DNA of 38,686 bases from Eubacteriales bacterium (GTDB taxonomy: Bacteria; Bacillota; Clostridia; Oscillospirales; CAG-272), in assembly GCA_045633665.1 (NCBI GenBank), contig JAZQYT010000012.1:1-38686 (forward strand), read 5' to 3'. The notes beneath the pieces were generated by a model, which saw only the letters and a list, made by a program, of their open reading frames with translations, did not search any database and was not told the origin of the DNA. Numbering within the stretch: position 1 is the stretch's first letter; every line of letters starts with the position of its first letter. The position numbers and the translations under genes were made by a program. Below, piece after piece: positions 1 to 38,686 of this stretch.

Positions 1-2
1 AA

Positions 3-1634
3 TCAATCCTTCTTCTTTGCTGCAAAGGCCATGCCCAAAACAGCTACAAGCACCGCGATGGGAGCTGCTACGACGCTGCCGCAGCCGCCGGACTTTTCAG
101 CCTCGGTGCTCACTTCCTCAGATCCTGCAGGCGCTTGGGTATTCTCTTCGGTAGTCGCCTGGGTTTCGGGGGCTGACGTGACAGGCTCGGTGGTCTCGGG
201 CGCAGCGGTGTCGGGATCCCAGTCGTTCTGATATTCCTCGATATCCCAAGGATCCTCGTGGTAGAACTTGATCCACGCAATATCCATCGCCTCGCCTGCG
301 GTGCCTGTCCCCTCAACAAACGGCACGATGCCCAGAGAAACGATCCAGTCCTGCCAATGCGTTTCCCCTGCCATATCCATATACAGATAATGCCATTGAC
401 CGTCCGCTACGATCTGCGCGTAAGCGGCCTCGCCAAGATCGTATTCCTTGAGCGAGGTGGACTTGTAGATCAGTCCCAGATCTGCGGCCTTTGCGCTGGA
501 GGTACGGTACTTGATGATCGCATAGGTGGTTGCGCTGCTGACCATTCTGGGGTATACGGAGCTGTACACGTATGCTTGGTCCCCCGTTGCGGTGATTCTC
601 ATGAAGGTCTGATCACCCTCGGTAACCTTTTCAATGGTAGCATTGTTGCCATCGAATGCCTCGATCGCATCGTCCTTTGCAAAGTTTGCAAAATCGCGCA
701 GGTCGTATTCCTTATCGATCTCGCTGATCTCCTCACGCTCGGTGATCGGAACGTCTACGTCGTCGGGCAGGCCGTCAAAGGTCACGGTTGCAAAATACTC
801 GGAGAATTTATTGGACTTGGTGCCGCCGATACCGTGGCAGAAGGATACCTGCTTGCATCTGGTGTTGTCACCGTCGCCTCCCACGCTGAGCAGCCAGCAA
901 AGCTTAGCCTGATCACCGTTCTTAACGGGCGCGTCAAGATCCATTGCGACCTGGATATTGATTCTGAACTCGATCGTCAGTCTTTGTGCGGTTGCATCGT
1001 ACTGACCTGCAACGTCGCTGTCACCCTTAGGGGTATAGTCTGCAGGGCCGGTCCACTTGTGGGCCAGTCCGGAGTTATCCTCGGGGTAAATACCAAAGCC
1101 AAGCTCGGTGTAATCTCTGCCGGAGCATTCTGCCTGGCCAAGACCTACCTGAACAGAGGTGCAGGCATACAGATACGCAGTACCACCGCTCTTGCCAATG
1201 GGATCGCAGAAATAGCCGTCCACGCAGTCCATATCAAACGCCATATACAGATACTGGCCGTCCCAGCCCCAGTAAGCGTCAAAGAAGCCGTCCTTGGTTG
1301 CAGCCAGGAATGCCTCAAATTCCTCGGGGGTGTTCTTGCCGCCGTTGATACGCATCGCGTAGAACAGATAGTCCTCAAAGTTTTCGAATCTTTCGTACTC
1401 ACCAACGCTGATTTTGCCGTCCATTTCGGGAGTCAGGCGCAGATAAGGAACCGTCCACTTGGTGGTAGCGATGCCCGCGTCGTAGTCGTAGATCTCGTCT
1501 GCCTTTTCGGCTTCAAGCTCATAGTAATCGGTGGTTCTGTCGGTCAGATAATCGTACTCTGCCGCAGAAACTGTCAATGCCAGAGCGGACAGCAGCAACG
1601 CAGTCAGAACCAGCAAGGAAAGAGTCTTTTTCAT
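3..1634 (-). CDS. Secreted, C-terminally membrane-anchored surface protein (543 aa), function unknown; possibly a CBM9/DOMON-like sugar-binding fold
   Basis: Complete ORF (ATG 1632-1634, TGA 3-5). Sec signal MKKTLSLLVLTALLLSALALTVSA/AEY. Thr/Glu/Pro-rich linker (TAAPETTEPVTSAPETQATTEENTQAP), then one C-terminal TM helix plus KKKD. AGAGG RBS 9 nt upstream of the ATG. The segment DAYWGWDGQYLYMAFDMDCVDG resembles CBM9-type motifs from memory only. Confidence 0.8.
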   Translation of the reverse strand: MKKTLSLLVLTALLLSALALTVSAAEYDYLTDRTTDYYELEAEKADEIYDYDAGIATTKWTVPYLRLTPEMDGKISVGEYERFENFEDYLFYAMRINGGKNTPEEFEAFLAATKDGFFDAYWGWDGQYLYMAFDMDCVDGYFCDPIGKSGGTAYLYACTSVQVGLGQAECSGRDYTELGFGIYPEDNSGLAHKWTGPADYTPKGDSDVAGQYDATAQRLTIEFRINIQVAMDLDAPVKNGDQAKLCWLLSVGGDGDNTRCKQVSFCHGIGGTKSNKFSEYFATVTFDGLPDDVDVPITEREEISEIDKEYDLRDFANFAKDDAIEAFDGNNATIEKVTEGDQTFMRITATGDQAYVYSSVYPRMVSSATTYAIIKYRTSSAKAADLGLIYKSTSLKEYDLGEAAYAQIVADGQWHYLYMDMAGETHWQDWIVSLGIVPFVEGTGTAGEAMDIAWIKFYHEDPWDIEEYQNDWDPDTAAPETTEPVTSAPETQATTEENTQAPAGSEEVSTEAEKSGGCGSVVAAPIAVLVAVLGMAFAAKKKD

Positions 1635-1679
1635 ATCGTCTTACCTCTTCTTTTATATTCGGATCTCTCCGTCCTAACT

Positions 1680-1708
1680 ATTATACCTAAACCACTTACC
1701 ATTGTCAA
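1680..1708 (-). promoter_or_regulatory. SigA-type promoter for the 3..1634 gene: TTGACA-17 nt-TATAAT (exact consensus)
   Basis: The plus strand reads tgtcaa at 1703-1708 and attata at 1680-1685, with a spacer of exactly 17 nt. It lies about 45 nt upstream of the ATG. Confidence 0.7.
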
Positions 1709-1772
1709 TGTTAGCAGTCTATTTTCGGCACAATAGCCAATTTCTCCGGCCAAATTTCGCCACTCTGCCAAA

Positions 1773-1801
1773 TACAAAAATAGCGCGGTTTGTGATATAA
1801 T
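1773..1801 (+). promoter_or_regulatory. Possible extended -10 promoter for the oxidoreductase gene (TGaTATAAT with a weak -35 TACAAA)
   Basis: tgatataat at 1793-1801. The -35 position (1773-1778) is a poor match. It is about 40 nt upstream of the ATG at 1841. Confidence 0.4.
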
Positions 1802-1840
1802 CAAAGTGAAACCAAAAAATACCCGAAAGGAACTACTGCT

Positions 1841-3136
1841 ATGAAAAAGATCAGGATCGGCGTACTGGGCGCATATCGCGGCACCAGTATGATCAACTAT
1901 TGCAAGAGAGCTGACCACGCAGAGGTGGTCGCCATTTGCGACAAAAGCCCCGAGGCGCTGGACGCGCAGCGTCAGTATACCCAAGGGCTGAATATCACGT
2001 TCTACGATCATTTCGACGACTTTATCAACCACGACATGGACGCCGTTGTGCTTGCCAACTATGCCAACGAGCATGCCCCTTTTGCTATCCGCTGCCTGCG
2101 TAAGGGGTTGCACGTTTTCTCCGAGGTGCTGCCTGTGCAGAACATGAAGGAAGCGGTGGAGCTGATCGAAGCGGTCGAGGAAACAGGCCTGGTTTATGCC
2201 TACGGTGAAAACTACTGCTACATGCCTGCCCCCTACGAAATGAAAAAGCTTTATGAGGCGGGCGAGATCGGTGAATTCGAGTACGGTGAGGGCGAATACA
2301 TTCACAACTGCGAATCCATCTGGCCCAGCATTGCCTACGGAGAGGCAGATCATTGGCGCAACAACGGGTACGCAACCTTTTATTGCACGCATTCGCTCGG
2401 CCCCATCATTCACGCCACCGGCCTGCGCCCCGTTTCGGTGGTCGGCTTTGAGGGGACGAAAAACGAGCGCAGACTGCGCACGGGCTGCAAGAGCGGTCAG
2501 TTCGGCATTGAAATGGTGACCTTGGAGAACGGCGGCATTGTCAAGTCAATCCACGGTGACCTTTATAAAAACTCGATCTGGTACACCATGTACGGCTCCA
2601 AGGGCAGAATGGAATGCGGCCGCGAGGATGCACGCAACGGTCACATCGGGCGCATCTACGTCAACGTGGACGAGGAGGACGGTGCATACGACCGCGAGAT
2701 CTTTAAGGACTACTACCCCTCCCACGGCATGGAGGATCGCGTGGCAGGCTTTGGCCACGGCGGCTCGGACTTTTATTCCATGTACCATTTCATCAACAAG
2801 ATCAACGGGGACGAGAGTGCCGACACCATCGACATTTACGAAGCGCTGGACATGTTCCTGCCCGGACTTTTTGCTTACCGTTCCATCCTTGCGGGCGGCG
2901 TGAGCGTGGAAATCCCCGACCTGCGCGACAAATCCATCCGCGAAGCATGGCGCAATGATACGGCTTGCACCGATCCCAAGGCGGCGGGCGACCAGCTGCT
3001 GCCCAACTTCTCCAAGGGAACGCCCGAGATCCCTCAAAGCGTTTACGACCGTCAGGCGCAGCTGTGGGCCGAGGAATGCCAAAAGACCGAAGGCACGTAC
3101 AGGCAAGCGGCACTGACACAGGGCAGCGAGCAGTAA
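1841..3136 (+). CDS. Gfo/Idh/MocA-family NAD(P)-dependent oxidoreductase (431 aa)
   Basis: The N-terminal Rossmann start MKKIRIGVLGAYRGTSMINYCKRADHAEVVAICDKSPEAL is typical of the family. Further family features are ...VVLANYANEHAPFAIRCLRKGLHVFSEVLP and a C-terminal alpha/beta domain. AAAGGAA RBS. Confidence 0.85.
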   Translation: MKKIRIGVLGAYRGTSMINYCKRADHAEVVAICDKSPEALDAQRQYTQGLNITFYDHFDDFINHDMDAVVLANYANEHAPFAIRCLRKGLHVFSEVLPVQNMKEAVELIEAVEETGLVYAYGENYCYMPAPYEMKKLYEAGEIGEFEYGEGEYIHNCESIWPSIAYGEADHWRNNGYATFYCTHSLGPIIHATGLRPVSVVGFEGTKNERRLRTGCKSGQFGIEMVTLENGGIVKSIHGDLYKNSIWYTMYGSKGRMECGREDARNGHIGRIYVNVDEEDGAYDREIFKDYYPSHGMEDRVAGFGHGGSDFYSMYHFINKINGDESADTIDIYEALDMFLPGLFAYRSILAGGVSVEIPDLRDKSIREAWRNDTACTDPKAAGDQLLPNFSKGTPEIPQSVYDRQAQLWAEECQKTEGTYRQAALTQGSEQ

Positions 3137-3196
3137 TTGCTGCGAAACAAAAAAGCCAGCTCAATGGGGCTGCGGAAATAGCGGATCAATAATCAC

Positions 3197-3227
3197 GGGG
3201 TTGCCTTACCAAGGCAGCCCTGTTTTC
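3197..3227 (+). terminator. Rho-independent terminator of the oxidoreductase gene
   Basis: GGGTTGCCTT-acc-AAGGCAGCCC forms a 10-bp stem with one G-U pair (3198-3220), followed by TGTTTTC. Confidence 0.75.
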
Positions 3228-3334
3228 AAACGTATAAATATTCAGTTGCCGCTGGGCAGACGACCAATGGTCGCCCCTACGTTGGCAAGAGAAACAATAA
3301 TGAAACGGTTTCCTCGCGTAATCAAACAACGATC

Positions 3335-3438
3335 GCAGGGGACGGCGCCCTCGACGTCCCGCCCGGGTACAGAGTAACTCTTTGTGTCAGACAAGTTACT
3401 TTGCACCTGCGCGGGACGTCGAGGGCGCCGTCCCCTGC
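3335..3438. repeat. REP/MITE-like element: perfect 28-bp inverted repeat arms separated by 48 bp
   Basis: The left arm GCAGGGGACGGCGCCCTCGACGTCCCGC (3335-3362) is the exact reverse complement of 3411-3438. Each arm is itself a hairpin (GGGACG-N10-CGTCCC). The spacer holds a nested GTAAC-N16-GTTAC inverted repeat. A third copy of the arm is at 7538-7565. Confidence 0.85.
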
Positions 3439-3585
3439 AATAGGTGTCTTTATTATGCGAAAAAAGCGAATACCAATACGGCTCTTGCTACAATCCCCAT
3501 GCGGAATTCCCGCTATTTCCGCATCTTCCATTGCTCAACCTTTTTTATTTGCCATTCGCCTGCCCCACGGCATATTACGCGCTGA

Positions 3586-3626
3586 CAAAAAACAATAAGA
3601 GGTCAAGTCATCGACTTAACCTCTTG
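3586..3626 (-). terminator. Rho-independent terminator of rpsU
   Basis: The minus strand reads AAGAGGTTAAGTC-gatg-ACTTGACCTCTT followed by ATTGTTTTTTG, directly after the rpsU stop. Confidence 0.85.
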
Positions 3627-3636
3627 ATTGTTATAA

Positions 3637-3813
3637 TTACTTATACTTTCTCTTGCGCGCTGCTTCAGATTTCTTCTTGCGCTTTACGCTGGGCTTCTCG
3701 TAGCATTCTCTCTTACGGAGCTCGGCAAGAACGTTGGAGCGAGCCATCTGACGCTTAAAACGTCTCAGAGCGCTATCCAGGGTTTCGCCTTCCTTGAGTC
3801 TTACTTCTGCCAT
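3637..3813 (-). CDS. rpsU: 30S ribosomal protein S21 (58 aa; below the ORF-track cutoff, found by hand)
   Basis: My translation is [58 protein letters not shown], the classic S21 sequence. GGGGAGGGAA RBS. ATG at 3811-3813 and TAA at 3637-3639. Confidence 0.9.
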
Positions 3814-3880
3814 TATCTATTTCCCTCCCCTCGCGTCTGCCAAGAGTGAACTAAACATAACTTCCGTTATATCCTTTGGT

Positions 3881-3909
3881 ATTATACACCAAACATTACA
3901 GAATGTCAA
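3881..3909 (-). promoter_or_regulatory. SigA-type promoter of rpsU: TTGACA-17-TATAAT (exact consensus)
   Basis: The plus strand reads tgtcaa at 3904-3909 and attata at 3881-3886, with a 17-nt spacer. It sits immediately downstream of the leuS stop. Confidence 0.75.
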
Positions 3910-3935
3910 GTGTTTGTGCAAAAGTTTTTAAATTT

Positions 3936-6371
3936 TTATCTGACCACGATATTGACGATCTTACCGGGTACGGAGATCTCCTTGACAATCGTCTTGCCCT
4001 CGATCTGCTCTGCGATCTTGGGATCGGCCTTTGCAGCGGCAATCGCGTCCTCCTTGGAGCAGCCTACAGGCAGCATAACGGTGGCACGAACCTTGCCGTT
4101 GATCTGTACTGCAACCTCTACGGAATCGTCCACGGTCTTGCTCTCGTCAAAGGTGGGCCAAGGCTCGTATGCAATGGTATTGTCATGTCCCATGATCTGC
4201 CAGATCTCCTCGCCGATGTGCGGGCAGATGCAGGACAGCATCTTGATCAGTCCCTCCGCATACTCGCGGGAGCACTTGCCTTCCTTATACACGGCATTGA
4301 CAAAGATCATCATCTGCGAGATGGCGGTATTGAACGCCAGCTTTTCAAAGTCCTCGGTGATCTTCTTGACGCTCTTGTGGTAGATCTTTTCGAGTGCGGG
4401 TACGGCCTCGTCCACGATATTCTCTTCTTCGGTAAAGAACGCCCATACGCGGTTGAGGAATCTGCGTGCGCCGTCCACGCCAGCGTCACTCCAGGGCTTG
4501 GAAACCTCCAGAGGGCCCATGAACATCTCGTACAGACGCAGGGTGTCCGCGCCGTACTCTCTGACAACGTCGCTGGGATTGACCACGTATTCGGGGACAC
4601 GCTTGGCCATCGTGATGCCGTTCGCACCCAGGATCATGCCTTGGTGTACAAGCTTTTGGAAGGGCTCCTTAGTGGGAGCAAGTCCCTTATCGTACAGGTA
4701 TCTGTTCCAGATTCTGGAATACATCAGGTGACCGACAGCATGCTCGGGGCCGCCGATATACAGGTCAACCGGCATCCAGTGCTTTAAGAGCTCCTGATTT
4801 GCAAATTCATCATTGTTATGAGGATCGATATAGCGCAGGAAGTACCAGCTCGAGCCTGCAGATCCCGGCATGGTAGAGGTCTCTCTCTTACCCTTGATGC
4901 CGTTCTTGTCGTACTGCTTCCACTCGGTTGCGTTCTCCAAAGGTGCTTTACCGCCCTCACCCTTGTAGTTTGCAAGCTCGGGCAGAATCAGCGGCAGCTC
5001 CTCATCGGGCAGCACGTGTACCTCGCCGTCCTCGCCGTGTACTACGGGAACAGGCTCGCCCCAGTAACGCTGACGTGCAAAGATCCACTCTCTGAAGTGG
5101 TAATTGACCGTTTTCTTGGCAACGCCCATGCCCTCCAGCTTGGCAGTAATGGCCTCCTTGGCCTCTTCTACGGTCAAGCCGGAAAATTCCTCGGAGCTTA
5201 CAAGGCGATAGCCCTTGCCCAGGTAATCCTGCTTTTCAAACGCCTTTTCGGACACGTCCACGTGGCCAAGCTTGTCGTCGCCGTCGATGACCTGGATCAT
5301 ATCGATATTGTGCGCGATCGCGTACTCAAAGTCACGCTGGTCGTGCGAAGGAACAGCCATAACTGCGCCCGTGCCATAGTTTGCCAGCACGAAATCACCG
5401 ATAAACATGCGCACTTCCTTGCCGTTGACGGGGTTGATGCAGCTCACGCCCTTGAGCTCACAGCCCGACTTGGTCTTGTTGAGCTCGGTACGGTCCATAT
5501 CGTTCTTCTTGAGCGTTTCGTCGATATAAGCCTGTACCTCTTCCCTGTTCTGCACTCTGTCAAGCAGACTCTTGGTCACCTCGCCATCGGGAGCCAGCAC
5601 CATGAAGGTAATGCCGTAGATGGTTTCGATGCAGGTGGTGAAGATCGAGAACTCACCACCGCCCACGATTTGGAACTTGACTTCCACACCGGTGGACTTG
5701 CCGATCCAGTTCTTCTGCATCAGCTTGGTGGATTCGGGCCAATCGATCTCGTCAAGCCCCTCCAGCAGCTTTTCCGCAAATGCGGGCTGGTTGATTACCC
5801 ACTGCTTCATATTCTTTCTGACTACGGGATAGCCGCCGCGCTCGGACTTGCCATCGATGACCTCATCGTTGGAAAGCACGGTACCCAGCTCCTCGCACCA
5901 GTTGACAGGCATGTCAATATACTGCGCATAGCCGTCCAGGTACAGCTGCTTGAAGATCCACTGCGTCCACTTGTAGAACTCGGGATCACTTGTCGCGATC
6001 ATCTTGGACCAGTCGTAGTCAAAGCCCAGCTCGCGCAGCTGATTTGAGAAGGTCTTGATATTTTCCTGGGTAAAGCCGTTGGGGTGGTTGCCCGTGGTGA
6101 CCGCATACTGCTCTGCAGGCAGACCGAACGAGTCATAGCCCATGGGGTGCAGCACGTTATAGCCCTGCATTCTCTTCATTCTCGAAATAATATCGGTCGC
6201 GGTATAGCCCTCGGGGTGACCTGCGTGCAAGCCCACGCCCGACGGATACGGGAACATATCCAGCGCATAAAATTTAGGCTTGGAAAAATCCCAGACGTCA
6301 GTCTTGAAGGTCTGGTTCTTCTCCCAATATTCCTGCCACTTTTTTTCAACTTGTAAATGCTCGTACTTCAT
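3936..6371 (-). CDS. leuS: Leucine--tRNA ligase (811 aa)
   Basis: Full-length bacterial LeuS architecture. HIGH motif (PYPSGVGLHAGHPEGY). CP1 editing domain (GTGAVMAVPSHDQRDFEYA). C-terminal ...GADTLRLYEMFMGPLEVSKPW... The KMSKS position reads TMAKR (see findings). Confidence 0.97.
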   Translation of the reverse strand: MKYEHLQVEKKWQEYWEKNQTFKTDVWDFSKPKFYALDMFPYPSGVGLHAGHPEGYTATDIISRMKRMQGYNVLHPMGYDSFGLPAEQYAVTTGNHPNGFTQENIKTFSNQLRELGFDYDWSKMIATSDPEFYKWTQWIFKQLYLDGYAQYIDMPVNWCEELGTVLSNDEVIDGKSERGGYPVVRKNMKQWVINQPAFAEKLLEGLDEIDWPESTKLMQKNWIGKSTGVEVKFQIVGGGEFSIFTTCIETIYGITFMVLAPDGEVTKSLLDRVQNREEVQAYIDETLKKNDMDRTELNKTKSGCELKGVSCINPVNGKEVRMFIGDFVLANYGTGAVMAVPSHDQRDFEYAIAHNIDMIQVIDGDDKLGHVDVSEKAFEKQDYLGKGYRLVSSEEFSGLTVEEAKEAITAKLEGMGVAKKTVNYHFREWIFARQRYWGEPVPVVHGEDGEVHVLPDEELPLILPELANYKGEGGKAPLENATEWKQYDKNGIKGKRETSTMPGSAGSSWYFLRYIDPHNNDEFANQELLKHWMPVDLYIGGPEHAVGHLMYSRIWNRYLYDKGLAPTKEPFQKLVHQGMILGANGITMAKRVPEYVVNPSDVVREYGADTLRLYEMFMGPLEVSKPWSDAGVDGARRFLNRVWAFFTEEENIVDEAVPALEKIYHKSVKKITEDFEKLAFNTAISQMMIFVNAVYKEGKCSREYAEGLIKMLSCICPHIGEEIWQIMGHDNTIAYEPWPTFDESKTVDDSVEVAVQINGKVRATVMLPVGCSKEDAIAAAKADPKIAEQIEGKTIVKEISVPGKIVNIVVR

Positions 6372-6430
6372 GATTTATATTTTTCCTTTCTGCCGCCAAG
6401 GTGACGGTTAGACATAAAAACACTTCTATC

Positions 6431-6459
6431 ATTATATAATTTATTCCACCGTTTGTCAA
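6431..6459 (-). promoter_or_regulatory. SigA-type promoter of leuS: TTGACA-17-TATAAT (exact consensus)
   Basis: The plus strand reads tgtcaa at 6454-6459 and attata at 6431-6436, with a 17-nt spacer. That leaves only about 55-60 nt of leader before the ATG at 6371. Confidence 0.75.
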
Positions 6460-6470
6460 TAGTTTTTGGG

Positions 6471-6508
6471 GAAAAACACGCCCCCGTTCCGCATGCGGAA
6501 CGGGGGGC
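6471..6508 (-). terminator. Rho-independent terminator of the AT-rich 6516..7262 gene
   Basis: Perfect 26-nt palindrome CCCCCGTTCCGCA/TGCGGAACGGGGG (6481-6506), followed on the minus strand by CGTGTTTTTCCCC. Confidence 0.85.
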
Positions 6509-6515
6509 CTGAACC

Positions 6516-7262
6516 TTATTTTTTCTTTTTTTGTGCTTTTTTCTTGGCTTTTTCAGCTTTCTTTCTTTTATTGATTCTGTCGTTGATTCCTTTTTTGCTT
6601 TTACCTTGATTGGGATCTTCGATTTCGGGAGGTTGATATGCCACTTCCAGTTTTTGGTGTTTCAAATCTACAACATCAAATTTTATTCCCAACGCTCTGA
6701 CTTTTGGTCCTAAATTGTTAAGAGGTGTTATTCCCACCAGAGATTCTTCCATTTTGAACATATAATCCCTGCCATCTTTCAGCACCAAATGCAGCATATC
6801 ACAAGAACTGAATCGGACAATGTCCCATTTTGCTTCAACAAAAGAATACTTTGATAACGCAACATCTATGTCATCATACAGTATTTCTTCTTTGCCGAGC
6901 AAAAAATGATGGTATACAAATCTATCCTCTGTAATCTCAATGCTGTAATGACTCCACAACCATTGCACCGATATGCTGATGAATATGTAAATCAATATAA
7001 AAATCCAAAAGAAGAATTGTGAATTCGCATATTGGGGATCAAATCCATCATGGGTTTGCTTAACATATACTACCATTGTGAGAAAATATATGACGCATGC
7101 ACCGCTACCCCAGGCAAAGTAAAGGAAAAAGTTTACAACGTGGACAAGAGTTTTATTCTTTCTCTTAATCAATACGTATAAGGAGTATGCGGATAACAAA
7201 AGCATTACAATCAGTGATATGTCTGTGATTTTTAGCAGGGTATTATAAAGCTGTTCTGCCAT
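6516..7262 (-). CDS. Hypothetical multi-pass membrane protein with a soluble C-terminal domain and poly-Lys tail (248 aa); AT-rich, probably foreign
   Basis: About 4 predicted TM helices in residues 15-115. A soluble domain follows, then the tail NKRKKAEKAKKKAQKKKK. GGAGG RBS 5 nt upstream of the ATG. Sampled 60-nt lines give 28-38% GC, against about 57% in leuS. Confidence 0.8.
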   Translation of the reverse strand: MAEQLYNTLLKITDISLIVMLLLSAYSLYVLIKRKNKTLVHVVNFFLYFAWGSGACVIYFLTMVVYVKQTHDGFDPQYANSQFFFWIFILIYIFISISVQWLWSHYSIEITEDRFVYHHFLLGKEEILYDDIDVALSKYSFVEAKWDIVRFSSCDMLHLVLKDGRDYMFKMEESLVGITPLNNLGPKVRALGIKFDVVDLKHQKLEVAYQPPEIEDPNQGKSKKGINDRINKRKKAEKAKKKAQKKKK

Positions 7263-7278
7263 AGTTCCTCCAAGTTAA

Positions 7279-7307
7279 ATGTAACAGATGATGGTTCTCT
7301 GTTACAT
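7279..7307 (-). promoter_or_regulatory. Perfect 10-bp inverted repeat (ATGTAACAGA-N9-TCTGTTACAT) just upstream of the RBS of the AT-rich gene; a leader hairpin or operator
   Basis: 7279-7288 is the reverse complement of 7298-7307. On the mRNA the structure ends 8 nt before the GGAGG. Confidence 0.5.
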
Positions 7308-7343
7308 GATTTTCCCTTATATTGTAAGGGTTTTATATATTGC

Positions 7344-7442
7344 GCGTAACGGGGGACAGGCCCTTGTTACACCGCATGATCGGTTTGTGTGTCGCGTTCT
7401 GTTTGCTCGCGGCGTAACAATGCTCCGTCCCCGGTTACACGC
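7344..7442. repeat. Imperfect inverted repeat of ~33-nt GC-rich arms, each containing GTAAC-N15-GTTAC and a GGGGAC core (REP-like)
   Basis: 7344-7375 (gcgtaacgggggacaggcccttgttacaccgc) is roughly 75% identical by eye to the reverse complement of 7409-7442 (gcggcgtaacaatgctccgtccccggttacacgc). Confidence 0.6.
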
Positions 7443-7537
7443 GATCCCCGTACACTTTGGTGAAATCTGATGCTTCTTGTTGAAAGCTTGGGACAAGCAA
7501 GCGTATAAGTGTAGGGACAGTTTTTCGTTGACCGTTT

Positions 7538-7565
7538 GCAGGGGACGGCGCCATCGACGTCCCGC
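7538..7565. repeat. Third copy (27/28 identical) of the 28-nt REP-like arm seen at 3335-3362
   Basis: GCAGGGGACGGCGCCaTCGACGTCCCGC, in the same orientation as the left arm at 3335. Confidence 0.85.
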
Positions 7566-7622
7566 AATTTGGTTCCATCCCCCTGTTACGTGCGCGGACA
7601 CATCACGCGGTTTTCTATAACC

Positions 7623-7651
7623 ATTATAGCACAGAGCTTGATGATTTTCAA
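7623..7651 (-). promoter_or_regulatory. Near-consensus extended -10 promoter: TTGAAA-17-TGcTATAAT
   Basis: The plus strand reads tttcaa at 7646-7651 and attata at 7623-7628, with a 17-nt spacer and a TG at -15/-14. It lies just downstream of the SBP terminator and points toward 6516..7262, implying a leader of about 350 nt. Confidence 0.55.
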
Positions 7652-7699
7652 TACCGAAAAAAGTTTGATGCATTTGTTCTTCACTTTTTGCTCTGCTGC

Positions 7700-7762
7700 A
7701 AAAAACACCGATCCATGCATGACGCTCCGTTTGAAGCATCACACCGTGGATCGGTGTTTTTT
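7700..7762 (-). terminator. Terminator of the solute-binding protein gene (long hairpin flanked by A- and T-runs)
   Basis: The minus strand reads AAAAAACACCGATCCA...TGGATCGGTGTTTTTT. The 31-nt interior can extend the stem with G-U pairs. Confidence 0.7.
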
Positions 7763-7770
7763 AGAGAAAA

Positions 7771-9228
7771 TCAATCTCCCTGATAGGTTTCCAGGATGCG
7801 GTTGATATCCTTTTCCATGGTCTTGTCCTTGACTCTCTTGATCGCGCTTGCAACCGAATCGGTCTTTGCATCAAGACAGGTTTGGAACAACACGGCGCAG
7901 GGATATGCCTTGCTGAAGAAATGCGCGTAGCCAAAGTCGAATACTCTGTTACGGATGATAATATCCACCATCTCTGCAGATTCGGGATCGCGCACGTTCT
8001 TGGACTTTGCGACCTTATCATACAGAGTGTCGGTTACCATGTAGTAGGACGACGAGGAAAGCGCCTCCATCATAAAGCCCGTGAAGACCAATCTTTCATC
8101 ACTCAGGCTCTTGGGAACGACGACAACGGATGCCGCGCCGTTTACAAAGCTCATGTAATCCTTCTGCGCGGTGTCATACTTGGGCTGAGGCAGCACACCG
8201 TATTCCTCGGTCATATCCTTGAAGCCGTATTCCGCGTTTGCAATGGTGGTCAGCGAGCAGGAAACAAACAGTGCTCTGCCTTCCGTAAAGACCTTATAGG
8301 CCTCGGTATGAATGCTGACGTCTGTAATGTACAAAGAATCGTTGGTGATAAATGTGGTATACACCTTATCGTAGATGCTCTGGATCTTATTCTGATCCAC
8401 GCTGTACACGGGATAATTATCCGCATCCTTGGTAAAGAAGGATGCGCCCGAGCCAAAGAAGAAATTGAACGGGCCTGCAAGGTGCCAGCTGGTCATACCG
8501 TAATAATCGTTTTGAAACTCGATCTTGCCGTCACCGTTGACGTCCTTGGTCTGATCCTTGGTCAGCGCGTTCAGCTCGTCCAAAGTCCATACGCCATCTC
8601 TTGCCAGCTCATAAGGATACTCCATCGAACGGTCGTCAAAATGATCCTTATTAAAGGCAAGGCAGGCGGAATACAGCATAGTGTGCGGCAGAAGGTCGCC
8701 CACGGCTAAGAATCTGTGATTGCCGATGGTAAAGCCCTCGTTTGCGTCCTGGTCCCACCATTGCTTGTCAAAATCAACGTATTCAAGGTCGATCAGGTCA
8801 ATCAAAAGGCCGTTGACTGCCAGATTGGTTGCTGCGTTTACCATGTGCTGGTAAACCAGATCATATTCACCGCTGTTGGAGTTGACGTCCTTGGACACTC
8901 TGTCACCGATCAGCGTATATTCGGTTTCCAGAATGGTATTGATGGTAATACCGTAGGTGGCCTCCAGCTTATCATTTCTTCTGTAGATCGCATCCTCCAA
9001 AGGATCGGTGGACGCCTCTTCTGAGCCTGCATCCATTTCGCGGTTGGCAAGAATGGTAAAGCTATTGCCCGTGAAAAGATCGGTTTCGGTGAGTGCGGGG
9101 CTTACCCAGTTCTCTTCCTCTGTTGCGCCTGTGGTGGACTCCTGCTCGTGGCTGCCGTTTTCGGCACAGCCGGAAAGGACGGACAGAAGCATCAGGCCGC
9201 TCAGAAGAATGACGAGAATATTTTTCAT
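7771..9228 (-). CDS. Extracellular solute-binding lipoprotein of an ABC transporter (family-1 type, ~485 aa); no cognate permease or ATPase in this window
   Basis: Lipoprotein signal MKNILVILLSGLMLLSVLSGC (LSGC lipobox). Size and composition are typical of large sugar-binding SBPs. I place the start at the ATG at 9226-9228 (AGGAG 7 nt upstream) rather than the ORF-track start at 9252. Confidence 0.8.
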   Translation of the reverse strand: MKNILVILLSGLMLLSVLSGCAENGSHEQESTTGATEEENWVSPALTETDLFTGNSFTILANREMDAGSEEASTDPLEDAIYRRNDKLEATYGITINTILETEYTLIGDRVSKDVNSNSGEYDLVYQHMVNAATNLAVNGLLIDLIDLEYVDFDKQWWDQDANEGFTIGNHRFLAVGDLLPHTMLYSACLAFNKDHFDDRSMEYPYELARDGVWTLDELNALTKDQTKDVNGDGKIEFQNDYYGMTSWHLAGPFNFFFGSGASFFTKDADNYPVYSVDQNKIQSIYDKVYTTFITNDSLYITDVSIHTEAYKVFTEGRALFVSCSLTTIANAEYGFKDMTEEYGVLPQPKYDTAQKDYMSFVNGAASVVVVPKSLSDERLVFTGFMMEALSSSSYYMVTDTLYDKVAKSKNVRDPESAEMVDIIIRNRVFDFGYAHFFSKAYPCAVLFQTCLDAKTDSVASAIKRVKDKTMEKDINRILETYQGD

Positions 9229-9286
9229 GCGCTTTCTCCTTTGATAAATCATATTTCGTGATACTGCTCAATCATAATGGTACGTT

Positions 9287-9315
9287 ATTATACCACGGCT
9301 GACAGATCTTGTCAA
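9287..9315 (-). promoter_or_regulatory. SigA-type promoter of the SBP gene: TTGACA-17-TGgTATAAT (exact consensus plus extended -10)
   Basis: The plus strand reads tgtcaa at 9310-9315 and attata at 9287-9292, with a 17-nt spacer. Confidence 0.75.
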
Positions 9316-9363
9316 TAGATACGCAGCCGCATTTTAACAATCTCCGAGTCTTACGCGCCATGG

Positions 9364-9398
9364 GTGACAAAAGCCGCGCGTCAAAGGACGCGCGGCTC
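9364..9398 (-). terminator. Rho-independent terminator ending the pilus/adhesin transcription unit
   Basis: AGCCGCGCGTC-loop-GACGCGCGGCT forms an 11-bp stem (9372-9397), followed on the minus strand by TTTTGTC. It is the first such structure I see downstream of the promoter at 25161-25189. Confidence 0.8.
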
Positions 9399-9420
9399 AA
9401 ACGTCAAATATGATCGGCCT

Positions 9421-12400
9421 TTACTTTCTCACAACTTTTCTTCTGCCAAGAACGATTGCAATGATCACACCGACCACGACGATCAACGATGCGGTGATCA
9501 CGCCAACCATGACCTCAGCACCCGTGCCGCCCTCAACCTCCTTGAAGGTGGTTGTGACAATGACGTCGCCCTTGGGCATGATGAACGAATACACACCGTC
9601 GGTCTGCTCGACTTTGAGTGCTTGACCGTTGCATTCGACCGTGACCGTATCCAGGTGATAGCCTTCATCGGGATCGGGTGTAAAGGTGATCACTTCACCG
9701 TCATACGCCTCGCCCACAACGTCAAAGACGCCGTTTTGCGGTGTCGTACCCGTAATACGGTACTTGTCCTTGATCACGAAGGTAGAGAAATCCATGGTGG
9801 AGAACACCAGATAACCGTTCTCATACACAGCGTCGATCTTGGTCAGCGTGCCGTCATCCTCAACGTGGAAGACGTCTGCCGCATAGGCAACGGTGTAAGG
9901 CATTCTGACAGTCAGCTTGTCAACCAAGTAGTCGACGTGGTCGCCCTTCTCATCCAAAATGTCGATCTTGTACGCTACGCGATCCTCATACGTCACGCGC
10001 TCCATACGGACGGTTGCAATGCCGCTGCCCATATGGTAAACTGCATCGATCTGGTTTTTTGGGAATTCCAGCACGGCATCGCCAAGGCGCACGACCAACT
10101 TTTCCGCCTTCCCTTCCCCGGCCTTTTGGAAGACCTTGGAAAGATCCACCTCGATCGCGTTCAGAATCAGCTCAAATACGTCTCCCTCGTTCCCCTTGAT
10201 CTCACCATGCTCTCCATCGGGCGTGGGGGCCAAGGGAACTGCATCAAAGCGTGCGGTATAGGTCACCGCGCTGCCATCCACCGCAGCAAGCGGTATATCC
10301 CAACCCGCAAACACGTACGTGTAGCGGGAATCATCGGGTGCGGTGGGTGTATCGTAAGGATACTGCGGTACCGAGCCGTACTCGAAATCGGACGTGACCT
10401 CCGTATCACCCACGACAAACTTAATGGGATATTTACGAAGCGTGCTGCCAAAGCGTGCGGTATACTTTGCAGGGCCGCTGACAGGCTCGATCTCCTGATC
10501 CCAGTCGATAAAGAAATAGTCGTTTTGAATATCGGATTGCTTTTTGGGGAACTCTGCGTACTCGGGCATAGCCCCGTATTCCATCATCTGCGAATACAGC
10601 ACGCTGCCGTCATCCATCAAAAATTCCACTAAATAGCTGCGCAAATGCGCGTCAAAGCTTGCCGTGTAGGTCGCATCCCCTACAACAGTTGTAAATTCCT
10701 TGTCCCAGCCAGCAAACGTGTACTCAAACTGAGCAGTCGTTTCCTTGCTCGGAATATCGTCGGGGGTATCCCCGTACACGGGCATATCACCGTACAGGTA
10801 GGTCTTGGTGATGCTTTCACCCTCCACGATCCAGGTTACGGTGTAAGAATTGAGCGTTGCATCAAATTCCGCATAGAAGGTCATGGACTCTGTCAGCCGC
10901 GGGAACTGACTGCCGTCGGTATAGAGATTCCCTTGCGCATCCGACCAGCCCTTGAAGGTGTAGGAATATTGCACCGTGGGTTCCTTATAGGGCGTGGAAA
11001 GCATAGACACCGCATCGGTCAGATTCCAAGCATAGTTATAATCTCTTTGCAGATATACGCCGCCCTCTACCATAAAGGTCACGGTATATCTTCTGATGGT
11101 CGCGCTGTACTGCGCTGTGTATACCACGTCCTCGGTGACGGGCAGAACCGTTTTATTCCAGCCGACGAAGGCATAATCGTACTCGTCGGTGGAAGCCTTT
11201 TCGGTCGGGCCCTCATACACGGGGATCTGCCCGTGTACCCATTCTTGCGTGGTGGTATGCCCACCCACGATCCAGGTCACGGTGTGGGTTCTGGGAAGCG
11301 CGTTATAAGAAGCGTACGCATAAACGTCCTGCGTGATACAGGAAAGATCGATGGGCATTCCATCCCTGTCAACCCAGCCTGCAAATTCATAGATTTTGTC
11401 ATCCTTGGGAGGCTTGGTGGGAATTCCGACCTCTTCGGGAACACTCACGCCTTCCCCGGAATGTACACCGTGCGTGCTGCCAAGATAGGTTTCCTCATCG
11501 TCCGTGTTATAGAAATGCACGAAGAAGCGGCGGTCGTTCTCGTCCAAGCTGGCCGAGAACTTGGAGGTCGCGCTCAGACGATAGATCTGATTGGACGAAA
11601 ATTCCGCTCTGGGAACGATCTCTCCCAGCAGATATGCCTGATAAAAGCTTTGCGTCAGCGCATCCCAGCCAAGTGTAGGAGGTGTGCCGGGATGGTGCAG
11701 CGGCCCCTTGGGAGGCTGCGGCATTTCCATCACACCGGGATCTTGCATACCCTCGGGAATTTCGGAAGCGTTGCCGACTGCAGTAAACGTCGGCATTTTG
11801 ATAACGCCAGGCTCTTCCAGCTTGACCGGAGGAGCGATAGGCTGCTTGGTAACCTCATAGGACTCGGGATCCACGGGAGCCACGGGCCACGCGGCAAACG
11901 GCTCTGCCTTGTTGGTATCGGTCGCAGGTCTTACCTCGGGGGATACCAGATCGCGCACGGTCTTATGGCCGCGGTCATCTACAATGGTATTATCCTTGAG
12001 CCTCAAGGTATCGTCGAATACGTGGCTGTATACGTGAAGCGATCCAAGCATACGCACCATGGTATCGAGGTACTGCGGACGCTCTGCCATCAGGATATTA
12101 TAGAAGGTATTGTTATTATACAGCTTCTTGATATTGACGTAAAGCTGATTCAGATGCTTGACAAAGGAGGCGTATTCCTTGATATAGAATTCATAGATCT
12201 CTTGGTCTGTCTCCAGATCCTGGTAGATCTTGCAAAATCTCTGAATGGCTCTGGTTGATTGAACCACAGCATCCACCGTGCTTTTTTCCAGCTTTGCGAA
12301 TTCATCATATCGCTCCTCGATGACAGTACCGATACGGTCGTCGATCATCATCTCAACAAAGGAAATGCCCGAAACGGGATCCTCGATCTCCATCAAGGAA

Positions 12401-13323
12401 AGCAGATATAGCTGATATTCCGCGGTTGCCATGCTGCTCTGATAAGCCTTGTCCAGTCCCGGATAGGTTGCCTTGTAGGCCTGATACTCATTGAACTTTA
12501 CGCAATTCGCATCATACGTATCCCATTCCTGCTTGTTGGCAAGATATTCGGCAAGCTCCTGCTCGTAAACCTTCATCTTGGCAAGATAATCCTGATATGC
12601 TAAGTAATCGTTGTACAGCGCGACAAGATCCATATGATCTCTGTAGGCGTCCTTAGCCGTGTCGTATACCAGCCATTCATTGCGATTCTGCTCGTATGCG
12701 GCCAAGGCTTCCTGGTACACGATCTGCTTATGCTCGTACGCAGCAAGCTCATCATCCAGAATCAACGCACCGTCAAATGCAAAATTGACGAATTCATTCA
12801 AGGTCTCTGCAGAAAGCATCAGATCTGCGCTGTATTCGATGGTCATGGACACGTCTGTCGTCCATTCCACGTCCTCAAATACCGCACGGTAGTAGTTCTC
12901 TCCCACGTCGGGAGCAGGCGCAAATTCTGCAGTTTTTTCACCAATGGTGACGTAATCGGGCGTCCAAAACACGTCTTGGCCGTTTTCCGCTTCGTAGTAA
13001 TCGTCCATGACGATCACGCTCAGACGGTAATTCTCTCCATCATAGTCAACCGTAGGGGCAGAAAACATAGGCTTTGTATAATACAAAACGTTCTGCCCGT
13101 TAAATTTGTAGCGGATGAAATCTTTCTCTTCGTCGGAAATCTCCTGGCCGGTCAACTGCTCCAGTATCTGGCCCATATAGATAATTCCCGCCTTTTTTCG
13201 ATCCATGCTGTAGTTCAGGTCGTCAAAATCTACAGCCCGAGGCGCTGCCGTTTGCGCGCCTACGGTGATCATCATCCCCGCCAACAGTAAACAAGCTGTT
13301 AAAATAACAACTATTTTTCTCAT
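9421..13323 (-). CDS. Large cell-surface protein (1300 aa): Sec signal, Tyr-rich helical region, Pro-rich linker, six InlB B-repeat (Listeria-Bacteroides repeat) units, one divergent B-repeat, C-terminal TM anchor
   Basis: Signal MRKIVVILTACLLLAGMMITVGA/QTA. Six units follow the pattern Y-x-V-x-(F/W)...Y-x-F-x-GW-(D/N/S)...Y-T-A-x-F. The C-terminus is ...GVITASLIVVVGVIIAIVLGRRKVVRK. GGAGG RBS 9 nt upstream. The gene starts 20 nt after the last pilin gene. Confidence 0.9.
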   Translation of the reverse strand: MRKIVVILTACLLLAGMMITVGAQTAAPRAVDFDDLNYSMDRKKAGIIYMGQILEQLTGQEISDEEKDFIRYKFNGQNVLYYTKPMFSAPTVDYDGENYRLSVIVMDDYYEAENGQDVFWTPDYVTIGEKTAEFAPAPDVGENYYRAVFEDVEWTTDVSMTIEYSADLMLSAETLNEFVNFAFDGALILDDELAAYEHKQIVYQEALAAYEQNRNEWLVYDTAKDAYRDHMDLVALYNDYLAYQDYLAKMKVYEQELAEYLANKQEWDTYDANCVKFNEYQAYKATYPGLDKAYQSSMATAEYQLYLLSLMEIEDPVSGISFVEMMIDDRIGTVIEERYDEFAKLEKSTVDAVVQSTRAIQRFCKIYQDLETDQEIYEFYIKEYASFVKHLNQLYVNIKKLYNNNTFYNILMAERPQYLDTMVRMLGSLHVYSHVFDDTLRLKDNTIVDDRGHKTVRDLVSPEVRPATDTNKAEPFAAWPVAPVDPESYEVTKQPIAPPVKLEEPGVIKMPTFTAVGNASEIPEGMQDPGVMEMPQPPKGPLHHPGTPPTLGWDALTQSFYQAYLLGEIVPRAEFSSNQIYRLSATSKFSASLDENDRRFFVHFYNTDDEETYLGSTHGVHSGEGVSVPEEVGIPTKPPKDDKIYEFAGWVDRDGMPIDLSCITQDVYAYASYNALPRTHTVTWIVGGHTTTQEWVHGQIPVYEGPTEKASTDEYDYAFVGWNKTVLPVTEDVVYTAQYSATIRRYTVTFMVEGGVYLQRDYNYAWNLTDAVSMLSTPYKEPTVQYSYTFKGWSDAQGNLYTDGSQFPRLTESMTFYAEFDATLNSYTVTWIVEGESITKTYLYGDMPVYGDTPDDIPSKETTAQFEYTFAGWDKEFTTVVGDATYTASFDAHLRSYLVEFLMDDGSVLYSQMMEYGAMPEYAEFPKKQSDIQNDYFFIDWDQEIEPVSGPAKYTARFGSTLRKYPIKFVVGDTEVTSDFEYGSVPQYPYDTPTAPDDSRYTYVFAGWDIPLAAVDGSAVTYTARFDAVPLAPTPDGEHGEIKGNEGDVFELILNAIEVDLSKVFQKAGEGKAEKLVVRLGDAVLEFPKNQIDAVYHMGSGIATVRMERVTYEDRVAYKIDILDEKGDHVDYLVDKLTVRMPYTVAYAADVFHVEDDGTLTKIDAVYENGYLVFSTMDFSTFVIKDKYRITGTTPQNGVFDVVGEAYDGEVITFTPDPDEGYHLDTVTVECNGQALKVEQTDGVYSFIMPKGDVIVTTTFKEVEGGTGAEVMVGVITASLIVVVGVIIAIVLGRRKVVRK
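10240..11535 (-). repeat. In-frame array of six ~70-75-aa InlB B-repeat units inside the 1300-aa gene (approximate bounds)
   Basis: Units begin RRFFVHFYN, HTVTWIVGG, YTVTFMVEG, YTVTWIVEG, YLVEFLMDD and YPIKFVVGD. Each ends in a ...GW(D/N/S)...Y(T/A)A.F(D/S/G)(A/S) block. Confidence 0.75.
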
Positions 13324-13343
13324 CAGTTAGGTCCTCCAATGCC

Positions 13344-13835
13344 TCATGTGCCACTTTGATCGGCATCATTTTCCGAGGCAGTAATTCTCAGGTGTACGAC
13401 GTGTCCGACACCGTTGAGAGTGTATTTGATAGTTGTGTCGTTGATCTTTTCAAAATAGATCTCACCATCACAAAGCTCGACGGTATTGTACGTCACTTTG
13501 CCGTCCAAAGATTTCAGGGTGTTTACGACACCGTTCTTTATTATTTTGAGTGTCAGATATTCCCCCGTTTGGGTTTCTTCCGCATTTGTTTTCTCATCCT
13601 CCAGAACAAGCGCCGATGCATCTACTTCCCAAAGTCTTTGGTTGATGAACTCCACAGCCGTTTGCTCACGCATCCCGGCAGTAGCACCGCCGCTGACCTT
13701 GGCAGACATACGCGCGCCGGAGATCATAAAGCCGACCACGGCCGCCATGACCACGCTCAATACCGCGATCACAGCAATGACCTCCACAAGCGTCACACCC
13801 TTGTGATTGTTTCTGAGTTTAGTCGTTGGAAGCAT
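13344..13835 (-). CDS. Prepilin-type (class III signal) pilin-like protein, 163 aa
   Basis: MLPTTKLRNNHKG/VTLVEVIAVIAVLSVVMAAV has a Gly at -1, Glu at +5 and a hydrophobic helix. I use the start at 13835 (GGGAGG 9 nt upstream) rather than 13865. Confidence 0.8.
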   Translation of the reverse strand: MLPTTKLRNNHKGVTLVEVIAVIAVLSVVMAAVVGFMISGARMSAKVSGGATAGMREQTAVEFINQRLWEVDASALVLEDEKTNAEETQTGEYLTLKIIKNGVVNTLKSLDGKVTYNTVELCDGEIYFEKINDTTIKYTLNGVGHVVHLRITASENDADQSGT

Positions 13836-14367
13836 TGTACGATACCTCCCAACTTGTAAATTCATTGTTTTCCATACTTACGGTGATTGCAACATTTTCA
13901 TTGTAAACCGTAAATGTCAATACAGAGCCGTTCTCGTTAATATCGCGTACACGAACACCGCACAGCGAGGCTGCGCTTCTGATAATACTCAGCTTAACCT
14001 GCTGCTCATTATCGCCTACCCCATTTTCTTCATTGACTACACCTTCACTATTATCTTCAGCGTCTTCATCAGGAATAGGCTCTTCCGGAGTGGCAGCTTC
14101 AGTAGTGGTGGCTTCCGTGGTGGATTCTTCAGTAGTAGCGGCTTCAGAATTAGCATTTTCAGCCTTAATCAATTCAATACGGATCATTTCAACCGCAGCA
14201 TCCGCTATGTAATAATTCGCAATATTCTCCTGCTTTTGCACAGCAGCGTGGTAGTGTTGCAGCGACAAGCCCATGGCGATCATAGAGAGTACGCTCAGAA
14301 ACATGATCGCAACAACCACGGCGTAAATCATCTGTCCGCGGTTATCTTTCCAAAACTTCTTTGTCAC
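13819..14367 (-). CDS. PilX/ComGG-like minor pilin-like protein lacking Glu+5 (182 aa)
   Basis: MTKKFWKDNRG/QMIYAVVVAIMFLSVLSMIAMG resembles the RG-x-x-hydrophobic N-termini of ComGG and PilX. A Thr/Glu-rich low-complexity insert is present (ATTEESTTEATTTEAATPEEP). The GTG start overlaps the upstream stop as GTGA. Confidence 0.65.
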   Translation of the reverse strand: MTKKFWKDNRGQMIYAVVVAIMFLSVLSMIAMGLSLQHYHAAVQKQENIANYYIADAAVEMIRIELIKAENANSEAATTEESTTEATTTEAATPEEPIPDEDAEDNSEGVVNEENGVGDNEQQVKLSIIRSAASLCGVRVRDINENGSVLTFTVYNENVAITVSMENNEFTSWEVSYNASND

Positions 14368-14759
14368 GGAGCAATCACCCCCTTCAAAATCAGTTCTTTA
14401 GAGTTAATCTCTTCCCCAGACAAATCAGCTTTATTATTGCCCTCTCCCTTGAATACCCACACTTCAACATAATTCGGATTCACGTGGCATCGATAACCCA
14501 AATGTATGCCATCACTATCTCTATTAAAATCATGCTGAATCATATTCACAACATGATCACTATTTTCGCAGCCTTTCAAGGTTTCCATCAAATTGGCTGC
14601 TGCGGTGTATTCGTCAAAGGTCTGCTTAGCAAGCACGTTGCCGCGCTGGGCTACGACAAAGGAAGAAAGACACGGAACGATCACGATCGCCAACAGCGCG
14701 ACAGTCACCAGCACTTCCACCATGGTCAAGCCTTTGTGATTTTTCAGAAGTTTTCGCAT
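14364..14759 (-). CDS. Prepilin-type pilin-like protein, 131 aa (first pilin gene in the unit)
   Basis: MRKLLKNHKG/LTMVEVLVTVALLAIVIV has Gly at -1 and Glu at +5. It shares the NHKG leader end with the 163-aa pilin. GGAG RBS. Confidence 0.8.
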   Translation of the reverse strand: MRKLLKNHKGLTMVEVLVTVALLAIVIVPCLSSFVVAQRGNVLAKQTFDEYTAAANLMETLKGCENSDHVVNMIQHDFNRDSDGIHLGYRCHVNPNYVEVWVFKGEGNNKADLSGEEINSKELILKGVIAP

Positions 14760-14784
14760 GTCCTTCTCCTTTCTCGAAAAAAAC

Positions 14785-16860
14785 TCAAATTCCGTAAATA
14801 TCCTTCAATTCCTCTTCCGTGCACCCAAACAGCTCCAGTACGGCTTCCTTATCCGTATATTTGCCGGGCTCGGTTGCTTCGAAAAAGTCGTACACCTCGT
14901 TGGGAGAGCTGTACTCTTCCTTCAAGATCCATGCAAGCTCTTTTGCGTCATATTCTTCACTCACCAGCTGATCGCGCACCTGCTCCAGGCTCATTTCGTT
15001 ATTCAACATATCCTGTACGTCAGCAAAGGTGTAATCGCTCTGCTTGCCGGTCGTGGTGTCGTCTTCGGTCGTGCCGTCGTCTTCACCCTCGTCCTCGGTG
15101 GTGTCGTCATTGGAGGTAGAATAGATCATATACAGCGTTGCCTCGTCACATTCAAACAGCTTGGTCAAATAATTGCTCAGCTCTTTGGTGTCTTCGTAAT
15201 CCACGCGGTCATCACCGTATTCATCCAAGAATCCCTTCATATCGTTGGGATCGGTGTATTCTTCCTTCAAAATCCAAGCAAGCTCGGTTGCATGGTAGCC
15301 TTCCTTCTTCAGGCGGTTTCTAACGTCATAAAGCGTCATGTCGGGATCTTCATCCATCCATGCTTTGATATCGCTCACGGTGTAGGGGCTGATCTTACCG
15401 TTGGTAATGCCGTTATCGGTCACTTCACCGAAAATACCGTCGATACCGGGAACGATCTCCTCCTCGACTACGGGAGGAACGTATTCAGCATCCTCGCTGA
15501 GCAGATAGTAATGCAGAATGATCATGTTGCCCTGAATCGATTCGTTCAGCGCATTGTATTCCATGGTCAGGGAATATACGGACGCATAGAAATCATCATT
15601 ATCATTGAAATATGCCATCAGGTTCTTCCAGCCGTTATAGGTTGCATAATAAGGAATGTTATACACCTCATAACACAGCAGCATGCCGTTGGAAAGCTTG
15701 GTCAGCTGATAATCCTGGCCATAATTGACCGTCTGCATGCGGATACCCGTTTCGGATTCCACCTTCATGATAAACAGGATGTCATCCTCTTCCTTGGACT
15801 CGCCCGGGAAGCTTGCCAGCTTATCGGAGGTATCCTTGATGAAGATGTTGTCCGCAGGATTGGCCTTGACGTAAGCGCTGATTGCTTCCATCTTGGCATA
15901 AACGTCATATACCTTCTCACCCGTTTCCATGCGGTTGTACATCTGGGTAAGCTTCAGGTCGATATCTTCGATGTACGTATCGAGATTATCCAGCTTGGAC
16001 TTGACGTCGTCATACTTCTTTTGCAGCTCGTCCTTCTTGGCCTGCATTTCGGGAACCAAGCCGCCCGTTGTGACGGTTTCGGTGATAATCTCACCGTTTT
16101 CATCCTCACGCGTTACGGTCGTGGTTGTACCCTTATAGACGTCGATCTGCTCTCTGAGCGCTGTCACGCCCAGTTCCTCCAGCAGCTTGTCTACGTCGGC
16201 AACCGAGGCCTGAATGACGGCCTGACCGCTGCTCAAGGTATCGGGTTTTTTCAAGTTGGAGGAATCCAAGCCTGCCTTTTCAAGCAGCGCTGCAATCACC
16301 TCGTCAGACTGGCGCAGCGTTTCGATCTCGCCTGCCACCTGGTTGGCCTCCTGTTTCAGGGTGTTCTTCTTATTCTCCAGCGCACGCATAATCATTTCAC
16401 TAAGCTCATCATCTGCGTTCATAGACGGGAACACCTCAGAAAGCAGAGCGCTGAGCTCCATGCGTGTTTTGAGCCTTGTATCATTAAGGATCTTGTTGTT
16501 CTCACGCATCGGTCTGTAGAACAGCGCGAACGTACTGATCAACAAAACAAGTCCAAGGGTTACAAAGATCGCAGATAAAACGATCTGGATCATAAATTTC
16601 AGCACAGGCTTGGGAATAGACTTTTTCTTCTTGCCGTTTGGCTTTACGTCGTGGGGCTTTTTCACCTCTGCCTCCGGCTCTTGGGACGGTTGCACCTCAG
16701 TCTCTACGAATTCCTGTGCTATTACGTTCTCAACGTCCTGTTCGACACTCTCGGAGGGTGTATGGTTCTTACCTTTTTTCTTATTATAGATACCGTCCGG
16801 CTGCTTTTTATAGTGCGGCTTCTTGTGCCCGATATCTTCCGTATGCTTTTTTTCCTTCAT
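14785..16860 (-). CDS. Bitopic membrane protein (691 aa) with a PilO-like core, a Lys-rich cytoplasmic N-terminus, a long coiled coil and two tandem C-terminal ~85-aa repeats
   Basis: The gene follows pilM-N, which is the usual PilO position. One TM helix (IQIVLSAIFVTLGLVLLISTFALF). Coiled-coil heptads are present. The segment ...ILFIMKVESETGIRMQTVNYG...GWKNLMAYFNDNDDFYASVYSLTMEYNA...GNMIILHYY resembles the PilO ferredoxin-like fold pattern. GGAGGG RBS. Confidence 0.6.
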   Translation of the reverse strand: MKEKKHTEDIGHKKPHYKKQPDGIYNKKKGKNHTPSESVEQDVENVIAQEFVETEVQPSQEPEAEVKKPHDVKPNGKKKKSIPKPVLKFMIQIVLSAIFVTLGLVLLISTFALFYRPMRENNKILNDTRLKTRMELSALLSEVFPSMNADDELSEMIMRALENKKNTLKQEANQVAGEIETLRQSDEVIAALLEKAGLDSSNLKKPDTLSSGQAVIQASVADVDKLLEELGVTALREQIDVYKGTTTTVTREDENGEIITETVTTGGLVPEMQAKKDELQKKYDDVKSKLDNLDTYIEDIDLKLTQMYNRMETGEKVYDVYAKMEAISAYVKANPADNIFIKDTSDKLASFPGESKEEDDILFIMKVESETGIRMQTVNYGQDYQLTKLSNGMLLCYEVYNIPYYATYNGWKNLMAYFNDNDDFYASVYSLTMEYNALNESIQGNMIILHYYLLSEDAEYVPPVVEEEIVPGIDGIFGEVTDNGITNGKISPYTVSDIKAWMDEDPDMTLYDVRNRLKKEGYHATELAWILKEEYTDPNDMKGFLDEYGDDRVDYEDTKELSNYLTKLFECDEATLYMIYSTSNDDTTEDEGEDDGTTEDDTTTGKQSDYTFADVQDMLNNEMSLEQVRDQLVSEEYDAKELAWILKEEYSSPNEVYDFFEATEPGKYTDKEAVLELFGCTEEELKDIYGI
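14788..15388 (-). repeat. Tandem duplication of a ~85-aa helical module (core ELAWILKEEY) separated by an acidic Thr/Asp/Glu linker, at the C-terminus of the 691-aa protein
   Basis: R1 is SPYTVSDIKAWMDEDPDMTLYDVRNRLKKEGYHATELAWILKEEYTDPNDM... at about 15122-15388. R2 is SDYTFADVQDMLNNEMSLEQVRDQLVSEEYDAKELAWILKEEYSSPNEV... at about 14788-15036. Confidence 0.8.
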
Positions 16861-16877
16861 ACTGTTTCCCTCCTTTC

Positions 16878-18788
16878 TTATTGATCTCTGAATGCATCGG
16901 TATACTGCAGAGATACGACAAAGCGAACGCGCTGGATGGGATTATACTCACCCTCGATCTCTTCCTCAAACAGATCGGAAGAACCGCCGTCCACAATGGT
17001 CAAGCCCGAAATACCCATAATCTCAACGGTTTCAAACTCGCGCAGTGCCTGGATCACGTAAATGACCTGCTCCTTGCTCTTAACCTCAATGCCAAGGTTC
17101 AAGCCCGAATCGGTCACAGCGATCGAGGTGACCGTAAACGTAGAGGGCATCTCCTTTTCCAGCTGCTCAATAAAGGCAACCAGATTGTCATTGTTGGTGT
17201 TCATGTATTCCTCATCCATGGTATACATGATTTCCTCATACCATGTCCAGATACTCTTGGAGAAATCCTCGTAAACTGCGTACTGCGTGCTGTAAGCGGT
17301 ATTTGCGTAAGCGAAATCCACTTCCAGCTGCTCACAAGCCTGCTTGAGTGCCTCATAGGTTTCTGCCAGCTTCTCATGCTCTGCCTTGAGAGATTCATAC
17401 ATCTGCTTATCCTGCTCCAGCTGCTCCAGCTTCTGCGTATATGCCTGCAGCAGGTCGCGGACAGACTCTGCATTCAGCTTGGTATTCTGCTGCTCTGCCA
17501 CCTCGGAGAACAGCGCGATCTTGGCCTGATAATCCGCAATCGAATCCTGAAGAGTTGTGTGTTCTATCGTAACGTAGCCTGCCATAGCAGCAGAAATTGC
17601 AACGCATATCATAAAGACCAGAATACTCAGGATCAGTATAATATTGTGCTTGACAAAATCCGCGCGCTCCAGCCAACGGCGCTTGGCGCAAATATTCTCC
17701 AGCACCATGCCCTGCGCTCTGTCGGTCAGATTAAAGGGCTGCAGGCACGCACCAATACAAGGCAGATACAATCCGTAATCCGCAAGTACCTTGTGCGAAT
17801 TCTCGGGCTGCGGAGTAGCTCTGTGCGGCTTTCTGTATTCCATATCCAGCTCTGAAAACAGCTGTGCGGTAAAGGCAGGCAACAAAGCAGCCTGGCCGAT
17901 CACGGTGCCGTAGATCTTTCCGTTCCCGTAGCCCTCCACCGAGTAATAATACTCCATGATGCGTGTAATGACTGCGGAAAGCTCGGAGGCTTTCTGGTAT
18001 GCAGCCATAGACACGTTGAATTTTGCATGCTCGTCCAATTCGGGAGCTTCAAAGCCGTGAACGTTCTTCACATCCTGCTCATTTTGGAGCAGCGTTTCAA
18101 AGCTCTCGCCCAAGCCTGCGGAAACGGTACGCTGCAATCTGACCGTGCCGTCCTTGATAAAAGTCAGCTGCGTGCCGCCCGAATAGGGGTTGACGACCAT
18201 GTACGTGCTGCCCTCGGTATCCTCCTCTTGCTTGATCATGTCGGGATTTGCAGCGATCGCTTGCATGACGCTGTTGCCCGAAATGTCAATGGCCTCGATA
18301 CCGATCTCCATCATTTTTGCCAATGCGTAATAAGATCCCACGATCTGCTTGGGAACTGCGCTGGCCATGATGCGCAGCTTTTTCTGGCCGTTTTCCTCGA
18401 CCTCCTCCTGAACCGAATAGTCCAACTTACAGTCGCTGACGTCCACGGGGAAATAATCCTGCGCGTTTGTGCTGATGATATTCAAGATCTGGCTGCGCTT
18501 TACGTTGGGAAGCATGATCTCACGGGAAATGACACGGTCCGAGTTGACGCAGAATACACCGCGGTCACTCTTGATACCGTGCTCGCGCATTTTTTCGCGC
18601 AAAAGAGCCGCAAACGCTGCATCGGCAACCAGCGTGCCGTCATCCTCCACAGTTCCCGAGGGAGTCAGCACCGAGAACGATTTTGCTACTTGAATATTTT
18701 TGCTACTCATACGAATCTCAGCGACCTGCGTAACACCGTTGTCGATCTGCAACACGAGCAGGCGCTTTGAGCTAAAGGATTTACCCAT
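16878..18788 (-). CDS. pilM: Type IV pilus assembly protein, natural PilM-PilN fusion (~636 aa)
   Basis: The first ~350 aa look like an actin-like PilM ATPase fold (LLVLQIDNGVTQVAEI..., two RNaseH-like halves). One TM helix follows (IILILSILVFMICVAISAAMAGYV), then about 130 aa of coiled coil. The protein ends in a PilN-like domain (...STFTVTSIAVTDSGLNLGIEVKSKEQVIYVIQALREFETVE...RVRFVVSLQY). I take the ATG at 18788 (AAGG 8 nt upstream) instead of the TTG at 18809. Confidence 0.75.
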   Translation of the reverse strand: MGKSFSSKRLLVLQIDNGVTQVAEIRMSSKNIQVAKSFSVLTPSGTVEDDGTLVADAAFAALLREKMREHGIKSDRGVFCVNSDRVISREIMLPNVKRSQILNIISTNAQDYFPVDVSDCKLDYSVQEEVEENGQKKLRIMASAVPKQIVGSYYALAKMMEIGIEAIDISGNSVMQAIAANPDMIKQEEDTEGSTYMVVNPYSGGTQLTFIKDGTVRLQRTVSAGLGESFETLLQNEQDVKNVHGFEAPELDEHAKFNVSMAAYQKASELSAVITRIMEYYYSVEGYGNGKIYGTVIGQAALLPAFTAQLFSELDMEYRKPHRATPQPENSHKVLADYGLYLPCIGACLQPFNLTDRAQGMVLENICAKRRWLERADFVKHNIILILSILVFMICVAISAAMAGYVTIEHTTLQDSIADYQAKIALFSEVAEQQNTKLNAESVRDLLQAYTQKLEQLEQDKQMYESLKAEHEKLAETYEALKQACEQLEVDFAYANTAYSTQYAVYEDFSKSIWTWYEEIMYTMDEEYMNTNNDNLVAFIEQLEKEMPSTFTVTSIAVTDSGLNLGIEVKSKEQVIYVIQALREFETVEIMGISGLTIVDGGSSDLFEEEIEGEYNPIQRVRFVVSLQYTDAFRDQ

Positions 18789-18833
18789 CAGAGTTACCTT
18801 TCCTTTCAATATAATATGCGAATACGGGCTGCC

Positions 18834-19484
18834 TTAAAAGCCCAGCATGGAGAGATACCATGCAATGGCCGCATTGCCGAACAGGGCTGCAATAAACACA
18901 CCGATCGATAAATACGGGCCCATGGCAAGCATATGTCGCTCACCGGATATTTTCATGCGCAGAAGATGCACCACAGAGCCTATGATACAACCCAGCACAA
19001 ATCCAAGCAATACCAATTTCCATCCCAGCAGCATGCCGCACGCGGCCATCAACTTGACGTCACCGCCGCCAATTGCAGCGCCCTTGGATATGTAAAACAG
19101 TGCCATAAGCGGCAGACTGATCGCAAAAAAGCCGATCACGTAATCATACCAATGGGACAGATCAAATACCAACGCGATCACACCCAGCGCGAAAATAAAC
19201 ACGTTATACGCAAAGGGGATCTCATAGGTTTTCCAATCGATCCAGCTCAAGGACAAAAGGGCTGCGGCAGCAAGGCCGGTCAGAATGGCCGACGCGCTCC
19301 ATCCCATCACGCCAAACGTGGCTGCCCACAAAAGCGCCAAGGTGATGATGAATGCCGCACAGGCCTTGCCCGAGAGCTTATTTTTTTCAAGTTTTACCAA
19401 AAAGCGGTTGACAAGCGGAATGCACGCAGCACCTGCGCCTGCGCCGCACACAGCGGCACCGCTGATCAATATAGCAGGATGCAT
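18834..19484 (-). CDS. pilD: Prepilin peptidase, A24 family, peptidase-only form (216 aa)
   Basis: Both catalytic Asp motifs are present (SWIDWKTYEIP and GGGDVKLMAACG). There is no N-terminal Cys-pair (methyltransferase/DiS_P_DiS) region. Confidence 0.88.
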   Translation of the reverse strand: MHPAILISGAAVCGAGAGAACIPLVNRFLVKLEKNKLSGKACAAFIITLALLWAATFGVMGWSASAILTGLAAAALLSLSWIDWKTYEIPFAYNVFIFALGVIALVFDLSHWYDYVIGFFAISLPLMALFYISKGAAIGGGDVKLMAACGMLLGWKLVLLGFVLGCIIGSVVHLLRMKISGERHMLAMGPYLSIGVFIAALFGNAAIAWYLSMLGF

Positions 19485-19493
19485 ATCTTCTCC

Positions 19494-20714
19494 TTACAAA
19501 TACTGGTCGTACATGCTGTACATTTCAAACATGGGCAGCAGCACACCGATGGCCACGACACCGACCACCACGCAAAGCACCATGATGATCATAGGCTCCA
19601 TCAAGGCCATCATATTCTTGGTAGCCGCCTGTACCTCTTCGTCGTAGTATCCCGCCAGCTTATCCAGCATCTTCTCCAAGTCACCCGATTCTTCACCGAT
19701 TCTGACCATGTGGACGACCATGTGCGGGAAAAGTCCCGTTTGCTGCAGGGCAGTTGCCAGCGTGGTTCCCACGGCAACCTGCTCTCTTGCGCGAAGAAGT
19801 CCTTCTCTGAAGTAAATATTGTTCATGCTGCGCGAAACGATCTCAAGTGCTTCAATGATCGGAATACCCGACGCTGTCAGCGTTGCAAAGGTTCTTGCAA
19901 ACTCGGCAGACGCGGTCTTGACTGTCAAAGGCCCGAAGATGGGCAGCTTGCGCGCCATCCACGCAAAGAAATACGTTCCCGCTTTACTGCGCTTGAACAA
20001 CCATACGCCAAGTGCCAGCAAAGCGCCGACGATCAGGATCAGCCACCAATATCCGACAAAGAAATCACTCGTTCCCATAATCAGGCGCGTGATCCAAGGC
20101 AGCTCGGCACCCATATCCTCAAAGATGCCCTTGAACGTGGGAAGCACGAACAGCATCATGATAAACATGACCACGACCACGACGATCAACACCACGGCAG
20201 GATAGATCATAGCCTTTTTGAGCGCGGATTTGGTCTTGTTGGCATTTTCATAGTAGTCCGCCATACGGGTAAAGGCAACGGACAAGTTACCCGAGGCCTC
20301 ACCTGCCGAGACCATGTTGGTAAACATGGGGGCAAAGATACGCTTGCCCTGCTTGCGCATGGAGTCCGCCAGCATTTCGCCCTGCTGGATCTCCGTTTGC
20401 GTATTGAAGATCGCCTTGCGCAGCGTTTTGTTTTCGGTCTGCTGACCAAGCAGATCCAACGCCTCGGCAATCGGGACGCCCGCGTCCATGACGCTGACAA
20501 GCTGATGACAGAACACGCTCAGCTCACGCGGCTTGACGCTGTTCAAAAACGAAAGCTCAATATCCTTTGTCAGAAGGTTCTGTTCCTTGATCTCAATGGG
20601 CGTCAGGCCCTCGGCAACCAGCTGCTGTCGCGCCTGCTGAATATCCGGGGCTTCTACGCTGCCCTTCTTTTTACTGCCACTCTTATTTATGGCTTCATAT
20701 CCGTAAGTTGGCAT
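19494..20714 (-). CDS. pilC: Type IV pilus platform protein PilC / GspF family (406 aa)
   Basis: Two T2SS-F repeats, each followed by TM segments (...PIAEALDLLGQQTENKTLRKA... and ...PIIEALEIVSRSMNNIYFREGL...VRIGEESGDLEKMLDKLAGYYDEEV). Confidence 0.92.
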   Translation of the reverse strand: MPTYGYEAINKSGSKKKGSVEAPDIQQARQQLVAEGLTPIEIKEQNLLTKDIELSFLNSVKPRELSVFCHQLVSVMDAGVPIAEALDLLGQQTENKTLRKAIFNTQTEIQQGEMLADSMRKQGKRIFAPMFTNMVSAGEASGNLSVAFTRMADYYENANKTKSALKKAMIYPAVVLIVVVVVMFIMMLFVLPTFKGIFEDMGAELPWITRLIMGTSDFFVGYWWLILIVGALLALGVWLFKRSKAGTYFFAWMARKLPIFGPLTVKTASAEFARTFATLTASGIPIIEALEIVSRSMNNIYFREGLLRAREQVAVGTTLATALQQTGLFPHMVVHMVRIGEESGDLEKMLDKLAGYYDEEVQAATKNMMALMEPMIIMVLCVVVGVVAIGVLLPMFEMYSMYDQYL

Positions 20715-20727
20715 TTATTACTCCTTA

Positions 20728-21792
20728 TCAATGTCCAAAGCCTTCCATTTTCTTGGTCAGCGTTTGTTCATCCTCTGCATATTTTATTGCTGTTTCCTTA
20801 GTGATCACACCGTTGCGGTACAGCTCGTTCAAGTGGTCGTCCTTGGTCTGCATGCCGAATTTCTTACCGGTCTGCAGCGCGGATGGAAGCTGCGGGGTTT
20901 TATTTTCTCGGATCATATTTCTGATCGCCATAGTGGGGATCAGCACCTCATATACCGCAGTACGCTTGCCATCCACCGTAGGCACCAGGTTCTGACACAC
21001 CACACACTCCAGCACCGAGGACAGCTGCACGCGGATCTGCGACTGCTGCTCTGCGGGGAAAGCGTCAATGATACGGTCAATGGTAGACGAGGTATTATTG
21101 GTATGCAGCGTCGCGATGACAAGGTGTCCCGTCTCGGCTGCGCTGATCGCGATCGAAATGGTCTCGGGGTCACGCATCTCACCGACCAGGATCACGTCCG
21201 GGTCCTGACGCAACGCCGCACGCAGTGCTGCTGAGAAGGACATGGTATCCACTCCGACCTCGCGCTGGTGAATGATGGACTGATCCGAGGTATGCACGTA
21301 CTCGATCGGGTCCTCCAGCGTGATGATATGACGCTTATGGTGTCTGTTGATGTGATGGATCAGCGCGGCCTGGGTGGTGGATTTGCCGTGACCTGTCGGT
21401 CCGGTGACCAAGATTAGGCCCTTTTGCTTGCCCGACGCACGCACGACCGCCTCGGGGGTGCCGCATTGTGTTGTGGTGGGAATGCTGAAGGGCAAAAGAC
21501 GCATGGCCGCTGCAGGTCTGCCGCTTTCCATATACAGGTTGCAGCGCAATCTGCCGCATCCCTCCAGCGCGAATGCAAAGTCGACCTCACCGTTTTGCTC
21601 CAAGGTGCGGCGCGTACGCTCGTTGAGCATTTCATCGAACACGCTCTGTATATCCTGTGTTGTCAGCACTTGCTCGTCATAGGCCACGAATGCGCCCTGC
21701 ACACGGTATTCGACCGGCCTGCCGACCGTCAGATGGATATCCGAGCAATCATGCTCGGCTCCCGTGGTCAAAATCTGTCTGATGGTTACCAT
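20728..21792 (-). CDS. pilT: Type IV pilus retraction ATPase PilT (354 aa)
   Basis: Walker A GPTGHGKSTT. Walker B ILVGEMRD. His box GHLVIATLHTNN. PilT-specific AIRNMIRE motif. Confidence 0.92.
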   Translation of the reverse strand: MVTIRQILTTGAEHDCSDIHLTVGRPVEYRVQGAFVAYDEQVLTTQDIQSVFDEMLNERTRRTLEQNGEVDFAFALEGCGRLRCNLYMESGRPAAAMRLLPFSIPTTTQCGTPEAVVRASGKQKGLILVTGPTGHGKSTTQAALIHHINRHHKRHIITLEDPIEYVHTSDQSIIHQREVGVDTMSFSAALRAALRQDPDVILVGEMRDPETISIAISAAETGHLVIATLHTNNTSSTIDRIIDAFPAEQQSQIRVQLSSVLECVVCQNLVPTVDGKRTAVYEVLIPTMAIRNMIRENKTPQLPSALQTGKKFGMQTKDDHLNELYRNGVITKETAIKYAEDEQTLTKKMEGFGH

Positions 21793-21830
21793 ATGTACTC
21801 CGTTTTATCTTTTATCGATCTTCAAATTTA

Positions 21831-23522
21831 TCAGTTTTCGTAAGAAACGCTCAGAATTTCCTGGAAGGAGGTAATGCCCGAAAGCGCCAGCTTGGTCGCG
21901 CTCATACGCAGCGTCTGCATGCCGTCCTTCAAGGCCTGCTCCTTGATCTCCTCAGCATTGGCGTGCTTGTTGATCAATCTCTTGACCTCGGGCGACATTT
22001 CCAAAATCTCATATACACCGATTCGGCCGTAATAGCCCGTGCCGTTGCAGCTCATGCAGCCGCAAGGCTCCCAGATATTGGTGGGAACGCTTGGATCCTT
22101 GCCCATAAATTCCAGCTCGTACGCCTCAGCGCGGCGCATCTTTTTACAGTTGGGACAGAGTCTGCGCACCAGTCGCTGCGCAATGATGCCCACTACCGAG
22201 TCCGCGATCAGATACGAATCCACACCCATATCCAAAAGACGCGTGACCGTATTTGCCGCACTGTTGGTATGCAGGGTGCTGACCACCAAGTGGCCCGTGA
22301 TCGATGCCTGGATCGCAATCATCGCGGTCTCGACGTCACGGATCTCACCGATCATGATAATATCGGGGTCCTGACGCAAGATCGAGCGCAGCGCAGACGC
22401 AAACGTCAGCTCCGCCTTGGGATTGACCTGCACCTGATTGATACCGTCTATATTTGCCTCGACAGGGTCTTCTACCGTAACGATATTGACCTCATCGCGG
22501 TTCTTCTCACTCAAAACCGTGTAAAGCGTGGTGGACTTACCCGAACCCGTAGGCCCCGTGACCAGCACGATGCCGTTGGGGTAGGACATGATATGGTCAA
22601 ATTTTTCCATATCCTCCTTGCTAAGTCCCAGCGTGCTTTTATTTCTGCTCAGGCTCTTTTTGAGCGCAAGACGCATAACGCACTTTTCACCGTACGCGGT
22701 AGGCAGCACGGATACACGGATATCATACTCTCTGCCGTCCACCAGATAGGTCATTCTGCCGTCCTGTGGCTTTCTCTTTTCCGAGATATCCATGCCCGAC
22801 AGGATCTTGATTCTTGCAAGCACGGCACCCGTCAATTCACTCGAGTACGTATGCTTGACGTACATGACGCCGTCAATACGGAAGCGCACGCGCAAATGCT
22901 CCTGCAGCGCTTCAAAGTGAATATCCGACGCTCTCTGACGCGCTGCCTGCTCAAGCAACGTGTTGACCAGCACGACAATAGGTGCCGAGCTGACGTCCTC
23001 TCCACGCTCCTCCTCTATGGCAGCCGCGTTTTTACTTCTCTCTCTTTGGAACTGGTCGACCGCCGAGCGCATCGTTTCCGAGCCAAAGCACTTGTCGATG
23101 GCGTTCATGATCTCGGTTGCGGTGGATACGACAGGCTCGATCTGCATGTGCGAGAGCAGCTCCACGTCCTCGATCGCGCCCGCATTCATGGGGTTGAACA
23201 TAGCCAGCTTCATACGTGCAGGCACGTCCTCGGTCAGCGAAACCGGTACGACGCGGTGCTTTTTGAGCACGCCTATATCCACGCAGCGGATCAGATCGTA
23301 ATCCAGCGCTTTGCCCTCCAGCTCCACCAGCGGCAGCCCGTATTTGAAGGCTACCGCGTTTGCGATATCCTTTTCTGCCGCAAACTCGCGCTCCAGGATC
23401 ATTTCCTGCTCGCTCTTGCCCGTTCTGCCCGCCTGCATGATCTCGGAGATCTTGCCTGCCTGCTCACGTGTCATCTGGCGGTTATCTACAAGAATCTCAC
23501 TGATTCTCTTTTTGGATGTCAT
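21831..23522 (-). CDS. pilB: Type IV pilus assembly ATPase PilB / GspE family (563 aa)
   Basis: N-terminal GspE-N domain. Walker A GPTGSGKSTT. IMIGEIRD. GHLVVSTLHTNSA. Tetracysteine cluster CPNCKK...CGCMSCNGTGYYGR. Confidence 0.93.
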   Translation of the reverse strand: MTSKKRISEILVDNRQMTREQAGKISEIMQAGRTGKSEQEMILEREFAAEKDIANAVAFKYGLPLVELEGKALDYDLIRCVDIGVLKKHRVVPVSLTEDVPARMKLAMFNPMNAGAIEDVELLSHMQIEPVVSTATEIMNAIDKCFGSETMRSAVDQFQRERSKNAAAIEEERGEDVSSAPIVVLVNTLLEQAARQRASDIHFEALQEHLRVRFRIDGVMYVKHTYSSELTGAVLARIKILSGMDISEKRKPQDGRMTYLVDGREYDIRVSVLPTAYGEKCVMRLALKKSLSRNKSTLGLSKEDMEKFDHIMSYPNGIVLVTGPTGSGKSTTLYTVLSEKNRDEVNIVTVEDPVEANIDGINQVQVNPKAELTFASALRSILRQDPDIIMIGEIRDVETAMIAIQASITGHLVVSTLHTNSAANTVTRLLDMGVDSYLIADSVVGIIAQRLVRRLCPNCKKMRRAEAYELEFMGKDPSVPTNIWEPCGCMSCNGTGYYGRIGVYEILEMSPEVKRLINKHANAEEIKEQALKDGMQTLRMSATKLALSGITSFQEILSVSYEN

Positions 23523-25089
23523 GCTGTGTTCCCCTCTCGTTATCCGTATGATAAGGCAGCGCCACCTTCATAGTGAAGCTGTTGCCGTTGACCTGGGACG
23601 CCATAGCACCGCCGTTGCGGCGGCAAAGGCCACGGATAATGCTCATACCGTAGCCATGTGTTGTACCGTCCCTTTTGGTGGTCAGATACCTGCCGTTCTC
23701 CTCGATGAAAAATCCGTCGCAGGAGTTGATGCAGGTGAAATATACCTTGTTTTCGTCGACTGTGATCTCAAGACGTACCCAGCGCTTATGCGCATCGGTC
23801 AATCTTTCACAAGCGTCAAACGCATTCTGCAGAACGTTGTTGAGCAACGAGCAGAGATCCGAATCCGAGATCTGCAGCTCGGGCAGCACAGCCAGATCCG
23901 TCTGCAGCGAGATCCGCTTGGCCTCTGCCTTTTTGGAAAAGCTCATGACGATGTAGTCGATCATCAGGTTATTGCTGTATTGCAGCGGTGCGATAGCCTG
24001 CCCTGCCGTCTGCAGCTCCTGCAGATATTCGCCAAGGCGCTCGTATTCGCCCTGACTGTACAGCATGTGGCATGCATTGATATGGTGCATGGTATCATGC
24101 TTGACGCGACGCACCTCGTCGATCCTTTCACGCACGGCCACCGCGTAGCCCTGCGCGGATTCCTTTTCGTAGTTGAGCACGCGGATAACGGTCTTGTTAT
24201 GCAGCGTTTCGGTGACAAATCGGATGCCCAGAATCAGGATCAGATTGACCAGCACCATGCGCTGCAGATAAAACTCACGCAGCGGATGCAGATTGAAGTT
24301 TTCTATAATCTCGGTAAGCACGCTGCGCTGCATGTAAAGTCCGCCGCCGTCGCTGATCAGGGCGATCAGCGTCATGGCCACCATTGCGACAAGCTCAATG
24401 ACCATAAACGGACAGAACCAACGGTAAAAGCCGTTTCCGCGCTCGGCTTCCTTGAAGCCGATGATCAGAACACCGATCAGCGCTCCCGCAAACAAAAGAT
24501 CCGACACCAGCTTGACGTAGGTAAATACCTGCGGGAAAAGTCCCGTGACAGAGAGCAGCGCAAAGATCGCACATACCGCGTATTCAATGACCAGCACGCT
24601 GCGCAAAAAGCCGCGATAGCGTTCGGTCTTTGTGTAAAGACACAGAAGCAGCGGGATGGTCGAGAGCTGATACAGCGTGTCCGCCATCACGTCCACCAGA
24701 TATTGCAGCGAGCCGCTGCCCGAATTGAACAGGTTCAGACCGTAGAGAATGTAAAAGCCCAAGCTCCACAGAATCAGCAGTATGTAGTAATCTGAAACGT
24801 CGTCCGTCCACATCTGGCTCAAAAATGCAAAGCAGCACAAGGCGAACATCAAAAGCAAAAAGGACATCAGCACATAGTCGTCCAGCACCACGTAGATCAA
24901 GCCGTCCGCATTCGCGGGATTGTTTATCAGCTCGGAGAAGGTATGCGAAGTAAAATAGGCATCGGCAAAGCGGCCGAACAGCACGCTCACAACAGCAAAA
25001 AGCAACACGAAAAGCACGGTCCACAAAAGTGCCGGGCGTTTATCTTCCCATGCGTTTTTAACCTTGCTTTGAATATCTGCCTTTTTCAC
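23497..25089 (-). CDS. Multi-pass membrane sensor histidine kinase, AgrC/HPK10-like GHKL type (~530 aa); no response regulator in this window
   Basis: About 7-8 TM helices. H-box RRVKHDTMHHINA. N-box LLNNVLQNAFDA. G-box GTTHGYGMSIIRGLCRRNGG. I use the GTG at 25087-25089 (GGAGG 7 nt upstream) as the start, not 25131. The 3' end overlaps pilB by 26 nt. Confidence 0.8.
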   Translation of the reverse strand: MKKADIQSKVKNAWEDKRPALLWTVLFVLLFAVVSVLFGRFADAYFTSHTFSELINNPANADGLIYVVLDDYVLMSFLLLMFALCCFAFLSQMWTDDVSDYYILLILWSLGFYILYGLNLFNSGSGSLQYLVDVMADTLYQLSTIPLLLCLYTKTERYRGFLRSVLVIEYAVCAIFALLSVTGLFPQVFTYVKLVSDLLFAGALIGVLIIGFKEAERGNGFYRWFCPFMVIELVAMVAMTLIALISDGGGLYMQRSVLTEIIENFNLHPLREFYLQRMVLVNLILILGIRFVTETLHNKTVIRVLNYEKESAQGYAVAVRERIDEVRRVKHDTMHHINACHMLYSQGEYERLGEYLQELQTAGQAIAPLQYSNNLMIDYIVMSFSKKAEAKRISLQTDLAVLPELQISDSDLCSLLNNVLQNAFDACERLTDAHKRWVRLEITVDENKVYFTCINSCDGFFIEENGRYLTTKRDGTTHGYGMSIIRGLCRRNGGAMASQVNGNSFTMKVALPYHTDNERGTQHDIQKENQ

Positions 25090-25160
25090 GGTCTGTCCTC
25101 CTTCCTGCAAATTTGTCCGAATCAATCGCACACAGTACCTGCATTATAATACTTCATCAT

Positions 25161-25189
25161 ATTTTAACACATAACCCTTTCCTTGTCAA
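25161..25189 (-). promoter_or_regulatory. SigA-type promoter of the kinase/pilus unit: TTGACA-17-TGtTAAAAT
   Basis: The plus strand reads tgtcaa at 25184-25189 and atttta at 25161-25166, with a 17-nt spacer and an extended -10 TG. A second TATAAT lies 12 nt further downstream (25143-25148). Confidence 0.7.
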
Positions 25190-25567
25190 GTTTTTCGCAT
25201 GAACAGACGCGTTTCAAGCACCAAAAGGCAGCTGAAAATCTCTTTACGGCATATAAGTTTCCACATTTTTCCACCGCGGTTCGATCAGCGCGAAAAAACG
25301 AGAAAAAAGCACCGCCTGCAAAAGGCAAAAAATGGGTGACTTACGGGTGCCGAAGGATGCGCGGATTTGTCGGACGCGCGCGCAATTTCGCATGTGAGCG
25401 CGCGGAAAATCGCGGGAAACCGCGTAAAAGCGTGAAGCGCATCGGTGCTTGCGGTTCTCTTTATCTTTGCGAAATATATCACTTTTTAGTTTCTTTTGTA
25501 ACTATTTGTTTATTTTTGTCAAAAGCGGAAAAGCTTGTTATTGCCGCCAAAGCAGCAATATTTTGCA

Positions 25568-25606
25568 CAAAAAACGAGGTGGACGGCCCATAGCCGTCCA
25601 CCTCGA
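25568..25606 (-). terminator. Rho-independent terminator of the V-ATPase operon
   Basis: CGAGGTGGACGGC-loop-GCCGTCCACCTCG forms a perfect 13-bp stem (25575-25605), followed on the minus strand by TTTTTTG. Confidence 0.88.
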
Positions 25607-25629
25607 ATATTGCGTATTTTGTTCCGATT

Positions 25630-26313
25630 TTATTCGTCCTCGTCCTCGTCCTCGTCCGCCTGCCCTGTCTCTCGCTGCGCCTTGATCATCATGTCCTTGA
25701 CCTTCATCAAGCGCGTGGTATTGCCACGGTCGTTTTCATCCAGCTTCATCTTGATCGACTTGATGGTTGCTAAATACTTGGGGATCATGATATACTCCAA
25801 GGCATTGACGCGGCGGCGCGTTTTTTCGATCTCCTGTGCCAACATCTGCACAGTCTTCTCACTCTCTGCAAGCGCCACGAGATCCTCCAAGATCCCGCTC
25901 ATCTGCGCCAAGGAGGCATCAAGCTCACCCGAGGTAAACGCAAAGCCGTAATTATAGCTGTCCTGTCCGTCCTTCCCCATCACCTCCAGGGTGAATTCGG
26001 GTACGGTCACACTCATGATGTTGCGGTAGCGCACGTCCAGCTTGCCCTGCTTTTTGGGCAGCATGAGCGATTCCTCCATCACCAGCGGTCCCGATACTGC
26101 GCCTGCGATCGAAAGGCTTCCGTACACGCCCGAAAGCGATGCCTCAACCTTCTCTCGAAGCTCCTTATTCTGCCGCACGGTTTCCAAGAACTGCTTCATC
26201 AGACCGTCACGCTTGTCCTTGAGCAGCTTGTGTCCTCTGCGGGCATTTGCGTAACGCGTCTGCATTTTTTTCAGTTCCATACGCGTCGGGTTGACGTTGT
26301 AGGTTTGTGCCAT
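25630..26313 (-). CDS. atpD: V/A-type ATPase subunit D (227 aa)
   Basis: MAQTYNVNPTRMELKKMQTRYANARRGHKLLKDKRD... is the canonical V-type D N-terminus. The C-terminal tail is acidic (DEDEDEDE). Confidence 0.92.
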   Translation of the reverse strand: MAQTYNVNPTRMELKKMQTRYANARRGHKLLKDKRDGLMKQFLETVRQNKELREKVEASLSGVYGSLSIAGAVSGPLVMEESLMLPKKQGKLDVRYRNIMSVTVPEFTLEVMGKDGQDSYNYGFAFTSGELDASLAQMSGILEDLVALAESEKTVQMLAQEIEKTRRRVNALEYIMIPKYLATIKSIKMKLDENDRGNTTRLMKVKDMMIKAQRETGQADEDEDEDE

Positions 26314-26367
26314 AATTGCCTCCGTGCCGCCCCTTATCGGGCGGCTTGCTTTGTTCTATCTTCTGTC

Positions 26368-27741
26368 TTACTTTTTCGGCCAGTACTTATCCACGTACTG
26401 GGGCTTGATACGCTTCATCTCGGACTTGGGCAGGATGCTCAGCAGCTCCCAACCAATATCCAGCGTTTGTTCAATGGTTCTGTCCTCATAGAAGCCCTGG
26501 TTGATAAACTTTTCCTCAAAGGCCTCCGAAAACTTGGCGTAAAGTCTGTCCATGGGCGTCAGCGCAGCCTCACCCAGTACCACCATCAATTCCTTTGCTT
26601 CCTTACCTCTTGCATAAGAGGAGAACAGCTGGTTGAGCACACCCGAGTGATCCTCGCGCGTCTTACCTTCGCCAATGCCCTTATCCTTCAGACGCGACAG
26701 CGAGGGCAGCACGTCCACCGGGGGCATATAGCCCTTGCGGTACATCTCACGCGACAGAATGATCTGTCCCTCGGTGATGTAGCCTGTCAGGTCGGGGATG
26801 GGGTGCGTCTTATCATCCTCGGGCATGGAAAGGATGGGAATCATGGTGATCGAGCCATCCGAGCCCATTTTTCTGCCCGCTCTTTCATACATGGTTGCAA
26901 GGTCGGTGTACAGATATCCGGGATATCCGCGTCTGCCGGGCACTTCCTTACGTGCTGCGGACACCTCGCGCAACGCCTCGGCGTAGTTGGTAATGTCGGT
27001 CATAATAACAAGCACGTGCATGTTGCACTCAAACGCCAGGTATTCTGCGGCGGTCAGCGCCATACGGGGCGTGGAGATTCTCTCAATGGCAGGGTCGCTT
27101 GCCAGGTTGATAAACAGCACGGTACGGTCGATCGCGCCAGTCTTCTTGAAGTCCGAGATAAAGTAGTCGGCCTCCTCAAAGGTAATACCGATCGCAGCAA
27201 ACACAACGGCAAACTTGGAATCGCTGCCGCGTACTTTTGCCTGACGCGCGATCTGCGCTGCCAGGTTCGCGTGAGGCAAGCCCGAGCCCGAGAAGATGGG
27301 CAGCTTTTGGCCTCTAACCAGCGTATTCAGGCCGTCAATGGTGGAAATACCGGTCTGAATAAACTCGGAAGGATAATAGCGTGCCGCGGGGTTGATGGGC
27401 GTACCGTTAATATCCAGCGACTTCTCGGGGATCAGCTTGGCACCGCCGTCGATCGGCTCACCCATACCGCTGAAAACGCGTCCGAGCATATTGGGGGATA
27501 CGGGCATCTGCACACCGTGGCCTGTAAAGCGCACCTTGGAGTGCGCAAGGTTGATGCCTGCGGAAGATTCAAACAGCTGCACCAGCACGTTTCTGCCGTT
27601 GACCTCCAGCACGCGGCAACGGCGCACGCTGCCGTCGGGCAGCTCGATCTCGCCAAGCTCGTCGTACTTGACGCCCTCAACCTGCTTGACCAGCATCAAG
27701 GGGCCGGCAACTTCTTCTATAGTTCTGTATTCTCTGATCAT
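26368..27741 (-). CDS. atpB: V/A-type ATPase subunit B (457 aa)
   Basis: [38 protein letters not shown]... The rest of the protein has typical non-catalytic B-subunit conservation. Confidence 0.95.
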
Positions 27742-27762
27742 GATTGCAATCCTTTCTCAGCC

Positions 27763-29523
27763 TTACTCTCTTGTCAGAGCGTCCAGCTGATTGGAAATTT
27801 CTTGCTTGATTTTAGCGGATTCAGCCTTGTAATCCGCGTAAGGAACAGCCTTGAAACGGCCGATCTGCTCGCGCACGGGCAGCGTGGAGATCTCCTCGAT
27901 GTCCGCACCCTCGGCAACTGCCGCAGCAGCCTTTTGCTCAAAGTCAAACACCAAGGTCAGCATTTCGTACTGCTTGTCCAGCTGGGTATATCCGTCCACC
28001 TCGTCAAAGGCAAACTGCTGCAAGAAGTCCTCACGCACGCTGCGTGCGATCTCCAGCGTCAGTCTGTCCTCGCTTGAAAGCGCATCCATACCGACCAGCT
28101 GCACGATCTCGTTAAGCTCAGCCTCTTCTTGCAGGATCTTGAGGCACTTGCCCGTCATGTCCATCCAACGTGCGGACACGTTCTCAGAGAACCAATCGCT
28201 CAGGCGATCGCGGTACAAGGAGTAGGAATTGAGCCAGTTGATGGCCGGGAAATGACGCTTGTAGGCCAACGAGGAATCCAGTCCCCAGAAGACCTTGACG
28301 ATACGCAGCGTTGCCTGCGTCACGGGTTCGGAGATATCGCCGCCCTGCGGAGATACCGCACCGATGGCGGAAAGCGTACCGATTCTACCGTCCGAGCCAA
28401 GGCAAACTATCTTACCCGCTCTTTCGTAGAACTGTGCCAGACGGCTGGTCAGGTAAGCGGGATAGCCCTCCTCACCCGGCATTTCCTCAAGTCTGCCCGA
28501 CATCTCACGCAAAGCCTCTGCCCAACGGGAGGTCGAGTCTGCGATAACGGCTACGTTGTAGCCCATATCGCGGTAATATTCCGCAATGGTAATGCCCGTG
28601 TAGATCGAAGCCTCACGTGCCGCAACCGGCATATCCGAGGTATTTGCGATCAGTACGGTACGCTCCATGAGCGATTTTCCCGTTCTGGGGTCGGTCAGCT
28701 CGGGGAATTCACGCAATACGTCGGTCATTTCGTTACCGCGCTCACCGCAGCCGATATAGATCACGACGTCCACGTCACTCCACTTTGCCAGCTGATGCTG
28801 CACGACCGTTTTGCCTGCGCCGAACGGGCCGGGTACGCAAGCCGTGCCACCCTTTGCGATGGGGAAAAGCGCGTCGATCGAGCGCTGACCTGTGATCATG
28901 GGCTCCGCGGGAGGCAGCTTTTCGGCATAAGGTCTGGACACACGCACAGGCCACTTTTGCGCAAGGAAGATCTCCTCGATGGTGCCGTCGGGACGCTTGA
29001 TCTTACCGATACGGTCGGTCACGCGATAGTCCCCCTCCACCAAGTCCACAATGGTGCCGGTCATGCCGGGAGGTACCATGATCTTATGGGTAATGACCTC
29101 GGTTTCCTGTACGGTACCGTACACGTCACCCGGGCCGACCTTGTCGCCGAACACGTGTGCCGGCGTAAAGTGCCAGTACTTGCCGCGATCCAGCGCGGGC
29201 TCGTCAATACCCTTGGCAATGTTGGCACCATGGCGCTCTCTGATCGCCTCCAGAGGACGCTGAATGCCGTCGTAAATATTGGAAAGCAAGCCGGGGCCAA
29301 GCTCAACCGACAAGGGCGCACCCGTGGACACGACCTTATCACCGCGGCCAATTCCTGCAGTTTCTTCGTATACCTGAATGGACGCACGGTCACCGTGCAT
29401 CTCAATGATCTCGCCGATCAGACGGTCCTTTCCGACGCGGACAACGTCAAACATATTCGCTTCACGCATGCCCTCTGCCACAACAAGCGGGCCGGATACC
29501 TTGAGGATCTTTCCTTCTACCAT
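27763..29523 (-). CDS. atpA: V/A-type ATPase catalytic subunit A (586 aa)
   Basis: [19 protein letters not shown]... Walker [10 protein letters not shown]. There is no intein-sized insertion. Confidence 0.95.
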
Positions 29524-29535
29524 ATCTGATACTCC

Positions 29536-29856
29536 TTATTCCTTAAACAATATGTCAGCGCCAACCGCTCTTTCCACGGCCTTTTTGACCTGCGAAAGGC
29601 CATATCCCGTGGTACCGTTTCGTCCGGGGATGCAAATGATCGCCGGAGTAGGCACGTCCTTATATTTTGCGATGTCCTCCTCGAGGGCGATCGCGAAGTT
29701 TTCCACGATAAATATGATGGCGTATTCACCATCCTTGGCAAGCGTGTGCAAAAGCGTTCTTGCGCTGTTTGCGTCCTCTGCCTCATGCACGGCAAAACCG
29801 AGTGCCATATAGCCGATCACGCTGTCACGCTCACCGATCATTCCGATCTTATACAT
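29536..29856 (-). CDS. atpF: V/A-type ATPase subunit F (106 aa)
   Basis: MYKIGMIGERDSVIGYMALGF... Size and operon position between C and A fit subunit F. It overlaps subunit C by 8 nt. Confidence 0.85.
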   Translation of the reverse strand: MYKIGMIGERDSVIGYMALGFAVHEAEDANSARTLLHTLAKDGEYAIIFIVENFAIALEEDIAKYKDVPTPAIICIPGRNGTTGYGLSQVKKAVERAVGADILFKE

Positions 29857-30859
29857 AGCTTGTCCTGATCCTTTCCCGAATAGTTTCCGGCTTCAGTCCC
29901 GCATTTTTGGCAGCAATGACGATACGGATATTCTTGATCGCATATTCCTGTGCGTAGAAGTACGCCGTGGGGACGGATGCACCGAAGGTGGTATACTTCA
30001 CCTTACGCACCTGCTCCATAAAGAAATCGTCCGCCAATCTCTCCGCACTTGCCGCTGTTTTGTCGCTTTCGCGCAAAGCTGTTGCCAACCGGTCGTATTC
30101 GGTACGGGTAAGCAGGCCGATCAATGCGTCCTCGCCCTCCCGATACGCCTGTGCAAGCTTTGCCGCATCCAGCATACCGCCTGCAAGCAATGCCTGATCC
30201 AACAAAATCTCGCCCTGCTCCCCTGCATTCATGCGCACAAGGCGCAGGCAGATCATCAGGTTGGTAAGGTCAATACGCGTGCGCACAAGGCAGACGTGAA
30301 CGTCCTCTCCGCCCTTTTTTGCGCAAGCGAGCATGTCCGCATAGCAGGCCTTGTCCAGAATCAGATCGATCGCGCGCGGATTTGCCGTTTTGGCATACGC
30401 CTCGACAGCCTGCGCAGCAGCCTGTGCCATGGCGGCAGGCAGGCGCGAAAAATCACCCGATTCGGGCATTTTTGCAACCTCTGCGACGCTCACAGAGCCA
30501 AGCGCGATCATCATAGGCGCAGCATCAAGTCCGCGCAAATGGCATTTGATGGCAGCTTTGATATTATGGCAATCATACGGATACCGCAAAAAATCGTACA
30601 GCTCGGGGGCAGGAACAGACTCCAGCACGTCTTGCAAAGCATTCGCTAAAATGCCCTGCAGCGTCGGCTCGGAAAGCACGCTTCCCCGCTCGTCCCGAAT
30701 CAGCGTAACGCCGTATTCCTCCAGACGCGCGTACAGCTCGTCCATGCTTGCAGCGTCCGCCAGATGCTCGATGCGCTCTCTGCCCACGATGCCGTTTTCA
30801 AGCGCGCGCACGCGAGAGGTCGCATACATATATGCGGTTTGTTGTGGATTTTTCGACAT
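29849..30859 (-). CDS. atpC: V/A-type ATPase subunit C (d-type, 336 aa)
   Basis: All-helical protein of about 330 aa at the position between E and F. N-terminus YMYATSRVRALENGIVGRERIEHL. Confidence 0.85.
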   Translation of the reverse strand: MSKNPQQTAYMYATSRVRALENGIVGRERIEHLADAASMDELYARLEEYGVTLIRDERGSVLSEPTLQGILANALQDVLESVPAPELYDFLRYPYDCHNIKAAIKCHLRGLDAAPMMIALGSVSVAEVAKMPESGDFSRLPAAMAQAAAQAVEAYAKTANPRAIDLILDKACYADMLACAKKGGEDVHVCLVRTRIDLTNLMICLRLVRMNAGEQGEILLDQALLAGGMLDAAKLAQAYREGEDALIGLLTRTEYDRLATALRESDKTAASAERLADDFFMEQVRKVKYTTFGASVPTAYFYAQEYAIKNIRIVIAAKNAGLKPETIRERIRTSYV

Positions 30860-30912
30860 AGGTCAAGTAACCTTTCCAAAAAAGAAGTGTGTAGGGCGGC
30901 AGCACCGCCAAC

Positions 30913-31593
30913 TCAGGATTTATTCTGATCCTTATAAAGGATCTGCTGTACGCGAGGCTCCAGCTCCGGACGGATGGCCGCCAGGATCATGGAAAACGCG
31001 CAGTTTATCTCAATATCACCGCAGCGCAGCACAAGGCCTCCGTCAATCGCTACGGGTTGCTTGGAAAGCTTCAGCTTTGCAGCCATATCCGCAGGGATCT
31101 TGCCTGCAGAGGCCGCGTTTCTGATGCCAAGCATCAGCATGGGAGCTACGTCCGCACCGTCACGCGCGTTGAGCATCAGCTCGTAATACGCGGGCGCGAT
31201 CTCCTCACCGTAAAGGCGCATGCTGTCGCGCTCGGATTCTCTTTGCGCGTTCAAGGTCTTGCACAAAAGCGAGAGCAAAAGGGCAGCGTATCTTTCGCGA
31301 TCCATGTCATAGATCTCCTGCATCGCGCGGTCAAACGCACGCTCGATCATTTCACTCTTGGCGGCAAGCTCGATATTTCTTCTGGTCATAGCAGCGCTCG
31401 ATTTTGCACGGATGACTAAGCTTTCGCCCTCTTTTTCGGCATCCGCGACCATACGGTTGCAGGCTGCCTGCACCTGGGCCAGATTCTTTGCTCTGACCTC
31501 AAGGCTCTTTTCCGTGGCTTCATCCAAAATCTCCTGTGCCTGTGCGCGGGCGTCCTCTATGATACGGGAAGTGATTTTTTCAAGTCCTGTCAT
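30913..31593 (-). CDS. atpE: V/A-type ATPase subunit E (226 aa)
   Basis: N-terminal long helix (GLEKITSRIIEDARAQAQEILDEATEKS...) and a globular C-terminus. It occupies the position after K. Confidence 0.8.
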   Translation of the reverse strand: MTGLEKITSRIIEDARAQAQEILDEATEKSLEVRAKNLAQVQAACNRMVADAEKEGESLVIRAKSSAAMTRRNIELAAKSEMIERAFDRAMQEIYDMDRERYAALLLSLLCKTLNAQRESERDSMRLYGEEIAPAYYELMLNARDGADVAPMLMLGIRNAASAGKIPADMAAKLKLSKQPVAIDGGLVLRCGDIEINCAFSMILAAIRPELEPRVQQILYKDQNKS

Positions 31594-31640
31594 GATTCTT
31601 CCTCAATTCTCAATCTGTATGCGCGGCCTGCGGCCACGGA

Positions 31641-32282
31641 TCAAGCCATCATCGGGCCTACCAGTACCAGCATGACCGAGATCAGCAGTGCGAAAATCGC
31701 GTAGGTTTCAACCAGTGCAGCGGAGGTGATTGCCTTACCAACCTGGTCAGGACGCTTTGCAAGCAGATTGACACCTGCTGCAGAAACTCTTGCCTGCTTA
31801 AGAGCAGAAACCAAGCCTACCACGGCAATGGGCAGTGCGCTCATCAGATAGTAAGCGCCCTCCTGGATGCTGAGCTGGATCAGATTGTTCATACCGCCCT
31901 CTTCAAACAAGCCTGCGTTGAATACGATCAGGAATGCAATAACCAGACCGTAAATACCCTGCGTCATGGGAAGTGCCATCAGCGCGAAAGCCTTACCGAA
32001 CATATTGGGGTTCTCGGAAAGCAGGCCTGCGGTTGCCTCTGCAACCATACCAACGCCCTTAGCAGAGCCAATGCCTGCAAGACCGACAGCCAGCGCTGCG
32101 CCAAGGATTGCCAGCGTACCGCCGCAGAAGATCTGGGAGAGCAGCTTGGGTGCCTGCTCGGTCTGCTCGATCATGCCGGGCTGACCGGGAGCTACAGGCT
32201 CTTCTGCTGCAAATGCACCGATGGAAAGGACGAGTGCCAGAACGGCGGTCATAACGATAGTCAAAAGAATTGTCTTTTTCAT
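31641..32282 (-). CDS. atpK: V/A-type ATPase proteolipid subunit K (213 aa) with an N-terminal signal-peptide-like extension
   Basis: The four-helix c-subunit core aligns with Enterococcus hirae NtpK from memory: GIGSAKGVGM, LPMTQGIYGLVIAFLIVF, SALKQARVSAAGVNLLAKRPD and ALVETYAIFALLISVMLVL. It is preceded by MKKTILLTIVMTAVLALVLSIGAFA/AEEP. AAGGAGA RBS upstream of the first ATG. Confidence 0.9.
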   Translation of the reverse strand: MKKTILLTIVMTAVLALVLSIGAFAAEEPVAPGQPGMIEQTEQAPKLLSQIFCGGTLAILGAALAVGLAGIGSAKGVGMVAEATAGLLSENPNMFGKAFALMALPMTQGIYGLVIAFLIVFNAGLFEEGGMNNLIQLSIQEGAYYLMSALPIAVVGLVSALKQARVSAAGVNLLAKRPDQVGKAITSAALVETYAIFALLISVMLVLVGPMMA

Positions 32283-32319
32283 GATATTTATTTCTCCTTA
32301 AAAATATTTGAATGATATT

Positions 32320-34323
32320 TTATTGATCCGTATAACGGTCCGAGGGCGTCATGGGGGCAAAGCCCTCGCCGCCGTCCTCAAAGAATTTCCCGAAGAACTC
32401 CAGATACTGCAATCTGCTTGTATGCACGAACGAGCCAAGCACGTTGAGTGCCATATTGACCGTGTGACCGATCAGTGCGACCACCAGCAACACAAGGATG
32501 CGGATCAGCACGTCCACGATCATATTGTCAAACAAGCCGCCGATCATGCTGCCAAACACGGTACCGACCATATTGATAACCTGCGCAATCACCGCCGAAG
32601 CAAGTCCCAGTGCAAGAATTCTGGAGTAAGAAAGCAGGTCGGCCGCGTAGTTGATGGCATCGTAAAGTCCAAGCAACCCCTTGAAGAATTTCATAATGGG
32701 ATTTTTGGCGCTTCTGCCCGCGGTGCATACGATCATCAGCACACCAAGTGCGATCATGACAATGCCTGCGATCTTGTGTAAGAACACCACACCGATACCC
32801 GCAAAAATGATCAGCCACGAGCCTACGTCAAAGATAGCCGCGAATACGTGCTTGTCCTTACAAAGCAGCACGAACTTGACGATCATACCCGCCAGAAGGT
32901 GGACAGCACCCATTGCAAGTGAAATCACAAGGAAGGTCATAGGTTGGGACAGGGGGTTGAGTACGATGGTCTCTGTACCCAACGTCAGCTGGCCGTTGAA
33001 GAACGGAACTGCCTGGATCGCCGCATCGGTGCTTTCGTAAAGCCCCAGCACGTTGACCATGATGGCATATGGCAAATCTCCGAACCAACCGCCGAAGATC
33101 ACACCGCACAAGGTACACGCAATACCGCAATAGCCAAACATATTGAAGGTGCGGCGCATGCCGTCACGCATCTTGACGATGGGCGGGATCAAAAATCCTC
33201 CCAACGTAAGCAATACACCGTATCCTACGTCGGCAAACATCAAACCAAAGATCAGGAAGTAGAAGATACTCATGATCATGGTGGGATCGTACGTGCCGTA
33301 CTTGGGGTAGGAATACATACCCACAACCCATTCGAAATTCTGTGCAAATTTATTGTTGCGCAGCAGCACGGGAGGCTCTTCTCCCTCATCGGGCTCATCA
33401 AACGCAAAGGCGCATTCCGCCTCGTCCAAGGCACTCGCGACCTTATCCACCGTCCGCAAGGGCGCCCAGCCCTGCAGCATCGCGCAATAGTTAGTCTGCG
33501 CAAGCTTCTGCTTGGCAACGGCAGCGGTCAGATTGGAGTTTTCCAGATCCCACAGCATCTCAAGGTCGTCCAGCATGCCTGCGATCCCCGTGAATTGTTG
33601 CCTGATCTGCGCAAGCTCGGCCTGCAGTACCGCGCAAGCCTGTTTATGATCGTTGTATTCTTTTCTGGCAGGCGCCGAGAACTCCTTGAGCGAGGCTCTG
33701 AGAAAGCCATGTTCACTCAGCACGCGCTGCACCACAGCGGCATATGTGCGGTGATAAATGACCGACGCATATTCACCGTCATCGTCCGAGAACACACCCT
33801 CGACCAGGGCGCAATGCTCGGCAAGTGCCTCGTTGACGGCTTCCAGCTTGGTTTTGGGCGGGAACGAGCCCAGCTGCACCTCGCAGCTTTGCGTGGCCTC
33901 GGTCCCCAGCGGCACCGTATAGGTCAACCAAGGGGCCAACGTGTGCATGCGCGCCATGAGTGCAACGATCTCTGCGTTGCATGCGTTCTCGCGCTGCTTG
34001 AGCGCAAGCGTGCGCTCCACGGCCTGTGTTGCGGCATCATACCGCTCGGCCATAAATTTTTCCGTATCCAGCTGTTTTCTGGTTTGCACCAATCCTTTTC
34101 TCTCGGAGAATTTGGCAAGGATCTCCAAAGCGTCCCCTACGGCAGTCAAGCGCCGCTCGGCATCCGCTCGTTGCGCGTCACAATCCATGCGCGCAAGCAC
34201 TTCCTGCGCGTTCTCCACCTCGCGCACCTGCACACAGCGCAAGCGCATCAATCGGTGGATCAGCGCATCGGCCTGATCCTTTGGGGCAAACACAGTCAGC
34301 TTTCGCATCGTGCTTACTGACAT
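32320..34323 (-). CDS. atpI: V/A-type ATPase subunit I (a-type stator/channel subunit, 667 aa)
   Basis: A soluble N-terminal half of about 330 aa is followed by about 7-8 TM helices. It occupies the position before K. The start could be M1 (34323) or M6 (34308). Confidence 0.9.
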   Translation of the reverse strand: MSVSTMRKLTVFAPKDQADALIHRLMRLRCVQVREVENAQEVLARMDCDAQRADAERRLTAVGDALEILAKFSERKGLVQTRKQLDTEKFMAERYDAATQAVERTLALKQRENACNAEIVALMARMHTLAPWLTYTVPLGTEATQSCEVQLGSFPPKTKLEAVNEALAEHCALVEGVFSDDDGEYASVIYHRTYAAVVQRVLSEHGFLRASLKEFSAPARKEYNDHKQACAVLQAELAQIRQQFTGIAGMLDDLEMLWDLENSNLTAAVAKQKLAQTNYCAMLQGWAPLRTVDKVASALDEAECAFAFDEPDEGEEPPVLLRNNKFAQNFEWVVGMYSYPKYGTYDPTMIMSIFYFLIFGLMFADVGYGVLLTLGGFLIPPIVKMRDGMRRTFNMFGYCGIACTLCGVIFGGWFGDLPYAIMVNVLGLYESTDAAIQAVPFFNGQLTLGTETIVLNPLSQPMTFLVISLAMGAVHLLAGMIVKFVLLCKDKHVFAAIFDVGSWLIIFAGIGVVFLHKIAGIVMIALGVLMIVCTAGRSAKNPIMKFFKGLLGLYDAINYAADLLSYSRILALGLASAVIAQVINMVGTVFGSMIGGLFDNMIVDVLIRILVLLVVALIGHTVNMALNVLGSFVHTSRLQYLEFFGKFFEDGGEGFAPMTPSDRYTDQ

Positions 34324-34643
34324 TGCTCCATGATCCCCCAGACGATTGCCTTGACCGCCTCTTCCATATGAAGCTCGGCCATTTTATTCATGTTTTCCGC
34401 GTCCTGTTGTGCGCTCTGCAGGCTTCTTTGCAAAATCTGCTCGCTGCGGCTCTGCATGTCGTCCAGCATGGCACGCAGGTTACTTTCGGTTTCCTGCTCC
34501 ATCTTTTCGCGGTCCTCGTTGCTCTTTTGTGCGGTCTCGGCATACATGGCTTGCGCCCTTTCCTTTGCTGCATCAATGATCTCGGCAGCCTGCGCCTCGG
34601 CCTGTGTGATCTTCAGAATCGTTTCCTTTGACAAAAGGTTCAC
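34314..34643 (-). CDS. Small all-helical V/A-type ATPase peripheral-stalk subunit (G/H-like, 109 aa)
   Basis: It is the first gene of the operon. The charged Ala/Glu/Gln-rich helix ILKITQAEAQAAEIIDAAKERAQAMYAE... fits a stalk subunit. The ORF-track GTG start at 34643 has only a 2-nt RBS spacing, so a TTG three codons in is possible. Confidence 0.6.
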   Translation of the reverse strand: MNLLSKETILKITQAEAQAAEIIDAAKERAQAMYAETAQKSNEDREKMEQETESNLRAMLDDMQSRSEQILQRSLQSAQQDAENMNKMAELHMEEAVKAIVWGIMEQCQ

Positions 34644-34698
34644 CGTCCTTTTTTATATGATTCCGTGCGGCTTTCAATATTTTGCCACTATAAAGTAT

Positions 34699-34727
34699 AT
34701 TTTACCATAAATCCCTTACAAATGCAA
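34699..34727 (-). promoter_or_regulatory. Candidate promoter of the V-ATPase operon: TTGCAT-17-TGgTAAAAT
   Basis: The plus strand reads atgcaa at 34722-34727 and atttta at 34699-34704, with a 17-nt spacer and an extended -10 TG. It is about 55 nt upstream of the first ORF. Confidence 0.5.
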
Positions 34728-34774
34728 GAGATTTCATTTAATTTCCCTCGTAAACCTCGAAATTTTCAACGCGT

Positions 34775-35389
34775 TCAAACATTTTTCGCACTTCCTGCAA
34801 GCATTGGCACAAAATCCTGCATTGCCCCTGTCTTTCTCGGAACAAAATCAATGCAAAGCCCCGTGTGCAGCTCCGCATATCCGTCCGCGCCCGCGTTGTG
34901 ATACAGCACCGCACCGTCGTCCTCCAGCCAGATCCCCTCGGGACGCTTGCCGCCCACGCGAAGCGCACGTAAGGCAGGCACGTGTACAAGAAAATATTTG
35001 AGCGGAATGATCACACCGCGCCCCATGTCCCACACCTCCGCGCTGCGGTGACAAATCGGGTATTCGCCCGTCACACCACTGTTTTTGATGCTGTCGGTCA
35101 CCACCGACAAAAACTGCCCCTGCTGCCATACCACCTGCGTTTGCATACGGCAGATCATGGGACGAAACCCGAACATGCGGTTTGATTTTTGCGCCGCGTA
35201 TTCCTCCCGCAGCACCTTTCCCTGCTTATGCTCCGCCCACGAAAGATACGCCATGGCAGCATTTTCATAGCACGCGTTGAACTTTTCAAAATCTTTGCCC
35301 TCTGCCCTGACAAAGGTAGCCTGTGCGCGCAGCACCACAGCACCGCTCTGCATCACGCATACCTGCTTTGTTATTTGCTTGATCTGCAT
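34775..35389 (-). CDS. Hypothetical cytoplasmic protein (204 aa)
   Basis: Clean ORF with a G-rich RBS (GGGGGGGATTTTATG). I see no signal peptide or TM helix, and I recognise no motif with confidence. Confidence 0.6.
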   Translation of the reverse strand: MQIKQITKQVCVMQSGAVVLRAQATFVRAEGKDFEKFNACYENAAMAYLSWAEHKQGKVLREEYAAQKSNRMFGFRPMICRMQTQVVWQQGQFLSVVTDSIKNSGVTGEYPICHRSAEVWDMGRGVIIPLKYFLVHVPALRALRVGGKRPEGIWLEDDGAVLYHNAGADGYAELHTGLCIDFVPRKTGAMQDFVPMLAGSAKNV

Positions 35390-35435
35390 AAAATCCCCCC
35401 CTTGTTAAGTTTTATTCGTGCAAGGGAAAGAATAT

Positions 35436-35471
35436 GAAAAGCGGCAGCCTACTCCAAAGTAAGCCACCGCT
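35436..35471 (-). terminator. Rho-independent terminator of the CvpA-family gene
   Basis: The minus strand reads GCGGTGGCTTAC-tttgga-GTAGGCTGCCGC, a 12-bp stem with three G-U pairs, followed by TTTTCATATTC. Confidence 0.7.
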
Positions 35472-35492
35472 TTTATTTGTTTTTTGCTTGGT

Positions 35493-37094
35493 TCAGCCCT
35501 CGATCGAGCCGTTCGGAATGCTGCTCAGGTCCCCGTCCGGGATCCCGTCACCGTCAAGGTCAATACCGCCCGTGCTGCCCATCAGGCTGCCGGATGCGTA
35601 GTTGAGCACAAAGTCGATCACTTCCGCCTCGGTCACAACGTCCTGCCCTGCAAACTCGTTGATGATCGCCTCGGCAACCTCGTCCACCAGCTCGGGGCTG
35701 ACGACTGCGGCTGCATCCTGCTCGCCAAGATATTCCTGCACAATGCCGGTCAACGCCTGGCTGAGCTGCTCGGGATCGTTCTTGTTGGCATTGATCGATT
35801 CGGTCAGCTTGCCTGTCAGCTCCTTGTCGCCCATATCCAAGGCCTGCGTCACGGCACGCACGCAAAGACGCTTGATCTCTATCGCCATAGGCGCAAGATG
35901 CTCGTTTTTCTCAAAGCATTCGCTCACCTTTTGGATCATGCCCGAATTGCCCGAAAAAATATTCATCAGCGCATCGGAATCCTCGAGATTTGCAAAAATT
36001 TTGTATTCCAGCATCATGTCCAGCACGTCGATCAGCGTATTCAGATCTGCGATCAGCAGCTCGCCGTCCACGGTTGCCATGATATTGAGAAGCACCTCAA
36101 ACGTAGGATCGATCAGCTCGCCAAGTTGCGGGCGTTCAATGCCCAAAAGAGCGTCACCGCGCGCCCAGTTGTCGCACATCTCCGCGATCAGCGAGGCCAT
36201 CAGATCCGGCATCAGAACGGCACGGTCCAGCGTTTCCACCATGTCCCCCAGCGCCTCTACGCTCTGCTCGGGAGAGGATGCAAAATCGGCCTTTGCAAAG
36301 CTTTGCAACGAGCGCACAAGGCCAATGGCCGTGATCGCCTCGGTTTCCAGGCTGAATTCGCTGCCGTTGTATGCAGTAGATGTCATGTGGTCAAATATCG
36401 GACGCCCCAGCGTGCCGTACGACACCTTGAGAAAACGGTTGTCCTTGATCGGAGTAACGTAATCCTGTACGATAAAATATAGTTTTTCATCAGCACTTGA
36501 GCCCTCGCGCGAAAACGAGTCGCTGTCAAGGCCGTCGAAATAAGCATCGGAAATATTGTGCAGCATATTTGCATAGCCGCTGATCGGCAAAAGCAGGATC
36601 GCCAAGAGCAAGCAAGCATTGAGCAAGCCCACGCACGCGCCGGAAATACGCGACCAAAGAGGCACGTAGCGCTTGATCCTGACCGTTTCACCCTCCTCAT
36701 TCACCGTCTTGCGTCCGGGCTTGTAAACAAACAGCAAAATAAAGCCGATGATGGCATGGAAGATCCCAAAAAAGGCCAAAAACAGCAGCGGCGTGATCAT
36801 CACACCCACAAGCATGGGCAAAAGCGCGATCAGCCCGTCAAATTCCGCAAACACCTGTTCAAGCGAAAGCCCGAATAAGCCCGTAATCCATAAGACCAGC
36901 GGATATACGTAATCGCGTGCAACGGTGGTGAAATCCCTGGACAAAAAGCACGCCAAAAACGCGCTCAAAGCAAGATTTCCGGTTGTCATCAAGGCTTTGA
37001 TCAAGCCTCTGTGCCATCCCCTGAACGCAAATATCAACCCAAGCACTGCAATGGCTACGGTTATCACGACAGAAATGATTTGTCCCAACGCCAT
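35493..37094 (-). CDS. CvpA-family membrane protein with a large C-terminal extension (533 aa)
   Basis: The N-terminus MALGQIISVVITVAIAVLGLIFAFRGWHRGLIKAL... and about 4 TM helices match the CvpA (colicin V production) pattern. A soluble acidic domain of about 330 aa follows. AGGAG RBS. Confidence 0.7.
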   Translation of the reverse strand: MALGQIISVVITVAIAVLGLIFAFRGWHRGLIKALMTTGNLALSAFLACFLSRDFTTVARDYVYPLVLWITGLFGLSLEQVFAEFDGLIALLPMLVGVMITPLLFLAFFGIFHAIIGFILLFVYKPGRKTVNEEGETVRIKRYVPLWSRISGACVGLLNACLLLAILLLPISGYANMLHNISDAYFDGLDSDSFSREGSSADEKLYFIVQDYVTPIKDNRFLKVSYGTLGRPIFDHMTSTAYNGSEFSLETEAITAIGLVRSLQSFAKADFASSPEQSVEALGDMVETLDRAVLMPDLMASLIAEMCDNWARGDALLGIERPQLGELIDPTFEVLLNIMATVDGELLIADLNTLIDVLDMMLEYKIFANLEDSDALMNIFSGNSGMIQKVSECFEKNEHLAPMAIEIKRLCVRAVTQALDMGDKELTGKLTESINANKNDPEQLSQALTGIVQEYLGEQDAAAVVSPELVDEVAEAIINEFAGQDVVTEAEVIDFVLNYASGSLMGSTGGIDLDGDGIPDGDLSSIPNGSIEG

Positions 37095-37141
37095 GGCTTC
37101 TTCTCCTTTTCTTTGGATTTCATCGGTATAGTCCTACTAAT

Positions 37142-37170
37142 ATCATACAACATTTCCCCGCTTTTGTCAA
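37142..37170 (-). promoter_or_regulatory. SigA-type promoter of the CvpA-family gene: TTGACA-17-TATGAT
   Basis: The plus strand reads tgtcaa at 37165-37170 and atcata at 37142-37147, with a 17-nt spacer. Confidence 0.65.
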
Positions 37171-37265
37171 CTGCAGGCAAAAAAACACCGCGCACATGCG
37201 TCGTCATACCCAAAGCAGAAAGAGAGAATATGAAGATGCGCGTGCGCGGATGCACTTGGAAAATA

Positions 37266-37718
37266 TTATTCTTCGGTTTCCAGTACGATGCTCGAAGCGC
37301 CCACGCTGACCATCCAGCCCGCACCGGCCACCTCAGCCTTGCCCTGTTCGATCTCGGCAGCATACTCTTGCTGGTAATATTGCACCAAAGTATCTACGTC
37401 CTCGATTGCGGAGGCACCTACGCCGAGCTGCAATACCCAATCACCCGTTTCGGGGTTCTCGTAATAGGCGCGAACCACGCCCGTGATCTCGCCCTGCAGC
37501 ACAACACCGTCGGCAGCCAGCTTGTTTGTAAACTCTGCAAGAGCCGCATCGTCATAGCGCTCAACGGTAGCAAATTCCACGGTTTCCAGCTCAGCCTGCA
37601 ATGCATCCAGTAATACCACGGACGCGCTGTCCCCGATCTTATTCTCGATTGCAGCGCAGGATGCAAAGCACCCCATGCAAATAAGCAGCGTCAGAGCCAT
37701 CGTCAAAATCTTTTTCAT
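37266..37718 (-). CDS. Small lipoprotein (150 aa), paralog of 37757..38173
   Basis: Signal and lipobox MKKILTMALTLLICMGCFASC. It shares LDALQ.E.E......, L.G.ITG......YE...TG..VL...VG with the upstream gene. Confidence 0.75.
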   Translation of the reverse strand: MKKILTMALTLLICMGCFASCAAIENKIGDSASVVLLDALQAELETVEFATVERYDDAALAEFTNKLAADGVVLQGEITGVVRAYYENPETGDWVLQLGVGASAIEDVDTLVQYYQQEYAAEIEQGKAEVAGAGWMVSVGASSIVLETEE

Positions 37719-37756
37719 GTTTTTTCACCTCATCTTGTTTTTCGCAGTTCCATGCA

Positions 37757-38173
37757 TCAGGTCAGCATGTATTCGATCTGTACGTAATACTGATAAGCAG
37801 CGTAAGAAACGTCGGGGGCAATCGCCTCCAGGCTGTCAACGTAGACCTCACCTATTGCCCGGGCATCCGATTTGTGGGTTGTACCCACTATAATGCCAAG
37901 CACGTGCTTGCCGGTTGCTTGATCCTCGTAAACGTATTCCATCATGCCGGTGATCTTTCCTTTAAGCAAGATCCCCGAGTCAGCCACAAGCGATTCCGCA
38001 TAGGACGTCACACCCACGTCCTGCCAGCGCGAGCAATCGTAGCCCGCCTGTTCAAATTCCTGCTGCAGCGCATCCAACTTCTGAATGGATTGCTGCTCCT
38101 TGATGTCGGCACACGACACAAGCATCACAACGCTCACCAAGAGCAACGCCAACGCCATCGCGATTCGTTTCAT
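37757..38173 (-). CDS. Small lipoprotein (138 aa), paralog of 37266..37718
   Basis: I place the start at the ATG at 38171-38173 (GGAGG 7 nt upstream), which gives MKRIAMALALLLVSVVMLVSC. The longer ORF-track start at 38338 lacks an RBS and would run through the promoter. Confidence 0.75.
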   Translation of the reverse strand: MKRIAMALALLLVSVVMLVSCADIKEQQSIQKLDALQQEFEQAGYDCSRWQDVGVTSYAESLVADSGILLKGKITGMMEYVYEDQATGKHVLGIIVGTTHKSDARAIGEVYVDSLEAIAPDVSYAAYQYYVQIEYMLT

Positions 38174-38219
38174 GCCATAACCTCCGTTTTTGCACGTAGC
38201 CGTACTGCATAATAGTATT

Positions 38220-38248
38220 ATTATAGCATTGCCTGCAAAAAAAGTCAA
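38220..38248 (-). promoter_or_regulatory. SigA-type promoter of the lipoprotein pair: TTGACT-17-TGcTATAAT
   Basis: The plus strand reads agtcaa at 38243-38248 and attata at 38220-38225, with a 17-nt spacer. Confidence 0.65.
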
Positions 38249-38424
38249 GAGCTCGCGATCATTCATATTCCGCCCATGCGTGAAAAGCGCGTGAAAGAAT
38301 ACGAAAAAATACAGAAAGACAGCGCATTTTTCGCACACGGCACAACAAAACGCCGCGCAAAAAGCATCTCAAGAATTTTTGCAAAAAATTTTGCAAAAAA
38401 ATAAAACTTTTTTTCAAAAAGGGG

Positions 38425-38453
38425 TTGCATTTTTGAAAATGATGTGATATAAT
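38425..38453 (+). promoter_or_regulatory. SigA-type promoter of tRNA-Glu: TTGCAT-17-TGaTATAAT
   Basis: ttgcat at 38425-38430 and tataat at 38448-38453, with a 17-nt spacer and an extended -10. The tRNA 5' end is 18 nt downstream. An AT-rich region lies upstream. Confidence 0.7.
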
Positions 38454-38471
38454 AAGCAAGTCGTCAAGAAC

Positions 38472-38546
38472 GGCCCGTTGGTCAAGCGGTCAAGACGCTA
38501 GCCTCTCACGCTGGAAACATGGGTTCGATTCCCGTACGGGTCACCA
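38472..38546 (+). tRNA. tRNA-Glu, anticodon CUC, 75 nt with encoded CCA
   Basis: Hand-folded cloverleaf. Acceptor GGCCCGT/ACGGGTC (one G-U). D arm GTC-AAGCGGTCAA-GAC. Anticodon arm CTAGC-CTCTCAC-GCTGG. T arm ATGGG-TTCGATT-CCCGT. Discriminator A plus CCA. It closely resembles Bacillus tRNA-Glu outside the anticodon arm. Confidence 0.9.
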
Positions 38547-38554
38547 CAAAAAGG

Positions 38555-38588
38555 CAAGGCACACTCTGGAGTGTGCCTTGTCTTTTTG
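38555..38588 (+). terminator. Rho-independent terminator after tRNA-Glu
   Basis: CAAGGCACACTC/GAGTGTGCCTTG are complementary arms of 11-12 bp (38555-38580), followed by TCTTTTTG. Confidence 0.85.
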
Positions 38589-38686
38589 CTATGATCCAAG
38601 AAAGAATCGAGCCCCTCACCGCGCAGCGGTGATCTGCGTGCGCGGCACAAGCCTTGGATGGGCACTTATTTTCGGCGCACGCATGG

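Follow-up and report, generated by a model that had tools for sequence, protein, structure and literature searches.

A cluster of eleven genes occupies the minus strand from 25089 to 9421 of the window, as the whole 38.7-kb stretch of DNA analyzed here is called, and is flanked by two strong intrinsic terminators. It begins with a sensor kinase gene, continues through pilB, pilT, pilC, pilD, a pilMN fusion, a PilO-like gene, and pilin, pilin-like and pilin genes, and ends with the gene of a giant surface protein. Its features are given below in reading order.

25575-25605, minus strand: intrinsic terminator closing the V-type ATPase operon (upstream boundary); 14-bp perfect stem, dG -25.3, T6 tail
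25482-25515, minus strand: A-rich box TAAACAAA-N11-AAACTAAAA, kept in 16/16 aligned upstream regions
25197-25224, minus strand: direct repeat TTGGTGC-N14-TTCATGC with a 21-bp period, ending 7 nt before the -35 element
25161-25189, minus strand: sigma-70-type promoter TTGACA-17-TGtTAAAAT; 11/12 match, extended -10
23497-25089, minus strand: predicted orphan AgrC-type (HATPase_c_5) sensor histidine kinase, 530 aa; Pfam PF14501, 63 bits
21831-23522, minus strand: PilB extension ATPase; T2SSE 455 bits plus MshEN, Walker A, CPNC...CMSC pair
20728-21792, minus strand: PilT retraction ATPase; TIGR01420 457.6 bits, AIRNMIRE motif
19494-20714, minus strand: PilC platform protein; two T2SSF domains, 223 bits
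18834-19484, minus strand: PilD prepilin peptidase, peptidase domain only; Peptidase_A24, 64 bits
16878-18788, minus strand: PilM-PilN fusion, 636 aa; weak PilM_2/TIGR01175 match over residues ~15-290
14785-16860, minus strand: enlarged PilO-position protein, 691 aa; hhalign against 245-aa PilO-position proteins
14364-14759, minus strand: prepilin, 131 aa, KNHKG↓LTMVE; N_methyl 27.8 bits, TIGR02532
13819-14367, minus strand: pilin-like protein, 182 aa, KDNRG↓QMIYAV, without Glu5; N-terminus invariant across the clade
13344-13835, minus strand: prepilin, 163 aa, NNHKG↓VTLVE; N_methyl 31 bits, TIGR02532
9421-13323, minus strand: 1300-aa surface protein; Sec signal peptide, Flg_new_2 E 1.3e-7, Flg_new below threshold
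9367-9396, minus strand: intrinsic terminator closing the pilus unit; 10-bp GC-rich stem, dG -17.1, read from 9396 as GCCGCGCGTC-CTTT-GACGCGCGGC, then TTTTGT

Pilus machine, surface protein and sensor kinase

The PilT score lies above the TIGR01420 cut-off of 319.1, and PilD is devoid of an A24_N_bact domain. PilMN contains a single transmembrane segment (residues 383-401) followed by a coiled coil, and its distant homologues comprise PilM_2 plus PilN. The 691-aa protein is built from a cytoplasmic Lys-rich N-terminus, one transmembrane segment, a coiled coil, a PilO-like core (343-481), and two C-terminal repeats. Its hhalign alignment with the 245-aa PilO-position proteins of other clostridial clusters (96.4% probability, E 1e-9), which in distant clusters match T2SSM weakly, lends indirect support to the PilO-like identity suggested in the preliminary description. 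The names given there to the kinase, PilB, PilT, PilC, PilD, PilM, the two prepilins, and the 1300-aa protein are likewise borne out by family models or motifs. The label PilX/ComGG-like for the 182-aa protein, which drew on position and on a hydrophobic N-terminal segment resembling that of pilins, is not, as this protein matches no family model; BLAST relates it weakly to the N-terminal part of a 732-aa protein in a distant locus (L021). Both prepilins share the cleavage site KG↓(L/V)T(M/L)VE, and the 131-aa prepilin is a candidate major pilin.

The 1300-aa protein opens with its Sec signal peptide, an Ig-like domain, a long helical stalk, and a Pro-rich linker, followed by about seven Listeria-Bacteroides-type repeats, an InlB-B-like domain, a VEGG motif, a transmembrane anchor, and an RRK tail. 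An AF2 model of residues 1-607 (pLDDT 73) finds no match in the PDB. Homologues are either 1293-1306 aa or 3136 aa long. Because the protein is anchored to the membrane by its C-terminus and carries no pilin-like or PilY1-like domain, a role as a PilY1-like tip adhesin is unlikely.

The first gene probably encodes a working histidine kinase of the AgrC type. Its H-, N- and G-boxes (H331, N417/N418/N422, G479/G481) are invariant in 16 homologues, and the PDB fold that best matches its low-confidence model (pLDDT 61) is 6e95, the cytoplasmic module of AgrC (E 5e-8). Hydropathy analysis predicts a sensor of 7-8 transmembrane helices with one short outside loop and otherwise almost no extracytoplasmic loops, a topology that suggests a signal within the membrane or a small ligand more than direct sensing of a substrate. 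Residues 1-310 match no Pfam family, and the sensor domain matches no PDB sequence. Among 1.84 billion representatives the sensor is found in one full-length 50%-identity cluster plus fragments; it appears to be essentially confined to this clade. Three remote relatives of the kinase have a readable context (P0102, P0103, P0119), and all three adjoin Response_reg+LytTR genes, so a LytTR partner is expected, although neither the window nor any related locus encodes a response regulator.

Transcription of the unit

The junctions between the eleven genes measure, in gene order, -26, 38, 13, 9, 45, 17, 25, -4, -17, and 20 nt; the gaps thus range from 9 to 45 nt and all other junctions are overlaps. 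The start codons behind these values are backed by homologue lengths and Shine-Dalgarno sites. A kinase start at 25131 was replaced by the GTG at 25089, most likely the correct one, which yields 530 aa as in all homologues.

The promoter elements, TTGACA at 25189-25184 and TGtTAAAAT at 25169-25161 with 17 nt between them, fall within a conserved block from about -60 to +25, and neither TTGACA nor TGnTAnAAT varies among 16 aligned loci. An RNAfold-based scan covering the entire minus strand from one terminator to the other detected no comparable hairpin plus T-tract, only weak and irregular hairpins within coding sequence. Canonical terminators inside the cluster are also absent from four of the five complete relatives, while in 5/5 fully covered loci they stand at the junctions from V-ATPase to kinase, from giant gene to SBP, and from SBP to the next gene. 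The two boundary terminators keep their position but not their stem sequence in these relatives; the hairpin between the V-ATPase and kinase genes has an equivalent of different sequence in every relative, and the giant gene is followed by an equivalent terminator hairpin in L001, L022, L023, and L024.

The assertions of the preliminary description on this point have held: a strong promoter at 25161-25189, a closing hairpin near 9364-9398, junctions of 9-45 nt or overlaps (26 nt, GTGA at 14364-14367, and 17 nt at 13819-13835), a lack of internal terminators, and a layout of 11 genes that reads as a single unit. That eleven co-oriented, tightly packed genes are driven by one conserved sigma-70-type promoter is strongly supported. 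The conserved promoter, the tight or overlapping junctions, and the lack of an internal canonical terminator all fit transcription as one unit, presumably as a single 15.7-kb mRNA that would end at the 9367-9396 hairpin.

Internal promoters may nevertheless lie within coding sequence. If at least two transcripts arose in this way, for example from promoters before the pilins or the giant gene, the kinase and the putative adhesin would not be strictly co-regulated. Pilin genes of other species often have extra promoters. Within the cluster, promoter-like hexamers occur on the minus strand at 21122-21094, 16969-16941, and 12143-12115, and among relatives the gap between pilT and pilC widens to 286 nt in L011 and 114 nt in L007 and holds a hairpin in L002. 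However, promoter-like matches on both strands of the scanned region number 25 against 19.3 +/- 3.6 expected, a count that is uninformative as it is close to chance, and the short gaps of the window and the scarcity of internal terminators argue the other way. Division into several transcripts is thus possible but on the unlikely side, and, since read-through would still join all genes, it is compatible with the explanation preferred below.

Conservation and related systems

The same gene order is present in 15 species-level genomes as well as in additional metagenome contigs, every one from uncultured ruminant-gut Clostridia, and the order together with the tight junctions is found in 17 related loci. 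The kinase and giant genes, described at the outset as tied to the pil core, remain joined to it in every relative. The relatives are all close (97% identity in V-ATPase B), and conservation extends to the V-ATPase and SBP neighbors outside the cluster, which makes synteny weak evidence of function. The kinase is absent from related clostridial pilus clusters outside the clade. The kinase family occurs almost exclusively in front of pilB. In most related loci the two genes overlap, by either 26 nt (as in the window) or 4 nt, and these overlapping frames persist even though protein identity has fallen to 64-70%. In L002/L003 the V-ATPase operon and the kinase are separated by an inserted 601-aa gene, and the kinase still stands beside pilB.

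Clostridial type IVa clusters, including the C. difficile cluster pilA1-pilB1-pilC1-pilMN-pilO-pilV-pilU-pilK, the C. perfringens pil loci, and the distant loci L021, L025, L026, and L027, have a core set and order in common with the window: pilB, pilT, pilC, pilD, a pilM-pilN fusion, a PilO-position protein, and pilin-type genes, all on one strand. The present cluster differs in its AgrC-type kinase gene before and overlapping pilB, in the lack of a pilin gene between pilC and pilD, in a PilD without the N-terminal A24_N_bact domain, and in a PilO-position protein that is 2-4 times larger (510-1080 aa). C. difficile employs a c-di-GMP riboswitch, whereas no Rfam riboswitch is present here. 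The four distant loci likewise end with a giant Sec protein, but theirs are DUF5057 proteins of 1345-1807+ aa that are not homologous to the Flg_new-repeat protein of the window. Giant Sec proteins at the 3' end are therefore common in clostridial pilus clusters, and that half of the gene combination is not unusual.

Sensor kinases associated with pili are familiar from other bacteria. PilS senses the membrane pilin PilA and controls pilin transcription, and Pseudomonas FimS in the same way senses minor pilins and PilY1. The PilS-PilR systems of Pseudomonas, Myxococcus, and Geobacter resemble the present locus in having the gene for a membrane-embedded kinase within the pil region. PilS, however, combines six transmembrane helices with PAS and HisKA/HATPase_c domains and acts through an NtrC-type regulator on a sigma-54 promoter, whereas the kinase here has a HATPase_c_5 domain and the promoter is of the sigma-70 type. 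In P. aeruginosa, FimS(AlgZ)-AlgR and fimU-pilVWXY1Y2E likewise bring together a polytopic kinase of a LytTR-pairing type, nearby pilin-type genes, a large (>1000 aa) Sec-dependent non-pilin protein, and repeats upstream of the promoter. In P. aeruginosa these repeats serve to control expression; such control and the kinase feedback are a proposal for the present locus. The differences are that the window has no linked regulator, that its kinase is not of the LytS/AlgZ type and lies inside the operon along with the motors, that its giant protein is membrane-anchored without a PilY1/PilC propeller or vWA domain, and that the host is monoderm. FimS-AlgR activates the minor-pilin/PilY1 operon, whose products feed back on FimS-AlgR (PMC5979040).

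The preliminary description knew of no earlier account of this gene combination. A literature search found no description of a Firmicute type IV pilus operon that contains an AgrC-type kinase, but the terminal giant is commonplace, as noted above, and Gram-negatives offer well-known cases of a sensor kinase wired to pili together with a large non-pilin adhesin (PilS-PilR; FimS-AlgR with PilY1, PMC5979040).

Sensing, control and attachment

With slightly better than even confidence, the locus can be read as a type IVa pilus operon specific to one lineage, a clade of uncultured Clostridia from the ruminant gut, controlled by kinase-LytTR feedback and equipped with a giant protein that takes part in attachment. 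The largely membrane-embedded sensor would read a signal within the membrane, the most plausible candidates being the unassembled pilin pool and the state of the pilus machine. The kinase would then phosphorylate a LytTR-type regulator whose gene lies elsewhere in the genome. This regulator would bind the direct repeat of 21-bp period just upstream of the -35 element, so that the operon would regulate itself, possibly along with an unlinked major pilin gene. The likeness to PilS-PilR and FimS-AlgR/PilY1 is offered as one of analogy, not homology. While the layout is real and conserved, the manner in which the kinase works is a guess, and the description of the locus as a surface- or substrate-sensing attachment module was overstated.

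Classical LytTR sites have a 9+12 = 21-bp period. The repeat at 25197-25224, a candidate site for such a regulator, is the sole match to its pattern in the window, and TTSRTGC-N14-TTSRTGC occurs exactly once, in the same place, in 15 related loci. In a shuffle test, 26/100 shuffles gave at least one match at one mismatch, a weak test of chance because the pattern was derived after the site was seen. The promoter is already near consensus, so an activator may be unneeded, and the conserved block could alternatively be a repressor operator or a site for a non-LytTR factor. Farther upstream, the A-rich box lies 200-320 nt from the -35 element, and the DNA around it is not conserved among the 16 aligned upstream regions.

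It is rather improbable that the kinase, the giant protein, or both are passengers on the pil transcript, retained by shared ancestry and functionally unconnected to the pilus. The close kinship of the relatives, the conservation of genes outside the operon, and the missing kinase in other Clostridia would be expected of passengers, and surface proteins with Listeria-Bacteroides repeats, of which the giant is an ordinary example, are common in gut Clostridia. Against this stand the near-exclusive position of the kinase before pilB, kept despite the upstream insertion, the overlapping frames that survive protein divergence, and the unrelated giants in the terminal slot of distant clusters.

Peptide quorum sensing, in which the kinase would be an AgrC/ComD-type pheromone receptor tying pilus expression to cell density, with peptide and processing genes elsewhere, is more doubtful still. 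The kinase shares with AgrC/VirS/ComD (HPK10) of Firmicutes the family and fold of its cytoplasmic module and a short-loop polytopic sensor like that of peptide receptors; those kinases pair with LytTR regulators, and its remote relatives keep an adjacent one. In contrast, its own sensor is longer (~300 aa, 7-8 helices) and unrelated to AgrC in sequence, it lacks an adjacent regulator, and no agrB/agrD-like gene or small conserved ORF lies nearby, the 385-nt upstream spacer not being conserved in sequence. It lies within a pilus operon, and its tight overlap with pilB suggests a pilus-specific role.

Least probable is a Gram-positive type II-like machine whose short pseudopilus, in place of a long adhesive pilus, would move the giant protein and perhaps others through the thick wall: the cluster has just three small pilin-type genes and, unlike related clusters, no obvious major pilin between pilC and pilD, it encodes a large Sec substrate, and pilin-dependent secretion of the large protein BsaC is reported in C. 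perfringens, but there the substrate gene lies outside the pil operon (bioRxiv 10.1101/2024.11.04.621531), the giant here keeps its membrane anchor and would not be released, and the cluster includes a genuine PilT retraction ATPase, as type IVa pili, unlike secretion systems, typically do.

In the preferred reading of a feedback-controlled type IVa pilus operon, the giant protein would most likely aid attachment together with the pilus, either as a co-expressed cell-surface adhesin or through a pilus-dependent passage of the wall. It would thereby fill the terminal slot that unrelated giant Sec proteins take in other clostridial clusters, a recurrence at the same 3' position which argues that the position itself has been selected.

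Layout of the pil unit and its conservation

The locus is best read as a self-contained type IVa pilus operon with a predicted functional kinase, embedded mostly in the membrane, that is produced along with the pilus motors. Eleven co-oriented ORFs lie on the minus strand between 25605 and 9367, encoding the kinase, PilB, PilT, PilC, PilD, a PilMN fusion, a 691-aa PilO-like protein, a pilin, a pilin-like protein, a second pilin, and a 1300-aa surface protein (the giant protein), whose stop codon is at 9421. The pil promoter is found ∼385 nt downstream of the terminator that follows the last V-ATPase gene, that of subunit D (25630-26313). The unit is delimited by the following elements.

25605-25575, minus strand: terminator of the V-type ATPase operon, dG -25.3, very strong
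25189-25161, minus strand: pil promoter, TTGACA-17-TGtTAAAAT, near-consensus sigma-70-type
9396-9367, minus strand: pil-unit terminator, GCCGCGCGTC-CTTT-GACGCGCGGC-TTTTGT, dG -17.1

Terminators on the minus strand were sought as closed hairpins preceding a T-tract and scored with RNAfold. Between the two flanking terminators no comparable structure was detected, the only structures being weak, irregular, and within coding sequence, and the 11-gene layout between promoter and terminator in the preliminary description was thereby borne out. Start codons were picked from Shine-Dalgarno sites and homologue lengths (GTG 25089 for the kinase, ATG 18788 for PilMN, ATG 13835 for the second pilin), correcting the kinase start previously placed at 25131. 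The ten junctions recomputed to -26, 38, 13, 9, 45, 17, 25, -4, -17, and 20 nt, in agreement with the gaps and overlaps first reported. We infer a single transcript across the unit; additional internal promoters are possible, if on the doubtful side.

The same locus is present in a clade of uncultured ruminant-gut Clostridia. Protein searches with PilMN and the kinase each returned ∼50 clusters at 63-100% identity, several of them from the same contigs, and the next matches fell below 32%. A scan of one genome per GTDB species placed the kinase in 15 of them. Each is represented by an uncultured MAG from the gut of cattle, yak, or sheep and is titled Eubacteriales, Clostridia, or Oscillospiraceae bacterium. 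Every related locus reads V-ATPase B, V-ATPase D, kinase, pilB, pilT, pilC, pilD, pilMN, PilO-like, pilin, pilin-like, pilin. The giant protein is next (1293-1306 aa, or 3136 aa in one lineage) in all loci with a long enough contig, followed in loci whose contig extends further by a solute-binding (SBP) lipoprotein gene. At the kinase-pilB junction, most loci show an overlap (-26 or -4 nt), and the remaining loci do not exceed +27 nt.

Mean identity of clade proteins to those of the window
V-ATPase B: 97%
PilB: 85%
Kinase: 68%
PilMN: 67%
PilO-like protein: about 50%
Pilins: about 50%
Giant protein: about 45%

Where coverage is complete (five loci), clean terminators are restricted to three places, downstream of V-ATPase D, of the giant gene, and of the SBP gene, and their stems differ in sequence from one species to another. 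L002, the locus of one clade relative, is the one departure from this pattern, with a hairpin of poor T-tail in the pilT-pilC interval. L002 and L003 carry an inserted 601-aa gene, equipped with a terminator, that separates the V-ATPase operon from the kinase, and the kinase remains with pilB; this insertion is the best natural test of whether the kinase belongs to the pil unit. Conserved order alone is weak evidence, given how closely these genomes are related and that conservation extends to genes beyond the operon. More weight is carried by the confinement of the kinase family, the organisation of distant clusters, and the unrelated terminal giant proteins.

The terminal giant protein

Four related pilus clusters of other Clostridia (the distant clusters), with PilMN proteins 24-27% identical, follow the order pilB-pilT-pilC-pilA-pilD-pilMN-pilO-pilins. 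Across Clostridia, the gene order noted previously holds in part: it recurs with the kinase in every clade locus and with the giant gene wherever the contig is long enough, and the kinase is missing from the only distant cluster with a visible upstream region. Each distant cluster ends with a DUF5057 giant protein of 1345 to >1807 aa carrying an N-terminal signal or anchor sequence.

L021, 14181-18518: DUF5057 giant protein
L025, 17551-21695: DUF5057 giant protein
L026, 13114-16647: DUF5057 giant protein
L027, 12685-14916: DUF5057 giant protein

Homology between the window's giant protein and these was rejected (hhalign probability 0.4%), and no mention of the DUF5057 family was found in the literature searched. 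The giant terminal protein is thus a recurrent slot of clostridial pilus clusters, taken by at least two unrelated families. This recurrence makes the adhesin end, and with it the combination of giant protein and pilus that had been put forward as unusual, less exceptional; at the same time it raises the likelihood that pilus and giant protein are functionally tied. That the kinase and giant gene are merely co-transcribed, without functional coupling, is judged unlikely.

The 1300-aa protein (9421-13323, minus strand) begins with a Sec signal peptide and a predicted Ig-like domain and continues with a ∼105-residue helix with a helical bundle and a Pro-rich linker, followed by approximately seven Listeria-Bacteroides-type repeats, an InlB-B-like domain, an invariant VEGG, a transmembrane anchor, and a basic tail. 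Its Flg_new_2 match passes the cut-off (31.9 against 23.6 bits) and its Flg_new match falls under it (22.8 against 27 bits); the protein has the ∼70-aa Flg_new-type tandem repeats of Listeria-Bacteroides repeat surface proteins. Internal repeats at residues 575-1030 align to one another in the 3136-aa homologue. An AF2 model of the N-terminal head (pLDDT 73) gave an Ig-like sandwich on a long helical stalk, for which Foldseek returned nothing in the PDB under E 0.1; the giant protein had neither sequence nor fold matches in the PDB. A search with its N-terminus found at least three relatives, the word index probably being limiting. It is not a PilY1/PilC-type adhesin: Pfam matches are confined to Flg_new and Flg_new_2, and, in contrast to PilY1, the protein is without PilY1 domains, among them the C-terminal beta-propeller (Neisseria_PilC/PilY1), and is membrane-anchored by a C-terminal transmembrane segment with a basic tail.

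In the L002 lineage (15388-21911, and in L003), the terminal protein reaches 3136 aa rather than ∼1300 aa via many additional Flg_new-type repeats. A second secreted protein of the window (3-1634, minus strand; 543 aa) has a Sec signal peptide and ends in SGGCGS, a transmembrane segment, and KKKD, resembling the invariant VEGG, transmembrane segment, and RRK of the giant protein (9421-9570). These ends may constitute a common, undescribed C-terminal anchoring or sorting signal. No sortase signal was recognised on the giant protein, where the motif ahead of the transmembrane segment is VEGG; none of the NCBIfam sorting-signal models (LPXTG variants, GlyGly-CTERM, etc.) was significant on it, and none matched the putative SGGCGS/VEGG signal.

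The orphan kinase and its control region

The kinase combines an HATPase_c_5 catalytic domain (PF14501, 63 bits) with a sensor of 7-8 hydrophobic helices (residues 20-293) that exposes one short external loop only. Its H-box (KH331DTMHHI), N-box, and G-box are invariant across 16 homologues sharing 64-100% identity, with H331, N417/418/422, and G479/481 unchanged in all 16 sequences. This domain with H, N, and G boxes, together with the polytopic membrane sensor, places it in the HPK10 (AgrC-type) group. The AF2 model is poor (pLDDT 61), the sensor region being all-helical at low confidence; within this low-confidence model, the best fold match of the cytoplasmic half is the Staphylococcus aureus AgrC kinase module (6e95, E 5e-8). 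Peptide quorum-sensing input to this AgrC-type kinase is quite unlikely; no agrB/agrD-like peptide or processing genes are found beside it, and the upstream spacer is not conserved.

A search of the 310-aa sensor domain over 1.84 billion representatives returned one full-length cluster and fragments, all from this clade, and three very remote kinases of the same layout (21-25% identity). The family is essentially confined to the position before pilB. Pfam scans of all substantial ORFs of the window, as well as of related loci, detected no Response_reg or LytTR domain, so that no response regulator concealed in the window was found, and all three remote relatives with readable neighbourhoods adjoin Response_reg+LytTR genes. 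This leaves the kinase an orphan, with a LytTR regulator encoded elsewhere in the genome as its probable partner. The LytTR-paired remote loci (L019, 10001-19731; L020, 1-11860; L028, 3606-9219) are each near surface-structure genes, namely a 1934-aa Flg_new/SLH protein, a Tad/Flp pilus cluster, and a polysaccharide synthesis cluster.

Alignment of the spacers between V-ATPase and kinase from 16 loci revealed terminators of variable sequence, a conserved A-rich box, an unconserved GC-rich stretch of variable length, and a promoter block conserved from ∼-60 to +25 in which TTGACA and TGnTAnAAT are invariant. Three elements accompany the promoter.

25482-25515, minus strand: A-rich box, TAAACAAA-N11-AAACTAAAA, directly after the V-ATPase terminator
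25224-25197, minus strand: direct repeat, TTGGTGC-N14-TTCATGC, 21-bp period, ending 7 nt before the -35
25143-25148, minus strand: second TATAAT, 12 nt downstream of the -10, nearly invariant, within the block conserved to ∼+25 (ATGATGAAGAATTATAATGCAGGTACTGTG)

The A-rich box is present in 16/16 aligned loci, 200-320 nt upstream of the pil promoter and surrounded by unconserved DNA; its role could be that of a protein-binding site or of a second, weak promoter, which in the window would read GTTACA-18-TATATT. Sites of LytTR regulators (AgrA, ComE, PlnC, VirR) are classically 9-bp repeats 12 bp apart adjoining the -35, and the direct repeat is a candidate site of this kind. A degenerate pattern of the repeat, TTSRTGC-N14-TTSRTGC, drawn up after the site was seen, occurs once in the window and once, at the equivalent position, in 15 related loci. 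The near-consensus pil promoter possibly needs no activator. No usable -35 was found for the second TATAAT, which may therefore be an operator overlapping the transcription start. A riboswitch or leader RNA before the kinase was rejected, with no Rfam match and with 5'-UTR hairpins from 12 species folding no better than shuffled sequence (z ∼0 in 10/12).

To our knowledge, the regulation of type IV pili in monoderms is poorly understood, and literature searches did not find an AgrC-type kinase described within a Firmicute type IV pilus locus or operon. Known inputs to monoderm pili are c-di-GMP riboswitches (Clostridioides difficile) and catabolite control (Clostridium perfringens). The nearest working precedents, PilS-PilR and FimS-AlgR, are both Gram-negative. 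PilS senses pilin in the membrane and controls pilA via PilR. FimS-AlgR, in which AlgR is a LytTR regulator, activates the minor-pilin/PilY1 operon and is inhibited by the operon's products (PMC5979040). The window system resembles both in logic, combining pilin-type genes with a membrane kinase and a large non-pilin protein that depends on Sec, but is a member of neither, as its kinase is of another family (HATPase_c_5), no regulator is linked, its promoter is sigma-70-type (TTGACA/TAAAAT), and its giant protein differs from PilY1 in domains and membrane anchoring. PilS-PilR is defined by a HisKA/HATPase_c kinase, an NtrC-type regulator, and a sigma-54 promoter.

As a joint reading, offered tentatively and with low confidence, the kinase would be an independently arisen Gram-positive counterpart of PilS/FimS. 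Co-produced with PilB, the orphan AgrC-type kinase would use its membrane domain either to detect pilus retraction or to bind the pilins encoded in the operon by their hydrophobic N-termini. From the kinase the signal would pass through an unlinked LytTR regulator to the repeats of 21-bp period that lie at the kinase's own promoter, and the giant Sec protein would be a monoderm functional stand-in for PilY1, in a slot filled by unrelated giants in different clostridial lineages. If true, placing a sensor kinase within the operon of the pilus would represent a regulatory design new to Firmicutes, and the pilin-feedback logic of Pseudomonas would have been re-invented independently. The pil locus itself is real and conserved, a lineage-specific version of a machine already well known rather than categorically new; the interesting twist lies in an orphan kinase that is embedded in the operon and has a sensor domain private to it, and the generalisable element is the terminal giant-protein slot. 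The host organisms are abundant uncultured ruminant-gut Clostridia, where pili and large repeat proteins probably serve in plant-fibre attachment; practical weight is limited by the narrow, uncultured clade and the computational nature of the readings.

The pilus machinery and flanking genes

PilB contains T2SSE (455 bits) and MshEN domains, and its top match, TIGR02538, scores 579 bits, yet under the equivalog cut-off of 675. A c-di-GMP binding motif in its MshEN domain was rejected, the canonical RLGxx(L/V/I)(L/V/I)xxG being absent. PilC carries two T2SSF domains (223 bits). PilT passes the TIGR01420 cut-off (457.6 against 319.1 bits) and has the AIRNMIRE motif, so the machine can fairly be called retractile and of type IVa, in agreement with the original assignment; PilB, PilC, and PilD are likewise clear. 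A short pseudopilus for secretion or display, comparable to C. perfringens BsaC (bioRxiv 10.1101/2024.11.04.621531), is quite unlikely.

18834-19484, minus strand: PilD, 216 aa, Peptidase_A24 domain only, 64 bits

The PilD proteins of the distant clusters measure 247-258 aa and additionally carry an N-terminal A24_N_bact domain. With the short PilD, pilins may be cleaved here but not N-methylated. The 636-aa PilMN protein is PilM (PilM_2, 36.6 bits, passing the cut-off of 27; TIGR01175, 65.8 bits, under the cut-off of 133) fused to a transmembrane and coiled-coil part, which is putatively PilN because of the fusion topology and PilN matches in distant homologues. The 691-aa protein has no family match of its own. 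Its core (residues 343-481) aligns to the 245-aa PilO-position proteins of distant clostridial clusters (hhalign 96.4%, E 1e-9), themselves weak T2SSM matches, and its PilO-like label is reasonable. Within the clade, the PilO-position protein (14785-16860 on the minus strand of the window; L011 and L024 among relatives) varies from ∼510 to 1080 aa and contains two C-terminal repeats of ∼95 aa with ELAWILKEEY and no family match.

Two ORFs are genuine prepilins with the cleavage site G|(L/V)T(M/L)VE, and no further prepilin motif was found elsewhere in the window. The 182-aa ORF between them has a conserved pilin-like N-terminus without Glu5; its former designation as PilX/ComGG-like was dropped, no such model in Pfam or NCBIfam having matched. 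The major pilin may be the 131-aa protein (14364-14759) or may be encoded elsewhere. At the pilC-pilD junction, the window has a 9-nt gap (19485-19493) without a pilin gene, and 4/4 distant clusters have a 145-179-aa pilin there.

A horizontal-transfer island was rejected, as GC content and skew are unremarkable over the locus. Its surroundings are ordinary housekeeping genes. The flanking features are listed below.

3936-6371: leucyl-tRNA synthetase, a housekeeping neighbour
∼7707, minus strand: terminator of the 493-aa lipoprotein gene, strong, dG -26.9
7771-9252, minus strand: 493-aa lipoprotein gene, homologous to SBP_bac_8 solute-binding proteins, a separate one-gene unit
9315-9287, minus strand: promoter of the 493-aa lipoprotein gene, TTGACA-17-TGgTATAAT, perfect 12/12 consensus including TG
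25630-34323, minus strand: V-type ATPase operon, subunits I, K/c, E, C, then A, B, D (Pfam)
38472-38543: tRNA gene, the sole Rfam match at gathering thresholds
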